Source of the DNA: a virus
Taxonomy: Duplodnaviria > Heunggongvirae > Uroviricota > Caudoviricetes
Reading direction: 5' to 3' (one strand)
Length of the DNA stretch: 30,314 bases
Virus record (IMG/VR): IMGVR_UViG_2675903650_000004
Span: 1-30,314 of that record
In this document: positions 1 through 30,314 of the stretch, in pieces
Numbering within the stretch: position 1 is the stretch's first letter
Layout: each line of letters opens with the position of its first letter
The notes under the pieces: generated by a model
What the model saw: the letters and a program-made list of their open reading frames with translations, nothing else
Database searches by the model: none
Told to the model about the DNA's origin: nothing
Translations under genes and position numbers: made by a program

Positions 1-309
1 ACTAAATCAGTAAGTTGGCAGCATCACCGGCACCTCGCTGTCGGATGCTTTTGCTCTTTGAGATTATCAAAGCGGCAGATATTCTTTCATCTTAAATTTT
101 ACGTCTTTGTTCTGACTGAAGTTCATCCTGTTCGGCTGCGAAATAAATACATCATTAATACATATGTTGTGATGATGTATTTTTATAAATTATTTCCCGC
201 ATGAATTTTAATAAATTTAATCTATTCCTTTATACGCAATACATTTACTTTCCTCTTTTGATGATCTTAAATGTCTCATTTTTCGTAATGTGTATAACAA
301 GGAATAGTG

Positions 310-825
310 ATGAAATTTAAAAAATGTCTTCTGCCTGTGGCAATGTTAGCGTCATTCACTCTGGCAGGATGCCAGTCAAATGCTGATGATCATGCCGCCG
401 ATGTTTATCAAACCGATCAACTGAATACCAAACAAGAAACTAAAACCGTTAATATTATTTCCATTCTTCCCGCAAAAGTTGCCGTAGACAACGCCCAAAA
501 TAAACGGAACGCACAAGCCTTCGGCGCGCTTATTGGCGCTGTCGCTGGCGGTGTTATCGGCCACAACGTCGGGTCTGGCAGCAATTCCGGAACGACGGCA
601 GGTGCAGTTGGCGGCGGAGCTGTAGGCGCGGCAGCGGGTTCGATGGTGAATGATAAAACCTTAGTGGAAGGTGTTTCTTTAACATATAAGGAAGGCACCA
701 AAGTGTATACCTCCACCCAGGTGGGTAAAGAGTGCCAGTTTACGACAGGTTTAGCCGTTGTTATTACCACGACGTATAACGAAACGCGTATTCAGCCAAA
801 TACCAAATGTCCTGAAAAGAGCTAA
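310..825 (+). CDS. exported lipoprotein with glycine-zipper (YcfJ-like) segment
   Basis: ORF 307..825; ATG at 310 preceded by AAGGAA; signal peptide ending in lipobox LAGC; Gly/Ala-rich GALIGAVAGGVIGHNVGSG stretch typical of Gly-zipper membrane proteins; very AT-rich upstream region. Confidence 0.8.
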   Translation: MKFKKCLLPVAMLASFTLAGCQSNADDHAADVYQTDQLNTKQETKTVNIISILPAKVAVDNAQNKRNAQAFGALIGAVAGGVIGHNVGSGSNSGTTAGAVGGGAVGAAAGSMVNDKTLVEGVSLTYKEGTKVYTSTQVGKECQFTTGLAVVITTTYNETRIQPNTKCPEKS

Positions 826-840
826 TAATCAGGAGGAGTC

Positions 841-1380
841 ATGAAGAAAGTTTTTCTTTGCGCCATCTTAGCCTCCTTAAGCTATCCGGCTATCGCCTCA
901 TCATTGCAGGATCAACTCTCGGCTGTCGCAGAAGCGGAACAGCAAGGTAAAAATGAAGAGCAAAGGCAGCATGACGAATGGGTCGCGGAGCGCAACAGGG
1001 AAATCCAGCAAGAGAAGCAACGTCGCGCAAACGCCCAGGCCGCGGCTAATAAAAGAGCGGCAACGGCAGCAGCGAATAAGAAAGCTCGTCAGGATAAACT
1101 GGACGCCGAAGCCACTGCGGACAAAAAACGCGATCAAAGTTATGAAGATGAGCTACGTAGCTTAGAGATTCAGAAACAAAAACTGGCGCTGGCGAAAGAA
1201 GAAGCCCGCGTCAAGCGCGAAAACGAATTTATCGATCAGGAACTGAAGCACAAAGCTGCGCAAACCGATGTGGTGCAATCTGAAGCTGACGCAAACAGAA
1301 ATATGACTGAAGGCGGTCGCGATCTGATGAAAAGCGTGGGCAAAGCAGAAGAGAACAAATCGGACAGCTGGTTTAATTAA
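841..1380 (+). CDS. secreted highly charged coiled-coil protein, unknown function
   Basis: Strong SD (AGGAGG) just upstream of ATG 841; N-terminal signal peptide; K/R/E/Q-rich low-complexity helical body; followed by hairpin terminator. Confidence 0.75.
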   Translation: MKKVFLCAILASLSYPAIASSLQDQLSAVAEAEQQGKNEEQRQHDEWVAERNREIQQEKQRRANAQAAANKRAATAAANKKARQDKLDAEATADKKRDQSYEDELRSLEIQKQKLALAKEEARVKRENEFIDQELKHKAAQTDVVQSEADANRNMTEGGRDLMKSVGKAEENKSDSWFN

Positions 1381-1416
1381 TCGATGTAAGTAACTTCAAG
1401 CCTATAATTCTTGAAG

Positions 1417-1450
1417 ATAAAAAACCCTCTGTAGTAACAGAGGGTTTTGT
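1417..1450. terminator. bidirectional intrinsic terminator
   Basis: A-run, stem CCCTCTG / CAGAGGG with 6-nt loop, then T-run; sits between convergent gene sets (841..1380 plus, lysis cassette minus). Confidence 0.6.
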
Positions 1451-1599
1451 TCATTCATAGTGCAGGGATCAAAATCATTCCCACTCAATTATTTACGATA
1501 ACCATAACCAATTGAGTGATAACATTTTTCCAAATCTCAATTTTTCCCGTACCGTTTTATATACCGTCACCGGAAATCAGTACCGTGAAAAATGCCATG

Positions 1600-2082
1600 C
1601 TATCTGGTCAGGGTGTCGTACTGTTTTTCGCAGACTCTTCCGGCTTCGGATGCCCGGTCAGCATACTCTGCCAGTTGTCTATTTCTCTCGAGAGATTTGC
1701 TGAACACGTCGGAAAGCAAAACTCCGGTGTCTGCGGCTGACGACCCAGCGCCGACAATGGCGTTATAGTGCCTGAGCTGCTCACGGATGGCAACGAGCTG
1801 TTGCTGCAACCGGCCAGCGCGAGCGGCAGCATCAAGAGCATCATTGCGCGCCTGGTCGATCCTCTGCTGCGCTTCACGTTCATTGATCGATTTCTCCTGT
1901 TCGTAGTGCTGACGAACTATCTCATCTTCAGCTTTGCGGTCTTTCTTCGCCTGCGCATACCCGGCATCGTACTGACGACTGCCGTGTGCATTCCAGGCTA
2001 CAACTCCTGATATGACCAGAACAGCAAGCATCGCCATGATAACCAACTGTTTCCAGTATGCTTTTGCGAATGCCCAGATCAT
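1600..2082 (-). CDS. Rz-like i-spanin (lysis protein)
   Basis: 160 aa, N-terminal TM helix then charged coiled-coil periplasmic domain; ATG overlaps endolysin stop (ATGA); last gene of lysis cassette. Confidence 0.8.
1608..1844 (-). CDS. Rz1-like o-spanin lipoprotein embedded in Rz in alternate frame
   Basis: ORF 1608..1883 in a different frame inside Rz; internal Met followed by signal peptide with lipobox LAGC and Pro/Ser-rich mature part; start codon choice uncertain (1844 or 1841). Confidence 0.45.
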   Translation of the reverse strand: MMLLMLPLALAGCSNSSLPSVSSSGTITPLSALGRQPQTPEFCFPTCSANLSREIDNWQSMLTGHPKPEESAKNSTTP

Positions 2083-2708
2083 ACCGCCAGCACCTTACTG
2101 GCAGTGATGTACCGCGCGCGCCGGTCGTCGATGCCGTTCCGGCCACCATTGATAATCAGAGTTACACGTGCAATATCGCCGGTATACTTCATGCATCCTT
2201 TGCTGGCGAAGAACCACGCCGCGCTACGAGCCGCATATTCGTCCTGCGCCAGCAGTTCAGGGCTCTCCAGCAGGTCAACCTTCAGGCCGTTTCCGCAATC
2301 ACGATAGTTATTCAAACCGGTAATCTGGATAAGTCCGCGCCCTCGGTAATTCCAGCCATCACCAGGGGCATTGTTCCCCATGCGTTTGCTGTACACCAGA
2401 TTGGCGATCGCACGCTGGCGCTCCAGAGGCAGAGACTTCTCATATGCTTTTCGTCCCAGCGTGCTGGCCTGGTCCGGCGTGATGCGTCCGGCACGGATAA
2501 ACCCGGACAGTCCATTAACGCTGTAGTTGAAGTTTTCCTGTAACCGGGTAAATCCTCCGGACTCATGCCCGACCTGCGCGATAAACATCGCCTGGTCATC
2601 TGGTTTGATAATGCCAAACTCATTCATGGCAGCAGTGATATGCAGAAACCAGCGTGCGGCCAGCGCCTCGCTAATACCAGCAGCTCGCTGGAATTGTTTA
2701 ATCTCCAT
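2079..2708 (-). CDS. endolysin, glycoside hydrolase family 19 (chitinase-like lysozyme)
   Basis: Start taken at [11 protein letters not shown] (ATG 2708), not the upstream extension of the ORF track; GH19-type endolysin signature ([10 protein letters not shown]...[12 protein letters not shown]...) recalled from Salmonella phage endolysins; overlaps holin stop. Confidence 0.88.
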
Positions 2709-3006
2709 GTTTAGACCTCGATACTTTGAAAATTTGAACGACGTTACCGCGCGTTTTAATAACCGCAGCGAGCATGACAGCGTTGATAATGACCTCAGAT
2801 AAATCCACAGCCATTGGCGTGCGTAACCAGATTGCATAGGCGACACGAACAGGAATACTGGCCGCAGCAACAATCAGGAAATAAGCAAGCCACCCTCCCC
2901 ATCTTCGGTGTTGTGACCCGTTACGCCGAAATGTGACAACGCGAATTGCTATGCCAGTACAAATAACTGCATTGGTGATAAGAAAAAAAAGCTCATACGT
3001 TGCCAT
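2698..3006 (-). CDS. holin-like small membrane protein
   Basis: 102 aa, 2-3 predicted TM helices, charged C-terminus; RBS GGGGAG 8 nt upstream; directly upstream of and overlapping the endolysin gene. Confidence 0.7.
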
Positions 3007-3397
3007 CGTCTTTTCTCCCCGGAATTAACTCACGTGGATTATCGGAACGGTGATAGAGCCAGATGCCAATTCGTACTGCGACGATTGCTGACACGAATGC
3101 GCCAGCAGAGAAAACAACCCCTTTCTCGAAAGAGTCCTGCGTGATAGTAGGGATCAGGCTAGCTACGCCTATAAGAATTGATGCTGCTGGTTTGTAGAAA
3201 AGAAGCCCACAGAGAAAGCTAAGCATCGACAAGAGTACGCGACGACTAATTGGGTACTCTACCGCAGAGGTAACAAAAATCACCGCTCCTGACAAAGACC
3301 CCAACGCTACTTCTGGAGGTACTCCTGCTATCACCGCAGCTAGAGAACCAAGACTAAGCCATTGATTTAATGTTTCACTGGTTAGTTGAACTGACAT
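2993..3397 (-). CDS. second holin/antiholin-like membrane protein
   Basis: ORF 2993..3406, about 4 hydrophobic helices; ATG at 3397 preferred over GTG 3406; first gene of lysis cassette after 400-nt untranslated region. Confidence 0.6.
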   Translation of the reverse strand: MSVQLTSETLNQWLSLGSLAAVIAGVPPEVALGSLSGAVIFVTSAVEYPISRRVLLSMLSFLCGLLFYKPAASILIGVASLIPTITQDSFEKGVVFSAGAFVSAIVAVRIGIWLYHRSDNPRELIPGRKDDGNV

Positions 3398-3812
3398 AGA
3401 AACCACCGTTTACTGTGCATAAAGACCCACCTTAGTTGGTGAGTCCATCATACACAATTAATACATATATGGTTTAATTGAAATCCCCAAAAACATTCTG
3501 AATAGGTGAGGTGTTTTCTGGCTCCATAGCTATGACGTGGCTTTTGATGCCTAACTTTATAAGGTGCCACGACAATGTGATAGGTACATAGGATTCAGTT
3601 ACCAATGCAAAGCTTTGTGTGTCTCAGTTTTGTCTCATGCCAACCCAGTAGAATCAATCTACTTAATCTCTCTGCAGTGAATATTTTGTTTGCACGCAAT
3701 TGCACATGATGAACTGGCGCTTATGATAATTTCTGACGGTGATCTGATGGGAGTGAAAGTGCGGCTATCTGATGATACAATGCTCTTCAAAATAAACAGT
3801 TAGGTGATTTTT

Positions 3813-4856
3813 ATGTTGGTCAAAGATGCGCTAAAAAGGGATAACAATAACCTTGACTTAATACGTATTTTTTGTGCAATTTCTGTAATATTTGCCCATT
3901 CATATTATCTTGCAAATTCTGATGGAGCCCAGGAGCCGGTTCAGTCTGTTTTCACATTTACATATACTGGTTCCATTGCTGTAAAAATATTTTTCTTTAT
4001 TAGCGGAATGCTTGTAACTAATAGTTTATTAACAACGCGAAACATACCACACTTTATTTCATCTAGATTTTTTAGAATATTCCCCGCATTCATTTTTGTT
4101 TTATTATTCGCGACATTCATTGTTGGACCATTACTTACAACGCATTCAATGACATCTTATTTAAAAGATACGCTGACGTACAGCTATCTATTTAAAAGCT
4201 CATATTTGGATATGCAATTTTTTCTTCCTGGTGTTTTTGAGGAAAATATATATAAAAGCTCAGTTAATGGTTCTTTATGGACAATACCATATGAAGTTGC
4301 ATCTTATGTCGTGCTCCTAGCATGCTACATGATAACTCAGAGCAGAGGAAGAATAATACCTAGCATCATATGCTTATCAATAATAGCGCTTCCAGTATTG
4401 GGATGGAACAAATTAATTTTTATAAATAACGATAATGCAGATGTGTTTTTAATGGCTCCATGCTTTGCTCTTGGCGCATTGTATGCTATAAACAAGGACA
4501 AAATATACATTTCACTACATGCACCAATAGGATTTGCAATATTATATAATTTTGTGTCAGAACCAACACTCAAGCATATGCTTTTTTATTTTTGCGCATG
4601 TACATTTTTCGTATATTTATCAACAACAAAAATAATAAAATCAATAAGAATAAAACATGATGTATCATATGGCGTTTACTTGTGGGGCTTTTTAATACAG
4701 CAGATAACATTCAGGTTATTACCTGATATAAATCTGTACTTAAATCAAGTTTTATGCATAGCACTATCACTTATTGCTGGACTGATATCATTTATTGCGA
4801 TAGAAAAACCAGCAATGGATATTGGGAAAAAGATATCAAACAAATTCAGATATTAG
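3813..4856 (+). CDS. acyltransferase family 3 membrane protein (O-antigen O-acetyltransferase-like, Oac/OafA type)
   Basis: ORF 3804..4856; ATG 3813 with RBS AGGTGA 5 nt upstream; about 10 TM helices; N-terminal NNxxDxxRxxxAxxVxxxH motif of Acyl_transf_3; very AT-rich codon usage unlike neighbours. Confidence 0.85.
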   Translation: MLVKDALKRDNNNLDLIRIFCAISVIFAHSYYLANSDGAQEPVQSVFTFTYTGSIAVKIFFFISGMLVTNSLLTTRNIPHFISSRFFRIFPAFIFVLLFATFIVGPLLTTHSMTSYLKDTLTYSYLFKSSYLDMQFFLPGVFEENIYKSSVNGSLWTIPYEVASYVVLLACYMITQSRGRIIPSIICLSIIALPVLGWNKLIFINNDNADVFLMAPCFALGALYAINKDKIYISLHAPIGFAILYNFVSEPTLKHMLFYFCACTFFVYLSTTKIIKSIRIKHDVSYGVYLWGFLIQQITFRLLPDINLYLNQVLCIALSLIAGLISFIAIEKPAMDIGKKISNKFRY

Positions 4857-4859
4857 ATA

Positions 4860-4886
4860 AAAAGGGGCTTTCAGCCCCTTTTTTTA
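4860..4886. terminator. bidirectional intrinsic terminator between convergent acyltransferase and tailspike genes
   Basis: Stem AGGGGCT / AGCCCCT with 3-nt loop, A-run upstream and T-run downstream (coordinates approximate). Confidence 0.7.
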
Positions 4887-6986
4887 CGTGGTAGTTGCGG
4901 ATACCTTCCATTCACCAGTTGATACGTATGTCCACTTCCACGGTCCGGTAGAAACCGGACCAAGCAATTCCCACTTGGTGCCAAACGGGAAATTAGTTGT
5001 ATCTCCCGTGGGTGGTGATACTGATAGAACCGTTATATATCCTGACTCAAGTCTGCATAATGCAGTCCATGATGAGTTTCCGGTTATACTATAGGTGCCG
5101 CCTGAATCAACCTTGTTGATCCAGCTCTGCCCACTCCCCCATCTAATAGAATCAGTGGTGTTGTCGGGAATTACCGCACCATTAAAATTTGCAGTTGCAT
5201 CATTAAGATATATGTATTTGCTAGATGAGACTCCAGAGTAACCAGAAAAATGAGATGAAACCAATGAGATGAAACACGATTCCAGAGATACAGCTTCAAC
5301 TCCTCCATCATGATGATTAACCCCTCTAAATGCAGTTACGTTAATTCGACTACCATTTATATCAAATATTTTACCAGTGCCTTCTTCGCTTCCGCATCCA
5401 GATAGATTTACTCCAGTACAATCTTTAAATTTATAGCCAGTACCATTAACGAAGTCAGCAGCCAAACAAGTCAGGCTGCTATATGTAATGTTATTAAAAT
5501 CATATGCAACACCTGAACATGTTTTCACATAAATATTGTTTAAATTATATGTGGTTCCACCTGCTTCGATTTTAACTCCAGTAACGACATCCTGAATAGT
5601 AATGTTTTCCCATGTCTGCAACCAGCTATCACTAGTGCGATAACCGGTTTTCACCCTATGAATATACAGGTCCTGAAGGCGCACATTGTAACTGATAGCG
5701 CTATATATCCCGTAATCACAAGGATTGGGCGCAGTATTTAGAATACTCAATCCAATTATTCTGGTGCTTCTTGTTTGTTTCCCGCTTAAATCACCTGATG
5801 TGTCACTATCCATATCTACCGCAACAATAAAGTCTTTGGAGAAGCTGTGTGGTACACCCTGCCACATGCGATCCGGAACGGTTTTAATATCGTTACCTGT
5901 TTTAATTAATCCACAGGAATCCATACCGCACCCCTCCAGCGTGACACGTGGAGGCACGATAGCGCCATACTTAATATCGTAAAATCCATTGAGTCTGAGC
6001 GTACCTCCTTCATATGGAAGGCATGCAGTCAGGCGTTCAAAGGCTTCACTGTTTTGCTCAGCCGTACATGATGTCATCATGCCACCGTTCTCTACCGGAA
6101 TATCGATGTGGCTTCCAGCTCTCTTCCATCGCTTACCGCCGGGGGTAACAAAAATATTCACACCATCGTCAGCTTCAGAACTGTCAAACGACATGAACAC
6201 CCCACCTCCAAGACCGGGGGTATCGCTATAATAACCTCTGACAATAATTTGCTGGTTTACTGACGAAGGTTCAGTATTTCTTAATGTGGCCACATCAGGG
6301 CAGGAACCGATATTTTTAAACCCATCGGTGGCAGCAAGCTGCAACATGACATCAGTAGCGCTCCCAGATTCCGGGAGAACCATGATTGGGTCTCCTGAAT
6401 CATCCATTGCAACAATCTTATTCTTACGTTGCTCAACGCCGGGCAAAGTTGATATCGGTTCGGGAGTTCGTAGCGTTCTGCTCAGGTTTGTTTCTGCAAG
6501 CCCGTCAACATAATTTTTCGTTGCTGCATCTTGCGGCCTAGATGGGTCACGAAGATTACGAATATAGTTATTCATCGCGTCGTAATAATTAGCCACGAAC
6601 GACGGCTTTCGTAGCGCCAGACTGAACCAATTTCGAACCTGCTGGATCAGCATCGTTAGCTTATCAAAAGCGTTCTCATGCACTTCTGCAAAGAACTTAC
6701 CCTGATTACGCAAATCAGTTTCCTGCGTAACCGGTAGCTCTCGATATATAGAAATCAGATAACCGTTAGCCAACACCTTCGACAGAATTACATTACCACC
6801 GTTATATCCTCCCGCCCCGGTAACTGTGTAATCAGTATCAAGAGCAAGAACAGTGATATTTTCATCAAGGTCAACCACTTGTACTACCAGATCAGATTTC
6901 TGGAAAATCCTGAAGGTATACGGAAATGATGTCGTAACACCGTTACCTGTGTATTCGTTGTGGTCAACTTCGGTTGAGACCGTCAT
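4884..6986 (-). CDS. tailspike / tail fibre with T7 gp17-like N-terminal anchor and beta-helix-like receptor-binding body
   Basis: 700 aa; N-terminal about 150 aa match the conserved podovirus tail-fibre anchor pattern (YTGNGVTTSFPYTF...DYTV) as remembered for T7 gp17; remainder rich in G/S/T/N beta-strand repeats typical of polysaccharide-binding or depolymerase tailspikes. Confidence 0.85.
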   Translation of the reverse strand: MTVSTEVDHNEYTGNGVTTSFPYTFRIFQKSDLVVQVVDLDENITVLALDTDYTVTGAGGYNGGNVILSKVLANGYLISIYRELPVTQETDLRNQGKFFAEVHENAFDKLTMLIQQVRNWFSLALRKPSFVANYYDAMNNYIRNLRDPSRPQDAATKNYVDGLAETNLSRTLRTPEPISTLPGVEQRKNKIVAMDDSGDPIMVLPESGSATDVMLQLAATDGFKNIGSCPDVATLRNTEPSSVNQQIIVRGYYSDTPGLGGGVFMSFDSSEADDGVNIFVTPGGKRWKRAGSHIDIPVENGGMMTSCTAEQNSEAFERLTACLPYEGGTLRLNGFYDIKYGAIVPPRVTLEGCGMDSCGLIKTGNDIKTVPDRMWQGVPHSFSKDFIVAVDMDSDTSGDLSGKQTRSTRIIGLSILNTAPNPCDYGIYSAISYNVRLQDLYIHRVKTGYRTSDSWLQTWENITIQDVVTGVKIEAGGTTYNLNNIYVKTCSGVAYDFNNITYSSLTCLAADFVNGTGYKFKDCTGVNLSGCGSEEGTGKIFDINGSRINVTAFRGVNHHDGGVEAVSLESCFISLVSSHFSGYSGVSSSKYIYLNDATANFNGAVIPDNTTDSIRWGSGQSWINKVDSGGTYSITGNSSWTALCRLESGYITVLSVSPPTGDTTNFPFGTKWELLGPVSTGPWKWTYVSTGEWKVSATTT

Positions 6987-7090
6987 GCTAAATCTCCAGA
7001 TAGTCGCAGCACCCGTTGCGCCGCATATCTGGCTATTTTATTACCCAACGAACCATATATGGATAGAAACATCATCAATACACACAGATA

Positions 7091-7105
7091 TTACCTTTCA
7101 GGTGA
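7091..7105. promoter_or_regulatory. operator-like palindrome TTACC-N5-GGTGA (site a), about 105 nt upstream of tailspike start
   Basis: ATTACCTTTCAGGTGA; 14/15 identical to site d at 26096; lies in the divergent region between tailspike and antirepressor module. Confidence 0.4.
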
Positions 7106-7138
7106 TTTGCAAAACGTGCTGGATAGCAAACAAATTAT

Positions 7139-7162
7139 TTGATACTGTATATTTGTACAGTT
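7139..7162 (+). promoter_or_regulatory. LexA (SOS) box overlapping a putative promoter
   Basis: TACTGTATATTTGTACAGTT = CTGT-N8-ACAG with AT-rich spacer (LexA consensus); TTGATA -35-like hexamer immediately upstream; 20 nt before the RBS (GGAG) of ORF 7182. Confidence 0.65.
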
Positions 7163-7181
7163 ATTGCATGGAGAAGATAAG

Positions 7182-7439
7182 ATGCAGCAGTATCACTATC
7201 CACTGGAAGACGGATTTACCGAAAGGATTCACACGCCGGGAGGCGTCAGATTACTGGTGGAGGGATCGCTCTTGATGAAATTACTCCGGGATCTCGATAA
7301 GGATGGATTTAATGTCGATGGCCCACTTGCCGAACTGACTGCACTGATTAACTACGTCACCAGCTCACAGATGTCTATGCAGGATCTGCAAACACATCTC
7401 GACTATTGTGCCGAACAATTACGAAAACAAACCAGATAA
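7182..7439 (+). CDS. small protein paralogous to the C-terminal domain of the downstream antirepressor (candidate SOS-induced antirepressor)
   Basis: ORF 7164..7439 (TTG) with ATG at 7182 and GGAG RBS; residues GGVRLLVEGSLLMKLLRDLDKDGFNVDGPLAELTALINYV...DLQTHLDYCAEQL align by eye with the C-terminus of ORF 7755..8465. Confidence 0.6.
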   Translation: MQQYHYPLEDGFTERIHTPGGVRLLVEGSLLMKLLRDLDKDGFNVDGPLAELTALINYVTSSQMSMQDLQTHLDYCAEQLRKQTR

Positions 7440-7442
7440 GGT

Positions 7443-7485
7443 TTGCAATTACCAAGTGGAGTGCTTATATTTACCTTTGAGGTAA
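7443..7485 (+). promoter_or_regulatory. promoter (TTGCAA-17-TATATT) with overlapping operator TTACCTTTGAGGTAA (site b)
   Basis: Sigma70-like hexamers with 17-nt spacer; 15-bp palindrome begins at last base of the -10. Confidence 0.5.
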
Positions 7486-7598
7486 ATTTACATCGCACTC
7501 CTCTTGTGCCATAGTAATCGGGTACTGGCAAAATCCAGTGCCGGGATTGGCGTCCCGAGTTACTAAGTGGCGCATACCACGCCAGACGTGGTTTTTTT
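7486..7598 (+). ncRNA. candidate structured leader or small RNA ending at an intrinsic terminator upstream of ant
   Basis: No ORF with RBS; several local hairpins (ACTGG/CCAGT, CGGGA/TCCCG); terminator ACCACG-CCAGA-CGTGGT followed by T7 at about 7576..7598. Confidence 0.3.
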
Positions 7599-7754
7599 AT
7601 GCGTTAAGCACAGCCATATCCGAATTATGGTGGGCTGGGCAGGGGTCCGAAAGGACGCCGGTACCACTTAGGCCGGTACGCCAACCTTGTCCAGTTCACC
7701 ACCAGTAATTGGCGTTGCGGTGGTGATTAAAATCACTAAGTGGAGATAACCACC

Positions 7755-8465
7755 ATGGCTAATGCTCAAACTGCCATCTTCAAATTTGAATCTGTTAACC
7801 CTATCCGTTCCATCATTATCGATGGCCAACCATGGTTTGTAGCCCAAGACGTTTGTAGTGCGCTGCGTATCCAAAACGTCACCCAATCACTTGAAAAACT
7901 GGATGATGATGAAAGGTCTATGTTCAACATAGGGCATGAACATCGTGCAATTTTTGACAGCCGAGTAAAAGAGATCAACATCATCTCCGAGTCAGGCCTC
8001 TACACACTGATCCTCCGCTGCCGCGATGCGGTGACACCAGGCACTATCCCCTACCGCTTTCGTAAATGGGTTACAGGTGAGGTTCTTCCTCAGATCCGCC
8101 GCACCGGAAGTTACATTAAAAACTCGCTCCCGCAGGAAGAACGCATAAAGATGGTTGCCGACCAGGTAGCCAACGCCACGGCGTCAGCAGTAATACAGGC
8201 AATGAAGATAGAGAACAAAACCTACAGTGCCCCACTGAAGCCCGGCTACCGCAGCCTGATTCACTCGCCGTCTGGTGTTCTCGGCCTGACGGAGAACTCA
8301 CTGCTGATGAATCTGCTGAACCAGTTACAGGAAGACGGGCATGACGTATCGGGCGCGGCGGCGGAACTGACCACCATGTTCTGCTACATCGTCGGTGTGA
8401 GTAAATGCCTGCGTGATATCCAGACCCACGCGGAATACATCAACGACAAGGCAGGATTCTTCTGA
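7755..8465 (+). CDS. phage antirepressor (Bro-N / Ant N-terminal domain plus C-terminal domain)
   Basis: ORF 7740..8465 (GTG); ATG 7755 with GGAG 9 nt upstream; Bro-N-type signature FKFESVNPIRSIIIDGQPWFVAQDVCSALRI. Confidence 0.85.
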   Translation: MANAQTAIFKFESVNPIRSIIIDGQPWFVAQDVCSALRIQNVTQSLEKLDDDERSMFNIGHEHRAIFDSRVKEINIISESGLYTLILRCRDAVTPGTIPYRFRKWVTGEVLPQIRRTGSYIKNSLPQEERIKMVADQVANATASAVIQAMKIENKTYSAPLKPGYRSLIHSPSGVLGLTENSLLMNLLNQLQEDGHDVSGAAAELTTMFCYIVGVSKCLRDIQTHAEYINDKAGFF

Positions 8466-8509
8466 CGGGCGGTGGCACATGGATGTGCTTTTAAATAATT
8501 CTGTACAGA

Positions 8510-8552
8510 TTGCAGACTGTGGGTGAATAGCGTACTATTACCTCAAGGGTAA
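8510..8552 (+). promoter_or_regulatory. promoter (TTGCAG-17-TACTAT) with overlapping operator TTACCTCAAGGGTAA (site c)
   Basis: Same architecture as site b: -35, 17-nt spacer, -10, then 15-bp TTACC-N5-GGTAA palindrome. Confidence 0.5.
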
Positions 8553-8612
8553 ACGGATTGGTTTCATTTTTATTAATCCGTGTAATGAACTTATGAGATA
8601 TGAGGTAATGTC

Positions 8613-8792
8613 ATGCGAAACGAAAAATTGCAGATGCGTAGAGCGCAAGCTGCCGCAAGACGTTCTTTCAATGGAAGCGTAGAGTACGTAAAAGTTACTA
8701 TGACAAAAGATCACGCAAGTCGCGTATCCCGCGCTTTCTTTGATTCTCGTAACAATAAGGAAAATTATGAGTTCGTCTGCGTCGCAGAATGA
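8613..8792 (+). CDS. hypothetical 59-aa basic protein (candidate antitoxin or regulator)
   Basis: Not in ORF track (below length cut-off); ATG 8613 with GAGG 7 nt upstream; translation MRNEKLQMRRAQAAARRSF...; 3' end overlaps start of ORF 8767 by 26 nt. Confidence 0.35.
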   Translation: MRNEKLQMRRAQAAARRSFNGSVEYVKVTMTKDHASRVSRAFFDSRNNKENYEFVCVAE

Positions 8793-9312
8793 TAAAAATC
8801 AAATTGTCAGATATAAGGGTCGAGTATTGCATACGCAAAATTTCTCGGCCCTTTGTGCATCTGATCTTGAGCTGAAGAAAGTATCTGATGCCTTTACCCA
8901 GTATTGGAAAACGGGATACCATCCATCTCTTGGTAAAGATGCTGCATTTGCTCGTCCGACAGAAATGCTTAAACTAAATGTCAGGCATACTCATGTCGAT
9001 AACCAAGACTATATTCCAGAAGATAGTGATAAAAAACACACTGGTAAAAAATCATCTTGGGATGCATGGAAAAATATAGCGTCTGTACAAGTAAAATGCA
9101 TACCAACAAGTGATTGCTTTTTAGTTTATTCGGTAAATCACAATCGTGATGCGCTGGTTATGTTTTTTGTTGACGCAGATGCTCACAACATAACTGAGCA
9201 AGAAGAGTTTAAAGAGGCAGCAATCACTATCAGTTATCAATTCTTTGAGAAAACAAAAACAGAACCAATGCCTTTAGAAGAAGATCTTTTTTCTGATAAA
9301 TGGAAGGAATAG
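8767..9312 (+). CDS. hypothetical protein with YafO-like toxin motif (candidate toxin or abortive-infection effector)
   Basis: ORF 8740..9312 (TTG); ATG 8767 with AAGGA RBS; central G[KR]DA...RP...H.H.. and LVY...D.D.H pattern resembles YafO-family toxins as recalled from memory; AT-rich; own promoter/operator upstream and terminator downstream. Confidence 0.7.
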   Translation: MSSSASQNDKNQIVRYKGRVLHTQNFSALCASDLELKKVSDAFTQYWKTGYHPSLGKDAAFARPTEMLKLNVRHTHVDNQDYIPEDSDKKHTGKKSSWDAWKNIASVQVKCIPTSDCFLVYSVNHNRDALVMFFVDADAHNITEQEEFKEAAITISYQFFEKTKTEPMPLEEDLFSDKWKE

Positions 9313-9332
9313 CCCGCGCCGCGGGCTTTTTT
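9311..9332 (+). terminator. intrinsic terminator
   Basis: GC stem GCCCGC / GCGGGC with 3-nt loop then TTTTTT, immediately after stop of ORF 8767..9312. Confidence 0.75.
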
Positions 9333-9404
9333 GTGGACGAAACAAAAGTCAGTGCTACACTCATTGACGCCACATCGAGGTGGCTTATAGATGGAAATTT
9401 CACA

Positions 9405-9566
9405 ATGAAAAAAGCATTTGCTGCACTGTTCGTTTTGTTGTCTCTGGTAGCTTCAACTCAGGCCTTTGCCGGTCGTTGTCAGCACGACAGCGATACTGCC
9501 GCTGACGGCTCCCGCTGCGGTGGGCGTTCTGCGGATTCCCGCCCGGGCGGCGGTGGCATTCGTTAA
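9405..9566 (+). CDS. signal-peptide mini-ORF (53 aa; small exported peptide or remnant of a truncated secreted-protein gene)
   Basis: Internal ATG of ORF 9300..9566; classic Sec signal MKKAFAALFVLLSLVASTQAFA then a GC-rich 31-codon tail with two Cys; weak RBS; possible promoter TTGACG at about 9364. Confidence 0.35.
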   Translation: MKKAFAALFVLLSLVASTQAFAGRCQHDSDTAADGSRCGGRSADSRPGGGGIR

Positions 9567-9589
9567 AAACAAGGCCGCGAAAGCGGCCT

Positions 9590-9601
9590 GTGACATGTCA
9601 C
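9590..9601. repeat. perfect 12-bp palindrome GTGACATGTCAC, copy 1 of 3
   Basis: Identical 12-mer also at 27084..27095 and 29349..29360; all three at 3' ends of transcription units next to hairpins. Confidence 0.8.
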
Positions 9602-9604
9602 GAC

Positions 9605-10018
9605 TTATAAAGATGACTGATATTTTACAACTCTGTTCATGGCATCTTTTTTCACCGAGCTGATATCAGTTCTTATTTTGGCTTCGTCATTACTGCTTAT
9701 CATGCTATTAATTTTTTGCACTGACATGCCGTTTCTTTCAGCCATTGCACATACAGCAGCATCGTATGAAGAACTCGCTGCGATGGATATCACCTTGTTA
9801 CACTCAAACACAGCACCTTCAGCAATATCAGATGCCGATGAGGCTGGCTTGGTATAAGTCTTGACGTAGTGATCAATACAACTATCCTTCGCCGTCTTGG
9901 CAAGAGAAAAATCCATTTTAACTTTGTCGCAATATGCCTTATCAACACCGTCATAAACATCATAGGATGTCGAGCAAGCGGATATCAAAAATACCGATAA
10001 CAGCAATAATTCCTTCAT
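9605..10018 (-). CDS. lipoprotein (moron at distal end of the ejection-protein operon)
   Basis: 137 aa; signal peptide with lipobox ISAC; AAGGAA RBS; AT-rich relative to upstream structural genes; Cys-rich periplasmic domain. Confidence 0.8.
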   Translation of the reverse strand: MKELLLLSVFLISACSTSYDVYDGVDKAYCDKVKMDFSLAKTAKDSCIDHYVKTYTKPASSASDIAEGAVFECNKVISIAASSSYDAAVCAMAERNGMSVQKINSMISSNDEAKIRTDISSVKKDAMNRVVKYQSSL

Positions 10019-10027
10019 TGTTGTTCC

Positions 10028-12502
10028 TTATTGCGGAGTGACATCCTGAGGTCGCCACCAGTATGTCTGGTTAAACTCTTTCTTTGAACGTTGCTCCATT
10101 TTACGCAAATAGCCTGGTGAAAAATACTCCTGCATCTGGTTAAAGATCATGTGATCGAGAGCCGCCTTCAAATACCAGAGATTCGCACCAGGCATCAAAC
10201 CTTTCCCAAGCTTAACCAAATCACCACCAGTCTGCTCATTCTTCCCTTCCACAGCATTTAACGGTATACCCTGAGCAATCTTCACTACGTCATCAACCAG
10301 ACCAGCTACCGGGCCAAGCATCGACGCTAGTGCGCCGCTCCCGTACCTGGTGTGGTCAGAGAAAAGAAAATCACCATACAACCCTGCCCCACCACCTTTT
10401 AAAAATGCATTTATCCAGAATTTAACCATGTTGTCACCGGTCATTTCTTTTGGATTTCTCCCATTAATAAGATCAGTAATCTGCATGGAAAGAGCACCAA
10501 GCATGGTTGTGCTTGCTAAAAACGTTGCTATATATGCCGCACGCCCACCAGCAGACGGCATCCCCATAGCTCTATGCCAGTGACGCATAACTACCGAGAT
10601 AGGGAACGATTTAAACAGGAAAACACTTCTCGTTAATTCACCTTTCCATGTTCCACGCTGAAGACCAGACCCTACGAACATCTGTTCACGTGCGCCCGGT
10701 GTAATAACAGCCATATCAACTTCTTCAGTTACGGCACCGAGCAGTTTACGCATTGCCTCAAATTTCACACGTTCAGGCTCACCAAGATGTTTAACTGCTG
10801 AATCAGGGATACGCATAATGCTTTCCGGTGTCAGCATCGTATTATTACCGTTCCCCCAGTCCTCCTGTTGCGCCAGCTTCCATACGCTCCAGTCTGTGTC
10901 AGTAATCCCTTTGCTTTTCAGGATACGAAAATCAGAGTCATCGAGGCTACGAAGGTCTGGTGTCCGTGACACTACTTCTCCCAGGCTTCCCATCATGGTT
11001 ACGCCATAAGCGCGCTTGTGCGCATCTGACCATGCTGTAAGTCCACTGGCACGCATTACCGCCGTTGCCGCCCAACGAGACACAGACGGCCCCATATTAT
11101 CCATCGCCCAGCGGTTAACGCTGCCAAGTAGAGATTCCATCGCCAGACCAGCGCGGCGCGCCCGCGCAAGCTCAGTACGGTTCGTTGGGTCCATAGCTTC
11201 AAGCTGGTTGCGGAATAACTGGTTCATTGGAAGGTTGGTAACCTTCGCAGACAGATATATGGTTCCAAGATCAGAGAACGATGACAGCAACGCGGATCCG
11301 AGCCTGCTGGCAACCAGCCAGTTTCTGATATTGTCAGACCAGCGCGCGATGTGAGGATTCGCAACAGGCTGTGTCTTTCCGGAAATAAAGTTGTACAGGT
11401 TCTCTGTTTTGTTCGCCAGCCGCTCGACGCTACCGGTTTTACTCGGGTTAGCTGTTGCCGTTTCTGCCTTCACCTGATCAAGAAGAGAGCGGAAAACATG
11501 ATCAGGGTTTGGGCCATATGTTTCCACCAGTGCAATATCTTTACTGATACCTTCCAGGTGACCGACCATGATTTCCCATAGAGAGCGATCGCCATAAAGT
11601 TGCTGATATTGCAGATAGGAATCTGCATCTTTGAAATGTATCTGTCGTGATGCATTACCACGGTTAGCACGTGCGCCGGAAATTCGCATTCCGGTATCAG
11701 TAAGCTTATTCAGCCCACCAGTAGCGATCGTGTTATAAGCCTCTCCAAGAAATGCAGACAACTCGGCATCGTTCATCAGTTGTCCATCGGCTCGGATATA
11801 ATATTTGCGATCCAGCTTACCTATAACATCGCTAACCCACTTATCCTTTGATACCGCCCCAACCTTTTCCATAGAATGATGTTGAGGGATTCCCCAGTTT
11901 TCGAGATAGCCAATGTCCCCACCAGCATCATTAAACCGGCGGCGCAGTAGATCTGTCACTTCTCTCCACGCCTTAGCACCTTTTCTTGCTTTAGCATTGC
12001 CAGTATTTTGCCCTCGCATTTCATATACCAGGTCACGCACGCCAGCTTCATCTTCAAACAGGCCAAAAAAGCGAGGATCAACTGCTTCAAATGCCTCTTG
12101 CAATTGACTCAATGCATAATCACGAGTGGCTTTTGTTCTGGACTCAACAGAGAGAAAATTCGATTTACCGTCTGCATTAAAAGCAATAGTACGGTTAAGA
12201 GCGCCGAGTTTCCCATCAGCCCCTTGATAGCTATTGATAAATTTATCCAATCTCTGACGTGCGGCTATAGTGAGGGCCACACGACGTTTCTTTAATGCCG
12301 CTTCTCGCTGTAATTCTTCAGATGCCAATTGTGCTGCACGATATAGCCGCTCTGATTCGGAAAGTTGTCTCCACGACATCGGGTCATCACGAGCAATGGA
12401 GCGCATATTTCGATAAATGCGGTCTTCAATGTTCTGTATTTCTCGCGCCGTTAACGTGCGCTGCGCCGCCTGCTGGACCGCTTGTATACATTCCTGTCTC
12501 AT
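10028..12502 (-). CDS. internal virion / DNA-ejection protein (large)
   Basis: 824 aa, tightly packed in late operon after other core proteins; position and size as in podovirus ejection proteins. Confidence 0.8.
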   Translation of the reverse strand: MRQECIQAVQQAAQRTLTAREIQNIEDRIYRNMRSIARDDPMSWRQLSESERLYRAAQLASEELQREAALKKRRVALTIAARQRLDKFINSYQGADGKLGALNRTIAFNADGKSNFLSVESRTKATRDYALSQLQEAFEAVDPRFFGLFEDEAGVRDLVYEMRGQNTGNAKARKGAKAWREVTDLLRRRFNDAGGDIGYLENWGIPQHHSMEKVGAVSKDKWVSDVIGKLDRKYYIRADGQLMNDAELSAFLGEAYNTIATGGLNKLTDTGMRISGARANRGNASRQIHFKDADSYLQYQQLYGDRSLWEIMVGHLEGISKDIALVETYGPNPDHVFRSLLDQVKAETATANPSKTGSVERLANKTENLYNFISGKTQPVANPHIARWSDNIRNWLVASRLGSALLSSFSDLGTIYLSAKVTNLPMNQLFRNQLEAMDPTNRTELARARRAGLAMESLLGSVNRWAMDNMGPSVSRWAATAVMRASGLTAWSDAHKRAYGVTMMGSLGEVVSRTPDLRSLDDSDFRILKSKGITDTDWSVWKLAQQEDWGNGNNTMLTPESIMRIPDSAVKHLGEPERVKFEAMRKLLGAVTEEVDMAVITPGAREQMFVGSGLQRGTWKGELTRSVFLFKSFPISVVMRHWHRAMGMPSAGGRAAYIATFLASTTMLGALSMQITDLINGRNPKEMTGDNMVKFWINAFLKGGGAGLYGDFLFSDHTRYGSGALASMLGPVAGLVDDVVKIAQGIPLNAVEGKNEQTGGDLVKLGKGLMPGANLWYLKAALDHMIFNQMQEYFSPGYLRKMEQRSKKEFNQTYWWRPQDVTPQ

Positions 12503-12507
12503 TTAAT

Positions 12508-14310
12508 TTAACCTCTCAAGAAACACGCCACAGCGACATCAAACAGGCTGGAATCCTGTATTGCCTGCTCACTTTCCCTGTTCGCTTCATCCAGTACTTC
12601 ACGCGCGCTGCGCGATTGTGGATTACCATCATCATCCAGCACGGTGATTATCATGTCAGGTGATTCAAGCAACGAGTCTTCAGCTATGCGCAGATCAATA
12701 TCTCCTGCCTGATCCGCCATCATTTTTTGTTCTGCCTGTTGCAATATTTTATCAGGCTCAAAAGGAGCTACTTCGTCTGGCGTCCTGACCTCTGCTGTTT
12801 TATAGAATGAAACAGCCTGAGCATTAAGTTCACTTTCTACCTGCAGTCGCCGTGCCAGTTCTGCTCGAGCTTCAAAAAACTGACCTCCATGCTCGTGCGG
12901 CGCCAACGCGTTACGGGAAAATTCCAGGCGTTCTTGTGCCTGCCGGATTCGTTGGTCAATATCGCGAATTCTGGCCTGTTTATCTGATCGAGCACGAGAC
13001 AAAGCTTTACCGCTACCAGTTGGCTCTTCTGCAAGAATTTGTGCGCGCTGTTCAGTGAGATTGTCGAGAATTCGTTGGCTATTAGCGATTTCAGACTGGT
13101 AAACCTGTCTATCGCCACGCGGCAAAAGCTGCGCAGCCTGTTCTTCAAGCAACCGATTTTCGATAGCGCGCGCCGTTACTCCATCATCTACAGATGACAG
13201 AGCCTCATTAACTGCCTGAGACAGCAGATTCTTGCGCCCAGGAATTTCACTGAAAGATGCAGACTCAACAATGCTGGCAACGTCTACAGGTCTCCCCTGG
13301 CTAACAGCAGACATAGCTTTTCGCAGAGCCTGAATGTGAGAATTGCGCGAAAGCACGTTGATCGGCACGCCGGGAGCAATATCAATTTCAGCATGATGAG
13401 CGGCATTCGCCGCCAGTGCAGCATCGATATCAACTGGTGAAAAGTTTGGTGCGTTTGTAGACTCGCCGCGAGAGTTAATAAATCTGCCGACTCCACCAAA
13501 AGCCACCCCAAGAACAGCATCAATAGCAATTGCCTGTCGATCCAACACATCATACTGGTTAGCCATTTCGCTATAGCCACCATCACGAAGCGTTTTTGCA
13601 GTAAGCCCGCGCTGTGCCATACCGAACGCAATATTTGTACCTGCGGCATAGGCAATATCTGGCGTTGCACGTACTGCTGTTGCCGCGGCGCGTCGCACTG
13701 AACTTTCACCCGTCCGCGCAAGCTGAGCCGCCACACCTTCCGCTAGCGCACCACCAGCACGTAACCCGAGACTCATAGGGATCAGTGTTCCGGCACCAGC
13801 AGTAATACCCTGCACTAATCCCGCTTCCTGCGCCGTCCTGAAATCAACCCCCTGAGCTGTCAGTCGTTCAAACTCAGAAAAACCCTGTAGCGAAGTTACC
13901 GCCGCAGCACCTCCGACCGGACCACCGAGCGTTGTACCGACAACAGCCTGCCCGCCCATATCGAACAACCCATAAAGAACCTGCCCTGCGGTTCCGGTTG
14001 TCGCGGCATCAGGCGTCAGCCGCTTAACCTGCTGCTCTGCTAGTTTTCTCTGCTCGGCAATGTATGAAACTGAAGTGTCATTGAGCGAGGTGTTTTCGTT
14101 AACAAACTGAGCAATCGGGGATACGATTTTATCCATCCCTGCCCATAGCAACTGATCTGGCTTTGCCACCAGCCCGGAGTACAAACCAGACAATGCCGCT
14201 CCTACAGCATTGTCGAAAAAACCAACATCGCTGTTAAAGCCAGCTGGATTTGATGCTGCTTCGTCAAGCTGCTGATTCTGGTTTACTGGATTAAGGCCAA
14301 AGTAACTCAT
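12508..14310 (-). CDS. internal virion / DNA-ejection protein
   Basis: 600 aa, Gly/Ala-rich segments; overlaps upstream gene by 4 nt. Confidence 0.8.
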   Translation of the reverse strand: MSYFGLNPVNQNQQLDEAASNPAGFNSDVGFFDNAVGAALSGLYSGLVAKPDQLLWAGMDKIVSPIAQFVNENTSLNDTSVSYIAEQRKLAEQQVKRLTPDAATTGTAGQVLYGLFDMGGQAVVGTTLGGPVGGAAAVTSLQGFSEFERLTAQGVDFRTAQEAGLVQGITAGAGTLIPMSLGLRAGGALAEGVAAQLARTGESSVRRAAATAVRATPDIAYAAGTNIAFGMAQRGLTAKTLRDGGYSEMANQYDVLDRQAIAIDAVLGVAFGGVGRFINSRGESTNAPNFSPVDIDAALAANAAHHAEIDIAPGVPINVLSRNSHIQALRKAMSAVSQGRPVDVASIVESASFSEIPGRKNLLSQAVNEALSSVDDGVTARAIENRLLEEQAAQLLPRGDRQVYQSEIANSQRILDNLTEQRAQILAEEPTGSGKALSRARSDKQARIRDIDQRIRQAQERLEFSRNALAPHEHGGQFFEARAELARRLQVESELNAQAVSFYKTAEVRTPDEVAPFEPDKILQQAEQKMMADQAGDIDLRIAEDSLLESPDMIITVLDDDGNPQSRSAREVLDEANRESEQAIQDSSLFDVAVACFLRG

Positions 14311-16820
14311 TGCGGAATATCTCCGGAGAATCTCTGACGCTTCTGTGTCAGATCAAGAACAACAGGAGAACCATCATCCTTCAGCAGATATCCAGTCCCA
14401 AGTTTTACCAGGTACTGACTATCGCCGTAACTTTGCAAACCATACTGACCAGGCGGTGTTTTTATCCCTGTGCCGACAACTTGTTCATTCCAAGCCTGAT
14501 TAACCTGCTTATCGAATTGCTCTGCAGACATTCCCCACGGCAAAAGAACATTCCCCATTCCGTTATAGTCATGCACGCCACCTGTAGCTACGTTAACAGC
14601 CTGTTTCCAGATATCATTGTCAATTTCGCCTGATACCACGCCTTTTTTCGCCATCACACCAGCGTAATAGTCCTTTGCGATCTCGTATGCCATTGATGCC
14701 CCCTGAGCATCACCAGCAAATGCATCCTTCACCATGTCAGAAAACTCAAGGCGAAGATCAGCATCTTTAGGCATCGGAATACCTTTCGCATCATCAGTAC
14801 CTTTACGAGCCGCCGCGCCAGCAAGAATTGTCTGCGCAGCGGTTTCAGGAGACACGGAAACATCCGGATTAAACCAGTTTTTTTCTGCCAAAATACCACC
14901 AGGCTTATCCATCAGTATCCCGGCAACGGCAGCAGATGGAGCGTTGGCACTGATCTGCTGTAGTGCTGACATATACACCTGCCCACCGCCAGTGCTTTGC
15001 CTGATGGTATCGAGATATGCTGCCTGTTGGGAAACGGGCGCATCACGAAAGAAAACACCGATCTGATTGGCCTCGTCTTTGGAAAAGAACGTCAGTGGAG
15101 TGCCATATGACTTGGCAAGGTCACTGACCTGAGCGGCACGCAAGGCAACGCTCTGTCCAAAGTTATCCTTATTGCTCATGTCGATAGGCTTTGCCTGTCC
15201 GGCGGCAAGAGAGAACTGCACAGGATCCGATTGCCGCTGCTTTATCACCTGATTTGCAGCCGAAACAACGTTGTCATAAAGAGCTGCGCGTGCCGCATAC
15301 CCCTCCCCTGTCTCACCAGTATCCGGGCGTAATTGCTCAACATATGCTGTAATGCTGCTTGTCGGCATGTTGCGGAAAGAACCTATATACTGTCCGGCGA
15401 TCTGCGTATTCTTAAACTCGGTATATCGCAGGTTTCCTTCTCTGACACCATAAGCTGCAATAAAATCATCCTCACCAGGTGGGTTAGGAAATTCAACGCC
15501 ACGCATATACGCAGCTGTCGCATCACGAACCTGGCTGTCAATCATCGTTTTATATTCAGCCTGCTGCTGCCGACGCAGTTGATCCGCCTGCCGCATAAAA
15601 CTTGCCTGAGCCTCAGGAGATGCCGCATCGAATGCTGCATTACCGGTATAGCGTTTGGTGTTGGTTGGAATTGTTGATAAACCAAGTGCTGCACTGACAC
15701 CAGCAGTTAACTGCTGATCACTGTATGGCTGACTACCGTTCTCATGATGGATAATGGCTGCACAAAGCGCCTTCAGGGTATCAGGATTTGATGCATCGAG
15801 AGGCTCATCAGCAGAAACGCCAAGTTGTTCGCACACTGCTTTGATATACGACATAGTGTCATTTTTATCAGTAGGCGGTGCCCAGCGATTAATTATCTCG
15901 CTGACGGTATCGATACCCTGCCGCTGATACGACATCAGGTTACGCCCTAATGCACGAATCCCGTGCTCAGGTGTTTCGAATTTAGCAAATCGACCATCAT
16001 CACCGGTCTGGCCTACCCACGGATTAGTTTTGCTGTATTCGAGATTTCCTGGGTTATTGTTGCGTATGCCACGGGCACGCTCGGAAGAGTCATTATCTGC
16101 TACAGCACGGCGAGCTCCAGCAGCAGTATCACTTAACTCGCCATTACTTTGGATGAATGCGGTCGCATTGCTTGCCGACCACTGGGACAATGCGGCATCA
16201 GCAACCTTCTCTTTAAACTCGATTTTCTTGGCCTGGATTTGCTCGTCGCTCCAGCCATGCGCAATGCCGTAATCCTCAATTTGCTGGAAAGTTTGCTTAT
16301 TAGCCAATACGTATGCGGCGTTGTCGCCATACAATGCTGCGGCATTTTTACCATTGTTCAGCAGCGTCGCCTGAAACTGGCCTTCTTCGTAGGCATTTAT
16401 TTGCCCTATCTCGTGCCGCCCGGCCTGCGTAGTGAACTGAATGCGCTGCTGCTGCGCCTGCTGCATGAAAGCATTACGAGCTTGTTCATCCGGCAGCGAC
16501 ATAGCCAGTTGCTCGACCTGGGCATCAAACTGCTGCGTATACTCCTGACCTTTTCCAGTAGCATTTTTCCCTTTCAGGTTAAGCAAACCTGTTTCAGGGT
16601 TATTCAGCAGATCACTGCTTATCTGACTGAGGTTAAGAGATGCCTCCTGAGCCAGAGCGATATTGGCACGCTGTTTTGCCTGCCCCAAAACATCAATTGC
16701 CTCTGTCCCTGCCCGAACAAAAGCATCACCAATACCTGGCTGAGAAAACGTCTGCAAGCCTGCTGACTGAACTCCACGGCTCTCAACCTGGCGTCCGGAT
16801 ACTGTTGGTACGACTGGCAT
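14307..16820 (-). CDS. internal virion protein with conserved NNNPGN...RWAP domain (possible cell-wall-active ejection protein)
   Basis: ORF 14307..16895; start set at MPVVPTV (ATG 16820) which overlaps upstream stop as TAATG and has GGAGG RBS; motif NNNPGNLEYSKTNPWVGQTGDDGRFAKFETPEHGIRALGRNLMSYQRQGIDTVSEIINRWAP. Confidence 0.8.
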   Translation of the reverse strand: MPVVPTVSGRQVESRGVQSAGLQTFSQPGIGDAFVRAGTEAIDVLGQAKQRANIALAQEASLNLSQISSDLLNNPETGLLNLKGKNATGKGQEYTQQFDAQVEQLAMSLPDEQARNAFMQQAQQQRIQFTTQAGRHEIGQINAYEEGQFQATLLNNGKNAAALYGDNAAYVLANKQTFQQIEDYGIAHGWSDEQIQAKKIEFKEKVADAALSQWSASNATAFIQSNGELSDTAAGARRAVADNDSSERARGIRNNNPGNLEYSKTNPWVGQTGDDGRFAKFETPEHGIRALGRNLMSYQRQGIDTVSEIINRWAPPTDKNDTMSYIKAVCEQLGVSADEPLDASNPDTLKALCAAIIHHENGSQPYSDQQLTAGVSAALGLSTIPTNTKRYTGNAAFDAASPEAQASFMRQADQLRRQQQAEYKTMIDSQVRDATAAYMRGVEFPNPPGEDDFIAAYGVREGNLRYTEFKNTQIAGQYIGSFRNMPTSSITAYVEQLRPDTGETGEGYAARAALYDNVVSAANQVIKQRQSDPVQFSLAAGQAKPIDMSNKDNFGQSVALRAAQVSDLAKSYGTPLTFFSKDEANQIGVFFRDAPVSQQAAYLDTIRQSTGGGQVYMSALQQISANAPSAAVAGILMDKPGGILAEKNWFNPDVSVSPETAAQTILAGAAARKGTDDAKGIPMPKDADLRLEFSDMVKDAFAGDAQGASMAYEIAKDYYAGVMAKKGVVSGEIDNDIWKQAVNVATGGVHDYNGMGNVLLPWGMSAEQFDKQVNQAWNEQVVGTGIKTPPGQYGLQSYGDSQYLVKLGTGYLLKDDGSPVVLDLTQKRQRFSGDIPQ

Positions 16821-17365
16821 TATAATCCTCCGGGTAATCTGGTTCCTGCTGCTGCCCCGATTGGCGCATGAGTGCTTTGAGTAAACGGACTCCACGTCCC
16901 ACCAAACATCTGGTACGCACCGTATGCCTTCAGAGGCGCAGTGAGCAATGTTGTTGCTGCTCCCACATTCCCCTGTTTACGGGCTGAACTGGCTTCTGCT
17001 TTATAGTTGGCAGCCTGAACCTGATAACCGTAAGCCTCACGTTGCGCGTTATTCACCGTCGTCAGCGCATCAAGAGCGCCAAACTGAGCAGTGTCACCAA
17101 ATATATCCAGCGCGTTACCGGTAGATAAATCAGCGCCGGTAGCCCCCATTGTCGCCGCTTGTGTGCCAAGCCGCTGCCGGGTCTCTCTGCGCCGTTGCTC
17201 AGCTTCAGCGTTACCTCTGTTTATTGCATCATTTGCCTGAGCAGTGGCTATATCTGCGTTCGCTTCTGCAACCTTCGAGGCATACTTTCCCTGTTGGTAC
17301 TGGGTGTATGCCTGAATGCCACTCATGGCAAGCATTGCGCCACCAGCAATAACCGGATCACACAT
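16820..17365 (-). CDS. internal virion protein (T7 gp14-like)
   Basis: 181 aa; N-terminus MCDPVIAGGAMLAMSGIQAYTQYQQ followed by Ala/Gln-rich helices resembles T7 gp14-type core protein as remembered. Confidence 0.65.
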   Translation of the reverse strand: MCDPVIAGGAMLAMSGIQAYTQYQQGKYASKVAEANADIATAQANDAINRGNAEAEQRRRETRQRLGTQAATMGATGADLSTGNALDIFGDTAQFGALDALTTVNNAQREAYGYQVQAANYKAEASSARKQGNVGAATTLLTAPLKAYGAYQMFGGTWSPFTQSTHAPIGAAAGTRLPGGL

Positions 17366-17829
17366 TATTTTCTCTCCATGTGAAATCTGTGGAAATTAAG
17401 ACCAAGAGCACCATAAGGCGCGGCTTCTTCAAGCCTGAATCCAAGCCAGTGCAGCCATGCTTTGGCAACATGGTTTCGCTCGTCGACGTAGTTTTCCAGG
17501 CGCGGATAAACTGCCAGCATCTGCTGCAATACAGGGCGGCAGTGGCGCAGAAATGTCTTCTGATATTTTTCAATACGGCTGGTTCCGACCAGCCAGGGCG
17601 TACCATTGCCACCAATCATTGACGCCGGTGATACACCAAACATGGTTACCAGTTCTCTGTTCGCAAACCCTGACCAGGCCATAGTCGCAGTGCGCAGACC
17701 AACACGTAGCGCATCTTCGGTAGTCATCAGCGATACCGCATACAGTTCGTCAATATCAGCCTGACGAACATCCGGCAAAATCATCTGAAGATGCTCTTCG
17801 GTAGCGGGAATAATTCGAACATCGATCAT
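17365..17829 (-). CDS. hypothetical virion-associated protein
   Basis: 154 aa, translationally coupled between nozzle-like and core protein genes. Confidence 0.6.
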   Translation of the reverse strand: MIDVRIIPATEEHLQMILPDVRQADIDELYAVSLMTTEDALRVGLRTATMAWSGFANRELVTMFGVSPASMIGGNGTPWLVGTSRIEKYQKTFLRHCRPVLQQMLAVYPRLENYVDERNHVAKAWLHWLGFRLEEAAPYGALGLNFHRFHMERK

Positions 17830-20300
17830 CAGAACCCCCCAACAGTAAGGCGAGGAATAACGGCAAGAACAGACAGCGGCAACGGGTCAAGCTGACGGAT
17901 TCTTACACGTCCGTTTTTTCCCCAGTTACTGTCCAGTTTCACATCTACTTTTCCGGTAGCGTCATCAACAGGATCATCGTAGAACTCGAATTCACGCTGT
18001 GGATATTCGTACCATTTACCGCCGGGCGTAGTCGCCCAGATGCCGCGACTGGCATTCACCACCAGGGTAACGGACGGGATCACCTGTTTTTTGTCCAGCA
18101 GTGTTTCCTGTCCGTTAATGTTGATATCCAGTGTTTCGAATTCAGAAGTTATTGGCAGGCCGATGTGCACTACAGCCCCCGGTGATTCCAGCGTGACGGC
18201 ACCTCCGGAAACCACTTTCTGTGGTTCCACGTTCGCATCAGAGAGAATGTTTACGGTCTGGCCTTCAAGATGAGACAGGCCTCCAAATGTCCGGCGCGCC
18301 ATCTGCCAGTTCGTGGTGGCCGCATTCCTGAGGGATGGCGGGACGTTCCTGTTGGCACGAACCACTACAGCGGTATTGCTGGTTACAGAAATAATGTCGC
18401 AACGTAATTCTTTTGACACTTCATCGCCAGTATCAGGATCAGTTCCGGTATAAGGGAACTGTAGTTGCGCGTCGACATCACTACTGGTGAAGTACGCACC
18501 ACCAGAAACACTGATTGTATATTCCGTACGGTAATCCCATTCACCAGAACCACCAGTGATGGTCATTGTTCTGTCAGACGTATTTCTTCCATCATAGCTA
18601 AGGCCAGAATCAACAAAGAAAGCATCTTCATCGCTGGTAAATAAACGGCTGGACAGTCGCTCGATGTATCTCACTGTTTGCCCGTTAACGGTTCGGTTAA
18701 CGACGAAATACACCGCATCTTCATTGCCTTCGCTGATACTGCATGTGCTTTCATATTTTCCGGTACTGGATTGTGGTGCCCATGCAAAAACCTGCTGATC
18801 ACGCAAATAGGTCATCACCAGTAATTTACCGTCATCACGAATGCAGAAGGCACTGGAGTAAGGGACAATCGAGAAGCACCAGTCAACAATGCTGTGCTTC
18901 TGAAAAAGATGATTGGCAAGGATAGTAAGGTCGTTCCCCTGATAGCCGTCAACATCGAATGAGTAGGCCAGATCACGGACAACACTGCCTTTCTCCTGGA
19001 CGAACAGAGCAATATTCGCCACGGCAATTGGTGGGACATTGCTCGAGCCATTTGATCCCTGAGAGCTGAATGCAAATGATGATGGGGTTAACACTTTGTT
19101 CTGGTCGCCGGTGATGACGTACTCACCTCCGGAAGTCAGTGCCACCAGCGAACCGACATCAATCAGGTGACGGATCTCATTAACCTGACGCCCGGCATAG
19201 GTGTAGATAATTCTGTCGTCATCCTGCGTAGGATTGCTTTTACCAAAATCCTTATAATCACCGGTACGGCTGGCCCAGATAGTCTGAGGGAACGCAGTCG
19301 ATGCGGCAAAGTAAAGACGTTGTTGATAATAAACAACAGTGCCAGGATAACCGTTAACACTGTTCCAGGCATATTTAGCCCATTTATAGCTTGCATTATT
19401 CGCACCAACTACCTGCGAAGGGATATAGGAAATCACCTCGGCAGTTGCAGTAGTTCCATTTGCAGCAGTGATACGGGCAATGCCAAAACCACTGTGCAGA
19501 TATTCCCACTCAATGCCGGTATCATCATCACCGGATCCGCCCCAGCCATCCCATGATGTGCCTTCTGTATGCGAAGGGCGCAAAGTGCATGTTTTGCCTG
19601 CTGTAACGGCGCGATAGTAGTTACTGTCTGCACGGCGAATATCGCCAATCGACGTACTCTTACTGGTTTCCCATACCGGTACTGAATCCACTGCTGGCTG
19701 TTCCAGATAGAACAATTTGCCTACCTGCTCCACGCCAAAAATAGAGGCGCTTGCCGTTAACGTAATTGTCCCGGTGCTGGCGCTGGCATAAACCGTCACT
19801 GACTCGTCAATATTGATATCTTCAAATGGCCCGTTCTTCGTTACCACATCAACCAGTTGCCAGTTGTCATGCGCATAGCGGCGCAACTCTTTCGGCGGGT
19901 ATGCCGGATGAACCAGCGTAAGCACGTCTGCGCTTTGCGTGAATTTAATTCTGAACAGATCGGCTTCAGTATATGGCGTGGCAATTTCATAAATAACATT
20001 GCTGCTGTTCAGCACCAACGCACCATCTTTGATAACGCGCATGTACTGGTGTCCGAACTCCAGAGCATAAGTCTGAACCGTCGAGAACTGGAACGGGATC
20101 AGGCGGCATTTCCGATTTGGGTATTTGGCGGCACCGACAAAACGCGTACCAGGTCGATTCTCAACGCCGCCATACTGCCGCACGATAAAGTTATCGCACT
20201 TGCGCAATGCCACCTGGTACTTCGCCATGTCGATACGTCCGTACAACGACGGTCCAATCTCACCACCAGCAAAGCTGGGCTGGATCCAACTGATAGCCAT
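17829..20300 (-). CDS. tail tubular protein B-like (nozzle, T7 gp12-like)
   Basis: 823 aa; N-terminal pattern MAISWIQPSFAGGEIGPSLYGRID...NRPGTRF and size consistent with podovirus nozzle proteins. Confidence 0.75.
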   Translation of the reverse strand: MAISWIQPSFAGGEIGPSLYGRIDMAKYQVALRKCDNFIVRQYGGVENRPGTRFVGAAKYPNRKCRLIPFQFSTVQTYALEFGHQYMRVIKDGALVLNSSNVIYEIATPYTEADLFRIKFTQSADVLTLVHPAYPPKELRRYAHDNWQLVDVVTKNGPFEDINIDESVTVYASASTGTITLTASASIFGVEQVGKLFYLEQPAVDSVPVWETSKSTSIGDIRRADSNYYRAVTAGKTCTLRPSHTEGTSWDGWGGSGDDDTGIEWEYLHSGFGIARITAANGTTATAEVISYIPSQVVGANNASYKWAKYAWNSVNGYPGTVVYYQQRLYFAASTAFPQTIWASRTGDYKDFGKSNPTQDDDRIIYTYAGRQVNEIRHLIDVGSLVALTSGGEYVITGDQNKVLTPSSFAFSSQGSNGSSNVPPIAVANIALFVQEKGSVVRDLAYSFDVDGYQGNDLTILANHLFQKHSIVDWCFSIVPYSSAFCIRDDGKLLVMTYLRDQQVFAWAPQSSTGKYESTCSISEGNEDAVYFVVNRTVNGQTVRYIERLSSRLFTSDEDAFFVDSGLSYDGRNTSDRTMTITGGSGEWDYRTEYTISVSGGAYFTSSDVDAQLQFPYTGTDPDTGDEVSKELRCDIISVTSNTAVVVRANRNVPPSLRNAATTNWQMARRTFGGLSHLEGQTVNILSDANVEPQKVVSGGAVTLESPGAVVHIGLPITSEFETLDININGQETLLDKKQVIPSVTLVVNASRGIWATTPGGKWYEYPQREFEFYDDPVDDATGKVDVKLDSNWGKNGRVRIRQLDPLPLSVLAVIPRLTVGGF

Positions 20301-20905
20301 CAGGACAACCTCGCAATGGTAAACTCATCAACCGGTGGCTGAGGTTCCTGTGATTCATTCTGGCTATGCGAGCCAGCACTAAGAATCTCGCGATTGTACA
20401 TATTGAGGGCAAACGTACCGAGGTCTGCATTCCCAGTCAGCGCCATGTTAATAGCTGCCGCAAGACGCCAGGCCAACGCCTCCATAAAAATGGCATCAAA
20501 CATGTTCACATCTGAAACGCGAGAGACATACTTGAGCCATGCCTGCGGCTGGTCTGTGTAGATCAATTTTCCTGTTCCGTTGGTGTCTGCACCAACTTCG
20601 TACTGAACGCGCATTGCTGCTGTTGGATTGCGTACACCAGGAAGCATAATTTCAGTAATGCGCAGACAATCGGACGGGTACTGGTACGCATATTCCCAGT
20701 CAGGCGGTGGATTGCTCGTATCTGCAAGCGCCACGCGTTTGGTAGCAAAGTTCCAGTCAAAATCAGAAAGCACAGCATCACGGCAGGCCTCAAAGTGCAG
20801 CGAACATTCCCCCGCTTCCTTGCTGGCTTCCGTCAGGCTGTTAATGCTGCGGCTGTTGCCAATATTGGACAGCGCACGATTGCAGATCTCTACTACAGAG
20901 GCCAT
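20300..20905 (-). CDS. tail tubular protein A-like / adaptor (T7 gp11-like)
   Basis: 201 aa immediately upstream of nozzle gene, stop/start overlaps; N-terminus MASVVEICNRALSNIGNSRSINSL resembles gp11-type adaptors by pattern. Confidence 0.6.
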   Translation of the reverse strand: MASVVEICNRALSNIGNSRSINSLTEASKEAGECSLHFEACRDAVLSDFDWNFATKRVALADTSNPPPDWEYAYQYPSDCLRITEIMLPGVRNPTAAMRVQYEVGADTNGTGKLIYTDQPQAWLKYVSRVSDVNMFDAIFMEALAWRLAAAINMALTGNADLGTFALNMYNREILSAGSHSQNESQEPQPPVDEFTIARLS

Positions 20906-21228
20906 TACTCACCCCCATTGCCGTACAGAGTTTCAGCCGCTGATTTTTCTACATCACCGGAAACAGGAGCGATTGCCATATCAGTGATCTGCAGATCGGC
21001 GCTGCGATTAACACCATCGTCAGTTTCTCTGGCAGACAGGCCTCGAATAACAGCCTTTGCAGTTATCATCACTTCTGTTCCGACGCCCTGAGGTTGCGCC
21101 TTCAGCTTATTCAATGTGTCGTTATTCAGCGTGATGCACAGCCCCCACGGGTATTCATCGCGAGTTCTGGTTTCTCCGCTCTCATCCTGGTAGCTGTCAG
21201 TGCCGGTTTTGAGGTTTACGAGTTCCAT
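20905..21228 (-). CDS. hypothetical head/tail structural protein
   Basis: ORF 20905..21234; ATG at 21228 (MELVNLK); in late operon. Confidence 0.55.
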   Translation of the reverse strand: MELVNLKTGTDSYQDESGETRTRDEYPWGLCITLNNDTLNKLKAQPQGVGTEVMITAKAVIRGLSARETDDGVNRSADLQITDMAIAPVSGDVEKSAAETLYGNGGE

Positions 21229-21278
21229 ATACACTCCTGCAATAAAGGGGCCGAAGCCCCTTGTCTGATTCGCGAGGC

Positions 21279-21614
21279 TTACACGCCCAGTTCTTTACGC
21301 TTATCTGCGATCTTCTCGCGGAGCGTTTCGGCTTTGGCGTTATGGTGTGGCTTCTCGTTAAAGAGCAATTCGTACTCTTCACGGAGCTTATCCAGTTCAC
21401 CATCATCTGACACATCGTTGATGATTTTGGTGCTGGTTGCTGCCATTGACACCTTTCCTGCAACTTTTGCTTTTGCCTGTCTGGCTGCATCGTTAACAGG
21501 TTCCAGTGCGCTACCAGGCTCACCTTCGTATTCGATTTCTGCCCCCTCCGGCCACAGAGTGTTATGGATATGAGAGAGGCGCAGAACGCGGTATCTTGGT
21601 TTCTCACCTGACAT
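21279..21614 (-). CDS. hypothetical structural protein
   Basis: ORF 21279..21623; ATG 21614 with AAGGTGA RBS. Confidence 0.55.
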   Translation of the reverse strand: MSGEKPRYRVLRLSHIHNTLWPEGAEIEYEGEPGSALEPVNDAARQAKAKVAGKVSMAATSTKIINDVSDDGELDKLREEYELLFNEKPHHNAKAETLREKIADKRKELGV

Positions 21615-21624
21615 CAATATCACC

Positions 21625-22062
21625 TTAACCAGTTACTTTTGAGCGGATCGGATACGGCGTATTGGCATCAACATCAAGACTGATACCCGCAGTGAATTCG
21701 CCAGCCGTTAGTGGGCCAGTTGCGACGGAGTAGTTAACACGCAGATATCGCTGAACACCGGCAGGCACCTTTGCAGAAACAACTCGTTTACCTGCTGTCA
21801 GGGCGGTCTTTGCCAGTGCGCCACTATCATAAATAGTGGTCCATGAGCTGTTATTCTCACTCGTCTGCAACTGGATGTTTACAGTTGCATCACCGCTTGC
21901 CGCGGCGGCTGTGTTAACCAGCGCCCAAAACTCAAGCGGGTAACCTACGCCGATATCACGACGTTTTCCGTCAATTGGACCGAGATCGATTACGTCAGTA
22001 GAAGCCGCGGTATTCGTAACCGCCTGAGCTTCGGAGAACATCAACAGTTTGTCGGTGATCAT
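21625..22062 (-). CDS. putative capsid decoration / cement protein
   Basis: 145 aa, Ala/Thr/Gly-rich beta-type composition, directly downstream of major capsid gene. Confidence 0.55.
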   Translation of the reverse strand: MITDKLLMFSEAQAVTNTAASTDVIDLGPIDGKRRDIGVGYPLEFWALVNTAAAASGDATVNIQLQTSENNSSWTTIYDSGALAKTALTAGKRVVSAKVPAGVQRYLRVNYSVATGPLTAGEFTAGISLDVDANTPYPIRSKVTG

Positions 22063-22113
22063 CTTCTTTCTCCATTAGTGGGTCTGTTACGACCCACAGG
22101 TTAATAACAGGCG

Positions 22114-23100
22114 TTACACCACGCGGGCTTCTGTTTCCAGAAGCGCATCAGTTTCACGGATTGGTACACCACGGAATGAAGTCCACCACTCGCCTTCAGT
22201 CTCTTTTACGCTGATAGCCAGAGATGTTTTCTCCAGAGATTGCAGATCAAGAGCCTGGCCTACAGTGCGGTTCATGTAGAACACCGGGCGACCCATGCCA
22301 CGGTTTGGAATGCGATGCAGTGCTTTAACCATCAACTTCGCAATATTTGCGGCAGAGGAAGGTTCTGAAAGATTGCTGACATCGATGTTTGCAATGCGAA
22401 CAACATAACGCCAGTCACGCAGAGCAAGTCCGTTGTCCCATTTGTAATGGGTACGGTAGCCTTCGTACTTGCCGCCATTAACATCTTCCAGTGTCACCTG
22501 GCCTTTATCTTCCATCTGGATGCCAGCCTTCTGCCCTTTCGGGAAGATGCCATGCACGGTGTTTTCGCCCCACACCACTAACCAGATTGAGGTGTTATCT
22601 GTACCCGTGCCACCAGCATCAATGATGTTCTGAGCATTACCCGCAGACAGGCTGGAATAGCGGGAGGACAGTCCCATAAACTGCTGAGGGTTAACGCTGG
22701 AATCACCATAAAACAACGTCTGCGCCATCTGCTGATTCATCGCTTCAATAAATGCGCGGTCTTCAGACAGGCGGAATTCGGCGGTATTACCGTTCAGATC
22801 AGCCAGTGACTTATCGACTTCAGCATAGGTTTCCAGCATTCCAACGGAATCGGTGACCTGCACTGTGGTTGATTTGCTTGGCTGTACGCCATAGTTCAGC
22901 AAACGCCAGGTGGCTGAAGGTAAACCAGAACGAATGGTGGTTCGGTGTCCGGTAGGAAGGTTCCCTTCGACAAAAGGCATATCCTGAAGGATCGGGTTAG
23001 TTTGACCGAGAAGCTCGATAATCTTATCGACTTTCCCGTTTGGATCGACGCGCTTACCCCAGTCAGCCAGCGTTAGCGCAGTTAAGCCTTTAACAGCCAT
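22114..23100 (-). CDS. major capsid protein
   Basis: ORF 22114..23106; ATG 23100 with GAGAGG RBS 8 nt upstream; about 330 aa, downstream of scaffold gene. Confidence 0.85.
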   Translation of the reverse strand: MAVKGLTALTLADWGKRVDPNGKVDKIIELLGQTNPILQDMPFVEGNLPTGHRTTIRSGLPSATWRLLNYGVQPSKSTTVQVTDSVGMLETYAEVDKSLADLNGNTAEFRLSEDRAFIEAMNQQMAQTLFYGDSSVNPQQFMGLSSRYSSLSAGNAQNIIDAGGTGTDNTSIWLVVWGENTVHGIFPKGQKAGIQMEDKGQVTLEDVNGGKYEGYRTHYKWDNGLALRDWRYVVRIANIDVSNLSEPSSAANIAKLMVKALHRIPNRGMGRPVFYMNRTVGQALDLQSLEKTSLAISVKETEGEWWTSFRGVPIRETDALLETEARVV

Positions 23101-23114
23101 TGTCATTTCCTCTC

Positions 23115-23810
23115 TTATTTGCCATAGAGCACTTCGGCCGCACTACGCTGGCCTTCATTACCACCGGTGACCATGCCATCTTCAGACATCGCCTTTCCGA
23201 TTTTCACGAACGTTTTGACCAGATCAGGGTGATTACCCAGCCCGGTGGTGTTCAGATATTCTTTGAGCTCAGGTGTCCCGAACTGGTCAAGCGCACGCTG
23301 TGCGGCGCTAAGGTTAGAAATCAACTTGTCGCCACCGATTTCTTTGTCAGCTTTTACATCCGCAGCCCACTGCTCGGTTGTTTTCTGCCAGGCTTCTGCC
23401 TGGCGCTGCTGAACACCTGCCAGAATCTTCGGATAAGCATCAACCAGCTTTTGCGCTTGCTCGTTGGTCAGGTTAAGTTCTCGCGCCACCGGCTCGAATT
23501 CCTTCAACGCTTCTGTATCCAGCTCTACGCCTTCGGCAGCCTGAAACTCGTACTTCTCAGGCGCACCCTCTGGTTTATTGCCGTCCTTTTTTTCATCCTG
23601 CTTATCGTTTTCAGGCTTTTTGTCATCAGCAGGTTTATCGCCATCAGCAACAGGTTGTGGCTTATCACCTTCCTGTTGTGATGGATCACCAACTGGAGCA
23701 GGGTTATCACCTGCAGGCGCTGACGGTTCTGACGCAGCCGGAGCTGCTCCACCATCGACTGGTTGCTCATTGCAAAGACGGCGATACAGCAAACGCTCAA
23801 ATAAATTCAT
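23115..23810 (-). CDS. scaffolding protein
   Basis: ORF 23115..23816; acidic, Pro/Ala/Asp/Lys-rich low-complexity N-half and helical C-half; between portal and capsid genes. Confidence 0.75.
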   Translation of the reverse strand: MNLFERLLYRRLCNEQPVDGGAAPAASEPSAPAGDNPAPVGDPSQQEGDKPQPVADGDKPADDKKPENDKQDEKKDGNKPEGAPEKYEFQAAEGVELDTEALKEFEPVARELNLTNEQAQKLVDAYPKILAGVQQRQAEAWQKTTEQWAADVKADKEIGGDKLISNLSAAQRALDQFGTPELKEYLNTTGLGNHPDLVKTFVKIGKAMSEDGMVTGGNEGQRSAAEVLYGK

Positions 23811-23812
23811 GA

Positions 23813-24109
23813 TCACTCCTGTTCACTGGCCTCTTTGGCCATCTTCAAATACTGTTCAGGGCAATGCGCCATAACGCGCTGAAACAGTTCCAGCGCCAGA
23901 TTGCGTTGCCCCTCATTAAATGCCATTGCCATAGCGTCCATCGGTGAGATAGCGGAAAACACACGGCCTTTCTCCAGCACCGACCAGACAACGCGACGCC
24001 CCTGTTCACTGCTCATGACAAAGCGAATGTCATCAATTTCACGCTGCGCCATGTCACGTTGCTTACGGGCGTTTTCTTCTTTCAGTTGATCGTCTTCGTA
24101 ATCTGTCAT
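23813..24109 (-). CDS. hypothetical protein between portal and scaffold genes
   Basis: 98 aa, acidic; 4-nt overlaps on both sides. Confidence 0.6.
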   Translation of the reverse strand: MTDYEDDQLKEENARKQRDMAQREIDDIRFVMSSEQGRRVVWSVLEKGRVFSAISPMDAMAMAFNEGQRNLALELFQRVMAHCPEQYLKMAKEASEQE

Positions 24110-25470
24110 TGTGATTGCCCACCCTGACCACTAACTGCATTCGCCATAGCTGACAAAACACTCGGATCCGAAGTTTTAGCTTCGCTTAGCGTCTTGGCAC
24201 CCTGTGCCGCCGCCATCCCCATCGCCATCATTTGTTGCTGCTGTTGCTGCTGTGCCCGTTGCTGGCGAGCCTGCTCAACCTGTTCCTGCGGAACAATGAC
24301 GGTTGGAGACACTCCGGACATATCAGCGAATGCATCGATCGCCTGATCAACGTTGAGTTTGTCGAGAGCTTCTGGTTTCGCTTGCGCAAGTTGACCAATG
24401 AAGTTAACCGTGGACGCCAGACTGGACAGGCCGATAGACTTCTGAGCCTGAGCCATGACGGAAATGTATTCGACCTTCAGGGGCATGCCTTCCATCGCGT
24501 CAGGCGGTGGCGGCAACATGTTTTTACGCACCATCATCGAGAAAGCGCGGTCAATGAGAGGATTAAGACATTCGTCGTTCAGACGCTCCAGAACCGGCCC
24601 CAACATCAGAAGTTTTTCTTCTTTCATTTCGATCACCGCTTCAACAGGCATCGAGCGGGTATTGATGTTCTGCAACATCATGAACAGATCGACAAAGTAG
24701 GCGCTGTTAATGATTTGCCGAGTGTCCTGAATGTCTGCTACCAGATCTGCTGTACTGGGGTTAACCAGATAAGCAGGCCTGAAGCCATCCTGACCAGTAA
24801 TCTGATCGATATACGTGATGTCGCCAGGAAGAAGGGAGGCGCGCTGATTCTTGAGGGAAGTCGGAGCAACCATCGGCGGATTGGTGGCTTTATCAATCAA
24901 CTGCGACTTGCGCTTCTGGAGAAGCTGCAATGCCTTAACAGGTCCAAGCGCCAGCATACCCGGGCATGATGATCCATAAACATCTTCGCCGTTAACTTCC
25001 CAGCGCGGAGCCATAATTGGAAACTCATCGAATCCTGACTCACGCAACAACTTGTCGTTATCGCCACCAACCTCGTAATAAACCGATTTGAATGGCTTGT
25101 TCTTGCTATCCAGCTTCGATGTATCGCGGTCAATGTTCGGGTAAACCGAATGCATCACTTCAATCCACTTCTCGTAGGTACCGCTTTCCCACATGCTTTT
25201 TACGGATTCGCTGACGTTATTTAGCCCGAACTCCTGAACAAGCTGACGAACAGTCATAGAGAACTTGCGAAAACAGGTGTCCACACTGCCACGAGGTGAG
25301 TTAGCCAGGTAGTAACTGCCTATCGGGAATGGCATTGTGCGAATGATGTCCTCGTCATCCTCCAGTACCGCCATTGCACCGGTGCTGTATGTGCCGAGGC
25401 TTCCGTATAACTGCGGCAGCGACTGATAGAGATTCGACTTATTGAACATATCGTTCATGCGGTTCTGCAC
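24106..25470 (-). CDS. portal protein, C-terminal 454-aa segment (frame differs from N-terminal segment)
   Basis: Gln-rich C-terminus ...QQRAQQQQQQQMMAMGMAAAQG resembles T7 gp8-type portal tails; begins with GTG immediately after an in-frame stop. Confidence 0.8.
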   Translation of the reverse strand: MQNRMNDMFNKSNLYQSLPQLYGSLGTYSTGAMAVLEDDEDIIRTMPFPIGSYYLANSPRGSVDTCFRKFSMTVRQLVQEFGLNNVSESVKSMWESGTYEKWIEVMHSVYPNIDRDTSKLDSKNKPFKSVYYEVGGDNDKLLRESGFDEFPIMAPRWEVNGEDVYGSSCPGMLALGPVKALQLLQKRKSQLIDKATNPPMVAPTSLKNQRASLLPGDITYIDQITGQDGFRPAYLVNPSTADLVADIQDTRQIINSAYFVDLFMMLQNINTRSMPVEAVIEMKEEKLLMLGPVLERLNDECLNPLIDRAFSMMVRKNMLPPPPDAMEGMPLKVEYISVMAQAQKSIGLSSLASTVNFIGQLAQAKPEALDKLNVDQAIDAFADMSGVSPTVIVPQEQVEQARQQRAQQQQQQQMMAMGMAAAQGAKTLSEAKTSDPSVLSAMANAVSGQGGQSQ

Positions 25471-25784
25471 CCCTCAAGCCACAACTTAACAGGGCCATAA
25501 TCCATCATTTCAGGATCTGGCGTAGCCAGGCGAAACCACGGACGCGCGGGGCTTGTGATGCCTGACATCATGCCGCTGGCGAGAGTGCGCGCCGCCATAG
25601 TCCCGGTCGAATCAATAATGCGTGTATTGCGTCGATCGTTACGGTTGACCTCAGAAGTCAGAAAGCGGGAACCACGCGGGTTGATGTAATCACTCAACTC
25701 GCGCCAGTGCGGCTCGAACGACTGACGCTCGCTTTCAAGTTGTGCGAACTGTTTGTTCAATCGCTCTTTAGTTGTTTCCGCCAT
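25455..25784 (-). CDS. portal protein, N-terminal 109-aa segment
   Basis: N-terminus ...KERLNKQFAQLESERQSFEPHW...ARTLASGMMSGITSPARPWFRL matches podovirus portal N-terminal pattern; ends in the -1 frame relative to the 24106..25470 ORF at a GGGG run. Confidence 0.75.
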   Translation of the reverse strand: MAETTKERLNKQFAQLESERQSFEPHWRELSDYINPRGSRFLTSEVNRNDRRNTRIIDSTGTMAARTLASGMMSGITSPARPWFRLATPDPEMMDYGPVKLWLEGCRTA

Positions 25785-25798
25785 TTCAATGACTCCGG

Positions 25799-26005
25799 TT
25801 ACTGACCAAGCAGCGTTTTACCGCTGGTATTAGCGGTTGATGTGTCGCCCTGAGAACCGGTAAGCAGCGTAGAACTACGACCAGCAGCAGCGCGACGGCG
25901 ACGTGTTTCTTCGTCGCGGGCATCAACAACGGCGGCATCCTGCTCCTGTGGTGCTGCCTGAACTTCTGGTGTTGCAGGCACTGATGGTGAGCTACCCATG
26001 CACAT
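25799..26005 (-). CDS. hypothetical 68-aa protein upstream of portal
   Basis: ATG 26005 with GGAG RBS; RBS region CGGAGTCATTGA is identical to that of the portal gene. Confidence 0.5.
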   Translation of the reverse strand: MCMGSSPSVPATPEVQAAPQEQDAAVVDARDEETRRRRAAAGRSSTLLTGSQGDTSTANTSGKTLLGQ

Positions 26006-26432
26006 ATCAATGACTCCGTACGCAATTAAATTATTACCAATTTAACCACATATGATTTATTTATCGTAGATAGTTGACATTTAACGCACGAATTATTACC
26101 TTTCAGGTAAGCAAAGAGTTCATTCCGGTTATTAACCTGACTGGCTTGTCGTTAAATTGAACAGGTGGAGTGAGCTTTTATTTTGAGCAGTACGGCGTAT
26201 GGCACATGCGCCGATAGCGGTCTGGATACGTTTAAGGGGCACCCTCCCTTGCTCGAGCAAACGAACCAGGTAGCCGGAATGTGCAAGTCGAGCGGTTTTA
26301 TTCCGCGCACGGGGATTCACCATCCCGGCGATTCGGTGTGACGCCTCGGAAGAGACGAGGGTACAACGATGAGAGCATTTATGGAGCCGCGACAAAGTGT
26401 GGCGCCTTAACAGGCTAAGTGCTCTCAGCGTT

Positions 26433-26509
26433 GTGGCATTAGCTCAGTTGGACAGAGCAACCGCCTTCTAAGCGGTTGGTCGCAGGTTCGAATCCTGCAT
26501 GCCACGCCA
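26433..26509 (+). tRNA. tRNA-Arg (anticodon UCU)
   Basis: Cloverleaf read by eye: acceptor GTGGCAT/ATGCCAC, D-arm GCTC-AGTTGGAC-AGAGC, anticodon stem ACCGC/GCGGT with loop CTTCTAA, T-arm GCAGG-TTCGAAT-CCTGC, 3' discriminator G + CCA. Confidence 0.85.
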
Positions 26510-26552
26510 GAATCACGCCTAAGGACCGTGATGCCAGAAGTTCCAGGGGCTT

Positions 26553-26596
26553 GGCGGTGATGGTTTCCCTTGAAGGACTATCACCGCCCTTTTTAC
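26553..26596 (+). terminator. intrinsic terminator downstream of tRNA
   Basis: Long imperfect stem GGCGGTGATGG / CTATCACCGCC followed by CTTTTT. Confidence 0.6.
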
Positions 26597-26672
26597 AGCA
26601 GGACGCCATTGCGATGACTTCATGCTGTAAACCCGTACAGCCACGGAAGGCATAACTCATTGCTTCCAGTTC

Positions 26673-26697
26673 GCCCGGTTCGCCGGGCATTTTTTTA
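26673..26697 (+). terminator. intrinsic terminator with UUCG-type tetraloop immediately upstream of the Gp49-like gene
   Basis: GCCCGG-TTCG-CCGGGC then ATTTTTTT; ends 10 nt before RBS AAGGTGA. Confidence 0.7.

Positions 26698-30314: not shown

What the first reader, a model, noticed from the sequence alone, without database searches (positions are those of the whole stretch)
3407..26055. Shared AACCAyATATG motif upstream of three separate minus-strand late transcription units
The motif occurs about 40-67 nt upstream of the first start codon of the lysis cassette (about 3463..3473), the tailspike gene (about 7051..7062, where it is a perfect palindrome AACCATATATGG) and the small-ORF/portal operon (about 26044..26055, AACCACATATGA). 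The tailspike and portal units also carry a TTACC-N5-GGT(G/A)A element about 30-40 nt further upstream. This looks like a dedicated late-promoter or late-activator site set.
Basis: seen in the sequence. Interest (0 to 1): 0.5.

Follow-up and report, generated by a model that had tools for sequence, protein, structure and literature searches.

The report
Palindromic late-promoter box, ε15-like prophage
Three late gene blocks of this ε15/phiV10-type prophage each start behind the same conserved 14-base palindrome sitting where a promoter's -35 element should be, which most likely marks regulator-dependent late promoters, a known kind of phage control whose regulator is still unidentified here.

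Summary
AACCAYATATG occurs exactly three times (expected 0.03), upstream of the lysis cassette, the tailspike gene and the portal operon of a phiV10/ε15-like (Uetakevirus) prophage.

The true element is a 14-bp palindrome, AACCATATATGGTT (the "A box"). A 5/6 -10-like hexamer lies 7-10 nt downstream and there is no usable -35.

The A box is kept at the homologous positions in phiV10, ε15, Tyrion, Kp4865-1, BUCT554 and about 240 metagenomic relatives. In the lysis module, sequence conservation begins exactly at the box.

I read these as regulator-dependent late promoters, built like phage P1 late promoters but not homologous to them.

- TTACC-N5-GGTAA is the dispersed prophage-repressor operator. 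It is already annotated in ε15 and is optional at the lysis promoter.
- A-like boxes also occur at the antirepressor gene's 3' end and in early regions, so the box is not strictly late.
- terS has a different arrangement.

A second palindrome, GTGACATGTCAC, overlaps the stop codon of a ribbon-helix-helix/Cys-rich regulator gene and lies next to all three intrinsic terminators that bound late units. The protein that binds the A box is unresolved.

The parts
3461..3474 (-). A box of the lysis-cassette promoter. This is a variant, AACCATATATGTAT, with 2 mismatches in the promoter-proximal half.
   Evidence: Relatives have AACCATATATGGTT here.
3447..3452 (-). -10-like hexamer TATGAT of the lysis promoter. 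It lies 8 nt after the A box in this window and 7 nt after it in most relatives.
   Evidence: TATGAT in 30 of 48 distinct contexts.
3505..3519 (-). Degenerate repressor-operator remnant TCACCTATTCAGAAT upstream of the lysis A box.
   Evidence: phiV10, ε15 and Tyrion have a full operator at this position.
7051..7064 (-). A box of the tailspike promoter (ATCCATATATGGTT, 13 of 14).
   Evidence: Conserved in 57 distinct relatives.
7035..7040 (-). -10-like hexamer TAAAAT of the tailspike promoter, 10 nt after the A box (TAGAAT in most relatives).
7091..7105 (.). Repressor operator TCACCTGAAAGGTAA. It lies 26 nt upstream of the tailspike A box, in the intergenic region shared with the divergent LexA-box antirepressor gene.
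26044..26057 (-). A box of the small-ORF/portal operon promoter (AATCATATGTGGTT, 12 of 14).
   Evidence: Same centre-to-ATG distance (45 nt) in all 80 related loci; the box itself scores 11-13 of 14.
26030..26035 (-). -10-like hexamer AATAAT of the portal-operon promoter, 8 nt after the A box.
26096..26110 (.). Repressor operator TTACCTGAAAGGTAA, 38 nt upstream of the portal A box.
   Evidence: (the ε15 site 2931-2947 is annotated as repressor binding).
7430..7443 (.). Fourth A-like box (AACCTTATCTGGTT, 12 of 14). It overlaps the stop codon of the small antirepressor gene. In the + direction a sigma-70-like promoter (7443-7471) and an operator (7471-7485) follow.
   Evidence: The same box is present in phiV10 and Tyrion.
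29349..29360 (.). B box GTGACATGTCAC. It overlaps the stop codon of the p55-type regulator gene and forms the -35 of a sigma-70-like promoter (GTGACA-18-CATGAT) upstream of terS.
29290..29307 (-). Intrinsic terminator hairpin 42 nt downstream of that B box and upstream of terS.
29256..29270 (.). Repressor operator TTACCACAACGGTAA, followed by an operator-like TTACCACGGTGGTTA (29238-29252), directly before the probable true terS ATG (29238).
27084..27095 (.). B box next to the bidirectional terminator (27100-27119) that ends the terS-terL unit.
9590..9601 (.). B box immediately upstream of the terminator (9589-9572) that ends the virion-protein operon.
29360..29695 (-). p55-type regulator gene (112 aa). 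It is the last gene before terS and encodes a ribbon-helix-helix domain plus a C-terminal Cys-rich segment.

Best explanation
The motif is the core of a 14-bp palindromic protein-binding site, AACCATATATGGTT (the A box). It occupies about -33 to -20 of three promoters that lack a -35 element and drive the lysis cassette, the tailspike gene and the small-ORF/portal operon of a Uetakevirus prophage.

How it most likely works:
- A dimeric regulator, most likely phage-encoded, binds the box. (Inferred, not shown.)
- Its promoter-proximal subunit substitutes for the missing sigma-70/-35 contact. (Inferred.)
- RNA polymerase then uses the -10-like hexamer 7-10 nt downstream. (The hexamer is shown; its use is inferred.)
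- The neighbouring TTACC-N5-GGTAA element is a separate prophage-repressor operator. It sits a fixed 26, 29 or 38 nt upstream, that is 40.5-52.5 bp centre to centre, or about 4-5 helical turns. It would place these promoters additionally under lysogenic control. (Position shown; function inferred.)
- The terS-terL unit is organised differently. It has a sigma-70-like promoter overlapped by a second palindrome (GTGACATGTCAC) and followed by a terminator.

The identity of the A-box-binding protein is not established.
For: Statistics: 3 exact matches against 0.03 expected; 4 sites with at least 12 of 14 matches against 0.12 expected, all at gene boundaries.

Conservation: the box is at the homologous positions in phiV10, ε15 and Tyrion, which show 77-95% DNA identity to the window. 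It is also there in the more distant Kp4865-1 (portal and tailspike) and BUCT554 (all three).

Footprint in 48 distinct lysis-upstream contexts: 0.2-0.4 bit per position upstream, 1.63 in the box, 1.49 in the next 7 nt, 1.15 in the -10-like hexamer and 0.67 in the leader. Conservation therefore starts at the box although the upstream neighbours are unrelated.

Promoter geometry: the best -10-like hexamer lies at +7 (TATGAT, lysis), +8 (AATAAT, portal) and +10 (TAGAAT, tailspike). The best -35 match is mostly 2-3 of 6.

The canonical sigma-70 scan reports nothing at the three sites.

Terminators precede the portal and tailspike units.

Asymmetry: the promoter-proximal half (TGGTT) is more conserved than the distal half in the portal and tailspike sets; in the lysis set the two halves are about equal.

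Precedent: the 11 late promoters of P1 have a -10 plus a 9-bp inverted repeat centred at -22 that binds Lpa (PMC10695390 and PMC3152322; LPpac layout).
Against: - No transcription start sites, binding data or expression data exist for these sites.
- A protein bound at about -26 is more typical of a repressor than of an activator.
- A-like boxes also occur where no -10 follows: downstream of the cro-like gene in every genome examined.
- A-like boxes also occur inside the 17-bp spacer of early promoters that have good -35 elements (P_L and the promoter before the p45/resolvase gene in Tyrion, BUCT554 and Kp4865-1). The box is therefore not a dedicated late-promoter signal.
- The only regulator placed like a late activator (p55, just before terS) is associated with a different palindrome.
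- If transcription from the terS promoter is antiterminated, internal promoters would not be strictly needed.
- No Lpa homologue is present.
Confidence: 0.55

Rival explanations
1. The A box is an operator for a repressor, not an activator site. The three internal promoters are weak or constitutive, and they are silenced in the lysogen, or turned down early in infection, by a protein bound between the -35 and -10 positions. Candidates are the genus-specific Cro-like protein p41, or a second binding mode of the tetrameric prophage repressor bridging the upstream operator and the box.
For: - A centre near -26 is a classic repressor position.
- A-like boxes lie in the spacers of early promoters with good -35 elements, where binding should repress.
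- The operator sits at a fixed gap of 26, 29 or 38 nt upstream despite 18-42 different intervening sequences. That gives 40.5, 43.5 and 52.5 bp centre to centre, about 4-5 helical turns.
- The box and the operator share an ACC...GGT core (N6 against N5).
- p41 is a weak paralogue of the repressor's N-terminal helix-turn-helix (E = 0.004), and its putative recognition helix is invariant across the genus.
- Repressor overexpression abolishes holin and endolysin transcripts (PMC9782041), though this is also expected from indirect control.
Against: - The promoters have no -35 (2-3 of 6) and no proper extended -10, so without help they should be very weak.
- The operator is absent from 27 of 46 lysis contexts while the box is always present.
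- The central ATATAT of the box is conserved, whereas the N5 of the operator is free, which argues for different proteins.
- Repression of late genes by a Cro-type protein has no obvious logic.
Confidence: 0.25
2. The A box is a site for a conserved host protein of Enterobacteriaceae, for example a nucleoid-associated or global regulator. Its resemblance to the NrdR-box consensus (recalled from memory, not checked) is only a lead. The phage would use it to couple late expression to host physiology.
For: - The box is invariant in phages of Escherichia, Salmonella, Enterobacter and Klebsiella, whose own regulators diverge. The repressors are 42% identical between phiV10 and ε15 (PMC9782041).
- No phage protein could be tied to the box.
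Against: - Within the 'phages' collection the lysis-promoter region was found only in Uetakevirus-type records.
- No known E. coli site matches it exactly. NrdR boxes occur as phased pairs (from memory), whereas A boxes are single.
- This was not tested against host-factor motif libraries; no such tool was available.
Confidence: 0.1
3. The late region is expressed mainly by read-through or antitermination from the promoter after the p55 gene. The A boxes are functionally minor and are conserved mainly as shared junction sequences at which modules (morons, tailspike, lysis cassette) are exchanged by recombination.
For: - The A box marks the exact left boundary of the conserved lysis module.
- A promoter-plus-terminator arrangement follows the p55 gene, and B boxes lie next to the three intrinsic terminators that bound late units.
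Against: - The box is more conserved than the adjacent 5' leader, and its spacing to a -10-like hexamer is maintained in sequence families that differ in the spacer (TATTGTG-TATGAT against TATCATG-CGTAAT).
- A perfect dyad with a conserved centre is not expected of a mere homology patch.
Confidence: 0.07
4. The palindrome acts in RNA, as a hairpin, terminator or processing site in a long late transcript.
For: The ε15 record annotates putative RNase III sites in the neighbouring leaders.
Against: 51-nt RNAs around the three boxes fold no better than shuffles (z = +1.4, +1.1 and -1.2). The predicted pairs do not use the palindrome consistently, and no T-run follows.
Confidence: 0.03

Closest known systems
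Phage P1 late promoters (Lpa-dependent; 11 dispersed promoters)
   Same: - Several late promoters are dispersed through the genome.
- Each has a -10 hexamer and, in place of a -35, a short conserved inverted repeat in the spacer region (centred at -22 in P1, about -26 to -30 here).
- A regulator gene sits directly upstream of the terminase genes (lpa-LPpac-pacA in P1; p55-promoter-terS here).
   Different: - The box sequence and length differ (9 bp in P1; 14 bp AACCATATATGGTT here).
- No Lpa homologue is present (BLASTP, hhalign and tblastn all negative).
- Dependence on SspA is unknown.
- The box also occurs in early regions.
ε15 / SPC32H-type prophage repressor operators (TTACC-N5-GGTAA)
   Same: It is a 15-bp inverted repeat, clustered on both sides of the repressor gene and scattered before late units. 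The ε15 RefSeq record annotates it as repressor binding.
   Different: The A box is not this operator. It has N6 rather than N5 between ACC and GGT, a conserved ATATAT centre and different flanks.
Lambda-type Q antitermination module (Q gene, QBE and P_R', t_R')
   Same: For the terS unit only: the regulator gene is the last gene of the early-right operon. It is directly followed by a sigma-70-like promoter whose -35 overlaps the regulator-associated palindrome, and then by an intrinsic terminator.
   Different: - p55 matches no Pfam family; it was not compared directly with Q-protein sequences.
- The same palindrome also sits beside two further terminators that have no promoter.
- The three A-box units have their own -10 elements, which a single processive antiterminated transcript would not need.
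T4 middle promoters (MotA box at -30) and MerR-type spacer operators
   Same: A regulator site replaces or overlaps the -35/spacer region next to a normal -10. (General knowledge.)
   Different: - No MotA or AsiA homologue was looked for or seen.
- MerR-type promoters keep a -35 with a 19-20 bp spacer, which is absent here.

Membership tests
P1 Lpa-type late promoter | A -10 hexamer with a conserved inverted repeat in the spacer region instead of a -35 | tested here: met
   A 5/6 -10-like hexamer lies 7-10 nt after the 14-bp palindrome, and the -35 matches 2-3 of 6. The canonical scan finds no promoter. The box centre is about -26 to -30, against -22 in P1.
P1 Lpa-type late promoter | An Lpa homologue is encoded by the phage | tested here: not met
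   tblastn of P1 Lpa against the window, phiV10, ε15 and Tyrion gave nothing below E = 0.5. p55 against Lpa: BLASTP E = 0.25, hhalign probability 0.2%.
P1 Lpa-type late promoter | Box sequence like the P1 -22 box (LPpac: ATGTGACTT) | tested here: not met
   The A box (AACCATATATGGTT) is unrelated. Only the separate B box (GTGACATGTCAC) resembles the LPpac stretch GACATGTGAC.
P1 Lpa-type late promoter | Requirement for the host protein SspA | not testable with these tools
   Needs genetics or in vitro transcription.
Canonical sigma-70 promoter | A -35 hexamer (at least 4 of 6) 16-18 nt upstream of a -10 hexamer | tested here: not met
   No hit at 3461-3474, 7051-7064 or 26044-26057. The best -35 is 2-3 of 6 in most relatives.
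Uetakevirus repressor operator (TTACC-N5-GGTAA) | A 15-bp inverted repeat with a free 5-nt centre, clustered around the repressor and cro-like genes | tested here: met
It is annotated as repressor binding in ε15.
Uetakevirus repressor operator (TTACC-N5-GGTAA) | The A box conforms to the operator pattern | tested here: not met
   The A box has a 6-nt conserved ATATAT centre and AACC/GGTT arms. It is not matched by the operator pattern.
Lambda Q-type antitermination module (considered for the terS unit and the B box) | Regulator gene immediately upstream of a promoter with a regulator site, followed by a terminator | tested here: met
   p55 stop codon / B box / GTGACA-18-CATGAT / hairpin plus T-run at 29307-29290.
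Lambda Q-type antitermination module (considered for the terS unit and the B box) | Regulator belongs to a known Q protein family | tested here: inconclusive
   No Pfam hit at E <= 1. The fold is ribbon-helix-helix plus a Cys-rich tail, unlike the known Q folds as I recall them. No direct comparison with Q sequences was run.
MatP/matS-like recognition (considered for p55 and the B box) | A ribbon-helix-helix protein recognising GTGAC...GTCAC | tested here: inconclusive
   [not shown]

The most novel reading that the evidence does not exclude
Uetakeviruses run a two-palindrome late programme that has not been described.

1. The A box would be the operator of the genus-specific Cro-like protein p41, a paralogue of the repressor's DNA-binding domain. 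p41 would act as a position-dependent switch. It would repress early promoters where the box abuts the -10, and activate three late promoters lacking a -35 where the box lies 7-10 nt further upstream.

2. The ribbon-helix-helix/Cys-rich protein p55 would bind matS-like B boxes placed directly beside intrinsic terminators. There it would act as a DNA-site-tethered, terminator-local antiterminator. A weak sequence resemblance of its C-terminal half to the RNA-polymerase secondary-channel binder TraR (E = 0.04) is only a lead.
Probability: 0.15. Interest if true: 0.7.

Novelty: new variant of a known kind. Interest (0 to 1): 0.45.

Why it matters
ε15, phiV10 and SPC32H are reference podoviruses. 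They are used for structural work, serotype conversion studies, repressor-antirepressor studies and reporter phages for E. coli O157, yet I found no description of how their late genes are switched on. Neither motif string appears in the searchable literature. The ε15 record annotates repressor, IHF, RNase III and integrase sites but no promoters.

A defined 14-bp box with a fixed -10 geometry gives three small, directly testable promoters. It also gives a handle for finding the regulator by pull-down or one-hybrid screening.

Practical uses:
- It shows where to place payload genes in phiV10-type reporter phages.
- It shows which sequences must travel with the tailspike or lysis modules when they are swapped.

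Tried and rejected
- **Orientation-specific 11-mer.** Rejected. The strands differ among the three hits, and relatives show a 14-bp dyad.
- **TTACC element as part of a late-activator site.** Rejected in favour of the repressor operator.
- **p55 as the A-box binder.** Unlikely. In ε15-likes, phiKO2 and a Yersinia P2-like phage its gene is physically linked to a different palindrome. Vibrio phage K233, which has a p55 homologue, carries that palindrome at three other sites and has no A box.
- **P1 Lpa homology.** None.
- **p42 (first gene after the early A box) as the binder.** Unlikely. Its homologues are spread over many unrelated, including virulent, phages.
- **Phyletic profiling to find the binder.** Uninformative. 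The lysis-promoter region and p41 are both confined to the same genus.
- **RNA-structure role.** Rejected.
- **B box next to more distant p55 homologues (28-35% identity).** Not found, apart from one near-match. The link therefore holds only for the closer subfamily.
- **TraR/DksA-type zinc finger in p55.** Only a weak profile hit (E = 0.04). Neither the Pfam scans of 53 members nor Foldseek supported it.
- **Papers not held in the library.** Kropinski 2007 (ε15 genome), Kim & Ryu 2013 and Kim 2016 (SPC32H Rep/Ant), and Lobocka 2004 (P1 genome). Earlier descriptions of the box in those papers cannot be excluded.
Full report
**What the window is.** About 76% of bases 1-25000 match Escherichia phage phiV10 and its relatives at 95-96% identity, and ε15 and Tyrion at 77-81%. 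It is therefore a Uetakevirus prophage with its late genes on the minus strand.
- By comparison with the annotated phiV10 and ε15 records, the order on the minus strand is: a 112-aa 'transcriptional regulator' (p55 type, 29695-29360), terS-terL, a plus-strand insert (a phage Sf6 gp66-like ORF and tRNA-Arg), the small-ORF/portal/head/tail/internal-protein operon, a plus-strand antirepressor module, the tailspike, a plus-strand O-acetyltransferase, and the lysis cassette.
- Bases 1 to about 1470 lie outside the phage match.

**The observation.** AACCAYATATG occurs exactly three times, at the stated places, against 0.03 expected.
- The hits are on different strands (one minus, two plus), although all three genes are on the minus strand.
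- Reading the sequence and the relatives shows why: the element is a dyad, AACCATATATGGTT.
- In the late-gene orientation the window copies are AACCATATATGTAT (3474-3461), ATCCATATATGGTT (7064-7051) and AATCATATGTGGTT (26057-26044).
- Four sites in the window reach 12 of 14 matches (expected 0.12). The fourth (7430-7443) overlaps the stop codon of the small antirepressor gene.

**Conservation.** I fetched 80 IMG/VR loci for each of the three downstream genes.
- The best match to the dyad lies at a constant distance from the start codon: 45 nt from box centre to ATG in all 80 portal loci, 71 or 73 nt in 75 of 80 tailspike loci, and 65-70 nt in the lysis loci.
- The lysis set is the most telling, because the gene upstream of the cassette differs from phage to phage. 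Information content is 0.2-0.4 bit per position upstream, 1.63 in the box, 1.49 in the next seven bases, 1.15 in the following hexamer and 0.67 in the leader. Conservation begins at the box, and the box is better kept than the 5' leader.
- The box is at the same three positions in phiV10, ε15 and Tyrion. It is at the portal and tailspike positions in Klebsiella phage Kp4865-1 and at all three in Enterobacter phage BUCT554.

**Promoter anatomy.**
- A -10-like hexamer with A at position 2 and T at position 6 follows at +7 in lysis (TATGAT), +8 in portal (AATAAT) and +10 in tailspike (TAGAAT; TAAAAT in this window). Each matches TATAAT in 5 of 6 positions.
- The best -35 at 16-18 nt is mostly 2-3 of 6.
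- The consensus scan finds no sigma-70 promoter at any of the three sites.
- The spacing is kept in sequence families whose spacers differ (TATTGTG-TATGAT against TATCATG-CGTAAT).
- The promoter-proximal half-site is the better conserved one in the portal and tailspike sets.
- Terminators precede the portal and tailspike units: 27100-27119 after terL and 9589-9572 after the virion operon (also annotated in phiV10).
- This is the architecture of a promoter that needs a protein bound at about -33 to -20.
- RNA folding gives no support for an RNA role.

**The second element.** TTACC-N5-GGTRA is over-represented: 6 in the window against 0.11 expected, and 11 in phiV10 against 0.06.
- In phiV10, ε15 and Tyrion it forms pairs on both sides of the repressor gene, overlapping the -10/+1 or the spacer of the early promoters.
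- The ε15 RefSeq record already annotates such sites as 'repressor' binding sites, including the ones before gp3 and before the tailspike. It is therefore the prophage-repressor operator, not part of a late-activator site.
- Where present, it lies at a fixed gap from the A box: 38 nt (portal), 26 nt (tailspike) and 29 nt (lysis). That is 40.5-52.5 bp centre to centre, about 4-5 helical turns, despite many different intervening sequences.
- It is absent from 27 of 46 distinct lysis contexts, so it is an accessory control element.
- The copy at the tailspike shares its intergenic region with the divergent small antirepressor gene, which carries a LexA box (7143-7162; PHROG assignments).

**The box is not purely 'late'.** In every complete genome examined there is an A box (11-13 of 14) just downstream of the cro-like gene and its terminator. 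It is preceded by an operator-like sequence and followed by GATC plus a T-run, with no -10.
- In Tyrion, BUCT554 and Kp4865-1, A-like boxes (11-13 of 14) fill the 17-bp spacer of early promoters that have good -35 elements. Examples are TTGACT-tca-AACCACATAAGGAT-AATTAT at P_L and TTGATT-tcg-AACCGTATATGGAT-TTTAAT before the resolvase gene. There the box abuts the -10.
- The same protein could therefore repress early promoters and activate late ones, depending on position. This is inference only.

**Who binds the box.** I could not settle this.
- p55 is placed like a late regulator: it is the last gene of the early-right operon, directly before terS. The same placement holds in Vibrio siphovirus K233, where it lies just before the holin/terminase block. 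In a Yersinia P2-like phage it follows the replication gene A.
- However, p55 is linked to a different palindrome (next section).
- p42 has homologues in many unrelated phages.
- The cro-like p41 is confined to the genus. It is a weak paralogue of the repressor's N-terminal helix-turn-helix. Its putative recognition helix, AGTTSHYIQ.HLT, is invariant even at 58% overall identity. This is compatible with an invariant target such as the A box, whose ACC-N6-GGT core resembles the operator's ACC-N5-GGT, but it proves nothing.
- PerC-like and AlpA-like genes exist in the early-left operon, outside this window.

**A second palindrome.** GTGACATGTCAC (the B box) occurs three times in the window:
- 29349-29360, overlapping the p55 stop codon. 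It forms the -35 of a sigma-70-like promoter (GTGACA-18-CATGAT) that runs into a terminator 42 nt later.
- 27084-27095, beside the terminator after terL.
- 9590-9601, touching the terminator that ends the virion operon.

It is identical at these three positions in ε15 and Tyrion. phiV10 has it at the two terminator sites and a one-base variant at the p55 stop. BUCT554 has it at all three positions, with one centre base changed at the p55 stop, and Kp4865-1 at two of them. GTGAC-NN-GTCAC also overlaps the stop codon of the p55 homologues of phiKO2 and the Yersinia phage, and it occurs three times in K233, once just before terS.

**Comparison with known systems.** The three A-box promoters work like P1 late promoters: dispersed, with a -10 plus a spacer-region inverted repeat bound by a dedicated factor. 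They fail membership on the regulator and on the box sequence. The TTACC element is a member of the known Uetakevirus operator class. I found neither palindrome string in the searchable literature.

**Verdict.** The motif is real, conserved and almost certainly a protein-binding promoter element of three late units. Calling it 'late-activator site' is the best reading (about 0.55), but 'operator' (about 0.25) remains open. It is a new variant of a known kind and of moderate interest. The B box/p55 arrangement seen in passing is the more unusual feature.

Noticed in passing
window 29349-29360, 27084-27095, 9590-9601; also L001-L003, L248, L249, L244-L246: A second exact palindrome, GTGACATGTCAC, overlaps the stop codon of the p55 regulator gene and lies directly beside the three intrinsic terminators that bound late units. 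GTGAC-NN-GTCAC likewise overlaps the stop codon of the p55 homologues in phiKO2 and a Yersinia P2-like phage, and it occurs three times in Vibrio phage K233.
   Followed up: partly
[not shown]
   Followed up: partly
window 7143-7162 and 7164-7439 (+); 7740-8465 (+): A near-consensus LexA box (TACTGTATATTTGTACAGTT) sits just before a small ORF homologous to the C-terminal domain of Ant-type antirepressors. A full-length Ant-type gene (241 aa) carrying the same C-terminal domain follows downstream. The two lie divergent from the tailspike gene.
   Followed up: partly
window 29238-29270 and the terS start: Two tandem operator-type repeats (TTACCACAACGGTAA, then TTACCACGGTGGTTA) end at an ATG at 29238. 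The TTG start of the mechanical ORF listing (29316, matching the phiV10 annotation) would place them inside terS. The ε15 annotation suggests that the shorter terS (about 199 aa) is correct.
   Followed up: partly
window 3461-3474: This prophage's lysis A box is an unusual variant (AACCATATATGTAT, with a spacer to the -10 that is 1 nt longer). Only 2 of 48 distinct related contexts share it. The upstream operator is degenerate as well, so this may be a weakened lysis promoter.
   Followed up: no
L001 33132, L002 33749, L003 35385/34215/37308, L248 7657/9569, L249 13522/14687: A-like boxes occur in the early regions of related phages: after the cro-like gene's terminator (followed by GATC and a T-run) and inside the 17-bp spacers of two early promoters, directly abutting their -10 elements.
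   Followed up: partly
window 26433-26509 (+) and 26708-27079 (+): A tRNA-Arg(TCT) gene and a phage Sf6 gp66-like ORF lie on the opposite strand, between terL and the portal operon. The tRNA overlaps the 3' end of a small ORF (26439-26690) that the mechanical ORF listing calls on the minus strand.
   Followed up: no
L247 2970-2994 (phage P1, between lpa and pacA): The P1 late promoter LPpac reads TTGACATGTGACTTTCGTTACCCT. Its GACATGTGAC stretch matches the window's B box GACATGTCAC in 9 of 10 positions, and it sits in the same place (regulator gene, box, terminase genes). The two regulators show no detectable homology.
   Followed up: partly
window 1-1470: The phage match begins at about 1473 and no integrase lies on this side, so bases 1 to about 1470 are presumably host flank next to the attachment site.
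   Followed up: no

What the first reader, a model, noticed from the sequence alone, without database searches (positions are those of the whole stretch)
3813..6986. Likely serotype-conversion pair: AT-rich O-antigen acyltransferase convergent with the tailspike
An Acyl_transf_3 membrane protein with strongly AT-biased composition sits on the opposite strand immediately downstream of the tailspike, sharing a bidirectional terminator. In epsilon15/phiV10-type and P22/Sf6-type phages such acyltransferases modify the O-antigen that the tailspike itself recognises. This would be lysogenic conversion and receptor masking against superinfection.
Basis: partly seen in the sequence, partly recalled or inferred. 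Interest (0 to 1): 0.5.

Follow-up and report, generated by a model that had tools for sequence, protein, structure and literature searches.

The report
Prophage O-antigen acetylase–tailspike cassette
A phiV10-like prophage of E. coli carries a tailspike gene and, next to it, a membrane acetyltransferase that probably alters the same surface sugar the tailspike binds; this is a well-known phage trick, seen here in a new, uncharacterised version most likely aimed at the O107/O117 O-antigen.

Summary
An AT3 acyltransferase gene (3813-4856, +; 31.8% GC against 50% for the rest of the prophage) converges on a 700-aa tailspike gene (4884-6986, -). The 27-nt gap between them is almost entirely a hairpin that folds on both strands.

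The window is a Uetakevirus (phiV10-like) prophage at yfgI in E. coli. It has the same gene order as phiV10, whose oac is annotated as acetylating the host O-antigen and giving superinfection immunity.

The gene here is not the phiV10 oac orthologue. It sits in a 2.6-kb cassette (3602-6224: promoter region, oac, terminator, tailspike receptor-binding domain). That cassette is 98.3% identical to one in a P22-like prophage of E. coli VE-T9.

All 4 complete E. coli genomes carrying this receptor-binding-domain family are O107/O117. In them the same slot holds this AT3, an unrelated AT3, or gtrABC.

The tailspike model is a parallel beta-helix. The AT3 keeps most motifs shown to be critical in Sf6 Oac.

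This is a new member of a known kind, of modest interest.

The parts
3602..6224 (.). Mosaic 'recognition + modification' cassette: oac upstream region, oac, terminator and the tailspike receptor-binding domain, shared as one block with a P22-like prophage
   Evidence: 98.3% nt identity over 2,624 bp to E. coli VE-T9 (L001 9001-11624), where it lies between intS and a P22-type head-binding domain. Uetakevirus backbone homology stops at about 3470-3529 on the left and resumes at 6267 on the right.
3602..3645 (.). Left boundary sequence of the cassette, a remnant of a Lederbergvirus int-proximal region
   Evidence: 37-44 bp match (86-97%) to the sequence just downstream of the integrase in phage JEP4 (Lederbergvirus) and the P22-like prophages of VE-T9 and PSS-08-1; phage HZ41 gives the same 37-bp match but its context was not examined.
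3646..3812 (+). Upstream region of oac with candidate sigma-70 promoters (3701-3730; 3753-3781 with an extended -10) and the AGGTGA ribosome-binding site at 3802-3807
   Evidence: The promoter count in the region is not above shuffles, so these are candidates only. The region travels with the cassette.
3813..4856 (+). AT3-only integral-membrane acyltransferase (347 aa), predicted O-antigen O-acetyltransferase
   Evidence: Pfam PF01757 1.1e-25; PHROG 3333; AF2 model pLDDT 94.2, all-helical; conserved H29, FFFISG 60-65, R85/R88 + F90-P91, NGSLWT 152-157, SYG 285-287; 31.8% GC.
4859..4883 (.). Bidirectional intrinsic terminator hairpin shared by oac and the tailspike gene
   Evidence: -15.2 and -15.7 kcal/mol on the two strands, z = -3.7 and -4.4; 100% conserved in VE-T9.
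4884..6341 (-). Tailspike receptor-binding domain (aa 216-700), parallel beta-helix, predicted O107/O117 O-antigen-specific
   Evidence: 95% aa identity to the VE-T9 P22-type tailspike C-terminus. AF2 block-mean pLDDT is 72-98 from about residue 221 (132 of 700 residues fall below 50, nearly all in the anchor); stacked short beta strands at 409-556. Foldseek hits AS12 gp42, CBA120 TSP2, K2 depolymerases and Sf6 TSP. The RBD family is found only in O107/O117 genomes. Invariant D356, D385, D391, D393, D511, E534.
6342..6986 (-). Tailspike N-terminal anchor (aa 1-215), Uetakevirus type
   Evidence: The alignment to the phiV10 tail fibre is 71% identical over aa 1-322, strongest in the first ~215 residues. 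It is 85% identical to L018 over aa 1-221. PDB sequence match to the Dpo31/Dpo36 tailspike (28lx, 28mg) and the Carin-1 phage tail fibre assembly (8ck1), residues 1-231 (E=2.7e-26).

Best explanation
This is a lysogenic-conversion and receptor-masking pair in a phiV10-like (Uetakevirus) prophage of E. coli.

The virion tailspike has a genus-specific N-terminal anchor (aa 1-215) joined to a beta-helix receptor-binding domain (aa 216-700). That domain most probably binds, and probably cleaves, the O107/O117 O-antigen.

The convergent, AT-rich gene encodes an AT3-only membrane acyltransferase. It has its own upstream region and shares a bidirectional terminator, so it is set up to be expressed from the prophage independently of the late operon.

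By analogy with Sf6 Oac and phiV10 Oac, it would carry an acetyl group from cytoplasmic acetyl-CoA across the inner membrane onto a sugar of the O-unit. The lysogen's O-antigen would then no longer be a good substrate for this tailspike, excluding superinfection and avoiding loss of progeny on lysogen debris. Its serological epitope would also change.

Shown here: the gene identities, composition, terminator, synteny, movement of oac and the RBD as one block, and the association of the RBD family with O107/O117 genomes.

Inferred: the acetyl donor, the acceptor sugar, expression in the lysogen, glycanase activity, and the masking effect.
For: - Synteny. The order is the same as in phiV10, where oac is annotated as acetylating the O-antigen and giving superinfection immunity (PMC9558356; PMC11854483 abstract). 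Sf6 has the same oac/terminator/tailspike convergence.
- Enzyme family. Pfam AT3 and PHROG O-acetyltransferase. Sf6 Oac is the nearest characterised relative. The family-invariant set R18, S64-G65, R85, R88, P91, N152, W156, E161, S285-Y286-G287 and near-invariant H29 is present. These map onto Sf6 Oac critical residues SG52-53, R73, R76, FP78-79, the GS/WT motif and SYG274-276 (PMC3467182). The model is confident and all-helical (pLDDT 94.2), and its only non-trivial PDB fold match is the transmembrane acetyl-CoA transferase HGSNAT (TM about 0.42-0.46, weak E-value).
- Linkage. oac and the RBD are one 2.6-kb block, 98.3% identical in a different phage genus. The relatives of this AT3 at 50-56% identity also converge on tailspike genes in Uetakevirus, P22-like and a third backbone; for P0005 the neighbour is an ORF I extracted from an unannotated gap.
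- Receptor. 20 of 5,426 complete E. coli genomes carry the O107/O117 wzy. 4 of 5,426 carry the RBD family, and all 4 are among those 20. The hypergeometric probability is 1.3e-10, or 4.3e-8 if the two identical remnants are counted once.
- Slot logic. With homologous RBDs in O107/O117 strains, the tailspike-adjacent slot holds this AT3 (window, VE-T9), an unrelated AT3 (APEC-O117H42; tailspike 71% identical, AT3 23%), or gtrA-gtrB-DUF6056 (PSS-08-1, GZ2408P). Other Uetakeviruses have acetylase-annotated genes in the same slot (PAS61, TL-2011b, Tyrion).
- Tailspike fold. A beta-helix like the O-antigen and capsule depolymerases, with invariant carboxylates down to 28% identity.
Against: - There is no chemical or phenotypic evidence.
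- The O117 O-unit is described as a plain linear pentasaccharide (PMC4273275), and I found no report of an O-acetylated O107/O117 form. The type strains may simply lack this prophage.
- The serogroup of the window's own host was not determined; it is inferred from VE-T9 and the 4-of-4 association.
- AT3 substrate cannot be read from sequence. Identity to Sf6 Oac is 32% over half the protein, and identity to phiV10 Oac is negligible.
- The pairing is not obligate. A homologous RBD occurs with a different AT3 or with gtr genes. The 53%-identical AT3 of Salmonella Veneziana sits beside an unrelated RBD.
- The promoter candidates are no more frequent than in shuffled sequence.
Confidence: 0.75

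Rival explanations
1. The AT3 modifies the O-antigen, but its selected benefit is not exclusion of its own phage type. Instead it protects against other O-antigen-dependent phages, or helps immune or serum evasion and colonisation fitness. Self-masking would be partial or incidental.
For: - Lysogens with the identical Oac include one whose tailspike has two frameshifts (L004) and one whose prophage is truncated at tailspike codon 75 (L005). So oac is retained where the phage is dead, although these loci were selected by exact Oac sequence.
- PSS-08-1 and GZ2408P keep only int-gtrABC-tailspike.
- The same RBD family co-occurs with three different modifiers.
- A 56%-identical RBD exists in lytic Kutterviruses, which would also be affected.
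Against: This does not exclude the main explanation. In the two tested precedents (Sf6, phiV10) the modification does block the phage's own tailspike. Physical linkage to the matching RBD is most simply explained by self-directed masking.
Confidence: 0.3
2. The AT3 acylates a different envelope glycan (enterobacterial common antigen, colanic acid or capsule, LPS core, peptidoglycan) and is merely a moron that landed beside the tailspike.
For: AT3 proteins act on many substrates (PMC9558356). The best phage hit by score is annotated ExoZ. Database names are generic, such as 'peptidoglycan/LPS O-acetylase OafA/YrhL'. There was no NCBIfam equivalog.
Against: The gene repeatedly converges on tailspike genes in three backbones. 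It is transferred together with an RBD. In prophages with a homologous RBD, the same slot holds gtrABC, which is specific for O-antigen glucosylation. The slot is homologous to the experimentally characterised phiV10 and Sf6 oac positions.
Confidence: 0.1
3. The gene is a silent or decaying passenger, either not expressed or inactive, and the pair has no current function.
For: It is AT-rich foreign DNA, which H-NS often silences (general knowledge). The promoter scan was not above chance.
Against: The exact 347-aa sequence is found on 372 contigs, and the 90% cluster has 127 members. The ORF is intact with its catalytic motifs conserved. It is 99% identical to the VE-T9 copy in another phage genus. 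It has a good ribosome-binding site and a strong terminator.
Confidence: 0.05

Closest known systems
phiV10 Oac / tail fibre pair (Escherichia phage phiV10, Uetakevirus; Perry et al. 2009)
   Same: Same phage genus and backbone (95% nt). Same slot between the holin genes and the tail fibre gene, same convergent orientation, AT3-only protein of similar size (338 vs 347 aa). The phiV10 oac is annotated and reviewed as acetylating the O157 antigen and conferring immunity.
   Different: It is not orthologous: 31% identity over 65 aa. The tailspike RBD is unrelated beyond aa ~320. The predicted target is O107/O117 rather than O157.
Sf6 Oac / tailspike (Shigella phage Sf6, Lederbergvirus)
   Same: The int-oac(+)-terminator-tailspike(-) architecture is identical to that of the VE-T9 copy of this cassette. 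Sf6 Oac is the nearest characterised AT3 homologue, and the motifs SG, RxxR+FP, GS/WT and SYG are shared. The tailspike is a beta-helix.
   Different: Only 26% global identity. Sf6 residues R75, RK110-111, GR269-270 and PV283-284 are not conserved. The O-antigen and RBD are different. Here the cassette sits in a Uetakevirus backbone.
gtrABC O-antigen glucosylation modules of P22-like prophages (P22, SfX/SfV, KpLE1) and GtrC/OafB of BTP1
   Same: Same genomic logic: an O-antigen modifier placed next to int and the tailspike. It is found here with a homologous RBD in PSS-08-1 and GZ2408P. BTP1 OafB acetylation protects against the BTP1 tailspike.
   Different: Different chemistry and proteins: a three-gene glucosylation system, or an AT3-SGNH fusion, rather than a single AT3-only enzyme.
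O-antigen-specific tailspike RBP subtypes exchanged between Lederberg- and Uetakeviruses (Pas et al. 2023, PMC10408124)
   Same: A conserved genus-specific anchor plus a horizontally exchanged RBD that clusters by serogroup. The anchor/RBD junction is at about aa 205-216.
   Different: O107/O117 is not among the 14 serogroups for which that study assigned RBP subtypes. That study noted only that sequence downstream of the RBP gene is dissimilar. Here the downstream modifier is shown to travel with the RBD.

Membership tests
Acyltransferase-3 (AT3, Pfam PF01757) membrane O-acyltransferases | Significant match to the PF01757 domain over most of its length | tested here: met
   E=1.1e-25, 90.8 bits (cutoff 31), residues 15-327 against profile positions 2-318 of 326.
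Acyltransferase-3 (AT3, Pfam PF01757) membrane O-acyltransferases | Polytopic, roughly 10-helix integral membrane fold | tested here: met
   The AF2 model has pLDDT 94.2 and pTM 0.92 and is all-helical, with about 10-11 long helices. A hydropathy scan finds hydrophobic spans throughout. The only non-trivial PDB fold match is HGSNAT, and it is weak (TMq 0.42-0.46, prob 0.5-0.8, E about 0.5).
Acyltransferase-3 (AT3, Pfam PF01757) membrane O-acyltransferases | Conserved TM1 histidine and the RxxR motif with a following FP; SG motif in TM2 | tested here: met
   H29, S64-G65, R85-x-x-R88 and F90-P91 are invariant or nearly so in 60 homologues and align to Sf6 Oac SG52-53, R73, R76 and FP78-79.
Phage serotype-converting O-antigen acetylases (Sf6 Oac, phiV10 Oac type) | AT3-only protein (no fused SGNH domain) encoded by a temperate phage next to its tailspike/tail fibre gene | tested here: met
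   347 aa with a single AT3 domain. It is convergent with the tailspike gene and shares a terminator. Synteny matches phiV10 and Sf6.
Phage serotype-converting O-antigen acetylases (Sf6 Oac, phiV10 Oac type) | Orthology (close sequence relationship) to a characterised Oac | tested here: not met
   31% identity over 65 aa to phiV10 Oac. 32% over the N-terminal 46% to Sf6 Oac, and 26% globally. It is homologous at family level only.
Phage serotype-converting O-antigen acetylases (Sf6 Oac, phiV10 Oac type) | O-acetylation of the lysogen's O-antigen, with loss of adsorption or cleavage by the cognate tailspike | not testable with these tools
   This needs LPS NMR/MS and adsorption assays. Indirect support comes from co-transfer with the RBD and from alternative O-antigen modifiers in the same slot.
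O-antigen-specific beta-helix tailspikes (P22/Sf6/HK620/CBA120 TSP type) | N-terminal genus-specific anchor plus a C-terminal right-handed parallel beta-helix | tested here: met
   The alignment to phiV10 is 71% identical over aa 1-322. The body has block-mean pLDDT 72-98 with stacked short strands. Foldseek E values of 3e-16 to 1e-6 to AS12 gp42, CBA120 TSP2/TSP4, K2 depolymerases and Sf6 TSP.
O-antigen-specific beta-helix tailspikes (P22/Sf6/HK620/CBA120 TSP type) | Specificity for a defined O-serogroup | tested here: inconclusive
   All 4 complete genomes with the RBD family are O107/O117 (p about 1e-10). This is association only, and the window's own host was not typed.
O-antigen-specific beta-helix tailspikes (P22/Sf6/HK620/CBA120 TSP type) | Glycanase active site (a pair of catalytic carboxylates) | tested here: inconclusive
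   D356, D385, D391, D393, D511 and E534 are invariant in 12 family members down to 28% identity. No trimer model, no ligand and no assay are available.
Uetakevirus (epsilon15/phiV10-like) prophage | Collinear nucleotide homology to phiV10 across structural and lysis genes | tested here: met
   95-96% identity over 76% of window 1-25000 to phiV10 and HEMP4, with the gaps at the cassette. It is integrated beside yfgI, as in other E. coli lysogens.

The most novel reading that the evidence does not exclude
oac and the tailspike RBD form a self-contained, mobile 'recognise-and-mask' module. It recombines as one unit between unrelated podovirus genera, between a conserved int-proximal boundary sequence and the conserved cap at the start of the tailspike beta-helix.

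Its carriage on several hundred E. coli contigs would then define an unrecognised O-acetylated subtype of the O107/O117 antigen. Two further prophage-encoded subtypes (a second AT3 and gtrABC) would exist in the same serogroup. That would be a Shigella-flexneri-like serotype diversification not yet described for this E. coli serogroup.
Probability: 0.45. Interest if true: 0.45.

Novelty: new member of a known kind. Interest (0 to 1): 0.3.

Why it matters
If correct, many E. coli isolates typed genetically as O107/O117 would display a prophage-modified O-antigen: acetylated by one of two different AT3 enzymes, or glucosylated. This would affect serotyping, the match of glycoconjugate vaccines, and the host range of O-antigen-dependent phages and tailspike-based diagnostics.

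It also gives a clean example of the receptor-binding domain and the gene that masks that receptor being inherited as one recombination unit across phage genera. That is useful for predicting phage-host pairs from prophage sequence. The principle itself has been established since Sf6, epsilon15 and phiV10.

Tried and rejected
- Terminator scan. The generic scan missed the obvious hairpin, so I folded it directly.
- NCBIfam. No model matched either protein, the alternative AT3, or the DUF6056 protein.
- PDB sequence search for the AT3. No hits. Foldseek gave only a weak HGSNAT match, so the fold assignment rests mainly on Pfam and the AF2 model.
- Strict co-divergence of AT3 and RBD. This was only partly seen. 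Window and VE-T9 agree (99% / 95%). L011 and L015 agree (AT3 53%, RBD 39-52%). The window RBD has no detectable similarity to the L011, L015 or L018 RBDs even though their AT3s are 50-55% identical. I therefore rejected the idea that this AT3 clade tracks a single RBD lineage.
- Host serogroup of the window's lineage, three attempts:
  - A literature search for the assembly accessions found nothing.
  - BLAST of 7.7 kb of host flank from a near-identical lysogen (L007) matched dozens of complete genomes of varied serogroups at or near 100%, including one O107/O117 strain, so it was uninformative.
  - I chose not to spend a whole-database search on Wzy, because the contig look-up collapses places with similar neighbours and would probably not show the needed assemblies.
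- O107/O117 structure papers (Wang 2009, 2012). These are not held. The Liu 2019 review has no held supplements.
- Origin of the window. I considered Shigella because no complete RefSeq E. coli genome has the phiV10-type copy. I rejected this: source names for the exact proteins are all E. coli.
Full report
**1. What is in the sequence**

Window 3813-4856 (+) encodes a 347-aa protein. The mechanical ORF opens at GTG 3804, but ATG 3813 follows an AGGTGA ribosome-binding site and is the start annotated for the 99%-identical VE-T9 protein.

It matches Pfam Acyl_transf_3 nearly end to end (E=1.1e-25) and PHROG 3333 'O-acetyltransferase'.

Window 4884-6986 (-) encodes a 700-aa tail protein (PHROG 1640, E=2e-152).

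The stop codons are 27 nt apart. Positions 4859-4883 form a GC-rich hairpin with U-tracts on both strands. It folds to -15.2 and -15.7 kcal/mol, and none of 200 shuffles does as well.

oac is 31.8% GC, against 50.1% for the prophage outside the cassette. The RBD half of the tailspike is intermediate at 43%.

**2. Genomic setting**

The window is the left part of a Uetakevirus (epsilon15/phiV10-like) prophage.
- Host genes yfgH and yfgI occupy 307-1380.
- From about 1473 the sequence is 95-96% identical to phages phiV10, HEMP4, phiv142-3 and PAS61, except around the cassette.
- The order on the minus strand is tailspike, [oac on the plus strand], two holins, GH19 endolysin, Rz/Rz1.
- phiV10 has exactly this order, and its oac is annotated 'acetylates the host O-antigen; functions in superinfection immunity'.
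- The AT3 review PMC9558356 summarises the same finding for phiV10 and for Sf6 Oac. The abstract of PMC11854483 restates it for phiV10.
- Sf6 itself has int-oac(+)-terminator-tailspike(-).

**3. Not the phiV10 gene**

The window AT3 aligns to phiV10 Oac only over 65 residues, at 31% identity. The tailspikes are similar only over the first ~320 residues.

DNA comparison defines a mosaic.
- Uetakevirus backbone homology ends at about 3470-3529 and resumes at 6267.
- Positions 3602-6224 are 98.3% identical to a segment of E. coli VE-T9.
- In VE-T9 this segment lies in a P22-like prophage at tRNA-Arg/intS. The same Oac (99% aa) converges on a tailspike with a P22-type head-binding domain and the same C-terminal 485 residues (95% aa).
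- The first 37-44 bp of the block (3602-3645) match the sequence just downstream of the integrase in phage JEP4 (Lederbergvirus) and in the P22-like prophage of PSS-08-1. Phage HZ41 has the same 37-bp match, but I did not inspect its context. This suggests the cassette came from a P22-like int|oac|tailspike region.
- The right junction falls in the conserved stretch at the start of the beta-helix module. Dozens of otherwise unrelated tailspike clusters match only the first 75-110 residues of the 485-aa query. The exchange of RBDs between Lederberg- and Uetakeviruses is already described (PMC10408124).

**4. The acyltransferase**

The family is large but carries only generic names (864 hits at E<=1e-10).

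The exact sequence occurs on 372 contigs, all named E. coli by their sources. No sequenced phage has a close copy: the best hits are below 30% identity over the full length. Sf6 Oac is the nearest characterised relative, at 32% over the N-terminal half.

In a 60-sequence alignment, R18, F60-F62, S64, G65, R85, R88, P91, N152, W156, E161, D283, S285-Y286-G287 and E331 are invariant, and H29 is nearly so.

Mapped onto Sf6 Oac, the following residues reported as critical (PMC3467182) are conserved: SG52-53, R73, R76, FP78-79, the GS/WT motif, SYG274-276 and F282. R75, RK110-111, GR269-270 and PV283-284 are not conserved.

The AF2 model is confident (pLDDT 94.2) and all-helical. Its only non-trivial PDB match is human HGSNAT, a transmembrane acetyl-CoA-dependent acetyltransferase, and that match is weak.

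The protein looks like a functional AT3. Its substrate cannot be read from sequence.

**5. The tailspike**

AF2 gives block-mean pLDDT of 72-98 from about residue 221. The N-terminal anchor and coiled region are poorly modelled as a monomer.

Foldseek finds parallel beta-helix tailspike depolymerases: AS12 gp42 (E=3e-16), CBA120 TSP2, K2 depolymerases and Sf6 TSP.

The RBD family is small, with 14 clusters at E<=1e-30 among 1.8 billion representatives. It includes a 56%-identical tailspike in Salmonella phages STML-13-1, BRM 13313 and pSC20, which have ~157-kb genomes (Kuttervirus by my own knowledge).

Six carboxylates (D356, D385, D391, D393, D511, E534) are invariant down to 28% identity. 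This fits a glycanase but does not prove one.

**6. Which O-antigen**

VE-T9 carries the O107/O117 wzx/wzy cluster.

Among 5,426 complete E. coli genomes, 20 have this wzy and 4 have DNA similar to the RBD. All 4 are among the 20. The hypergeometric probability is 1.3e-10, or 4.3e-8 if the two identical remnants are counted once.

This ties the RBD family to O107/O117 by association. The window's own host could not be typed from the data available. The O107/O117 assignment for this window is therefore an inference.

**7. The slot holds interchangeable O-antigen modifiers**

In the four O107/O117 genomes the tailspike-adjacent position contains one of three things:
- this AT3 (VE-T9);
- an unrelated 322-aa AT3 (APEC-O117H42). 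That strain has a phiV10-like prophage at the same yfgI site, with a tailspike 71% identical over its full length and an AT3 only 23% identical;
- gtrA-gtrB-DUF6056 (PSS-08-1 and GZ2408P), where the prophage is reduced to int, gtr and tailspike.

Other Uetakeviruses carry different genes annotated as acetylases in the same slot: PAS61 on O146 (a 618-aa 'O-antigen acetylase') and TL-2011b on O103.

The relatives of this AT3 at 50-56% identity each lie convergent to a tailspike in Uetakevirus, P22-like and a third prophage type. For P0005 the neighbouring tailspike is an ORF I extracted from an unannotated gap.

This recurrent, modular arrangement is the strongest computational support for a functional link between the modifier and the tailspike's receptor.

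**8. Limits and rivals**

- No O-acetylated O107/O117 structure turned up. O117 is described as a plain linear pentasaccharide of GalNAc, Glc, Gal and Rha (literature search).
- The pairing is not obligate.
- Some lysogens with an intact, identical Oac have a dead tailspike or a truncated prophage (L004, L005). This hints that oac benefits the host beyond self-exclusion. These loci were, however, retrieved by exact Oac sequence, so Oac intactness is built into the sample.
- Action on another glycan, or silence of the gene, cannot be excluded but is disfavoured by the context.

**9. Verdict**

The system is a new, uncharacterised member of the known Sf6/phiV10 class of serotype-converting acetylase-tailspike pairs.

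What this analysis adds:
- the acetylase is a non-orthologous replacement of phiV10 oac;
- it travels with the RBD as one cassette between phage genera;
- the likely target is the O107/O117 antigen;
- three alternative prophage modifiers are seen with this RBD family.

Interest is modest.

Noticed in passing
window 7522-7706 (+), upstream of 7740-8465 (+): Rfam finds isrK (7522-7598, 63.5 bits) and C4 antisense RNA (7623-7706, 66 bits) directly upstream of the Bro-N antirepressor gene. This looks like a P1/P7-type immI (c4/ant) anti-immunity module in a Uetakevirus prophage.
   Followed up: no
window 7164-7439 (+): A 91-aa ORF matches PHROG 450, the same family that matches the C-terminal ~80 residues of the downstream Ant protein (7740-8465). 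It appears to be a stand-alone copy of the antirepressor C-domain. phiV10 has a similar small ORF here.
   Followed up: no
window 8740-9312 (+): A 190-aa ORF with a marginal YafO-toxin Pfam match (E=1.2e-5, 25.8 bits against a cutoff of 25) and PHROG 1651. It may be a prophage-borne toxin; no antitoxin partner was identified.
   Followed up: no
window 26433-26509 (+): A prophage-encoded tRNA-Arg (anticodon TCT).
   Followed up: no
window 3602-3645: A short boundary sequence at the left edge of the cassette is shared with the int-downstream region of P22-like phages and prophages (JEP4, VE-T9, PSS-08-1; HZ41 gives the same match but its context was not examined). It may be a recombination junction, and it is a clue that the cassette was imported from a Lederbergvirus.
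   Followed up: partly
L004 (CP061272.1) 11075-13172; L005 (JBTZQQ010000001.1) 11076-12953: In lysogens encoding the identical Oac, the tailspike gene has two frameshifts (L004), or the prophage is deleted from tailspike codon 75 onward and abuts lambdoid genes (L005). So oac persists in defective prophages.
   Followed up: partly
L024 (PSS-08-1) 173-6235; L028 (GZ2408P) 173-6235: At argW, a P22-like prophage is reduced to just intS-gtrA-gtrB-DUF6056-tailspike, followed directly by host dsdX/dsdA. Only the O-antigen modification genes and the tailspike remain, and the remnant is identical in a human isolate and a pigeon isolate.
   Followed up: partly
window 1608-1883 (-) within 1600-2082 (-): An Rz1-like lipoprotein ORF (signal ...LALAGC) is embedded out of frame in the Rz (DUF2514) gene, as annotated in phiV10.
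   Followed up: no
window 307-1380 (+): The host genes yfgH (glycine-zipper lipoprotein) and yfgI (DUF5384) flank the prophage end. The same yfgI-proximal site is used by other phiV10-like prophages carrying different cassettes (L018, L022).
   Followed up: partly

Follow-up and report, generated by a model that had tools for sequence, protein, structure and literature searches.

TTACC-N5-GGTAA palindromes dispersed over a phiV10-type Escherichia coli prophage are most likely operators of the lysogeny repressor Rep

The stretch of DNA analysed here (the window; all 30,314 nucleotides of IMG/VR record IMGVR_UViG_2675903650_000004) is a Uetakevirus prophage (epsilon15/phiV10/SPC32H-like) adjoining yfgH/yfgI, and is of the E. 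coli phiV10 type. Its closest relatives are 97-98.5% identical to it, the best match in the E. coli genome collection had 97% identity, and of 5426 complete E. coli genomes, 266 have related DNA that covers at least 80% of a terS-terL query. The palindromic sites of the window, designated a to e2, and the genes and signals around them are listed in Table 1.

Table 1. Palindromic sites (putative operators) and neighbouring features, in window positions; matches and mismatches of operators refer to TTACC-N5-GGTAA.
Feature	Position	Strand	Sequence	Remarks
Operator a	7091..7105	.	TTACCTTTCAGGTGA	1 mismatch; between tailspike (ATG 6986, minus) and ant (ATG 7182, plus)
LexA box	7145..7160	+	CTGTATATTTGTACAG	Overlaps TATATT, a -10-like hexamer 5' of ant
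ant	7182..7439	+		85-aa antirepressor, SPC32H Ant homologue; phmmer vs PDB 5D50 chain E, E=1e-44 over 83 aa
Promoter-like element	7443..7471	+	TTGCAA-17-TATATT	9/12 match; last base is first T of operator b
Operator b	7471..7485	.	TTACCTTTGAGGTAA	Exact; start of isrK-like/C4-like/Bro-N transcription unit
isrK-like sRNA	7522-7598	+		Rfam RF01394, 63.5 bits, above gathering score; downstream of b
Terminator	7576-7600	+		Ends isrK-like sRNA
C4-type antisense RNA	7623-7706	+		Rfam RF01695, 66 bits, above gathering score; downstream of b
Bro-N domain protein	7755..8465	+		Pfam PF02498, E=4e-19
Operator c	8538..8552	.	TTACCTCAAGGGTAA	Exact; directly after TTGCAG (8510-8515)-17-TACTAT (8533-8538)
59-aa ORF	8613-8792			Downstream of c
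YafO-toxin-family ORF	8740-9312			Pfam PF13957; downstream of c
Operator d	26096-26110			Exact; overlaps conserved promoter-like TTGACA (26074-26079)-N17-TACCTT, plus strand (26074..26110)
tRNA-Arg(UCU)	26433-26509	+		ARAGORN, Rfam; downstream of d
Phage_gp49_66 family ORF	26708-27079	+		Pfam PF13876, E=6e-34; downstream of d
terS control region	29238..29278	-		Extended -10, then operators e1 and e2
Operator e2	29238-29252		TAACCACCGTGGTAA	1 mismatch; covers GGTGG ribosome-binding site and terS ATG
Operator e1	29256-29270		TTACCGTTGTGGTAA	Exact; starts at last base of -10 hexamer
Extended -10	29278-29270	-	TGgTACTAT	
Cys-rich gp49/p55-type regulator gene	29357-29704			phrog_536, a 'transcriptional regulator' PHROG; just upstream of terS

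Exact copies of TTACC-N5-GGTAA occur four times in the window (b, c, d and e1) against an expectation of 0.01, and with up to one mismatch allowed the count rises to eight against about 0.5 (0.51); neither count was reached by any of 100 shuffled sequences. Sites a and e2, with one mismatch each, belong to this larger set, so that all the sites of Table 1 conform in sequence to the operators of the epsilon15/SPC32H type. Two further single-mismatch matches, at 3259 and 18056, lie within coding sequence and have no counterpart in relatives; being unconserved and compatible with the chance expectation, they were treated as chance matches. The half-sites are usually flanked by A and T, giving the form ATTACC-N5-GGTAAT, a palindrome of 15-17 bp, for which a pooled sequence logo was built from 131 distinct sites. 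A preliminary description of this DNA had listed sites a to d, with coordinates and sequences that proved correct throughout, and had noted that a and d are identical at 14 of 15 positions, as indeed they are; its list was incomplete in that it missed both e1 and e2. It had also raised the possibility that the motif might be equally dense in unrelated DNA. No exact copy was found in 119 kb of such DNA (lambda, a 50-kb stretch of E. coli K-12 and a Novosphingobium locus), whereas 163 were present in 551 kb of Uetakevirus-type DNA.

A second reservation, that the sites might not be conserved in related prophages, was not borne out. The motif lies at shared places in phiV10, TL-2011b, epsilon15, SPN1S and Tyrion and in 10 prophages of 10 other genera, and these 15 fully listed relatives have 4-18 sites each (at most one mismatch), the positions being kept across more than 10 genera despite diverging flanks. 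phiV10 has 14 such sites where 0.65 would be expected, the load being about 14-18 per 39-kb genome, and six E. coli prophages that share an identical gp49-like protein have similar site counts. In the complete related genomes the operators flank rep (as OR and OL) and also lie 5' of int, the lysis genes, terS and two early-right units; every full relative genome has two or three sites between rep and the cro-like gene and another two or three just 3' of rep. Spacings between operators recur, with 62 bp seen 21 times and 17-18 bp seen 20 times, which fits cooperative binding by an oligomer. The window lacks the operator that phiV10 and epsilon15 have at the lysis genes, and relative to epsilon15 and SPN1S the window has the extra operator units b (isrK/C4/Bro-N-Ant fusion) and c (YafO-like module). 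The 15 Uetakevirus-type genomes or loci (more than 10 genera) listed site by site included no heteroimmune relative whose half-site is altered, and the TTACC/GGTAA half-site is common to Reps that are only about 42% identical.

The sites differ in their relation to the surrounding transcription signals. Sites b and c adjoin the -10 of plus-strand promoter-like elements, as the preliminary description had it, and in both cases the operator begins at the last base of the -10 hexamer; at b an extra ATTACC half-site overlaps the -35 of the element at 7443..7471. Homologues of b are found in phiV10 (20497), TL-2011b (34385) and Tyrion (21393), and one of c in TL-2011b (33333). The C-terminal 74 aa of the Bro-N protein encoded downstream of b are 43% identical to Ant (BLASTP E=2e-15), and the protein is probably a second antirepressor under Rep control.

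At the opposite end of the window, the terS region has a pattern that is conserved in relatives, in which TGnTA(C/G)TAT precedes a pair of operators at a spacing of 18-20 bp (the centres of e1 and e2 are 18 bp apart), and the epsilon15 site at terS (12-27) is annotated as a repressor site. The GGTAA-N3-TTACC inverse repeats previously reported before terS turned out to be simply the junction of these two neighbouring operators. At d, a TTGACA or one-base variant at a distance of 16 nt from TTACC is common to every aligned gp3-upstream region (14 distinct phages and prophages), the spacer being variable, and the homologous site in epsilon15 (2931-2947) is again an annotated repressor site. The gp3 transcript probably starts about 80 bp downstream of site d, and the promoter-like element at d faces the plus-strand tRNA-Arg and gp49/66-family gene, not the minus-strand late genes. 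Site a is conserved in phiV10, TL-2011b, SPN1S and Tyrion, and its epsilon15 homologue at 19895-19911 is annotated 'protein_bind repressor'; no conserved -35/-10 overlaps the operator on either strand. As had been proposed, both a and d are situated between divergently oriented genes; the conserved promoter at d is directed along the plus strand, and for a no promoter overlap could be demonstrated. Beside a, the window contains an Ant homologue preceded by a LexA box, as is to be expected of the partner antirepressor, and the CTGTAT-N-ACAG box is kept 5' of ant in phiV10, TL-2011b, epsilon15, SPN1S, SPC32H and Tyrion. Other CTGT-N8-ACAG matches, at 22084 and 26625, were treated as chance or non-LexA sites.

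Taken on sequence evidence, the palindromes are most likely the operators of the prophage's main lysogeny repressor Rep, the homologue of SPC32H Rep and epsilon15 gp38. The epsilon15 RefSeq record (NC_004775.2) holds seven 'protein_bind' features labelled repressor or lysogeny, all of which read ATTACC-N5-GGTAAT, and three of these are homologous to a, d and e1, being located in the ant-tailspike interval, 5' of gp3 and 5' of terS; the features may themselves be bioinformatic predictions. The phiV10 protein p40 matches SPC32H Rep (PDB 5D50_A) over its full length (E=4e-42), rep has operators on both sides in phiV10 and TL-2011b, and a 194-aa Rep homologue is encoded by six of six near-identical E. 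coli prophages. The rep gene of this prophage is outside the window; synteny with the latter prophages and with phiV10 would place it past the right end, about 6 kb upstream of the gene preceding terS. The Rep of the phiV10 type is only about 42% identical to Salmonella Rep. Rep has an N-terminal helix-turn-helix domain and a C-terminal domain for oligomerisation and Ant binding. In the Pseudomonas siphophage PseuP_224, the N-terminal domain of cI shares 39% identity with that of Rep, and directly upstream of this cI are ATTACC-cgta-GGTAAT, ATACC-cgca-GGGAAT and TTACC-tgtt-GGTAA; this provides an independent link of the repressor fold to the half-site, and served as a partial substitute for covariation of repressor and operator. 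According to a secondary source, Rep binds palindromic sites as a tetramer, which Ant breaks (PMC9638917); the operators were not defined in the vB_EcoP_ZX5 paper. The earlier suggestion that the sites are regulatory is supported, as is that of one sequence-specific regulator encoded outside the window, although a tetramer reportedly takes the place of the supposed dimer. The role given to this regulator, coordination of accessory and late genes, gives way to that of main immunity repressor, as operators are also found, in related complete genomes, at rep, int, the lysis genes, terS and the early-right units.

The sites could instead be bound mainly by another phage regulator, either the Cro-like 76-aa protein encoded beside rep or the Cys-rich gp49/p55-type protein. 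Phage Cro proteins commonly share the operators of the repressor, those of lambda and P22 being established cases; the gp49-like protein falls in a PHROG of transcriptional regulators and its gene is located where that of a late regulator would be, and many of the sites precede late or delayed units. We nevertheless consider this improbable, as the sites bracket rep in the manner of OR and OL, the epsilon15 record assigns them to the repressor, and the half-site lies 5' of a cI with a homologous helix-turn-helix in an unrelated Pseudomonas phage, whose annotation over the 31.7 kb examined shows neither a cro-like nor a gp49-like gene of Uetakevirus type. A Cro-like protein could share the Rep sites, but in addition to Rep rather than replacing it.

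Still less probable is that the palindromes act as RNA hairpins, whether as boxB-like 15-nt stem-loops for an antiterminator or as signals for 5'-end processing or stability. This idea draws on a boxB-like geometry (stem of 5-6 bp, loop of 3-5 nt), on the location of several sites at predicted transcript 5' ends and of several after terminators, and on predicted folds of -3.6 to -5.9 kcal/mol (z-scores -2.3 to -3.1). However, such hairpins are weak, the sites face either way relative to neighbouring transcription, and some are in promoter spacers that are not transcribed, OR for example. Moreover, the half-sites, which would form the stems, are invariant and the spacers variable, and one-sided mismatches number 56 against 9 compensated doubles, where about 6 doubles are expected by chance. 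Fixed half-sites, variable spacers and uncompensated mismatches indicate a protein site and not a hairpin, as does the occurrence of the same half-sites with a different spacer before the repressor gene of PseuP_224, and a boxB/nut-type element was rejected because there was no compensatory variation. Chance, or a non-functional dispersed repeat, is consistent with the intragenic, unconserved matches at 3259 and 18056, where 0.5 are expected; as an explanation of the family it has practically no likelihood, being refuted by the enrichment over shuffled sequences, by the scan of unrelated DNA and by the conservation of position while flanks diverge.

Returning to Rep as the ligand, we infer from the enrichment, conservation and positions of the motif and from the homologies that in a lysogen Rep would occupy A-TTACC-N5-GGTAA-T sites at or next to promoters and so keep separate transcription units silent. 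The terS/terL unit would be held by two operators that follow the extended -10 and span +1, ribosome-binding site and ATG; at d, where the operator contains the presumed -10, Rep would silence the tRNA-Arg/gp49_66 unit, at b the isrK-like/C4-like/Bro-N unit and at c the small-ORF/YafO-like unit, and at a there would be a Rep site in the divergent region between ant and the tailspike gene. On DNA damage LexA would leave its box, Ant would be made and would disassemble Rep, and all operators would be freed together. Since the Bro-N protein ends in an Ant-like domain and its own gene follows operator b, it would add positive feedback.

A second conserved element, CATAT(A/G)TGGTT, accompanies many of the operators. 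Interpretation of this second motif (CATATNTGGTT) as a sigma-70 -35, a DnaA box or an IHF site was discarded, none of these being consistent across units. A broader scheme is conceivable, to which we give rather less than even credence, in which a single repressor of this phage group directly gates nearly every unit without a cascade where late genes depend on an early activator, the CATAT(A/G)TGGTT element may point to another regulator or to a promoter class of unusual type, and the Rep-repressed Bro-N-Ant fusion, behind isrK- and C4-type RNAs, would make a self-reinforcing, RNA-buffered switch of induction. The units covered by this scheme are early-left, early-right, two internal early-right restart points, int, lysis and terS; to these are added the antisense tRNA unit, the second antirepressor and the toxin-like moron.

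The palindromes are real, and both the operator motif and the repressor family are already known from epsilon15 and SPC32H: the palindrome ATTACC-N5-GGTAAT is identical and at homologous positions in epsilon15, and SPC32H has a homologous Rep (E=4e-42) and a homologous LexA-controlled Ant (E=1e-44). The Rep/Ant switch of SPC32H is represented by PDB entries 5D50 and 5D4Z (Kim & Ryu 2013; Kim et al. 2016). As the motif and the repressor family are on record for these phages, the current picture of phage repression is unchanged, and since the type phage has this feature in its annotation, the observation, although sound, is an ordinary one. What it provides is a regulatory map for a very common type of E. 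coli prophage, in which terS/terL, the tRNA-Arg unit, the second antirepressor with two small RNAs and the YafO-like toxin module are probably all kept off in the lysogen and switched on jointly by SOS induction. Annotation and the engineering of phiV10-type reporter phages should both benefit from this map.

In phage P1 the C1 operators are dispersed over the genome, and the immI region of P1 and P7 has a c4-ant module. The present prophage resembles P1 in that one immunity repressor would govern numerous operators scattered before separate operons, and resembles immI of P1/P7 in having a C4-type antisense RNA (RF01695) ahead of an antirepressor gene. C1 has no relationship to Rep and its P1 operators are asymmetric 17-mers, whereas the sites here are symmetric and the repressor is an XRE-type helix-turn-helix protein. 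The presence of many sites across early and late regions, often after terminators or at operon starts, is shared with the stoperators of mycobacteriophage L5 gp71 and with the conserved inverted repeats of Streptomyces phage phiC31. L5 stoperators are asymmetric and orientation-dependent, lie inside transcribed regions and stop elongation; an assignment to this class was rejected, as the sites here are symmetric and mostly located at the -10/+1 of promoter-like elements. This overlap of most sites with a predicted -10/+1 is the arrangement of classical occlusion, unlike L5. In lambda, CI acts only on PR, PL and PRM and loses its activity through self-cleavage stimulated by RecA; Rep is reportedly resistant to cleavage. 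As for CI at OR and OL, the operators are clustered on either side of the repressor gene, and the fixed spacings of 62 bp and 17-18 bp suggest, by analogy, cooperativity or looping by an oligomer; unlike those of CI, they are also found at late and accessory units, and inactivation of the repressor is by an antirepressor.

Palindromes of the type TTACC-N5-GGTAA are real and strongly non-random in the window, where four exact copies were found compared with 0.01 expected from shuffles, and eight copies with up to one mismatch compared with 0.51. The preliminary description had listed sites a–d (see table) with coordinates and sequences that we recovered exactly, but its list was incomplete, as an exact site (e1) and a one-mismatch site (e2) before terS had been missed. 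The 'inverse' GGTAA-N3-TTACC arrangement that it reported there is the junction of e1 and e2, both ordinary family members. One-mismatch matches at 3259 and 18056 were rejected as operators, being intragenic, without counterpart in relatives and in a number that fits chance. The interpretation had been made to depend on conservation and on density: the sites are conserved in relatives, and the density of the motif is not matched in unrelated DNA. Pooled Uetakevirus-type DNA (551 kb) contained 163 exact sites, and none was found in 119 kb of unrelated DNA (lambda, E. coli K-12 and a Novosphingobium locus). The palindromes look functional, and are a feature already on record for this phage genus: the RefSeq record of epsilon15, the type phage, carries seven 'protein_bind: repressor / lysogeny' features, all reading ATTACC-N5-GGTAAT, three of which are homologous in place to e1 (before terS), d (before gp3) and a (between ant and the tailspike gene).

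The prophage itself belongs to the genus Uetakevirus (epsilon15 / phiV10 / SPN1S / SPC32H type) and is integrated next to yfgH/yfgI, in reversed orientation relative to phiV10. In phiV10, 14 sites were found at up to one mismatch (0.65 expected). The interval separating the repressor gene p40 from the cro-like gene (OR) holds two, another two are found just downstream of p40, beside its terminator (OL), and others are upstream of int, the lysis genes, terS, gp3 and the antirepressor genes; two post-terminator restart points of the early-right operon are also preceded by sites. This pattern was repeated in TL-2011b, epsilon15, SPN1S and Tyrion, and in ten prophages of Pseudocitrobacter, Citrobacter, Erwinia, Klebsiella, Scandinavium, Superficieibacter, Pseudescherichia, Buttiauxella and Samsonia. 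The window, whose acetyltransferase module next to the lysis genes differs, lacks the operator that precedes those genes in phiV10 and epsilon15. Extended, the consensus reads A-TTACC-t-n-(A/T)-n-a-GGTAA-T, flanked by AT-rich sequence. Centre-to-centre distances of adjacent operators are fixed across genera, at 62 bp (21 times; at OL and before the DUF1064/RuvC gene) or 17–18 bp (20 times), with 48, 30 and 76 bp also recurring; spacings of 17–20 bp occur before terS and in OR in the fifteen relatives compared site by site. Such fixed spacings are expected from cooperative binding by an oligomer, and suggest phased cooperative binding or looping.

That one regulator encoded outside the window acts at these sites, as had been proposed, holds in outline, but its nature had been misjudged: it most likely belongs to the main lysogeny repressor (Rep) family. 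Over its full length, the product of phiV10 p40 is homologous to SPC32H Rep (E=4e-42 to PDB 5D50 chain A). Rep homologs, present in 37 phage records, are almost confined to this group of phages. Those from E. coli share at least 98.5% identity with one another and 42% with Salmonella Rep, and a set of residues in the N-terminal HTH region is invariant, N36 and R40 of the presumed recognition helix among them. No rep gene lies within the window, and the cognate rep was seen only in close relatives: six E. coli prophages (97–98.5% identity to the window) have a gp49-like protein identical to that of the window, and every one of them encodes a 194-aa Rep ~6 kb upstream. A secondary source (PMC9638917) describes Rep as binding palindromic DNA as a tetramer, which tetrameric Ant, the antirepressor, splits into dimers. 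In the otherwise unrelated Pseudomonas siphophage PseuP_224, the N-terminal domain of cI is 39% identical to that of Rep, and its longer C-terminal part does not align. Immediately upstream of this cI are ATTACC-cgta-GGTAAT, ATACC-cgca-GGGAAT and TTACC-tgtt-GGTAA, so that outside Uetakevirus, too, this HTH family goes with the TTACC half-site.

The sequence suggests probable modes of action for the window sites. At b (TTGCAA-17-TATATT) and c (TTGCAG-17-TACTAT) the final base of the −10 is the first T of the operator; before terS, the first T of e1 is also the last base of a conserved extended −10, TGnTA(C/G)TAT, and e2 spans the GGTGG ribosome-binding site and ATG of terS. The phiV10 early-left and DUF1064/RuvC-gene promoters likewise end their −10 at operator position 1. 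Rep bound to operators of this kind would exclude RNA polymerase. Alignment of the gp3-upstream regions of 14 distinct phages and prophages revealed a plus-strand TTGACA (or one-base variant) whose distance from TTACC is exactly 16 nt, although the spacer sequence varies; this gives a promoter TTGACA-17-TACC(T/C)T with its −10 within operator d. Site d, previously assigned to the minus-strand late genes, overlaps a conserved promoter facing away from them, toward tRNA-Arg and the Phage_gp49_66 gene; the likely start of the gp3 transcript is ~80 bp downstream of d. The ~80-bp non-coding gp3 leader (26006-26095, minus strand), from d to the gp3 start codon, is near-invariant from Escherichia to Buttiauxella while its flanks diverge, and looks like an important control element. 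The LexA-controlled ant promoter on one side of site a and the likely tailspike start on the other are each ~60–70 bp downstream of it. No conserved promoter overlapping site a was found, and looping or blocking of an upstream factor are candidate actions.

Two antirepressors sharing a Rep-binding domain appear to be carried by the prophage, one under LexA and the other predicted to be under Rep and small RNAs. The ORF at 7182-7439 matches SPC32H Ant (PDB 5D50 chain E, E=1e-44), and upstream of it is a LexA box (CTGTATATTTGTACAG, 7145-7160) conserved in every relative, including SPC32H. The 270-nt leader from operator b to the Bro-N gene contains both an isrK-type and a C4-type RNA, resembling the P1/P7 immI c4-ant module and the Gifsy-1 isrK-anrP locus. 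The last 74 aa of the Bro-N protein that follows (7755-8465, plus strand) are 43% identical to Ant (E=2e-15). The Bro-N protein would be a second antirepressor, itself repressed by Rep, so that inactivation of some Rep by LexA-controlled Ant could allow it to reinforce induction. The two ORFs behind c are a possible toxin–antitoxin-like moron.

Features of the window, with positions in phiV10 (L001) where indicated
Feature	Position	Strand	Remarks
Host DNA	1 to ~1500
Lysis genes	1600-3406	-
Acetyltransferase-like gene	3804-4856	+
Tailspike	4884-6986	-
Accessory island	7000-10000
Site a	7091-7105		one mismatch
Site b	7471-7485		exact
isrK-type Hfq-binding sRNA	7522-7598	+	RF01394, 63.5 bits, above Rfam gathering score; ends in intrinsic terminator
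C4-type antisense RNA	7623-7706	+	RF01695, 66 bits, above Rfam gathering score
Site c	8538-8552		exact
59-aa ORF (phrog_6685) and overlapping YafO-toxin-family ORF (PF13957, E=1e-5)	8613-9312	+	downstream of c
Virion genes	10028-26025	-
Site d	26096-26110		exact
tRNA-Arg(UCU)	26433-26509	+
terL and terS	27170-29238	-
Site e2	29238-29252		one mismatch
Site e1	29256-29270		exact
gp49-like regulator gene	29357-29704	-
CATAT(A/G)TGGTT copies	26044-26057, 7051-7064, 3461-3474		phiV10: 3308, 20921, 24739, 33135, 35116, 31976

The longest terS ORF (28642-29316, minus strand) begins within the upstream terminator, as does the phiV10 RefSeq terS (L001 41-715). The TL-2011b and epsilon15 records use the conserved ribosome-binding site and ATG right after e2 (29238/29235 in the window), which are more likely to mark the true start. 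The gp49-like gene is directly upstream of the terminator and terS, the place expected for a late regulator. Its product is a Cys-rich protein (CGKC...CPC) of 112 aa (phrog_536, 'transcriptional regulator'), for which a Pfam search gave no match; an identical protein is present in 4226 blocks of a public assembly collection. A second conserved motif, CATAT(A/G)TGGTT with palindromic core CCATATATGG, lies 7–41 bp from many Rep operators. In every genome checked, it stands before gp3, the tailspike gene, the lysis genes and two early-right units, often with GGTAAT and a −10-like hexamer coming 4 nt later; comparison with sigma-70 −35 elements, DnaA boxes and IHF sites gave no consistent fit across units, and no regulator or function was assigned to it. 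Downstream of the tRNA, between two terminator-like hairpins, CTGTAAACCCGTACAG (26625-26640, plus strand; CTGTACTGGTTTACAG in phiV10) fits CTGT-N8-ACAG, but its GC-rich middle makes a small hairpin more probable than a LexA box.

Inverted repeats of this kind might act as RNA hairpins rather than as protein-binding sites in DNA. The hairpins predicted for them are weak (−3.6 to −5.9 kcal/mol), and the spacers vary freely. Among the half-sites there were 56 distinct one-sided single mismatches and nine compensated doubles, compared with ~6 doubles expected by chance, so no excess of compensated changes was found. Relative to local transcription the sites take either orientation, and at OR they lie within promoter spacers. 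The window sites lack the defining features of boxB hairpins, and likewise those of L5 stoperators, which are asymmetric and act within transcripts.

By sequence comparison, the window sites are members of the epsilon15/SPC32H Rep-operator family, with which they have sequence, position and Ant with its LexA box in common. This system would work like the dispersed-operator immunity of P1 C1 and, more loosely, like those of L5 and phiC31.

What the first reader, a model, noticed from the sequence alone, without database searches (positions are those of the whole stretch)
7139..8465. LexA box controlling an antirepressor module that includes a stand-alone Ant C-domain paralog
A near-consensus SOS box (CTGT-N8-ACAG, 7143..7162) overlaps the promoter of an 85-aa ORF (7182..7439) whose sequence parallels the C-terminal about 60 residues of the full Bro-N antirepressor encoded 300 nt downstream. 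LexA-controlled small antirepressors are known in Gifsy-type and 186-type phages; here the small protein is a domain paralog of a canonical Ant in the same transcription direction. This would make prophage induction RecA-cleavage-independent but SOS-dependent.
Basis: partly seen in the sequence, partly recalled or inferred. Interest (0 to 1): 0.6.

Follow-up and report, generated by a model that had tools for sequence, protein, structure and literature searches.

The report
Two antirepressors sharing one repressor-binding domain
An E. coli prophage of the epsilon15/phiV10 group carries the already characterised SOS-controlled small antirepressor next to a second, RNA-controlled antirepressor whose tail is a copy of the small one. 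The first part is known biology; the pairing of the two is a modest new observation.

Summary
TACTGTATATTTGTACAGTT (7143-7162) is the only near-consensus SOS box in the window. It lies 20 nt upstream of an 85-aa ORF (7182-7439). That ORF aligns with the C-terminal 74 residues of the Bro-N protein at 7755-8465 (43% identity, E 2e-15).

The small protein is an 86%-identical homolog of the Salmonella phage SPC32H antirepressor Ant (PDB 5D50 chain E). Its box aligns column for column with the SPC32H LexA site, the site mutated in the lytic variant SPC32N. That part is already known.

The two genes are not one LexA operon. The 315-nt spacer holds a promoter-like site, a repressor-operator-like palindrome, an isrK-like RNA with terminator, and a C4 antisense RNA. 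The two C4 loops pair with sites upstream and at the Bro-N ribosome-binding site. These pairings co-vary in 75 related loci. This is a P1-immI / Gifsy-1-isrK type of control.

In relatives the C-terminal Ant-like domain stays 94-100% identical. The N-terminal domain is swapped among Bro-N variants, AntA and ORF6N.

Most likely reading: two inputs, SOS and antisense RNA, act on one non-cleavable repressor through one shared binding domain. Interest is moderate.

The parts
7091..7105 (.). Operator-like palindrome TTACCTTTCAGGTGA (TTACC-N5-GGTAA with 1 mismatch). It lies 15 nt upstream of the proposed -35 of the small ant promoter, in the region shared with the divergent tailspike gene.
   Evidence: The motif occurs 8 times in the window against 0.5 expected, 14 times in phiV10 and 18 times in SPC32H. 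These include 2-3 copies in each rep-cro intergenic region. A copy is conserved at this position in SPC32H, Tyrion, Citrobacter, Scandinavium and Klebsiella. Assignment to Rep is an inference.
7120..7148 (+). Proposed promoter of the small antirepressor gene: -35 TGGATA (7120-7125), 17-nt spacer, -10 TACTGT (7143-7148, inside the SOS box).
   Evidence: The hexamers and the 17-nt spacing are conserved across genera while the spacer sequence varies. The site was not flagged by the consensus scanner. This is an inference.
7143..7162 (.). LexA (SOS) box TACTGTATATTTGTACAGTT.
   Evidence: It is unique in the window, with 0 expected. CTGT and ACAG are intact in 77 of 78 informative relatives while the central 8 nt vary. 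It aligns with the SPC32H box, and SPC32N differs there only by ACAG to AAAG.
7182..7439 (+). Small antirepressor Ant (85 aa), a close homolog of SPC32H Ant.
   Evidence: PDB 5d50_E, E 1e-44. 85.9% identity to SPC32H Ant. PHROG 450. No Pfam or NCBIfam family matches.
7443..7471 (+). Promoter-like site TTGCAA-17-TATATT for the isrK/C4/Bro-N-ant unit.
   Evidence: Consensus scan. Relatives with a gene inserted upstream keep a different but equivalent site, TTGATT-17-TATCAT, at the same place. This is an inference.
7471..7485 (.). Perfect operator-like palindrome TTACCTTTGAGGTAA. It starts at the last base of the -10 hexamer and covers the expected transcription start.
   Evidence: It is conserved in 61 distinct sequences from 75 loci and in Tyrion.
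7509..7598 (+). Leader RNA. It holds the c4-a1b1 target element (7509-7561), with a1 TTGGCGT at 7547-7553 and b1 CTAAGTGG at 7563-7570. It also holds the isrK-like RNA (7522-7598), which ends in an intrinsic terminator (stem 7576-7592 followed by a T run).
   Evidence: Rfam RF01394 at 63.5 bits (gathering score 50) and RF03163 at 43.4 bits (just below its gathering score of 46.7). Terminator scan. Complementarity.
7623..7706 (+). C4-type antisense RNA, with b' CCACTTAG at 7664-7671 in a hairpin loop and a' ACGCCAA at 7678-7684.
   Evidence: Rfam RF01695 at 66 bits (gathering score 45). Pairing with a1/b1 and a2/b2. Covariation in 75 loci.
7709..7746 (+). Downstream C4 targets: a2 TTGGCGT (7709-7715) and b2 CTAAGTGG (7736-7743). 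b2 overlaps the Shine-Dalgarno GGAG (7742-7745) of the Bro-N gene.
7755..8465 (+). Large antirepressor (236 aa). Bro-N domain at residues 17-112 (nt 7803-8090). Ant-like C-terminal domain at residues 153-234 (nt 8211-8456).
   Evidence: PF02498, E 3.7e-19. PHROG 450 on residues 153-234, E 4.5e-36. 5d50_E, E 1.3e-14. From residue 72 to the end it is identical to vB_EcoP_ZX5 ORF4. Overexpression of ORF4 lowered lysogen counts about 1000-fold (PMC9782041).
8538..8552 (.). Third operator-like palindrome, TTACCTCAAGGGTAA. It marks the start of the next unit (59-aa ORF plus YafO-like gene) and so bounds the module on the right.

Best explanation
The region is the anti-immunity corner of an integrated phiV10/epsilon15-like (Uetakevirus) prophage of E. 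coli. It holds two separate antirepressor units that most likely act on the same prophage repressor, Rep, through homologous domains of about 80 residues.

Unit 1 (7091-7439). LexA sits on the SOS box, which overlaps the -10 of the small ant promoter. DNA damage removes LexA. The 85-aa Ant is made and, as in SPC32H, binds the non-cleavable Rep and takes it off its operators. Homology and the aligned position of the box are shown here. Binding and regulation are inferred from SPC32H.

Unit 2 (7443-8465). A promoter covered by a Rep-type operator drives an isrK-like leader that mostly terminates at 7598. Read-through transcripts carry a C4 antisense RNA and then the Bro-N::Ant-C gene. The a' and b' loops of C4 pair with a2 and b2, masking the ribosome-binding site, so the large antirepressor stays off. 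It is released when C4 is outcompeted or does not match. The upstream a1/b1 copy in the isrK-like RNA can act as a decoy or activator, as IsrK does in Gifsy-1. The RNA elements, the pairing and the covariation are shown here. The regulatory outcome is inferred from P1 immI and Gifsy-1 isrK-anrP.

The RNA specificity cassette and the N-terminal domain are shuffled among otherwise near-identical prophages, while the C-terminal Ant domain stays constant. This fits unit 2 being an immI-type anti-immunity device for superinfection or feedback, and unit 1 being the SOS induction switch.
For: Identity of unit 1:
- PDB 5d50_E, E 1e-44.
- SPC32H ant and rep are annotated in GenBank in the same genomic slots.
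- The box aligns with the SPC32H site, and SPC32N carries a point change in ACAG.
- The box is intact in 77 of 78 informative relatives with a variable centre. A box or a one-mismatch variant is present in seven other genera.
- Secondary sources describe LexA-controlled Ant and tetrameric Ant breaking up the Rep tetramer (PMC7380047 and PMC9638917).

Rep partner:
- phiV10 p40 matches 5d50_A at E 4e-42.
- A prophage 99.9% identical to the window over 13 kb encodes the identical Rep.
- That Rep has HTH domains only and no S24 peptidase domain.

Unit 2:
- Rfam hits for isrK and C4 are above their gathering scores.
- A promoter-like site and a terminator are present.
- a'/a1/a2 pair over 7 bp and b'/b1/b2 over 8 bp.
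- Across 75 loci there are three a-types and four b-types, and each locus is self-complementary at all three sites. Cross-type pairing drops to 3-6 bp.
- The spacer RNA folds with z = -5.2.

Independence of the two units:
- An opposite-strand 242-aa gene lies between them in many relatives.
- Salmonella relatives have unit 1 only, with its own terminator.

Shared domain:
-.
- The C-domain is 94-100% identical in 72 of 80 loci, while the N-domain is one of four Bro-N variants, AntA or ORF6N.
- A profile search of 1.84 billion representatives finds only 60 members. Some are stand-alone and some are C-terminal fusions to Bro-N, AntA, Rha or ORF6N.

Function of the large protein: ZX5 ORF4 has the same C-domain and its phage has the same Rep. 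Its overexpression reduced lysogens from 1e9 to 1e6.

Operator: the TTACC-N5-GGTAA palindrome is enriched 16- to 35-fold and clusters in the rep-cro intergenic regions.
Against: - No experiment exists on this prophage.
- rep lies outside the window, about 5-6 kb past its right end, so the partner is known only from near-identical relatives.
- That Rep is only 43% identical to SPC32H Rep, and 38% in the C-terminal half that Ant is reported to bind, while Ant is 86% identical. Transfer of the binding mode is plausible but not guaranteed.
- The small Ant and the C-domain share only 43% identity. They could bind different partners, or the domain could serve mainly for tetramerisation.
- There is no icd/orf45-like coupling ORF, so the P1 and Gifsy-1 mechanisms cannot be copied exactly.
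- The promoters are weak consensus matches.
- There is no terminator between the small ant stop codon and 7576. Some LexA-dependent transcription may therefore enter unit 2, and independence may not be complete.
- phiV10 itself carries a frameshifted C-domain, so unit 2 is dispensable for a viable phage.
Confidence: 0.65

Rival explanations
1. One reading: one LexA-controlled operon. Both the small protein and the Bro-N Ant are transcribed from the SOS promoter and co-induced directly by LexA cleavage.
For: Both genes run in the same direction and lie 315 nt apart. No intrinsic terminator lies between the small ant stop codon (7439) and 7576. The two units are adjacent in five further genera besides Escherichia.
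Against: A terminator (7576-7598) and an antisense-RNA lock on the ribosome-binding site sit between the genes. Unit 2 has its own promoter-like site and operator, which are kept even where other DNA is inserted upstream. In roughly a quarter of relatives an opposite-strand gene separates the units. There is no second SOS box near 7440-7755.
Confidence: 0.12
2. RNA relay, an add-on to the best explanation rather than an alternative. SOS-driven transcripts of the small ant gene run on to the isrK terminator, so their 3' end is an a1/b1-bearing IsrK-like RNA. This RNA titrates C4 or opens the read-through mRNA and so switches on translation of the large antirepressor. LexA would then control the whole module, but indirectly through RNA.
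For: There is no terminator between 7439 and 7576. a1/b1 are complementary to the same C4 loops as a2/b2. In Gifsy-1, IsrK supplied in trans raises anrP translation more than 100-fold (PMC4825925).
Against: The arrangement is broken by an inserted convergent gene in many relatives. b1 and b2 are identical here, so no preference for the decoy is evident. No expression data exist.
Confidence: 0.2
3. The large protein is not an antirepressor of the prophage Rep. Its Ant-like C-domain is only an oligomerisation module, and the Bro-N, AntA or ORF6N head does the work, for example by binding DNA or acting against a host or competitor factor.
For: SPC32H Ant is reported to be a tetramer (PMC9638917), so the fold does oligomerise. 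The functions of Bro-N proteins are largely unknown. The small Ant and the C-domain are only 43% identical.
Against: The C-domain is the constant part while the heads are swapped between unrelated folds. That pattern is expected if the tail carries the lineage-specific function. ZX5 ORF4, with an identical tail, shifted the phage toward lytic growth. The RNA control is the one used for antirepressors in P1 and Gifsy-1.
Confidence: 0.12

Closest known systems
Salmonella phage SPC32H LexA-Ant-Rep switch (Kim and Ryu 2013, J Virol 87:11775; Kim et al. 2016, PNAS 113:E2480; PDB 5D50 and 5D4Z)
   Same: The small protein is 86% identical to SPC32H Ant. The gene sits in the same place, next to the tailspike gene. 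The SOS box is at the aligned position, and an operator-like palindrome lies upstream. A Rep homolog without a peptidase domain is present in close relatives.
   Different: SPC32H has only this unit, followed by its own terminator. Here it is followed by a second, RNA-controlled antirepressor that carries a homologous domain. Rep is only 43% identical. I could not read the two primary papers. Their content is taken from citing papers, from the GenBank annotation, and from my own recollection of the abstracts.
Phage P1/P7 immI operon (c4 antisense RNA, icd, ant1/2; Rfam RF01695 and RF03163)
   Same: A C4-type RNA is transcribed ahead of the antirepressor gene. Its two loops (a', b') are complementary to one target pair upstream (a1, b1) and one at the ribosome-binding site downstream (a2, b2). 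A repressor operator sits at the promoter. RNA specificity types differ between related phages.
   Different: There is no icd-like coupling ORF, and b2 sits directly on the ant Shine-Dalgarno sequence. The antirepressor protein is unrelated to P1 Ant apart from the general N-domain class. The host phage is a podovirus. Knowledge of P1 is from the established literature, not tested here.
Gifsy-1 isrK-orf45-anrP locus of Salmonella (Hershko-Shalev et al. 2016, PMC4825925)
   Same: An isrK-family RNA with its own terminator is followed by a stable processed RNA (STnc1160 there, C4 here) and an antirepressor gene that is translationally silent on the read-through transcript.
   Different: There is no orf45. 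The target of the antirepressor and its downstream effects (AntQ) differ. Here the unit lies next to a LexA-controlled paralog.
Escherichia phage vB_EcoP_ZX5 ORF4 'anti-repressor' (PMC9782041)
   Same: Same genus and same Rep as phiV10. ORF4 is 80% identical overall to the window protein and 100% identical from residue 72 to the end. Overexpression pushed the phage toward lytic growth.
   Different: That paper does not mention the small Ant (annotated as hypothetical), LexA, or the RNAs.
Coliphage 186 Tum and Gifsy/Fels-2 LexA-controlled antirepressors
   Same: The logic is the same: a LexA-repressed small antirepressor inactivates a non-cleavable repressor (PMC7380047).
   Different: No sequence relationship was detected. 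The 85-aa protein matches no Pfam or NCBIfam model. This is analogy, not membership.
Phage P22 immI (mnt-arc-ant with sar antisense RNA)
   Same: An antirepressor region lies next to the tailspike gene in a temperate podovirus and has an antisense RNA layer (established knowledge).
   Different: The regulators differ (Mnt/Arc proteins), the Ant protein differs, and P22 c2 is RecA-cleavable.

Membership tests
SPC32H-type small antirepressor (Ant, PDB 5D50 chain E) | Full-length sequence homology to the crystallised 86-aa Ant | tested here: met
   phmmer E 9.9e-45, residues 2-84 against 3-85. 85.9% identity.
SPC32H-type small antirepressor (Ant, PDB 5D50 chain E) | LexA box overlapping the ant promoter | tested here: met
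   The box at 7143-7162 aligns with the SPC32H box. SPC32N differs there by ACAG to AAAG. Promoter overlap is inferred from the conserved TGGATA-17-TACTGT arrangement.
SPC32H-type small antirepressor (Ant, PDB 5D50 chain E) | Cognate Rep of the SPC32H type (two HTH regions, no autocleavage domain) in the same phage | tested here: inconclusive
   rep lies outside the window. It is present in phiV10 (5d50_A, E 4e-42) and in a prophage 99.9% identical over 13 kb. Only HTH domains are found. Identity to SPC32H Rep is 43%.
SPC32H-type small antirepressor (Ant, PDB 5D50 chain E) | LexA binding, and Ant-Rep complex formation that releases Rep from DNA | not testable with these tools
   Needs EMSA, pull-down assays and genetics.
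Ant-like domain as C-terminus of the Bro-N protein | Significant homology of residues about 150-236 to Ant | tested here: met
   E 2e-15 to the small ORF, 1.3e-14 to 5d50_E, and PHROG 450 at 4.5e-36. The start of the domain coincides with the recombination junction in the AntA and ORF6N fusions.
P1 immI-type C4 antisense control (RF01695, RF03163) | C4 RNA with the family's sequence and structure | tested here: met
   66 bits against a gathering score of 45, full model length.
P1 immI-type C4 antisense control (RF01695, RF03163) | a'/b' complementary to a1/b1 upstream and to a2/b2 at the downstream ribosome-binding site | tested here: met
   Helices of 7 bp and 8 bp at both target sites, with b2 overlapping the Shine-Dalgarno sequence. 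Three a-types and four b-types co-vary in 75 loci. The RF03163 hit is 43.4 bits, just under its gathering score of 46.7.
P1 immI-type C4 antisense control (RF01695, RF03163) | icd-like ORF translationally coupled to ant | tested here: not met
   No ORF links C4 to the ant start codon. The only ATG inside C4 (7627) opens a 14-codon frame that ends at 7671.
Gifsy-1 isrK locus (RF01394) | isrK RNA with a rho-independent terminator upstream of an antirepressor gene | tested here: met
   63.5 bits against a gathering score of 50. Terminator at 7576-7592 followed by a T run.
Gifsy-1 isrK locus (RF01394) | orf45 coupling ORF, and trans-activation by short IsrK | tested here: not met
   No orf45 equivalent is present. 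Trans-activation cannot be tested here.
BRO-N domain proteins (PF02498) | Pfam Bro-N domain above the gathering score | tested here: met
   69.6 bits against 25.6, residues 17-112.
186 Tum / Gifsy GfoA-type antirepressors | Sequence homology to those proteins | tested here: not met
   The 85-aa protein has no Pfam or NCBIfam match. Its only named relatives are SPC32H-type Ant proteins. No direct pairwise comparison with Tum was run.

The most novel reading that the evidence does not exclude
LexA controls the whole two-gene module after all, but through an RNA relay. SOS-induced small-ant transcripts end at the isrK terminator and so deliver an a1/b1 decoy. The decoy strips C4 from the ribosome-binding site of the large antirepressor. 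A protein signal (LexA cleavage) would thus be converted into the opening of an antisense-RNA lock. The three a-types and four b-types would form a combinatorial immunity code among prophages that otherwise share the same repressor.
Probability: 0.2. Interest if true: 0.6.

Novelty: new variant of a known kind. Interest (0 to 1): 0.4.

Why it matters
The LexA/small-Ant switch is already established, so on that point this locus adds only another member.

Three things appear undescribed in the literature I could search.
(a) The crystallised 86-aa Ant is the same domain that forms the C-terminus of large 'antirepressor' proteins with Bro-N, AntA, Rha or ORF6N heads. This gives a concrete, testable assignment of the repressor-binding part of these poorly understood proteins.
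(b) One phage lineage, present in about 10% of complete E. coli genomes, carries both forms side by side under two different controls, SOS and antisense RNA.
(c) The antisense lock exists in at least seven co-varying specificity combinations next to a constant protein domain.

Neither protein has a Pfam or NCBIfam model. RefSeq calls the small one 'hypothetical protein'. Correct annotation would therefore affect predictions of prophage inducibility in hundreds of genomes.

Tried and rejected
- Primary papers: I tried to read Kim and Ryu 2013 and Kim et al. 2016 by DOI and by PMC id. Neither is held. Their claims are taken from citing papers and from my recollection of the abstracts.
- Promoter scan: the consensus scan found no site for the small gene. 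The proposed promoter rests on cross-genus conservation only.
- Word-indexed protein search: it returned only stand-alone homologs. The fusions appeared only in the exhaustive profile search.
- A third b-like site at 7447-7461: I rejected it as a C4 target because it does not co-vary with the b-type in relatives.
- The other two CTGT-N8-ACAG matches (22084 and 26625): I judged them chance matches because of their G+C-rich centres and distant positions.
- The ORF at 28642-29316: I first took it for the repressor because two palindromes lie at its 5' end. It is the small terminase. rep is not in the window.
- ORFs 307-825 and 841-1380: PHROG names the first 'DNA methyltransferase', but both are host chromosomal genes next to guaA.
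- Co-divergence of Rep, Ant and Ant-C was computed for only three phages. That is too few to separate co-evolution from shared ancestry.
- Structure prediction was not run. Sequence homology to the solved chain is already decisive, and complexes cannot be modelled with the tools given.
Full report
**Where the window comes from**

The window is one end of an integrated Uetakevirus (epsilon15/phiV10-like) prophage of E. coli.
- Bases 1-1489 are host chromosome. Two genes found next to guaA in many E. coli genomes lie at 307-825 and 841-1380.
- The published attachment core ATTGAGTGGGAATGATT lies at 1473-1489 (core sequence from PMC9782041).
- To the right come the lysis genes, an O-acetyltransferase and the tailspike (4884-6986, minus strand). 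Next is the region of the finding on the plus strand. The structural genes then run up to the small terminase at about 29.3 kb.
- The closest phage records are TL-2011b, HEMP4, vB_EcoP_ZX5 and phiV10.

**The observation**

- The 20-mer at 7143-7162, TACTGTATATTTGTACAGTT, is the only site in the window within three mismatches of the SOS-box consensus. None is expected by chance.
- An 85-codon ORF starts 20 nt downstream, behind a GGAG Shine-Dalgarno sequence.
- Its product aligns without gaps to residues 155-228 of the 236-aa protein encoded at 7755-8465: 43% identity, E 2e-15.
- The N-terminus of that larger protein is a Bro-N domain.

**What the small gene is**

- It is a close homolog of the antirepressor Ant of Salmonella phage SPC32H. 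It matches PDB 5D50 chain E ('Anti-repressor protein') at E 1e-44 and is 86% identical to the GenBank ant product.
- In SPC32H the gene occupies the same slot beside the tailspike gene.
- I aligned the upstream regions of the window, SPC32H, SPC32N, Enterobacter phage Tyrion and four chromosomal prophages from other genera. The SOS boxes fall in the same columns.
- SPC32H and its lytic sibling SPC32N differ there by a single base that destroys ACAG.
- This fits what the literature reports for SPC32H. LexA represses ant, Rep is not cleaved but is inactivated by Ant, and tetrameric Ant splits the Rep tetramer (PMC7380047 and PMC9638917). The primary papers were not available to me.
- Among 80 close relatives from IMG/VR, 77 keep CTGT-N8-ACAG with a variable centre. 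Two of the remaining three are cut by contig ends and one by a rearrangement.
- The box, or a one-mismatch version of it, also precedes the homolog in Citrobacter, Pseudocitrobacter, Superficieibacter, Scandinavium, Klebsiella and Buttiauxella.
- A conserved TGGATA lies exactly 17 nt upstream of the TACTGT arm in the aligned genera other than Buttiauxella and Klebsiella, although the spacer sequence varies. I take this as the promoter, which places the box on the -10. This is an inference.

**The repressor partner**

- rep is not in the window.
- phiV10 p40 matches the Rep chain of 5D50 at E 4e-42.
- A chromosomal prophage 99.9% identical to the window over 13 kb encodes the identical protein.
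- That protein has HTH domains only and no S24 peptidase domain.
- This Rep is only 43% identical to SPC32H Rep. Transfer of the mechanism is likely but not proven.

**The spacer between the two genes**

The 315-nt spacer is not empty, and this changes the interpretation. It contains, in order:
- a promoter-like site, TTGCAA-17-TATATT, at 7443-7471;
- a perfect palindrome, TTACCTTTGAGGTAA, at 7471-7485;
- a match to the c4-a1b1 target motif;
- an isrK-family RNA ending in an intrinsic terminator (7522-7598);
- a full-length C4 antisense RNA (7623-7706).

The isrK and C4 matches are above the Rfam gathering scores. The whole spacer folds far better than shuffled controls (z = -5.2).

Pairing of the C4 loops:
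- Loop b' (CCACTTAG) is complementary to b1 (7563-7570) and to b2 (7736-7743).
- Segment a' (ACGCCAA) is complementary to a1 (7547-7553) and to a2 (7709-7715).
- b2 overlaps the Shine-Dalgarno sequence of the Bro-N gene (ATG at 7755).

In 75 related loci I found three a-types and four b-types, in seven combinations. In every locus all three copies match each other with helices of 7-9 bp. Non-cognate combinations pair over only 3-6 bp. This compensatory variation at three sites is strong comparative evidence that the pairings are functional.

The architecture is that of the P1/P7 immI operon (established knowledge) and of the Gifsy-1 isrK-orf45-anrP locus. In Gifsy-1 the read-through mRNA is translationally silent and short IsrK activates it in trans (PMC4825925). 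Unlike both, there is no coupling ORF here. The lock sits directly on the antirepressor's ribosome-binding site.

**The palindrome**

- TTACC-N5-GGTAA occurs 8 times in the window (0.5 expected), 14 times in phiV10 and 18 times in SPC32H.
- Two or three copies lie in each rep-cro intergenic region. Further copies lie upstream of the terminase genes and at other promoters.
- I infer that it is the Rep operator.
- Three copies lie in or beside the finding. One is upstream of the small-ant promoter (7091-7105, also facing the divergent tailspike gene). One is on the start site of the isrK/C4/ant unit (7471-7485). One is ahead of the next unit (8538-8552).
- The large antirepressor would therefore be held off both by Rep and by C4. 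It would become transcribable once Rep is removed.

**The two units are separable**

- Salmonella members have only the small gene, followed by its own terminator.
- In about a quarter of E. coli relatives a 242-aa gene on the opposite strand lies between the two units. There the isrK promoter has a different -35 but the same layout.
- Even so, the pair recurs together in Enterobacter, Citrobacter, Superficieibacter, Scandinavium and Klebsiella.

**The shared domain**

- In 72 of 80 relatives the protein after C4 ends in a domain 94-100% identical to that of the window.
- Its N-terminal part is one of four diverged Bro-N variants, an AntA domain or an ORF6N domain.
- In the AntA and ORF6N fusions the junction falls just before YSAPLKPGY. 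This is exactly where homology to the stand-alone Ant begins.
- A profile of the domain searched against 1.84 billion representative proteins finds only 60 members. Some are stand-alone proteins of 80-95 aa. Others are C-terminal fusions to Bro-N, AntA, Rha or ORF6N heads.
- The tail is therefore the lineage-specific constant part, and the head and the RNA lock are interchangeable.
- vB_EcoP_ZX5 ORF4 has the identical tail and its phage has the same Rep. Its overexpression lowered lysogen counts about 1000-fold. That paper does not mention the small gene, LexA or the RNAs.

**Mechanism proposed**

- Unit 1 is the SOS induction switch, as in SPC32H.
- Unit 2 is an immI-type device. It makes a second antirepressor with the same Rep-binding domain only when the antisense lock fails. 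This could happen on superinfection by a phage of another RNA type. It could also happen after Rep removal, when transcription and a1/b1 decoy RNA rise.
- Because no terminator lies between 7439 and 7576, SOS-driven transcripts may themselves supply that decoy. This is an untested possibility that would restore indirect LexA control of the whole module.
- Shown here: the homologies, the RNA elements, the pairing and covariation, the motif enrichment and the domain shuffling.
- Inferred: LexA binding, Rep binding by either protein, operator identity, promoter positions and the regulatory outcome.

**Novelty**

- The LexA-controlled small antirepressor is already known.
- I found no description of three points in the searchable literature. 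These are its homology to the tails of large antirepressors, the side-by-side arrangement under two controls, and the many RNA specificity types.
- Neither protein has a Pfam or NCBIfam model.
- The region occurs in 534 of 5426 complete E. coli genomes, where the small gene is annotated 'hypothetical protein'.
- I rate it a new variant of known kinds, of moderate interest.

Noticed in passing
window 26074-26509 (+ strand): Among minus-strand structural genes there is a plus-strand unit. It has a TTGACA hexamer (26074-26079) and a perfect TTACCTTTCAGGTAA palindrome (26096-26110). About 320 nt with no Rfam match follow, and then tRNA-Arg(UCU) at 26433-26509. This looks like a repressor-controlled phage tRNA with a long leader of unknown function.
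   Followed up: partly
window 1-1489: The left end is E. coli chromosome next to guaA (genes at 307-825 and 841-1380). The phiV10/epsilon15 attachment core ATTGAGTGGGAATGATT lies at 1473-1489, so the window contains a prophage-host junction. PHROG 1277 labels the host gene at 307-825 'DNA methyltransferase', which looks wrong.
   Followed up: partly
window 8472-9566: Downstream of the Bro-N gene there is a promoter-like site plus a palindrome. They are followed by a 59-aa ORF (8613-8792), an overlapping 181-aa ORF with a YafO-toxin Pfam match (E 1e-5), and an 88-aa ORF at 9300-9566. This may be a toxin-antitoxin-like moron under repressor control.
   Followed up: no
L001/L003 (phiV10 DQ126339.2) 19551-20230: In the phiV10 reference genome the Bro-N gene is split by a frameshift inside the Ant-like C-domain (annotated as p23 plus the 29-aa p22). 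The second antirepressor is therefore probably inactive in that phage, or the record has a sequencing error.
   Followed up: partly
L036 2781-3509, and about 25 of 80 IMG/VR loci: A 242-aa opposite-strand gene lies between the small ant gene and the isrK unit in many relatives. It has an N-terminal hydrophobic segment and a Cys-rich C-terminus. TL-2011b has a similar 1.1-kb insert.
   Followed up: no
window 29238-29270; phiV10 87-119; SPC32H 12-26: One or two copies of the presumed Rep operator lie directly upstream of the small terminase gene, and others lie at several further promoters. The repressor seems to act at many dispersed sites across the genome, reminiscent of P1 C1, rather than at one rep-cro switch.
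   Followed up: partly
L090, L107, L108 (Rep and Ant comparisons): Small Ant proteins are 84-86% identical between E. coli, Salmonella and Enterobacter phages. Their Rep proteins are only 43-78% identical, and 38% in the C-terminal half between the E. coli and SPC32H types. The antirepressor is much more conserved than its presumed target.
   Followed up: no
L049 1-73: One IMG/VR contig ends in a Nextera transposase adapter sequence (AGATGTGTATAAGAGACAG) joined to the middle of the SOS box. This is an assembly artefact, not a variant.
   Followed up: yes

What the first reader, a model, noticed from the sequence alone, without database searches (positions are those of the whole stretch)
7443..7754. 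Promoter-operator followed by a structured leader and intrinsic terminator in front of ant
Between the small ORF and ant there is a sigma70-like promoter with an overlapping TTACC-N5-GGTAA operator, then about 110 nt with several hairpins and a clean terminator (about 7576..7598), then another 150 nt before ant. Expression of ant therefore seems to need terminator read-through, or the region encodes a small RNA. This is reminiscent of sRNA control of ant in P22 immI but in sense orientation.
Basis: seen in the sequence. Interest (0 to 1): 0.5.

Follow-up and report, generated by a model that had tools for sequence, protein, structure and literature searches.

The report
Known two-RNA switch guarding phage antirepressor
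The stretch in front of this E. coli prophage's antirepressor gene is a real two-RNA control cassette, a terminated IsrK-like leader followed by a C4-type antisense RNA, but the same kind is already described in phage P1, Salmonella Gifsy-1 and APSE phages, so it is a new copy rather than a new mechanism.

Summary

The "another 150 nt" before ant holds a C4 antisense RNA (7623-7706, Rfam RF01695, 66 bits against a gathering score of 45). The hairpins plus terminator are an IsrK RNA (7522-7598, RF01394, 63.5 against 50).

The C4 loop CCACUUAG and its single strand ACGCCAA are complementary to two site pairs:
- one inside the IsrK leader (a1 7547-7553, b1 7563-7570);
- one on the ant leader (a2 7709-7715, b2 7736-7743), where b2 overlaps the ant Shine-Dalgarno.

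Across about 90 related loci, 44 different loop sequences covary with both targets. The a pairings are 100% maintained, with compensatory changes.

This is the layout of P1/P7 immI (c4-icd-ant) and of Gifsy-1 isrK-STnc1160-anrP. APSE phages were already reported to carry c4 and isrK next to a BRO-N gene.

The palindrome is most likely the prophage repressor's operator: 8 sites in the window against 0.5 expected, and sites between the repressor and cro-like genes in relatives.

Verdict: a real, ordinary, unannotated new member of a known kind. Function is inferred from sequence and homology, not measured.

The parts
7443..7471 (+). Upstream promoter-like site (TTGCAA, 17 bp, TATATT); its -10 hexamer ends one base into the palindrome
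   Evidence: 9 of 12. Same register at 9 of 12 or better in 18 of 25 distinct relatives despite 20 different spacer sequences.
7471..7485 (.). Palindromic operator TTACC-N5-GGTAA, lying between the two promoters and abutting the -35 of the downstream one
   Evidence: 8 sites in the window against 0.51 expected. 14 in phiV10 against 0.77, two of them between the repressor and cro-like genes. 9 in the rest of the near-identical VE-T9 prophage, including that intergenic region. Half-sites are conserved while the 5-bp spacer varies, giving 10 variants.
7487..7515 (+). Family-wide isrK promoter (TTTACA, 17 bp, TG-CATAGT); expected start near 7521-7523
   Evidence: In 85 of 106 distinct loci a match of 9 of 12 or better ends 5-6 nt before hairpin 1.
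7522..7598 (+). IsrK-like leader and small RNA (hairpin 1, hairpin 2, single-stranded b1, intrinsic terminator)
   Evidence: Rfam RF01394, 63.5 bits against gathering 50, full model 1-77. Fold. Hairpin 1 is 98% paired with compensatory change in 6 of 7 pairs.
7547..7553 (+). a1 site UUGGCGU in the loop of hairpin 2 (7542-7557), complementary to C4 a'
   Evidence: The a1-a' pairing is 100% maintained in 49 sequences, with 4 of 7 pairs changed on both sides. The homologous pairing was proven by compensatory mutations in Gifsy-1 (G28A/C162U, G31A/C159U; PMC4825925).
7563..7570 (+). b1 site CUAAGUGG, complementary to the C4 b' loop
   Evidence: Duplex -14.2 kcal/mol; 0.8% of shuffles do as well. 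With 44 distinct b' loops, the cognate complement averages 6.8 nt against 3.9 for non-cognate.
7576..7598 (+). Intrinsic terminator (6-bp stem ACCACG/CGUGGU, 5-nt loop, U7)
7623..7706 (+). C4-type antisense RNA: long basal stem, GAAA hairpin, b' hairpin, single-stranded a', then CCA after the stem
   Evidence: Rfam RF01695, 66 bits against gathering 45, full model 1-87. -43.6 kcal/mol, z = -4.3. Basal stem 99.8% paired, 8 of 17 pairs with compensatory change.
7664..7671 (+). b' (CCACUUAG) in the loop of the second C4 hairpin
7678..7684 (+). a' (ACGCCAA), the single-stranded junction of C4
7709..7715 (+). a2 site UUGGCGU on the ant leader
   Evidence: The a'-a2 pairing is 100% maintained in 49 sequences, with 4 of 7 pairs changed on both sides. 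90 of 90 loci carry the cognate a2 within 30 nt of C4.
7719..7726 (+). GGUGGUGA, complementary to the C4 3' strand (UCACCACC, 7696-7703); the helix puts a2 in a hairpin loop and excludes the C4 basal stem
   Evidence: 67 of 69 distinct sequences fold this way. Across the hairpin's two helices 87% of cells pair and 7 of 13 pairs change on both sides, above all 500 shuffles; the outer helix has 10 pairs, 6 of them changed on both sides.
7736..7743 (+). b2 site CUAAGUGG, overlapping the ant Shine-Dalgarno GGAG (7742-7745)
   Evidence: Duplex -13.6 kcal/mol; 0.2% of shuffles do as well. Cognate complement averages 7.9 nt against 4.5 for non-cognate. b2 ends 5-11 nt before the start codon in most loci.
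7755..8465 (+). ant: Bro-N antirepressor, 236 aa
   Evidence: Pfam Bro-N, E = 3.7e-19. PHROG anti-repressor Ant, E = 4.9e-56. Annotated with the same start in RefSeq. 80% identical to ZX5 ORF4, whose overexpression lowered lysogeny (PMC9782041).

Best explanation
The region is an immI-type RNA immunity cassette of an epsilon15-like (Uetakevirus) E. coli prophage.

Proposed steps (all inferred unless marked otherwise):
1. Transcription enters from two tandem promoters that flank an operator, most likely for the prophage's own HTH repressor.
2. The first 77 nt fold into an IsrK-like leader that displays a1 in a hairpin loop and b1 as single strand. Most transcripts stop at its terminator and give a short RNA.
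3. Read-through transcripts carry a C4-type RNA. By analogy with P1 it is cut out as a stable RNA of about 80 nt; in P1 RNase P makes the 5' end.
4. The C4 loop b' and junction a' pair with b2 and a2 on the ant leader. Because b2 overlaps the Shine-Dalgarno, ribosomes are kept off ant, so the lysogen stays immune.
5. The leader carries exact copies of the same two target sites. It can therefore occupy C4, either in cis inside the precursor or in trans as the short RNA, and so relieve the block. Gifsy-1 IsrK switches on antirepressor translation in this way.
6. The Bro-N Ant protein then antagonises the repressor.

Shown here: the sequence elements, their family membership, the complementarity and its covariation. 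Inferred by homology: transcription start sites, processing, the direction of each regulatory effect, and which protein binds the operator.
For: - Family hits: Rfam C4 and isrK both above their gathering scores, side by side on the ant strand. The same tandem occurs in all 14 non-P1 relatives tested, including Gifsy-1. P1 has c4-a1b1 plus C4, with a1, b1, c4, a2, b2 annotated in the same order.
- Complementarity in the window: a1 and a2 are both UUGGCGU; b1 and b2 are both CUAAGUGG; they face a' ACGCCAA and b' CCACUUAG.
- Covariation of b: 44 distinct b' loops. Only 1.2-1.3% of non-cognate pairs reach the cognate median.
- Covariation of a: 6 a' variants, with cognate a1 in 89 of 90 loci and cognate a2 in 90 of 90. 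The a1-a' and a'-a2 helices are each 100% paired with 4 compensatory pairs, and covariation scores beat all 500 shuffles and all slid controls.
- Position of b2: it ends 5-11 nt before the start codon in most loci, so it is the Shine-Dalgarno region.
- Transcription: no promoter-like site between the terminator and ant.
- Experiments on homologues: read-through of the IsrK terminator, a translationally silent long RNA, trans-activation by short IsrK, a1-a' pairing proven by compensatory mutants, and a processed stable STnc1160 (which lies where Rfam finds C4) (PMC4825925). IsrK and STnc1160 are highly expressed in lysogens (PMC7067206). c4 represses Ant synthesis in P1 (PMC8546580; PMC12197685). 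C4 is an RNase P substrate (PMC11143913).
- Operator: motif enrichment, and location between the repressor and cro-like genes in relatives.
- Need for an antirepressor: the repressor of the near-identical prophage has HTH domains but no peptidase domain hit.
Against: - There are no expression, processing or binding data for this locus. Every functional step is inferred.
- The Rfam c4-a1b1 model scores 43.4, just under its gathering score of 46.7.
- Taken alone, the a'-a2 duplex energy in the window is no better than shuffles (19% do as well). Its support comes from covariation.
- In Gifsy-1, constitutive STnc1160 did not counteract IsrK; growth arrest was stronger (PMC4825925). That does not fit a simple model in which C4 represses and IsrK is a decoy.
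- Gifsy-1 needs translation of orf45 for coupling. Here the equivalent ATG (7627) opens only 14 codons and stops in the b' loop, so that step cannot be transferred.
- The C4 3' strand also covaries with a downstream segment. This points to an alternative fold whose role is unknown.
- Neither promoter is statistically distinguishable from chance within the window alone.
Confidence: 0.75

Rival explanations
1. Gifsy-1-style self-lock only. The C4-like segment does not act as a free trans repressor. The read-through mRNA is locked by cis pairing of a1/b1 with a'/b', and the only trans-acting RNA is the short IsrK, which opens the lock and activates ant.
For: This is the experimentally supported model for the closest characterised homologue (PMC4825925). 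Extra STnc1160 did not counteract IsrK there. a1-a' covaries perfectly.
Against: - a2 and b2 covary with a' and b' just as strictly as a1 and b1 do, and b2 sits on the Shine-Dalgarno of the regulated gene in most loci. A cis lock between leader and C4 alone would not require that.
- STnc1160 accumulates as a separate stable RNA.
- P1 c4 acts in trans.
- The orf45 coupling step of that model is absent here.
Confidence: 0.12
2. P4-like control of transcription. The C4-like RNA pairs with the nascent leader and ant leader and acts mainly by causing premature termination or Rho-dependent polarity rather than by blocking ribosomes.
For: - The authors of the IsrK paper note that IsrK resembles seqA and STnc1160 resembles the CI RNA of P4, which works by termination.
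- b1 lies 5 nt before the terminator stem.
- A helix bracketing the terminator covaries.
- In P1, a translational block of icd is said to reduce ant transcription (own knowledge: Biere, Citron and Schuster 1992).
Against: b2 coincides with the Shine-Dalgarno in most loci, which points to the ribosome as the primary target. No terminator-like site lies between C4 and ant on the + strand.
Confidence: 0.08
3. A plain leader with a leaky terminator (attenuator) and no base-pairing RNA regulator. The hairpins would only tune transcription into ant.
For: A terminator between promoter and gene is enough to lower expression.
Against: It does not explain two Rfam family hits above threshold, nor three-way covariation of unpaired loop sequences with two distant sites across 44 specificity types.
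Confidence: 0.02
4. The stretch encodes a small protein. Several records call ORFs here: 'ash family protein', 'SF0880-like', and orf45 in Gifsy-1.
For: ORFs are annotated over this stretch in ZX5, Hafnia yong2 and VT2-Sakai. Translation of orf45 matters in Gifsy-1.
Against: - In the window the frame from ATG 7627 stops after 14 codons, inside the b' loop.
- The loops differ in length by amounts that are not multiples of three.
- Conservation follows base pairing, not codons.
- A review notes that the orf45 nucleotide sequence is conserved but its amino-acid sequence is not.
Confidence: 0.02
5. P22 immI-type control: a sar-like antisense RNA made from the opposite strand across the ant start.
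Against: No promoter-like site on the - strand in 6500-9000. No Arc or Mnt family hit for the two small ORFs flanking ant. The regulator found is on the sense strand.
Confidence: 0.01

Closest known systems
P1/P7 immI operon (operator Oc4, promoters P51a/P51b, a1 b1, c4, a2 b2, icd, ant1/2)
   Same: - Same order of parts on one strand: repressor operator, tandem promoters, a1, b1, C4 RNA, a2, b2, regulated gene.
- Same Rfam C4 family (P1 68.8 bits, window 66).
- b2 lies at the ribosome-binding site.
- The antirepressor is the cargo.
- Sequence differences in the pairing loops give different specificities.
   Different: - There is no icd-like ORF between C4 and ant; b2 sits directly on the ant Shine-Dalgarno.
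- The leader ends in a strong intrinsic terminator and matches isrK, which P1 does not reach at the gathering score.
- Ant is a Bro-N protein, not P1 Ant1/2.
- The operator has a different sequence and overlaps the start region of the upstream promoter rather than its -35.
- The host phage is an integrated podovirus, not a plasmid prophage.
Salmonella Gifsy-1 isrK, orf45/STnc1160, anrP (Hershko-Shalev et al. 2016, PMC4825925)
   Same: - isrK and C4 Rfam hits in tandem upstream of an antirepressor.
- Promoter immediately before hairpin 1.
- Same a' type (CGCCAA, with UUGGCG targets).
- Read-through design.
- b2 next to the antirepressor Shine-Dalgarno.
   Different: - orf45 is absent here (14 codons).
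- AnrP is an ORF6N protein, not Bro-N.
- b' differs (CGGUGAU against CCACUUAG).
- The module sits next to the tail-fibre gene rather than next to Q.
- Gifsy-1 lacks the TTACC-N5-GGTAA operator.
APSE phages of Hamiltonella: c4 and isrK next to a BRO-N gene (PMC7313666)
   Same: The same two Rfam families lie beside a Bro-N gene in a temperate podovirus, with a'/b' matching the region upstream of that gene.
   Different: The host and phage lineage differ. No sequence comparison was made here.
Satellite phage P4 immunity (seqA, CI RNA with seqB, seqC)
   Same: A processed sense-strand RNA lies between two copies of its own target. The link to IsrK and STnc1160 was drawn by the Gifsy-1 authors. 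Rfam groups C4 and c4-a1b1 in one clan, CL00128.
   Different: P4 CI works by premature transcription termination of replication genes, not by covering the ribosome-binding site of an antirepressor. P4 was not examined here.
P22 immI (mnt, arc, ant, sar RNA)
   Same: Small-RNA control of antirepressor translation.
   Different: sar is transcribed from the opposite strand. Arc and Mnt proteins control the promoters. None of these was found here.

Membership tests
C4 antisense RNA (Rfam RF01695) | Covariance-model score at or above the curated gathering score over the full model | tested here: met
   66.0 bits against 45, model positions 1-87 of 87, window 7623-7706 +.
C4 antisense RNA (Rfam RF01695) | Long basal stem enclosing a small hairpin, a second hairpin (b' loop) and a single-stranded a' stretch | tested here: met
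   The minimum-free-energy and centroid folds are identical, -43.6 kcal/mol, z = -4.3. Basal stem 99.8% paired, with 8 of 17 pairs changed on both sides in 49 sequences.
C4 antisense RNA (Rfam RF01695) | a' and b' complementary to a2 and b2 downstream on the same strand, with b2 at the ribosome-binding site of the regulated gene | tested here: met
   a2 7709-7715 and b2 7736-7743 overlapping GGAG 7742-7745. Covariation.
C4 antisense RNA (Rfam RF01695) | Second copy of the targets (a1, b1) upstream of the RNA | tested here: met
   a1 7547-7553 and b1 7563-7570. Covariation. The c4-a1b1 model itself scores 43.4 against 46.7, just below threshold.
C4 antisense RNA (Rfam RF01695) | Excised from a longer transcript (RNase P at the 5' end) and acts in trans to repress antirepressor synthesis | not testable with these tools
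   Only sequence is available. A CCA follows the basal stem (7705-7707), as expected for an RNase P substrate (own knowledge: Hartmann et al. 1995, cited).
IsrK (Rfam RF01394) | Covariance-model score at or above the gathering score over the full model | tested here: met
   63.5 bits against 50, model positions 1-77 of 77, window 7522-7598 +.
IsrK (Rfam RF01394) | Two 5' hairpins, then a Rho-independent terminator | tested here: met
   Hairpin 1 has compensatory change in 6 of 7 pairs.
IsrK (Rfam RF01394) | Own sigma-70 promoter directly upstream | tested here: met
   TTTACA-17-CATAGT at 7487-7515, ending 5 nt before hairpin 1. The same register holds in 85 of 106 distinct loci. This is a consensus match only; the start site is not mapped.
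IsrK locus as characterised in Gifsy-1 | Upstream ORF (orf45) whose translation is coupled to the antirepressor | tested here: not met
   The frame from ATG 7627 ends at 7671 after 14 codons, 84 nt before the ant ATG.
IsrK locus as characterised in Gifsy-1 | Terminator read-through gives the antirepressor mRNA; the short RNA activates it in trans; Hfq binding | not testable with these tools
   No promoter-like site between 7516 and ant is consistent with read-through, but there are no transcript data.
P22 immI (sar/arc/mnt) | Antisense RNA from the opposite strand across the ant start, plus Arc and Mnt repressor genes | tested here: not met
   No - strand promoter-like site in 6500-9000. The small ORFs 7182-7439 and 8613-8792 have no Pfam hit.
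Bro-N antirepressor | N-terminal Bro-N domain above the Pfam cut-off; antirepressor activity | tested here: met
   Domain: 69.6 bits against 25.6. Activity was not tested here; the 80%-identical ZX5 ORF4 lowered lysogeny when overexpressed.

The most novel reading that the evidence does not exclude
The cassette may be more than the P1 scheme in two ways.

1. A conformational switch. The C4 3' strand covaries both with the C4 5' strand and with a segment just after a2. The precursor could therefore choose between a fold that releases mature C4 and a fold that presents a2 in a loop.
2. An SOS input. The co-oriented gene immediately upstream (7182-7439) carries the window's only strong LexA box (7143-7162). 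It encodes a stand-alone copy of the Ant C-terminal domain, and no terminator precedes the leader. DNA damage could therefore flood the cell with RNA bearing a1 and b1, titrate C4, and link the SOS response to derepression of the RNA-guarded antirepressor.
Probability: 0.2. Interest if true: 0.5.

Novelty: new member of a known kind. Interest (0 to 1): 0.25.

Why it matters
The finding shows that a stretch left blank in RefSeq and GenBank records of this prophage group is a complete RNA immunity cassette. In some related records the same stretch is mis-called as small 'Ash' or hypothetical proteins. About a tenth of complete E. coli genomes carry DNA matching this region.

The comparative set gives a clean natural experiment: 44 b' specificities and 6 a' variants that assort independently. 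It could be used to predict which co-resident prophages cross-regulate each other's antirepressors, and to design orthogonal RNA repressor-target pairs.

It does not change what is known about how such cassettes work.

Tried and rejected
- P22-like identity. I first took the phage for P22-like because of the tailspike next to ant. DNA matches show an epsilon15-like Uetakevirus, and P22 immI features are absent.\n- Protein-coding reading of the leader and C4: rejected (14-codon frame, indels not in threes, conservation that follows pairing).\n- A hairpin that would sequester the ant start (GGUGGU 7720-25 with 7751-56) is predicted by folding but has no covariation support: 243 of 500 shuffles do as well. 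I do not claim it.\n- My first test of the helix between the C4 3' strand and the downstream segment used 9-mers in the wrong register and showed nothing. Refolding around a2 and counting pairs on the alignment did show it.\n- Column-wise counts for b-b' are weakened by loop-length differences in the MAFFT alignment (46-62% paired). The alignment-free cognate against non-cognate test is the reliable one.\n- The original P1 papers (PMC41593, PMC312442) are not held. What I say about RNase P and the 77-nt product rests on reference lists, a review, the P1 GenBank annotation and my own knowledge.\n- I found no paper describing the RNA cassette or the TTACC-N5-GGTAA operator in Uetakeviruses.\n- The large protein-database, structure-prediction and metagenome tools were not needed and not used.

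Full report
**What the window is.** The 1.5 kb around the finding is 99.9% identical to a prophage in E. coli VE-T9 and 98% identical to phage HEMP4. It is 92-94% identical to phiV10, TL-2011b and ZX5, which are epsilon15-like podoviruses of the genus Uetakevirus. Of 5,426 complete E. coli genomes, 534 have a match. The gene order is tail fibre (4884-6986, -), a small ORF (7182-7439, +), the region in question, ant (7755-8465, +, Bro-N domain, E = 3.7e-19), a YafO-like toxin gene, then the virion genes. None of the records examined annotates an RNA gene here. phiV10 marks only a "putative rho-independent terminator".

**Check of the observation.**
- TTGCAA-17-TATATT lies at 7443-7471, and the terminator stem at 7576-7592 is followed by seven T.
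- The palindrome TTACCTTTGAGGTAA lies at 7471-7485.
- As a pattern, the palindrome is far above chance: 8 sites in the window against 0.51 expected.
- Within the window alone, the promoter is not above chance (4 sites found, 4.9 expected). In 18 of 25 distinct relatives, however, a match of 9 of 12 or better keeps the same register against the palindrome, although the spacer has 20 different sequences.
- A second promoter, TTTACA-17-CATAGT (7487-7515), ends 5 nt before the first hairpin. This one is shared by the whole family, in 85 of 106 distinct loci.

**What it is.**
- A search of all Rfam families gives two hits above their curated thresholds, side by side on the ant strand. isrK covers 7522-7598 (63.5 bits against 50) and C4 antisense RNA covers 7623-7706 (66 bits against 45).
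- The a1b1 target model scores just under its threshold (43.4 against 46.7).
- C4 folds as the family consensus does: a long basal stem, a GAAA hairpin, a second hairpin and a single-stranded junction (-43.6 kcal/mol, z = -4.3).

**Anatomy of the pairing.**
- The loop of the second C4 hairpin reads CCACUUAG (b', 7664-7671). The junction reads ACGCCAA (a', 7678-7684).
- Their exact complements occur twice. UUGGCGU and CUAAGUGG lie in the leader (a1 7547-7553, in the loop of hairpin 2; b1 7563-7570). The same two sequences lie on the ant leader (a2 7709-7715; b2 7736-7743).
- b2 overlaps the Shine-Dalgarno GGAG (7742-7745), 9 nt before the ATG.
- This is the order annotated in P1: operator, two promoters, a1, b1, c4, a2, b2, regulated gene.

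**Comparative evidence.**
- blastn finds the region in 244 phage records: Uetakeviruses of E. coli, Enterobacter and Klebsiella, phages of Hafnia and Yersinia, and many Stx phages.
- All 14 non-P1 loci tested, Gifsy-1 included, have isrK and C4 in tandem above threshold.
- A pattern scan of viral contigs added 120 loci, giving 111 distinct sequences.
- Among about 90 that could be parsed there are 44 different b' loops. The longest Watson-Crick complement to the cognate b1 and b2 averages 6.8 and 7.9 nt, against 3.9 and 4.5 nt for non-cognate partners. Only 1.2-1.3% of non-cognate pairs reach the cognate median.
- Six a' variants are matched by a1 in 89 of 90 loci and by a2 in 90 of 90.
- On a 49-sequence alignment, the a1-a' and a'-a2 helices are each 100% paired with four pairs changed on both sides. 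Covariation scores exceed all 500 shuffles and every slid control.
- The intramolecular helices are supported in the same way.
- b2 ends 5-11 nt before the start codon in most loci.
- The downstream gene varies: Bro-N, ORF6N, Rha, Bro-N plus P22_AR_C, or a short ORF. The RNA cassette therefore behaves as a portable controller of antirepressor-type genes. The window's layout, with b2 directly on a gene of about 230 codons, is the commonest one.

**How it most likely works.**
- In P1, c4 RNA is processed from the operon transcript and represses Ant synthesis by pairing near the ribosome-binding site. It is an RNase P substrate.
- In Gifsy-1, part of the transcripts from the isrK promoter read through the terminator and give a translationally silent mRNA.
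- Short IsrK acts in trans to switch on antirepressor translation. The pairing that locks the long RNA was proven by compensatory mutations (G28A/C162U, G31A/C159U). By position, that pairing is a1-a'.
- A stable processed RNA, STnc1160, lies where Rfam finds C4. IsrK and STnc1160 are abundant in lysogens.
- My model for the window combines these results. Most transcripts end at 7598 as an RNA of about 77 nt. Read-through supplies C4, which covers a2 and b2 and keeps ribosomes off ant. The leader, with identical target sites, competes for C4 and so relieves the block.
- No promoter-like site lies between the terminator and ant, so ant depends on read-through.
- All of these steps are inferred. 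What is shown is sequence, family membership and covariation.

**The operator.**
- The palindrome is not part of the portable cassette. Only the Uetakevirus group has it, always at the same distance from the leader.
- phiV10 has 14 copies against 0.77 expected. Two lie between the HTH repressor gene and the cro-like gene, two flank the early-left operon, and two precede the terminase genes.
- The rest of the near-identical VE-T9 prophage shows the same pattern.
- It is therefore most likely the operator of the prophage's main repressor, scattered over the genome much as C1 operators are in P1.
- It overlaps the start region of the upstream promoter and is centred about 44 bp before the expected start of the downstream one. 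The repressor should shut the former; its effect on the latter cannot be predicted.
- That repressor has HTH domains but no peptidase domain hit, which fits induction through antirepressors.

**Points that do not fit neatly.**
1. Constitutive STnc1160 did not counteract IsrK in Gifsy-1.
2. The orf45 coupling step of Gifsy-1 is absent here: the frame stops after 14 codons, inside the b' loop.
3. The C4 3' strand (7696-7703) covaries not only with the 5' strand but also with GGUGGUGA (7719-7726). This forms a hairpin with a2 in its loop in 67 of 69 distinct sequences, and the two helices exclude each other.
4. A helix bracketing the terminator also covaries.
5. A predicted hairpin over the ant start has no covariation support, and I do not claim it.

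**Novelty.** The kind is well known: P1/P7 c4 (1990s), Gifsy-1 IsrK (2016), Rfam families and the c4-a1b1 motif. The same pair of RNAs next to a BRO-N gene has been reported in APSE phages. I found no description for Uetakeviruses. The ZX5 study tested the Bro-N protein but, in the passages searched, does not discuss the region upstream of it. This locus is therefore a new, unannotated member of a known kind. Interest is low to moderate.

Noticed in passing
window 7143-7162 and 7182-7439: A strong LexA (SOS) box, TACTGTATATTTGTACAGTT (17 of 20 to consensus), is the only site in the window scoring at least 14 of 20. It lies about 20 nt before the small ORF. It is conserved in position in phiV10 (the only such site in its 39-kb genome), phiv142-3, ZX5, TL-2011b, Tyrion and EC.W1-9, and absent in three Klebsiella relatives. 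No + strand terminator separates this gene from the IsrK leader.
   Followed up: partly
window 7182-7439 against 7755-8465: The 85-aa small ORF is a paralogue of the C-terminal domain of Ant: 43% identity over 74 aa to Ant residues 155-228, E = 2e-15. Both match phrog_450. A LexA-box gene for the stand-alone domain therefore sits beside the RNA-guarded Bro-N fusion, suggesting two antirepressor versions with different inputs.
   Followed up: partly
window 3259, 7091, 8538, 18056, 26096, 29238, 29256; L017 (phiV10); L138 (VE-T9): TTACC-N5-GGTAA is scattered over the prophage in front of several transcription units: the small ORF, the ORFs after ant, the terminase genes (a tandem pair), the repressor/cro region and the integrase gene. 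This resembles the dispersed C1 operators of P1. I found no description in the papers searched.
   Followed up: partly
window 7696-7703 with 7719-7726: The C4 3' strand covaries with a segment just after a2, giving a hairpin that shows a2 in its loop and excludes the C4 basal stem. The same six sequences change all three strands together. Its role is unexplained.
   Followed up: yes
window 7568-7575 with 7599-7606: A helix that brackets the IsrK terminator hairpin and U-tract has covariation above all shuffles; the central pair is GC in 22 sequences, AU in 17 and GU in 8. It can form only in read-through RNA.
   Followed up: partly
window 8538-9312: After ant come an operator copy (8538-8552), a 59-aa ORF (8613-8792) and a YafO-family toxin ORF (8767-9312; Pfam YafO_toxin E = 1.2e-5; RefSeq 'type II toxin-antitoxin system YafO family toxin').
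   Followed up: no
L004 1697-1810; L011 1282-1965; L014 1563-1736: Public records annotate protein genes across the RNA genes: 'ash family protein' over C4 in ZX5, an 'Ash family protein' spanning isrK and C4 in Hafnia yong2, and orf34 over C4 in VT2-Sakai. These are probably mis-calls.
   Followed up: no
related loci (L003, L006, L009, L028, L080 and others): The a' and b' specificities assort independently. The window's b' (CCACTTAG) occurs with a' CGCCAA (window, L080) and with GACCAA (phiv142-3). b' CCTTTGTAG occurs with three different a'.
   Followed up: partly
L002 (phiV10) 3330-3660: phiV10 has TAAATA in place of TTTACA at the -35 of the isrK promoter. Its ant is shortened: the ORF is 194 aa in my reconstruction, and the record annotates a separate small ORF directly after it.
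   Followed up: no
window 26433-26506: A tRNA gene (73.3 bits) lies between the head genes and the terminase genes, near another operator copy at 26096.
   Followed up: no

Follow-up and report, generated by a model that had tools for sequence, protein, structure and literature searches.

We consider it reasonably probable that the two-gene cassette between the tail-spike and ejection genes of an E. coli prophage is an exchangeable cargo resembling a type II toxin-antitoxin system, in which an RNase of the YafO family would be made together with a cognate 59-aa partner and transcription would be gated by the prophage repressor. The toxin family, its fold, the gene order and the RefSeq annotation of the toxin protein are already known; the long-form branch of the family, the family of small basic partners and the repressor-gated exchangeable slot are not described in the literature that we searched.

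The window, that is the whole stretch of 30,314 nucleotides analysed here, is an epsilon15/phiV10-type prophage (Uetakevirus) of E. coli that is near to Escherichia phage TL-2011b. The prophage adjoins yfgG-yfgH-yfgI on the side of its lysis genes and guaA on the side of its integrase, and positions 8400-9400 match E. coli strain VE-T9 at every base (100%) and TL-2011b at 98.7% identity. The cassette lies in a plus-strand accessory block enclosed by minus-strand gene sets, which agrees with the placement between tailspike and ejection genes given in an earlier note on this DNA (Table 1). The two reading frames are also where that note put them and overlap by 26 nt. An AT-rich unit closed by a strong terminator had been described there as well, and indeed the GC content over 8400-9400 is 0.38-0.42 against 0.50-0.56 in the flank, while the terminator (9311-9327 followed by a T-run) has a 7-bp stem with six G-C pairs and a folding energy of -13.7 kcal/mol. 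Since it has its own promoter and terminator, both here and in a siphovirus copy, and differs from its flanks in GC content, the cassette can be regarded as an independent unit. Other genes neighbouring it encode an O-antigen acyltransferase, a lipoprotein and a small exported peptide.

Table 1. Features of the cassette and its surroundings, numbered by position in the window.
Feature	Position	Strand	Remarks
Tail-spike gene	4884..6986	minus	Flank of the accessory block
Promoter and operator of the ant operon	promoter 7443-7471, operator 7471-7485		Same promoter-operator geometry as at the cassette
Hairpin, stem GGCACA/UGUGCU	8474..8491	+	Just 3' of the antirepressor gene, whose stop codon ends at 8465
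Cassette promoter, TTGCAG-17-TACTAT	8510..8538	+	-35 at 8510-8515, -10 at 8533-8538; read from sequence
Operator palindrome, TTACCTCAAGGGTAA	8538..8552	.	Covers the final base of the -10 and the point where transcription is expected to begin
Exchangeable cargo segment	8558..9285	+	From the operator to the last 9 codons and terminator, exclusive; from comparison with phiv142-3
Shine-Dalgarno GAGGT of the 59-aa gene	8602..8606	+	6 nt before the ATG; near-invariant in the related-locus alignment
59-aa basic protein, presumptive antitoxin/partner	8613..8792	+	PHROG 6685; conserved C-terminal NYEFVCVAE
Shine-Dalgarno AAGGA of the 181-aa gene	8757..8761	+	Within the 59-aa ORF
181-aa long-form YafO-family toxin, predicted RelE/ParE (BECR) fold	8767..9312	+	
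Intrinsic terminator, stem AGCCCGCG/CGCGGGCU with T-run	9311..9333	+	Overlaps the stop codon; kept in phiv142-3 and HEMP4
Large internal-virion/ejection genes	from 10028 onward	minus	Other flank of the accessory block

Two small, adjacent and co-directional genes that share a single promoter and a single terminator, and that are kept together in three genomic contexts, make up the layout of a type II toxin-antitoxin system. Each gene is preceded by a good Shine-Dalgarno sequence. The overlap between the two genes is kept in most of the related loci examined, and the position of the Shine-Dalgarno sequence of the downstream gene inside the upstream one suggests that their translation is coupled. 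Upstream of the cassette, the stem of the hairpin that follows the antirepressor gene is kept in diverged loci by compensatory changes (GGCGC/GCGCC, GGCGCA/UGCGCC) and is followed by a weak T-run; it is probably a weak terminator or a stabiliser that separates ant from the cassette.

The promoter of the cassette had been proposed to be repressor-controlled, a view that its sequence supports. The promoter itself is weak, matching the consensus at 7 of 12 positions and falling below the threshold of the promoter scan. Diverged loci nevertheless preserve the TTG of the -35 and the -10, the latter mostly as TAATAT, while the flanks vary. The promoter is followed by a strongly over-represented palindrome that the related-locus alignment shows to be invariant in diverged loci whose flanking sequence drifts. 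The pattern TTACC-N5-GGTAA occurs in the window at four exact and four one-mismatch sites against 0.51 expected, and in the complete TL-2011b genome at 14 sites against 0.9 expected, including pairs on either side of the HTH repressor gene gp10. In strain VE-T9, whose prophage does not differ from the window across the cassette, the gene of the prophage repressor (WP_000836290.1; 10111..10695 in the numbering of the VE-T9 locus) likewise has a pair of sites on each side, at 9977 and 10039 and at 10751 and 10799. The same operator is also found before the small terminase gene and at the promoter of the ant operon. This distribution is the pattern of an immunity operator, and binding of the repressor to it is predicted. 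An operator at this promoter suggests that the cassette is expressed when the repressor is lifted and not constitutively in the lysogen, a timing that the earlier note had not considered. Most likely the prophage repressor silences the cassette until induction or infection releases it. If the repressor does silence the promoter in lysogens, then both classical "addiction" and abortive infection that protects the lysogen become less natural readings. Type II systems are usually autoregulated. The only conserved palindrome at this promoter is the phage-wide repressor operator, which is part of the slot and not of the cargo; no cargo-specific palindrome that would suggest autoregulation was found there, and an inner inverted repeat at 8550-8584 is not conserved.

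Comparison with phiv142-3 gives the boundaries of the slot. Homology to that phage extends over 8223-8557, is then lost, and is found again from 9286, nine codons short of the toxin stop; between these points phiv142-3 and HEMP4 carry ORFs of 55 and 146 aa that are not annotated in GenBank. The 146-aa product has no match in Pfam, and it is possible that it is distantly homologous to the YafO toxin, as the two share YafO motifs in register (GK, WHYH against RHTH, and SNECIHY against TSDCFLVY; hhalign E 0.016). As judged from these alignments, the promoter, operator and terminator belong to the phage and the coding cargo is exchangeable. A 1-kb query finds at least a partial match in 459 of 5426 complete E. 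coli genomes, mostly to the slot flanks only, and 61 genomes carry this cargo (at least 80% of the query), which amounts to approximately one in seven prophages with the slot. The cassette is therefore best described as probably a repressor-gated cargo in a fixed expression slot, in which related Uetakevirus phages hold other two-gene cargo. It would be a clear case of a toxin pair that is wired to the immunity repressor through a fixed arrangement of promoter, operator and terminator, with a cargo that related phages exchange. Should the wiring prove real, the moment at which the toxin is expressed, at derepression and not in the quiet lysogen, bears on the roles that prophage toxin-antitoxin systems may have in induction, exclusion and phage competition; if it is not, the cassette is an ordinary accessory toxin-antitoxin module.

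The pair is not confined to this slot. Besides Uetakevirus-like prophages it is found in a siphovirus tail-gene cluster, where the toxin is 45% identical and the copy has its own promoter-like sequence and a strong terminator, and beside a restriction-modification gene, where the toxin is 29% identical, the partner has 53 aa and the promoter is strong and constitutive-looking. These contexts bear on the alternative that the 181-aa protein is not a toxin kept in check but an RNase of the lytic cycle that, like RegB, remodels or shuts off early mRNAs of the host or the phage once repression is lifted, with the 59-aa protein serving as a cofactor, specificity factor or timing regulator. T4 RegB is a phage-encoded endoribonuclease expressed in the lytic cycle, and Odaert et al. 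are said to have reported in 2007 that this phage RNase has a RelE/YoeB-like fold; it has no antitoxin partner and is not of the YafO family, unlike the toxin of the cassette described here. In its favour, the operator that overlaps the cassette promoter recurs at the promoter of the antirepressor and ahead of the small terminase gene, which points to expression alongside the lytic genes. The 181-aa protein has a fold and conserved histidines that fit an active RNase, and the partner is basic, as nucleic-acid-binding cofactors are. In addition, a search of PADLOC-DB v2 with both proteins and the neighbouring genes matched no defence model (E up to 1). We nevertheless regard this alternative as unlikely, because the module also occurs outside phages, beside the restriction-modification gene and its constitutive-looking promoter, and because among siphovirus tail genes it is a self-contained moron. 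As only about one in seven slot-bearing prophages carries it, the cassette is dispensable for lytic growth, and a small gene that overlaps the toxin gene behind it is the standard type II arrangement (PMC11980606).

The identity of the toxin itself was examined by sequence profile and by structure prediction. The 181-aa protein matches PF13957 (YafO_toxin) with an E value of 1.1e-5, residues 46-148 aligning to positions 3-88 of the 101 in the profile, at a score of 25.9 bits that exceeds the curated cut-off of 25 by less than 1 bit. The YafO-like motif that had been recognised by eye is thus real, and its GKDA..RP pattern is present, although three residues and not two precede RP. Of the extra segments that had been proposed at both ends, the C-terminal one is a genuine tail (approximately residues 161-181, with the conserved sequence PMPLxEDLFSxKW). 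The N-terminal one is mostly not extra, since residues 16-45 align to the N-terminus of canonical YafO, so that only the first 15 or so residues, which are disordered, are additional. The real second addition is an internal insertion at approximately 78-112, and insertion and tail together come to about 50 residues.

BLASTP of the 181-aa protein against E. coli K-12 YafO gives no match, and hhalign of the family profile against K-12 YafO gives an E value of 0.006 over 51 columns in the N-terminal half only. The close relatives are few and about 180 aa long, and wherever a species is given for the source it belongs to the Enterobacterales. When a profile of 23 long-form relatives was searched against 1.84 billion representative proteins 70 were found (E up to 1e-3), and their lengths grade from long forms of 160-200 aa into proteins of 130-150 aa. 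PF13957 is matched by 53 of 74 aligned members, with a best E value of 5.4e-29. AlphaFold2 run on this 74-sequence alignment gave a model with a pLDDT of 92 and a pTM of 0.87, in which the protein has the RelE/ParE (BECR) fold and both the insertion and the C-terminal tail are confidently folded. Foldseek, which is not sensitive enough here, returned no significant match for the predicted structure, a fold search of BFVD with the toxin returned nothing significant, and no solved YafO-family structure came up when the PDB was searched by sequence and by fold. Family profile, profile search and predicted fold agree on a YafO-type toxin, and from sequence and model we conclude that the 181-aa protein represents a true long-form branch of the YafO family and has the RelE fold. 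As far as the toxin is concerned, the word "undescribed" in the earlier note does not hold, because RefSeq already names the protein "type II toxin-antitoxin system YafO family toxin" through PGAP (WP_001555165.1, YP_007001995.1). YafO is among the least-studied RelE-type toxins, and the long-form branch supplies a confident structural model.

A RelE fold could also be kept without RNA cutting, so that the protein would be a decoy or inhibitor that, for instance, occupies ribosomes or counters defence by sequestering host antitoxins or toxins, with the insertion and tail providing the new function. Phages do carry mimics of antitoxins or toxins, of which T4 Dmd is an example, the two folded additions could house such a function, and the toxin is mildly acidic (pI 6.0), unlike most RelE-type RNases. 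We find this explanation very unlikely in view of how the protein is conserved. In joint alignments of the long and short forms G56 and H76 never vary and F43, D58, P64, S115, Y121 and H140 hardly do, and the conservation of G56, D58, H76, S115, Y121 and H140, all shared with short PF13957-positive proteins, is what one would expect if the active site has been kept. The toxin is under strong purifying selection along its whole length (dN/dS 0.06-0.10), and an active toxin needs just such an upstream partner, conserved and co-evolving with it.

That partner is a basic protein, as had been noted, with a pI of 10.0. An ORF of 55-63 aa lies directly upstream of the toxin gene in every close-family locus examined, including 21 diverged or independent loci. 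Homologues of the same length are 75-97% identical, and related forms accompany toxins down to about 29-34% toxin identity. Over codons 1-51, which are the ones outside the 26-nt overlap and the only ones used for the calculation, dN/dS relative to the window is 0.18-0.29 in six loci with unsaturated synonymous sites. The frame is open for 52-84 codons in all window-type family loci (to approximately 29% toxin identity) while the other two forward frames contain 1-12 stops, and conservation of the protein sequence persists at distances where the DNA has reached saturation. By these sequence measures the 59-aa ORF is a real gene. The opposite reading, that it makes no functional protein and the conserved stretch serves a toxin gene standing alone, as its long 5' leader or as a regulatory RNA, could appeal to PGAP, which leaves the ORF uncalled in 20 of the 20 full-length E. 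coli matches listed, and to a 5' region that folds with a z of -2.15 through an inner hairpin (8550-8584) and anti-SD/SD pairing of 8537-8545 with 8601-8609, but it is effectively excluded by the open and selected frame, by the good Shine-Dalgarno sequence before it and by the fact that the anti-SD arm is an operator half-site upstream of the expected transcription start. A 5'-UTR riboregulator was rejected as the main reading of this region on account of the same upstream arm, the inner hairpin not being conserved and no Rfam family matching there.

The 59-aa protein falls into PHROGs family 6685, of unknown function, and is annotated as hypothetical in TL-2011b. Profile searches found no match in Pfam, NCBIfam, PADLOC or the PDB. 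Direct comparison with YafN found no similarity, in keeping with the earlier remark that the partner is unlike YafN, and no YafN-type (Phd/YefM) antitoxin gene stands upstream of the toxin. A suspected motif of basic arm plus strand shared with a 115-aa protein (29357..29704) was not confirmed, as the two proteins have no similarity. An identity as a ribbon-helix-helix protein was also rejected, having come from a strand-helix pattern read by eye that no tool supported. Literature searches with the protein accessions and the PHROG number returned nothing, and no paper was found on this long-form YafO or its partner. On sequence grounds the protein belongs to no described antitoxin family. The proposal of a toxin-antitoxin-like pair stands as far as a conserved, selected and overlapping small upstream gene is concerned; the suggestion that the pairing is new carries less weight, because type II systems are known to swap their antitoxin partners, and we would call the pairing unclassified rather than extraordinary. 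Having been missed by RefSeq in the listed matches, the small basic partner family deserves a family model.

Elsewhere in the YafO family the partners are of several kinds. Short PF13957-positive toxins are accompanied by different small basic proteins, and others by acidic proteins of 65-71 aa or by a protein of 133 aa. Such differences between branches mean that what the pairing does here cannot be generalised to the whole family. Within the partner, the C-terminal EFV is retained even where the genes do not overlap, as in the copy next to the restriction-modification gene, whose 53-aa partner ends in DVEFV, and (Y/V)EF(V/C) is therefore constrained in its own right. It is probably this C-terminal motif of the partner that holds the disordered MSSSASQ N-terminus of the toxin constant.

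The nearest known system is YafN-YafO of E. coli K-12, which is encoded in the dinB-yafN-yafO-yafP operon. The toxin is of the same family by profile, and both systems have the antitoxin gene before the toxin gene, with a toxin start that is near or overlaps the upstream gene (PMC11980606). PF13957 is one of 13 families of BECR-fold toxins with the antitoxin-toxin gene order (PMC11980606). YafO halts translation by cleaving only translated mRNA (PMC2814082), although the ribosome dependence of this activity is debated (PMC11980606). K-12 YafO has 132 aa where the toxin here has 181, with its insertion and conserved tail, and the 97-aa YafN is replaced by a basic partner of 59 aa that belongs to no family. 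The K-12 genes form a chromosomal SOS operon, whereas the cassette is prophage cargo under a phage repressor operator. Similarity to other toxins of this fold is low, at 4-17% identity to HigB2 of Vibrio cholerae (PDB 5mje) and to HigB, RelE, YoeB and YafQ, with Foldseek comparisons that are not significant. In the cassette the small gene comes first; in HigB systems it is the toxin gene.

On the toxin-antitoxin reading, a bicistronic mRNA would yield the 59-aa protein and then, by coupled translation, the 181-aa RNase. The small protein would neutralise the toxin by direct binding, most likely through its conserved C-terminal (Y/V)EF(V/C), for which the conservation of that motif and the co-evolution of the two proteins give indirect support, and free toxin would cleave mRNA and stop translation as YafO does, probably on the ribosome. 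In the lysogen transcription would probably be held down, to be released by induction, by infection of a repressor-less cell or by inactivation of the repressor. The weakest step is the biological role, for which we favour a contest with other phages, by competition or by exclusion, or else the shutting off of the host in lytic growth. Competition or exclusion is suggested by the behaviour of the cargo slot and by the neighbouring genes, and action during derepression by the repressor gating. Several of the findings count against a toxin-antitoxin system, namely the narrow margin of the PF13957 match together with the absence of a BLASTP match to K-12 YafO, the absence of a cargo-specific autoregulatory palindrome and of a PADLOC defence model, and a basic partner with a mildly acidic toxin, which is the reverse of the usual RelE-type charge pattern.

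It is conceivable, though it seems to us improbable, that the cassette encodes a toxin triggered by derepression, in which a RelE-fold mRNA-cleaving toxin is combined with a new family of small basic antitoxins in an exchangeable slot gated by the immunity repressor. If this were true, whatever inactivates the repressor, be it SOS induction or the antirepressor of an invading phage, would fire the RNase, and the slot would be a diversifying locus of phage-phage conflict, given the highly diverged cargo of phiv142-3 and HEMP4.

The neighbourhood of the cassette resembles the immunity-I regions of P1/P7 (c4 antisense RNA-icd-ant, under C1 control) and P22 (mnt-arc-ant), as it lies directly downstream of an antirepressor operon with a C4 antisense RNA, its a1/b1 targets and an isrK-like RNA. 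In P1 the immI operon is controlled by the C1 repressor. We know of no RelE-fold toxin pair in the immunity-I regions of P1/P7 or P22, and, unlike the genes of those regions, the toxin pair here forms a separate transcription unit in a neighbouring slot.

The palindrome TTACC-N5-GGTAA, on sequence grounds, is a putative phage-wide operator. We counted 8 sites in the window against an expectation of about 0.5, and 14 in the genome of Escherichia phage TL-2011b, where 0.9 would be expected. The sites occur singly or in pairs at the promoter of the antirepressor gene ant and at the YafO cassette, as well as 5' of the small terminase gene and of the tRNA moron, and pairs of them flank the HTH repressor gene. 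We found no description of this palindrome in PMC9782041, which deals with Uetakevirus regulation.

Three Rfam elements (window 7509-7706, plus strand) lie directly 5' of the BRO-N antirepressor gene (7740..8465). Together with that gene, this stretch is an immunity-I module of the P1/P7 type within a Uetakevirus prophage. Before the ant promoter there is also an 85-aa ORF (window 7182-7439, plus strand), whose identity to the last 74 residues of the antirepressor is 43% (E 2e-15); it appears to be a stand-alone copy of the C-terminal domain of Ant. Comparable ORFs of 82-83 aa occupy the same position in other prophages.

Features of the window and of related loci
Feature	Location	Strand	Remarks
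TTACC-N5-GGTAA sites	window 7091-7105, 7471-7485, 8538-8552, 26096-26110, 29238-29270		also in L057 (TL-2011b) and L068 (VE-T9 locus with the HTH repressor gene)
a1/b1 targets of C4	window 7509-7561	+	Rfam, slightly under gathering score
isrK-like Hfq-binding RNA	window 7522-7598	+	Rfam, 63.5 bits
C4 antisense RNA	window 7623-7706	+	Rfam, 66 bits
53-aa protein gene	window 9405-9566	+	signal-peptide-like start; PHROG "membrane associated protein"
137-aa protein gene, convergent	window 9605-10018	-	lipoprotein-type start MKELLLLSVFLISAC; PHROG 8691, function unassigned there
824-aa internal-virion/ejection-type gene	window 10028-12502; L001 (VE-T9) 10629-13103	-
tRNA-moron 5' elements	operator at window 26096	+	TTGACA plus operator
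tRNA-Arg(TCT)	window 26433-26509	+	3' of TTGACA/operator
gp49/Sf6 gene 66-family protein gene	window 26708..27079	+	after tRNA-Arg(TCT)
Same slot as the YafO cassette, with different two-gene cargo	L063 (phiv142-3) 2666-3294; L064 (HEMP4) 2657-3285		55-aa ORF + 146-aa ORF
200-aa YafO-family protein and two small upstream genes	L055/L056 2142-3103		another tail-spike-adjacent prophage slot

The 146-aa cargo protein found in the slot of phiv142-3 and HEMP4 has no Pfam match; YafO-like motifs are present in register, with an hhalign E of only 0.016, and in place of its ORF GenBank annotates one of 52 aa, read in a different frame. In the slot of L055/L056 the first small gene encodes a basic protein of 62-64 aa beginning KTVRMTDEHKQLL, and the second encodes a very acidic 65-aa protein and overlaps the start of the 200-aa toxin gene, a set that may be a three-component variant.

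Two small genes lie downstream of the cassette in the window, the first of them preceded by TTGACG-16-TATAGA, and their 53-aa and 137-aa products are possible surface or exclusion factors. In VE-T9, PGAP reports an internal stop in the 824-aa internal-virion/ejection-type gene and classes it as a pseudogene; the ORF in the window is uninterrupted and reads straight through, the identity between the window and VE-T9 being established for 8400-9400 only. A further plus-strand moron, which carries the tRNA-Arg gene, sits at 26070-27079 amid minus-strand structural genes.

Follow-up and report, generated by a model that had tools for sequence, protein, structure and literature searches.

A lipoprotein gene behind the ejection-protein operon of an epsilon15/phiV10-type Escherichia coli prophage: an exchangeable cassette and a possible superinfection exclusion factor

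What does a small lipoprotein gene do at the end of the ejection-protein operon of a prophage, and did it get there as an appended moron? We considered this question for a 137-aa gene in a stretch of viral DNA of 30,314 nucleotides (the window). A first-pass annotation had described this gene as an AT-rich lipoprotein moron appended to the operon, and had suggested superinfection exclusion of the Cor or Llp type, or virulence, as its function. Our results support this interpretation in part. The gene is a cassette replacement in a conserved slot and not an appended insertion, and superinfection exclusion appears, by analogy, to be its most likely function.

Sequence matches identify the window as an E. 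coli prophage of the epsilon15/phiV10 type (Uetakevirus). The DNA flanking the lipoprotein gene matches the Uetakevirus phages phiV10, phiv142-3, HEMP4 and vB_EcoP_ZX5 and the O157 typing phages, and more weakly the SPN1S-type phages of Salmonella. E. coli UMNK88 has an identical copy of the gene, in a prophage adjoining yfgH-yfgI. Capsid and portal genes and genes for an acyltransferase-3, a tailspike and a Bro-N antirepressor are also present. The lysis cassette comprises two holins, a GH19 endolysin and a DUF2514 Rz, and one of several large internal-virion genes in a row encodes a 181-aa protein of the T7 gp14 family. The 824-aa gene is the last large gene of this T7 gp14/15/16-like block, and the lipoprotein gene comes directly after it on the same strand, which is the minus strand and should be worded so. 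Since phiV10 p20 and epsilon15 gp17 correspond to the 824-aa protein, the annotated position, last after the ejection/internal-virion block, is accurate. The features are collected in Table 1.

Table 1. Coordinates of the features in the window
Feature	Position	Strand	Remarks
137-aa lipoprotein gene (phrog_8691)	9605..10018	minus	stop codon included; ORF list and profile match
Codons 1-15: predicted signal peptide MKELLLLSVFLISA and lipid-modified Cys15	9974..10018	minus	read from the sequence
Shine-Dalgarno AAGGA	10025..10029	minus	overlaps TAA (10028-10030) of the upstream gene; 6 nt before ATG
Upstream 824-aa internal-virion/ejection-type gene	10028..12502	minus	equals phiV10 p20 and epsilon15 gp17 (phrog_684)
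Exchangeable cassette	9602..10027	minus	blastn of slot regions
Exact 12-bp palindrome GTGACATGTCAC	9590..9601	.	downstream cassette boundary
Further copies of GTGACATGTCAC	27084-27095, 29349-29360		
Intrinsic terminator, hairpin AGGCCGCTTTCGCGGCCT then T-run	9562..9589	minus	starts 15 nt past the lipoprotein stop codon; terminator-like hairpin with T-run at 9589-9572
Convergent gene for a 53-aa secreted or membrane-anchored small protein (phrog_14503)	9405..9566	plus	downstream flank, outside the cassette
190-aa ORF	8740-9312	plus	antirepressor region; 36.8% GC
Tailspike gene	4884-6986	minus	
Acyltransferase-3 gene	3804-4856	plus	31.7% GC
DUF2514 Rz gene with embedded Rz1-type o-spanin candidate	1600-2082	minus	candidate in the +1 frame
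115-aa Cys-rich (zinc-ribbon-like) ORF	29357-29704	minus	ends in GTGACATGTCAC
Strong terminator hairpin and T-run	29290-29307		after the 115-aa ORF
224-aa ORF, listed TTG start	29316		start probably too far upstream

The ORF starts with ATG and is a real gene, not a chance ORF, because its dN/dS is 0.05 (see below) and its match to phrog_8691 is full-length (E = 1.6e-91; all 137 residues align with all 137 positions of the profile). As the definition of a bacterial lipoprotein (an Lgt/LspA substrate) we used an N-terminal positive residue, an uncharged hydrophobic core and a lipobox [LVI][ASTVI][GAS]C with its Cys in the first ~35 residues. Read from the sequence, the N-terminus MKELLLLSVFLISAC has Lys2, a hydrophobic core without charge and the lipobox I-S-A-C15 (LISA/C15). 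A lipobox is present in all eight of the aligned family members, and one family member matches Pfam LPAM_1. The protein is thus a predicted lipoprotein, with lipidation at C15. Its mature form would have ~122 aa and is predicted to be all-helical, and the 137-aa sequence has no hydrophobic segment past the signal peptide. A Ser at position +2 directs lipoproteins to Lol-dependent outer-membrane sorting, and the Ser at +2 here predicts the same.

There are five Cys in the protein (3.6%), namely C15 and the four of the mature domain (C30, C47, C73 and C90), and all of them are invariant in the family down to 26% identity. The label "Cys-rich" in the first-pass annotation is modest but real. The AF2 model (pLDDT 85) has six helices, including H24-55 and H74-96. 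Because the Cys spacings (17 and 17 residues) and the equal sums (30+90 = 47+73) fit the helices of this model, two disulfides, C30-C90 and C47-C73, probably staple two antiparallel helices.

Searches placed the protein in a small family. A word-indexed search gave 17 clusters in E. coli, Enterobacter, Citrobacter and Cedecea, and a second profile search added members from Providencia/Morganella and "Pseudomonadota". An exhaustive HMM search of 1.8 billion cluster representatives gave only four further distant lipoproteins, of 137-142 aa, and a tblastn search of 50,697 phage genomes gave no match in deposited phages. The homology and structure searches that had been proposed for this gene returned no named family in Pfam, NCBIfam, PADLOC or PHROGs and, for the AF2 model, no structural match in a fold search. 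A Linker_histone match had an E value of 0.0011 but lay under the cut-off, and we regarded it as noise. In addition, literature searches on phiV10/epsilon15, Uetakevirus, podovirus exclusion and RefSeq WP_000661385 found nothing on the gene or its slot. The family therefore seems to be tiny and unnamed, and new within the familiar class of phage accessory genes.

The junction between the 824-aa gene and the lipoprotein gene reads TAAGGAACAACAATG, and the Shine-Dalgarno sequence therefore lies over the upstream stop codon, close before the ATG; the gene has its own RBS, as annotated. The same RBS/stop-codon junction was found in a Citrobacter locus (L095), and the 9-nt spacing after the gp17-like stop codon is mostly kept by the other cassette types described below. 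The 9-nt gap and the RBS over the stop codon imply co-transcription with the late operon, and translation is probably coupled with it as well. In a consensus-based scan of 400 nt upstream on the minus strand, which a weak or activator-dependent promoter can escape, there was no sigma-70-like promoter of at least 9/12. The best relaxed candidate reached 8/12, and its -35 element is not conserved among relatives. Meanwhile, the terminator behind the gene ends the late operon and belongs to the conserved downstream flank, that is, it is the operon's own; epsilon15 and phiV10 carry an equivalent annotated terminator. By this architecture, the lipoprotein gene is the last cistron of the late operon.

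The convergent 53-aa gene in the same flank encodes a peptide with a Gly/Arg-rich tail and two Cys, and phrog_14503 is labelled "membrane associated protein". This gene is 97-99% conserved beside slots with other cassette types and is common to the lambdoid phage TL-2011b.

The slot itself was delimited by pairwise blastn. Similarity to the phiV10, 57-aa-type and 41-aa-type loci stops at ~10024-10028 and restarts at ~9602-9605. Thus, homology breaks 3-7 nt past the upstream stop codon and resumes at the lipoprotein stop codon. Beyond the cassette, identity is 97-99% through the terminator, and also through the 53-aa gene in all loci but phiV10. Because of these two boundaries, the gene is an allelic cassette in a pre-existing slot.

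We surveyed which gene comes after the gp17-like stop codon in 92 loci (the window, 88 related loci, and phiV10, phiv142-3 and UMNK88). The spacing is usually 9 nt, and the contents are nearly always small 2-TM proteins or unrelated lipoproteins. For instance, ~39 loci combine a 57-aa protein that has two hydrophobic helices with a downstream 98-aa multi-TM protein, ~22 loci have the 137-aa lipoprotein, and ~20 loci have a 46-aa 2-TM protein (phiV10 p21, annotated with two TM helices). Four loci carry a 41-aa TM peptide with an unrelated ~126-aa lipoprotein (lipobox LLVGC, phrog_3716). An unrelated 159-aa lipoprotein occupies the slot in Pectobacterium, an unrelated 102-aa lipoprotein lies further downstream (~290 nt past the stop codon) in Pantoea, and a 102-aa Sec-exported protein is found in Citrobacter werkmanii. 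In epsilon15, the slot gene is that of gp18, a 64-aa 2-TM protein; it overlaps the stop codon of gp17, and the annotated terminator comes after it. Only in two Sodalis loci does the terminator follow directly. Furthermore, four cassettes were counted in 5,426 complete E. coli genomes: the 57-aa + 98-aa cassette occurs in 205 genomes, the 46-aa cassette in 53, the 41-aa + lipoprotein cassette in 34 and the 137-aa lipoprotein cassette in 22, the last being 22 of the 314 genomes that have one of the four. Family and cassette searches returned no known function for any slot cassette protein or any member of the lipoprotein family.

The C. werkmanii slot protein (L004, 4223 region) deserves a separate remark. 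It shares the central C47..C73 helix-turn core with the lipoprotein family (hhalign probability 92%, E = 5e-7). However, it has a signal-peptidase-I-type leader without a lipobox and is predicted to be non-lipidated. It belongs to its own small family of hypothetical proteins (P0026-P0039) in Enterobacter, Klebsiella and E. coli.

The moron label can now be judged. The composition is that of a moron: the GC content of the gene is 39.4%, versus 50.8 +/- 2.7% (minimum 44.4%) in 414-bp windows over 10028-30000, so the clearly lower GC than in the structural genes is confirmed. In three other lineages it is 35-41%, versus 47-56% for the neighbours. As an AT-rich accessory lipoprotein gene among late genes, it resembles lambda bor. 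However, classical morons have their own promoter and terminator and are inserted between genes that are adjacent in relatives. Here the upstream scan found no promoter, and the relatives have other cassettes at this place, with the empty slot seen only in Sodalis. The word "appended" therefore does not fit, and the foreign composition does.

At the downstream boundary of the cassette lies the palindrome GTGACATGTCAC. Of 117 retrieved loci, 84 have conserved it, irrespective of cassette type and with epsilon15 among them (positions 7518-7529 of its locus, L106). The palindrome occurs three times in the window, with ~0.002 expected by chance. All three copies directly follow or overlap a stop codon, and an intrinsic-terminator hairpin comes 0-40 nt downstream. 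The palindrome may bind a protein or work as an RNA element in the termination or antitermination of late transcription, or it may mark a recombination boundary. In addition, the 115-aa ORF that ends in one of the copies is followed by a strong terminator just upstream of a small-terminase-like gene, a layout that recalls a late-operon antitermination checkpoint.

Sequence comparison between alleles bears on the selection and history of the lipoprotein gene. Between the E. coli and Citrobacter/Enterobacter alleles, dS is 0.51 and dN is 0.025 (dN/dS 0.05), whereas dS is 3.8 for the gp17-like gene and 3.3 for the 600-aa gene. There are 32 synonymous and 8 non-synonymous changes between E. coli and Citrobacter, and the gene is under purifying selection. 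In this pair, the lipoprotein gene was swapped far more recently than its neighbours diverged. Between E. coli and Cedecea, amino acid identity is 55% for the lipoprotein and 24% for the gp17-like protein; between E. coli and a metagenomic homologue, it is 27% and 25%. Both homologues sit at the end of the same operon, beside ejection proteins only ~24-25% identical, and relatives at 26-55% identity were found in the same slot of divergent phages. Because the family still ends the same operon at these greater distances, its link with the slot is old.

The family is also found outside the phage slot. In Morganellaceae, two homologues (P0020 and P0024) each stand alone, with a terminator of their own, in islands with integrase, AlpA, DUF3987 and YfjJ genes. 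The neighbours that PADLOC recognised are type I and type III REases (E = 0 for the latter), Gabija GajB (5e-121) and a dGTPase (2e-141), and IS elements adjoin some island copies. Another branch (P0025) is carried by 2.4-4 kb Col3M plasmids of Proteus and Providencia, and its gene is one of the two annotated ORFs on a 2.4-kb plasmid. The other ORF (146 aa) has no toxin or other domain match. Distant homologues are located on 2.4-6 kb Col3M-type plasmids of the same genera (L116 and L117; metagenome contigs L107 and L108). On some of them a pentapeptide-repeat (Qnr-like) or GNVR (Wzz-like) gene is present as well, and several metagenome contigs are tandem-assembled copies of small circles. Judging from the islands and plasmids, the lipoprotein acts without an epsilon15-like virion. 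Such contexts speak against a structural or assembly role and fit a cell-autonomous envelope function, and the defence-island neighbourhood suggests a defence role through guilt by association only.

What function could unite these observations? The nearest positional parallel is sieA of phage P22, which is flanked by gene 16, for the last ejection protein, and by the tailspike gene; SieA targets gp16/gp20 and blocks DNA delivery (PMC10883804). This polytopic inner-membrane protein has an FxRYPxEAxxFNK motif on the cytoplasmic side, it exists in three types that are ~25% identical (<30%), only some relatives carry it, and its own promoter lies within 85 bp upstream (PMC10883804). The lipoprotein gene shares the position after the last ejection gene and before the tailspike, beside the antirepressor region, as well as the patchy carriage and the envelope location. 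Here too, the antirepressor (Bro/Ant) and tailspike genes come after the ejection block, as at P22 sieA, which favours exclusion. In contrast to SieA, the 137-aa sequence has no TM segment past the signal peptide, no FxRYPxEAxxFNK motif, no detectable promoter and no sequence similarity to SieA.

We regard superinfection exclusion as the most likely function because of the sieA-equivalent position, the envelope-protein rule of the slot and the homologues beside defence systems. The lipobox and the four invariant Cys, which are typical of the periplasm, the old link with the slot and the mobility of the cassette, as seen in the dS values, count in its favour too. Specifically, we tentatively propose that the lipoprotein is a periplasm-facing exclusion factor and a positional analogue of P22 sieA. 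The analysis shows the gene, its export signals, its cassette nature, the purifying selection, the synteny and the surroundings of its relatives; we infer its localisation, its disulfides and its entire function as follows. The protein would be processed by Sec, Lgt and LspA and anchored, probably, in the inner leaflet of the outer membrane. Its periplasmic domain would be a compact helical bundle, probably with two disulfides. From the periplasmic face, it would disturb the trans-envelope conduit that the T7 gp14/15/16-like ejected proteins of related phages form; alternatively, its target might be a secondary outer-membrane receptor. The lipoprotein would then be a functional counterpart of SieA at an equivalent genome position.

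Several results stand against exclusion. The protein has no sequence or fold likeness to any known exclusion protein, searches gave no known function for its family or the other slot cassettes, and a dN/dS of 0.05 shows no arms-race signature. Furthermore, no promoter was detected, and the gene is apparently coupled in translation to the late structural operon. For these two reasons, expression in the lysogen can only be presumed. The lipoprotein may act in the lysogen, given a promoter that escaped detection, or it may act only in lytic growth like Llp and Spackle.

The last reading, which we place second and hold to be rather doubtful, is that the protein appears only when the late operon is expressed and works during the lytic cycle of its own producer. 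It might keep progeny or bystander virions from ejecting into infected cells, debris or vesicles, as with T5 Llp and FhuA, or it might neutralise the lytic transglycosylase of superinfecting virions, as T4 Spackle does with gp5 lysozyme. Late co-expression is suggested alike by the 9-nt gap, the RBS over the stop codon, the lack of a detectable promoter in the scan and the terminator shared with the operon, and the neighbouring large internal-virion protein (862 aa) has an SLT domain in relatives. A periplasmic, helical and probably disulfide-bonded protein also has general properties in common with Spackle. However, the homologues in defence islands and on tiny plasmids need no lytic cycle to work, the fold search gave no match, and the T4_Spackle Pfam match is noise (E = 0.82, 10.7 bits versus a cut-off of 27), over residues 1-56 including the signal peptide.

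Other phage proteins that act in the envelope give further comparisons. T5 Llp, an early gene product of a lytic phage, and Cor of phi80 and N15 are exported phage lipoproteins that inactivate FhuA at the outer membrane. Ltp of TP-J34, a Streptococcus thermophilus prophage, binds the DNA-delivery protein of the incoming phage and blocks DNA injection, and T4 Spackle (Sp), a small helical exclusion protein of the periplasm, inhibits the cell-wall hydrolase that incoming virions carry. Cor is cited in PMC11436027, and Ltp is reference 9 in PMC10883804 (see also PMC3952083). Like Llp and Cor, our protein is a phage-encoded exported lipoprotein that would act at the outer membrane against incoming phages. 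However, there is no sequence or structure similarity, and its carrier phages bind O-antigen via tailspikes and not FhuA. Ltp is also a lipoprotein, is about as large, and has an all-helical domain outside the cytoplasm; it differs in its Gram-positive host and its siphophage tape-measure target, and no Pfam or fold match to it was obtained. Spackle is not lipidated and is absent among the fold hits. Overall, profile and fold searches gave no membership with Cor, Llp, Ltp, Bor or TraT, and the supposed Cor/Llp-type relation, in which we also considered Spackle, is not borne out in sequence or fold.

The second function named at the outset, virulence, leads to a further explanation. The protein could be a lysogenic-conversion factor unrelated to phages, an outer-membrane lipoprotein with an effect on serum resistance, adhesion, host interaction or tolerance of envelope stress, comparable with lambda Bor and plasmid TraT. 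The idea fits an AT-rich cargo gene that gut and clinical Enterobacterales carry on prophages, islands and small plasmids, and the carriers include pathogenic isolates such as the porcine strain UMNK88 and APEC strains. We nevertheless consider it unlikely. There is no Bor or TraT family match, and a promoter for expression in the lysogen was not seen in the upstream scan. In addition, it leaves unexplained why the ejection-operon slot is kept across deeply diverged phages and why the slot follows an envelope-protein rule.

A still weaker candidate, in our view very unlikely, is an orphan immunity protein, that is, a periplasmic inhibitor of a peptidoglycan-targeting bacteriocin or type VI effector spread on mobile elements. 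A small periplasmic lipoprotein with predicted disulfides on diverse mobile elements, including Col-type plasmids where it pairs with one 146-aa ORF on a 2.4-kb plasmid, would suit such a role; however, no toxin gene adjoins it in the phage slot, the 146-aa ORF resembles no toxin, and there is no likeness to known immunity folds.

Finally, a phage-intrinsic accessory of assembly, ejection or lysis (a virion lipoprotein, ejectosome chaperone or spanin-like lysis factor) would agree with the place of the gene as last cistron of the virion/ejection operon, but is highly improbable, since a Sec-exported, lipid-anchored protein cannot enter a capsid assembled in the cytoplasm, most relatives including phiV10 and epsilon15 lack the lipoprotein, the Sodalis loci are empty, a small minority of cassette-bearing E. 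coli genomes have it, homologues exist outside phages, and the phage has its own Rz with an embedded Rz1 o-spanin lipoprotein. The structural-virion idea was rejected because of the export, the relatives without the gene and the homologues outside phages; homology to a structural virion lipoprotein, which had been named as the finding that would count against exclusion, was looked for and not found. The spanin idea was also rejected: the Rz1 candidate is embedded in Rz, and the lipoprotein gene lies ~7.5 kb away and encodes a protein that is helical in the model, not one of the Pro-rich, Rz-embedded o-spanin type. The Rz1 candidate has the lipobox LAGC and is Pro/Ser/Thr-rich, and the same embedding is annotated in epsilon15 and phiV10.

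Two other AT-rich genes of the prophage should be mentioned. The very AT-rich acyltransferase-3 gene lies beside the tailspike gene. By analogy, it probably encodes an O-antigen acetylase of the kind with which phiV10 blocks re-adsorption (PMC11854483). If so, it would be a second envelope-level barrier of this prophage. The 190-aa ORF has a strong phrog_1651 match and a borderline YafO-toxin Pfam match (E = 1.2e-5, 25.8 bits versus a cut-off of 25), and its counterpart in the Stx phage TL-2011b is annotated as a YafO-family toxin.

A wider hypothesis would unite the cassettes. The slot after the last ejection gene of epsilon15/phiV10-type podophages might be a recombination-bounded hot spot for ejectosome-directed exclusion factors, running from the conserved stop/RBS to the palindrome and terminator. 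The lipoprotein would then represent a new fold family that inhibits T7-gp14/15/16-type conduits from the periplasm, and its gene would be a self-sufficient anti-phage gene common to phages, defence islands and 2.4-kb Col3M plasmids. We consider this hypothesis speculative and, as a whole, improbable.

If the lipoprotein is not an exclusion factor, it would be an ordinary accessory lipoprotein. If it is one, an uncharacterised lipoprotein family without a detectable fold relative would join the short list of envelope-level anti-phage proteins, and its homologues in defence islands and on tiny Proteus/Providencia plasmids would be candidates for single-gene defence. The alleles of the slot provide a panel of at least six unrelated cassettes for cross-exclusion against O-antigen-specific podophages, among them O157 phages used for detection, such as phiV10. 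Prophage signatures of the slot type occur in several hundred of the 5,426 complete E. coli genomes. Uetakevirus prophages would thus keep an exchangeable "entry-barrier" slot, if the exclusion reading holds, at the place where P22-like phages keep sieA.

Follow-up and report, generated by a model that had tools for sequence, protein, structure and literature searches.

Among described phages, phiV10 and other members of Uetakevirus are closest to the locus analysed here. Their portal (phiV10 YP_512261.1, PhiV10p07) is encoded by one ORF of 559 aa, within the gene order TerS, TerL, small genes, tRNA-Arg, portal, Bbp19-like, protease and major capsid. The window, by which we mean the whole stretch of 30,314 nt that was analysed, has this order, but its portal gene is one C shorter and lies in two frames. 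The portals of Carin1 (PDB 8CK0), T7 (gp8; 6QWP, 6R21, 7EY6) and LME-1 (9EFK) share the fold of the window's intact sibling. All of them are single chains, whereas the window's chain is broken inside a helix formed by residues 97–116. A further comparison is with frameshift or nonsense pseudogenes in decaying (cryptic) prophages. Like them, the window has a lesion that is derived, lies in an essential morphogenesis gene and has become fixed in a host clone; a subclade has gained a nonsense mutation as well, and the family shows other independent portal lesions. The window differs in that its lesion is very young and the other structural genes compared are intact. In the literature, we found nothing about 8CK0/Carin1, nor about portal frameshifts in phiV10-like prophages.

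The prophage, which is phiV10/epsilon15-like (Uetakevirus) and roughly 28 kb long, is integrated beside yfgI-yfgH in the E. coli chromosome. It is collinear with phiV10 p01–p20, and the portal gene sits between the large terminase gene and those for the protease and major capsid. Instead of one polypeptide of ~550 aa spanning the domain, the locus encodes pieces of 109 aa and 450 or 454 aa in two frames (Table 1). A first-pass annotation had proposed a portal gene divided between two frames at a GGGG run. Both of its ORFs were recovered exactly, and both match PF12236 (Head-tail_con, cut-off 27 bits), the N-terminal one over profile positions 2–103 (E=1e-35, 123.6 bits) and the C-terminal one over positions 102–488 (E=7e-145, 483.5 bits). 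Because the two matches adjoin, the ORFs are the neighbouring halves of one domain and not a chance pair. A tblastn search with the phiV10 portal likewise placed aa 1–107 in frame -1 and aa 105–559 in frame -3 of the window. The C-terminal ORF carries native residues from 106 (GTG start) or 110 (ATG start) to 559; gene callers in public assemblies give the 450-aa form, as on contig L005, where the two calls are 3001–3330 and 3327–4679. The run itself does not lie at about 25462..25465, where it had first been placed, but at the position given in Table 1. The overlap of the first stop with the Met110 codon is a termination-reinitiation arrangement and a product of the frameshift.

Table 1. Positions of the portal pseudogene and of the elements around its frameshift, in window coordinates.
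Feature	Position	Strand	Description
Whole portal (head-to-tail connector) pseudogene	24106..25784	minus	phiV10-like (Uetakevirus) prophage; 1679 nt vs. 1680 nt in intact relatives
N-terminal ORF	25455..25784	minus	109 aa, ATG start; native residues 1–104 and frameshifted tail G-C-R-T-A, then TGA
C-terminal ORF	24106..25470	minus	GTG 25470 start, 454 aa; ATG 25458 start, 450 aa
GGGG run	25470..25473 (CCCC on plus strand)	minus	formed by C loss from codon 105 (GCG)
Deletion point	between 25472 and 25471	minus	from alignments of the window with intact sequences
TGA stop in the downstream (true portal) frame	25474..25476	minus	directly before GGG GTG; 5' limit for frame restoration
TGA stop of the 109-aa ORF	25457..25455	minus	overlaps ATG 25458..25456
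ATGA overlap	25455..25458	minus	stop of the 109-aa ORF over the native Met110 ATG, start of the 450-aa ORF
Shine-Dalgarno-like UGAGGGGU	25469..25476	minus	made stronger by the deletion; ends 9 nt upstream of ATG 25458

The sequence is GAG GCG GTG in intact relatives but GAGG-GGTG in the window, where codon 105 (GCG, Ala) has lost its C (intact, CTTGAGGCGGTGCAG; window, CTTGAGG-GGTGCAG). Among 525 E. coli records and about 15 phages, every full-length match listed is 1680 nt long and is annotated as a single 559-aa portal gene, and the nucleotide identity of the window's gene to those of phiV10 and other Uetakevirus is 98.5–99.4% over the full gene length. With the C restored, the two ORFs become exactly P0286, 'MULTISPECIES: portal protein [Enterobacteriaceae]', which is the commonest intact allele (at least 1000 contigs). 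Judged against all intact relatives, the deletion is evidently the derived state. This changes how the homopolymer is to be read. The first-pass annotation had placed the frameshift at the run and suggested that 'one more G' would give a single ORF, but intact genes have GGCGG (E-A-V) and never GGGGG, so that one more G does not represent the ancestral state and the run is a product of the mutation, not its site; the protein of an in-frame G5 revertant (A105G) is absent from a collection of 15 billion proteins. Of the proposed -1 frameshift at a homopolymer, the part that stands is that read-through would need a -1 ribosomal shift, while the change in the DNA is the loss of a C from GGCGG and not a change in run length. 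Nor do related functional phages encode two proteins with the same boundaries, since phiV10, ZX5 and others encode one 559-aa protein. A templated or quasi-palindromic origin was considered and rejected, since the junction sequence occurs only once in the window and no repeat overlaps the site. The search for a near-identical intact sibling prophage was also without success, as identity over the structural module reached only about 98% in the closest intact loci compared.

Among assembly errors, single-base indels are the commonest kind, and the window resembles a short-read contig ending in an IS1 repeat, so the genome might truly read GGCGG and carry an intact portal gene. We regard such an error as extremely improbable. 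The exact 109-aa product (P0001) was found on 227 contigs in 262 blocks (NCBI, Logan, ENA) and the exact 450-aa product (P0287) on 223 contigs; contigs from independent SRA runs are 99.98–100% identical to the window. Across different runs, assemblers and sources, more than 200 contigs show this one lesion, and the haplotype is in every case the same or a related one. The deletion is absent from all 5426 complete E. coli genomes, including the 497 that carry the intact allele, and the other genes compared over the roughly 28 kb prophage have no indel relative to phiV10. An origin in sequencing or assembly, one of the options first listed, is effectively excluded by the recurrence of one truncated product across independent runs and three haplotypes, and the deletion is, as read from these assemblies, real and inherited.

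The divergence among the three haplotypes that carry the deletion reaches about 2% in neighbouring genes; at these loci the remaining gene calls look intact. Two metagenome contigs share the deletion on haplotypes other than the window's. A scan of the collections for the exact junction sequence matched one metagenome contig (L008), with no match in one-genome-per-species GTDB contigs or IMG/VR. The presence of the allele on three haplotypes means that it has either recombined across them or persisted for some time. Persistence or spread of this kind would also be expected of an allele that is still functional. Between the window and contig L006, the C-terminal ORF has 13 differences, all of them synonymous; most are shared with intact relatives and are therefore probably older than the deletion, or were brought in by recombination. 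A shared-tract comparison for a single origin of the deletion was set aside: a tract of roughly 1 kb around the deletion is identical among the carrier haplotypes, but it is equally identical in the intact phiV10 and is uninformative for that reason. The deletion is carried mainly by one clonal lineage, in which the prophage may be undergoing further neutral decay.

To see where the break falls in the protein, we used an AlphaFold (AF2) model of an intact sibling, P0017 (pLDDT 85.1, pTM 0.78). Foldseek matched this model to 8CK0 (E=1.4e-48, TM 0.78/0.91) and then to LME-1, with T7 gp8 and other portals at probability 1.0, and the sibling also matches 8CK0 by sequence (E=4.6e-177). Residues 97–116 form one helix in the model, with a pLDDT of 94–96. 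Among 85 homologues sharing 40–52% identity, residues 80–135 are essentially gap-free and the hydrophobic periodicity is conserved at positions 99/102/103/106/110/113/114. Within the helix, residue 105 is the most variable (D, T, E, A, Q, V and others), with Gly at this position in 0 of the 85 homologues. The frameshift alters only residues 105–109, from AVQNR to GCRTA, and Cys 106 and Arg 107 occur among homologues. According to the model, the break thus sits mid-way in a long conserved α-helix of the portal fold.

The two pieces could in principle still act together. The 109-aa and 450-aa products, the latter made by reinitiation at the ATGA with its new Shine-Dalgarno sequence, would assemble non-covalently into a 'nicked' dodecameric portal. 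Two features would favour translation of the second piece: the stop and start overlap, and UGAGGGGU forms a duplex with the anti-Shine-Dalgarno sequence of -8.5 kcal/mol, within the range of real starts in the prophage (-3.1 to -10.0). The pieces jointly span positions 1–559 with nothing missing and only 105–109 altered, and carriers on three haplotypes keep the neighbouring genes intact. The cut, however, falls within a continuous conserved helix, neither in a loop nor at a domain boundary, and the region is a single domain in Pfam. Split portals are absent from the related functional phages, and single chains make up nearly all of the best 150 diverse representatives. Two amber alleles, E104amber and Q107amber, leave the same 450-aa ORF but lose 3–6 residues, and they are explained by the look-up method described below. 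There are also signs of relaxed selection in the clone, although the ratio of non-synonymous to synonymous changes (N:S) there comes from 7 changes. A functional split portal is therefore, in our assessment, very unlikely.

A second route to a working portal would be ribosomal frameshifting. In programmed -1 frameshifting, as in the tail assembly chaperone G/GT, T7 gene 10A/10B and dnaX, two ORFs are likewise joined by a -1 shift, and the only place in the window that would permit it has a Z_ZZN tetramer, G_GGU (PMC5009743). The window's site differs in being unconserved, in having neither a heptamer, a stimulatory structure nor a suitably placed Shine-Dalgarno sequence, and in that no separate function is plausible for its non-shifted product. 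No X_XXY_YYZ heptamer occurs at the site, where the sequence CUU_GAG_GGG_UGC allows re-pairing only on the tetramer. The 161 nt round the site have a folding z-score of +1.08, with 171 of 200 shuffles folding at least as well, and Rfam gave no match at the junction. No Shine-Dalgarno-like stimulator is present 10–14 nt upstream; the Shine-Dalgarno-like sequence coincides with the slip site. The two-frame arrangement was not seen in the 525 E. coli records or about 15 phages, and nearly all of the best 150 diverse representatives are single full-length proteins. Evolved slippage-dependent expression, which had been offered as one explanation, does not fit single-ORF relatives and a lone tetramer with no stimulatory fold or Rfam element, and at the level of these sequence features programmed frameshifting is not supported.

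Leaky, non-programmed slippage is a different matter. A tRNA-Gly slipping by -1 on G_GGU would yield a little full-length A105G portal and a low number of particles, leaving the prophage crippled and not dead. Two stops, the TGA at 25476..25474 and that at 25457..25455, bound the stretch in which the frame can be restored, and the GGGG lies exactly there; the P-site tRNA-Gly re-pairs perfectly in the -1 frame on G_GGU, and a Z_ZZN tetramer is the minimal site for a -1 shift (PMC5009743). In aggregate, E. coli can suppress single-base deletions by nonprogrammed means at levels reaching 1–10% (PMC10861913). The situation recalls 'savior' or compensated indels, such as the herpes simplex thymidine kinase G-run mutants and the leakiness of lacZ and lambda cI, in which rare slippage at a single-base indel in a G run could yield full-length protein (PMC5009743, PMC10861913). 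The thymidine kinase run, however, is 7–8 G, compared with 4 G in the window, and the window's permissive stretch is about six codons, compared with 56–77 codons in published cases. The variability of position 105 and the occurrence of the allele on three haplotypes with apparently intact neighbouring genes would agree with some leakage. Gly is nevertheless found at 105 in none of the 85 homologues, no rare or stop codon occupies the A site while GGG is in the P site, and the stimulatory elements listed above are lacking here too. The clone also has a second nonsense mutation in a structural gene. A working portal has to assemble as a 12-mer, a ring at one capsid vertex that supports packaging of the DNA, so that yield drops steeply with concentration, and abundant fragments could poison assembly. 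We know of no selective benefit of a lowered portal level. Overall, we consider leaky slippage unlikely. The wider proposition that one or the other route, rare slippage giving A105G or a 'nicked' two-piece portal, keeps the phage transmissible would account for the presence of the allele on three haplotypes whose neighbouring genes are intact; we would give it little credence. Were it true, a tailed phage would offer a natural case of a compensated indel or of a split portal, and with it a small but real addition to the known tolerance of phages to indels in essential genes.

The deletion is not the only portal lesion on record. E104amber (35 contigs, together with V106G), Q107amber (8 contigs) and a frameshift at codon 78 were also found, as were restart ORFs from M63, M72, M93, M113, M138, M151 and M177, and portal lesions are common in this phiV10-like prophage family. 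Three independent alleles (the C deletion, E104amber with V106G, and Q107amber) lie within 10 nt, and all four of their changes would fit a hypothetical type I-E protospacer, either in its GAG PAM or at positions 2, 5 and 7 of the seed. Codons 104–107 might accordingly be a targeted or selected hot spot, through escape from CRISPR self-targeting, templated mutation or host selection for a disabled portal. The look-up of exact ORFs starting at Met110, however, detects only lesions in codons 95–109, and the restarts at seven other internal Met codons and the codon-78 frameshift spread lesions along the gene; the apparent cluster is thus one of ascertainment. At least 10 alleles fall in the first 177 codons, and 3 of them in 15 codons compares with about 0.85 expected, a marginal excess in which the counts of the other classes are minima. 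A search of the 5426 complete E. coli genomes with the intact 75-nt site, admitting E values of up to 10, gave only full-length portal matches and no spacer-like partial match, with megablast needing 28 exact bases; CRISPR escape was rejected on this basis. No repeat or quasi-palindrome able to template the change was found. Selection for a split at Met110 was likewise judged to be a matter of ascertainment, and a hot spot of any of these kinds is highly improbable.

This leaves inactivation, which the first-pass annotation had listed among its options and which is, from sequence comparison, the best-supported reading. The one-base deletion shifts the frame so that translation from the native start stops after 109 residues, and the other 450 residues can be made only by a restart at Met110 or by a rare -1 slip. 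Portal function would be lost or severely reduced, and the prophage would be unable to package its DNA into infectious particles. Such a loss or severe reduction is most likely, given that the predicted break is in the middle of a helix and that the portals of the family are single polypeptides. Apart from the portal, all phiV10 proteins from TerS to p20 (19 of them) are full-length, in one frame and with 0 gaps in the window; since every other structural gene compared is still intact, the lesion is recent. Private coding changes among carriers in the clone comprise 1 nonsense (Q104* in the Bbp16-like gene), 4 missense and 2 synonymous changes. The resulting N:S of 5:2, compared with 99:306 between the window and phiV10 (Fisher p=0.013), comes from only 7 changes, and an excess of non-synonymous changes is always seen in very young polymorphism. 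Taken together, we think it probable that the heritable one-base deletion in the window inactivated the portal gene in the course of ordinary prophage decay.

Two general cautions follow for the reading of such loci: a homopolymer at a frameshift site can be the result of an indel and not its cause, and the method by which a database is queried can produce an apparent cluster of lesions. For annotation, the locus is best described as the portal pseudogene of a phiV10-like prophage that should be flagged as probably defective, and its two 'hypothetical' or 'head-tail connector' proteins should not be counted as separate genes. For E. coli, the deletion provides a clean marker of one lineage, present in more than 200 public assemblies and in 0 of 5426 complete genomes.

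Both portal ORFs on the minus strand of the window appear in the ORF listing where the first-pass annotation had placed them. Their translations hit a single Pfam model, PF12236 (bacteriophage head-to-tail connecting protein), on abutting stretches of the profile: 2-103 (E=1e-35) and 102-488 (E=7e-145). When mapped to the window, the phiV10 portal changes frame: residues 1-107 align in one and 105-559 in a different one. The two ORFs are therefore parts of a single portal gene spread over two frames, and their pairing is no coincidence. The upstream ORF ends at a TGA (25457..25455), and in the downstream frame a TGA (25476..25474) stands directly before GGG GTG. Three intact portal genes, from an E. 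coli prophage, phiV10 and phage ZX5, have CTT GAG GCG GTG CAG (L-E-A-V-Q) at codons 103-107; the window, aligned to them, has CTTGAGG-GGTGCAG, from which the middle base (C) of codon 105 is absent. Among all matches listed, full-length portals span 1680 nt; the portal gene of the window spans 1679 nt. The GGGG run is a product of the deletion, because intact relatives have a C between the G pairs. It lies at 25470..25473, not at ~25462..25465 as first annotated, and the homopolymer mechanism proposed there is wrong: no run changed in length, and the ancestral sequence has a C where one more G had been envisaged. With this C restored in silico, the gene encodes 559 aa that equal P0286 ('MULTISPECIES: portal protein [Enterobacteriaceae]') residue for residue; P0286 is on at least 1000 contigs and is thus the commonest portal allele of this phage group. 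We call the window's allele delta-C.

Positions of the features discussed in the text
Feature	Position	Strand	Basis or remark
N-terminal portal ORF, 109 aa, ATG start	window 25455..25784	minus	ORF listing, Pfam PF12236
C-terminal portal ORF, 454 aa, GTG start	window 24106..25470	minus	ORF listing, Pfam PF12236
E104amber/V106G site	L017:9938-10040, L018:9938-10040 (window ~25460..25480)		
Q107amber site	L021:5185-5287 (window ~25462..25464)		
tRNA-Arg, anticodon UCU, reads rare AGA codon	window 26433..26509	+	prophage-encoded
190-aa ORF	window 8740..9312	+	borderline Pfam YafO toxin family match
Acyl_transf_3 gene	window 3804..4856	+	position of phiV10 O-antigen acetylase
Tailspike, 700 aa	window 4884..6986	minus	
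Q104* site, G to A	window 21753 (Bbp16-like gene 21625..22062)	minus	seen in L020

Among public proteins, an exact match to the 109-aa product (...WLEGCRTA) is recorded on 227 contigs (NCBI, Logan and ENA), and the 450-aa restart product on 223. Assemblies of unrelated SRA runs contain contigs that match the window at 99.98-100% identity over as much as 16.2 kb, and the deletion recurs on other haplotypes in two metagenome contigs. This recurrence in assembled contigs of independent sources effectively excludes a one-off sequencing or assembly error, an option that the first-pass annotation had kept. Of complete E. coli genomes, 497 match the junction, and all of them lack the deletion. Delta-C is a real, recent and derived single-base deletion.

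Slippage-dependent expression had also been proposed. The portal junction is not a programmed frameshift site: the portal is a single ORF in more than 500 close relatives and in nearly all of the best 150 representatives of 4413 diverse family clusters, the junction holds no X_XXY_YYZ heptamer and only the tetramer G_GGU as a slippery element, the predicted RNA fold of 161 nt around the site does not surpass that of shuffled controls (z=+1.08), and Rfam gave no match there. What survives of the proposal is unprogrammed leakiness. The shortest sequence that supports a -1 shift is a Z_ZZN tetramer (PMC5009743). If the ribosome slipped back one base on G_GGU while GGG occupied the P site, re-pairing would be perfect and the product would be a full-length portal with A105G. 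Homologues vary at position 105, but Gly is absent from it in every homologue aligned. E. coli can suppress single-base deletions at 1-10% in aggregate, as measured with permissive windows of 56-77 codons (PMC10861913); since the permissive window here is about six codons, we infer a slip efficiency well below that range. A coupled restart would instead give the 109-aa and 450-aa pieces as a 'nicked' portal. An SD-like sequence (UGAGGGGU, -8.5 kcal/mol), strengthened by the deletion, ends 9 nt before an ATG (25458..25456) sharing bases with the new stop (ATGA), and from these features the 450-aa piece is probably translated. Every position is present in the two pieces, with residues 105-109 altered from AVQNR to GCRTA, but no relative has such a build. 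Neither the slip nor the restart is supported as functional, and we regard residual portal function by slippage or a split portal as quite improbable. Most likely, delta-C inactivates the portal of this phiV10-like prophage.

An AlphaFold model of an intact sibling portal, built on 85 diverse homologues (pLDDT 85, pTM 0.78), superposes on solved podovirus portals (Carin1, 8CK0, TM 0.78/0.91, then LME-1 and T7 gp8). Residues 97-116 are modeled as one helix (pLDDT 94-96). In the 85-sequence alignment, residues 80-135 are essentially gap-free, with conserved hydrophobic positions at 99, 102, 103, 106, 110, 113 and 114. In the predicted structure, this helix contains both the frameshift (residue 105) and the candidate restart (residue 110); neither is in a loop or between domains.

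The look-up of the exact 450-aa ORF also returned genomes in which a different mutation breaks the portal at this place. E104amber (GAG to TAG) together with V106G (GTG to GGG, 7 nt away) is present on 35 contigs (L017, L018), whose carriers are named clinical E. coli isolates (5-366-08 series), and Q107amber (CAG to TAG) on eight (L021). The paired change falls in an otherwise invariant stretch. Three independent alleles (delta-C, E104amber, Q107amber) thus lie within 10 nt. A hot spot at codons 104-107 was rejected, as the look-up sees only mutations that fall between Met94 and Met110. Restart ORFs with the same allele background begin at Met63, 72, 93, 113, 138, 151 and 177 (1-10 contigs each). 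P0011, a portal protein from a JGI/ENA contig of 22,928 nt, has an independent frameshift at ~codon 78 close to a CCCC run (...GITAPRVRGFAWLARS*). Portal lesions are thus distributed over the gene. CRISPR escape was tested as an explanation of the lesions and had no support, and a search for a repeat able to template the deletion found none. Together, these alleles indicate that the portal gene decays often and independently in E. coli prophages.

The window is the late region of a phiV10/epsilon15-like (Uetakevirus) prophage and adjoins the E. coli genes yfgI and yfgH. All 19 other phiV10 proteins from small terminase to p20 map to the window full-length, in one frame and gap-free; the lysis genes are also intact, and the portal is the only broken gene. 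Bases 1..28 are what we take to be the end of an IS1 copy (terminal inverted repeat, ACTAAATCAGTAAGTTGGCAGCATCACC), directly followed by host sequence next to yfgI. IS1 is at the yfgI junction in no complete E. coli genome, and all matches begin at base 28. With this IS1 end, and complete genomes lacking a match to bases 1-27, the window looks like a short-read contig, which probably broke at a lineage-specific IS1 copy. The tRNA-Arg gene stands between small genes upstream of the portal and is annotated in related prophages too. The 190-aa ORF adjoins a Bro-N gene (7740..8465); its YafO match (E=1.2e-5) scores 25.8 bits against a cut-off of 25, and it may be a moron toxin gene. The tailspike resembles the phiV10 tail fibre only in its first ~320 residues, which suggests a different O-antigen specificity. 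In the related phage vB_EcoP_PAS61 (OQ921333.1 15937..18144; hit H44; P0016), the portal is annotated as 735 aa, not 559 aa, and matches in two pieces that span 2208 nt; this gene could be a partial duplication or extension.

Five other contigs of the E. coli lineage carrying delta-C (the clone) were compared with the window, over 16.2 kb for L019, L020, L022 and L023 and 6.3 kb for L005, and differ from it by 1-4 substitutions each. Of those in coding sequence, one is nonsense, four are missense and two synonymous, whereas the window and the functional phage phiV10 differ in the same genes at 99 non-synonymous and 306 synonymous codons. This contrast (Fisher p=0.013) comes from a small sample, and very young polymorphism is always non-synonymous-rich; it would fit relaxed selection after portal loss. 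The nonsense change, Q104* in a Bbp16-like head gene, is shared by L020 and its eight similar contigs and is a second inactivating mutation, nested in a subclade of the clone.

Delta-C is found on three haplotypes up to about 2% apart in neighbouring genes. Because all relatives have nearly the same sequence around the deletion, this tract cannot tell a single origin with recombination from multiple origins; a single origin with recombination between related prophages seems more likely than repeated origin, and leaves some room for a transmissible delta-C allele. Delta-C is fixed in one often-sequenced E. coli lineage and is ordinary prophage decay.
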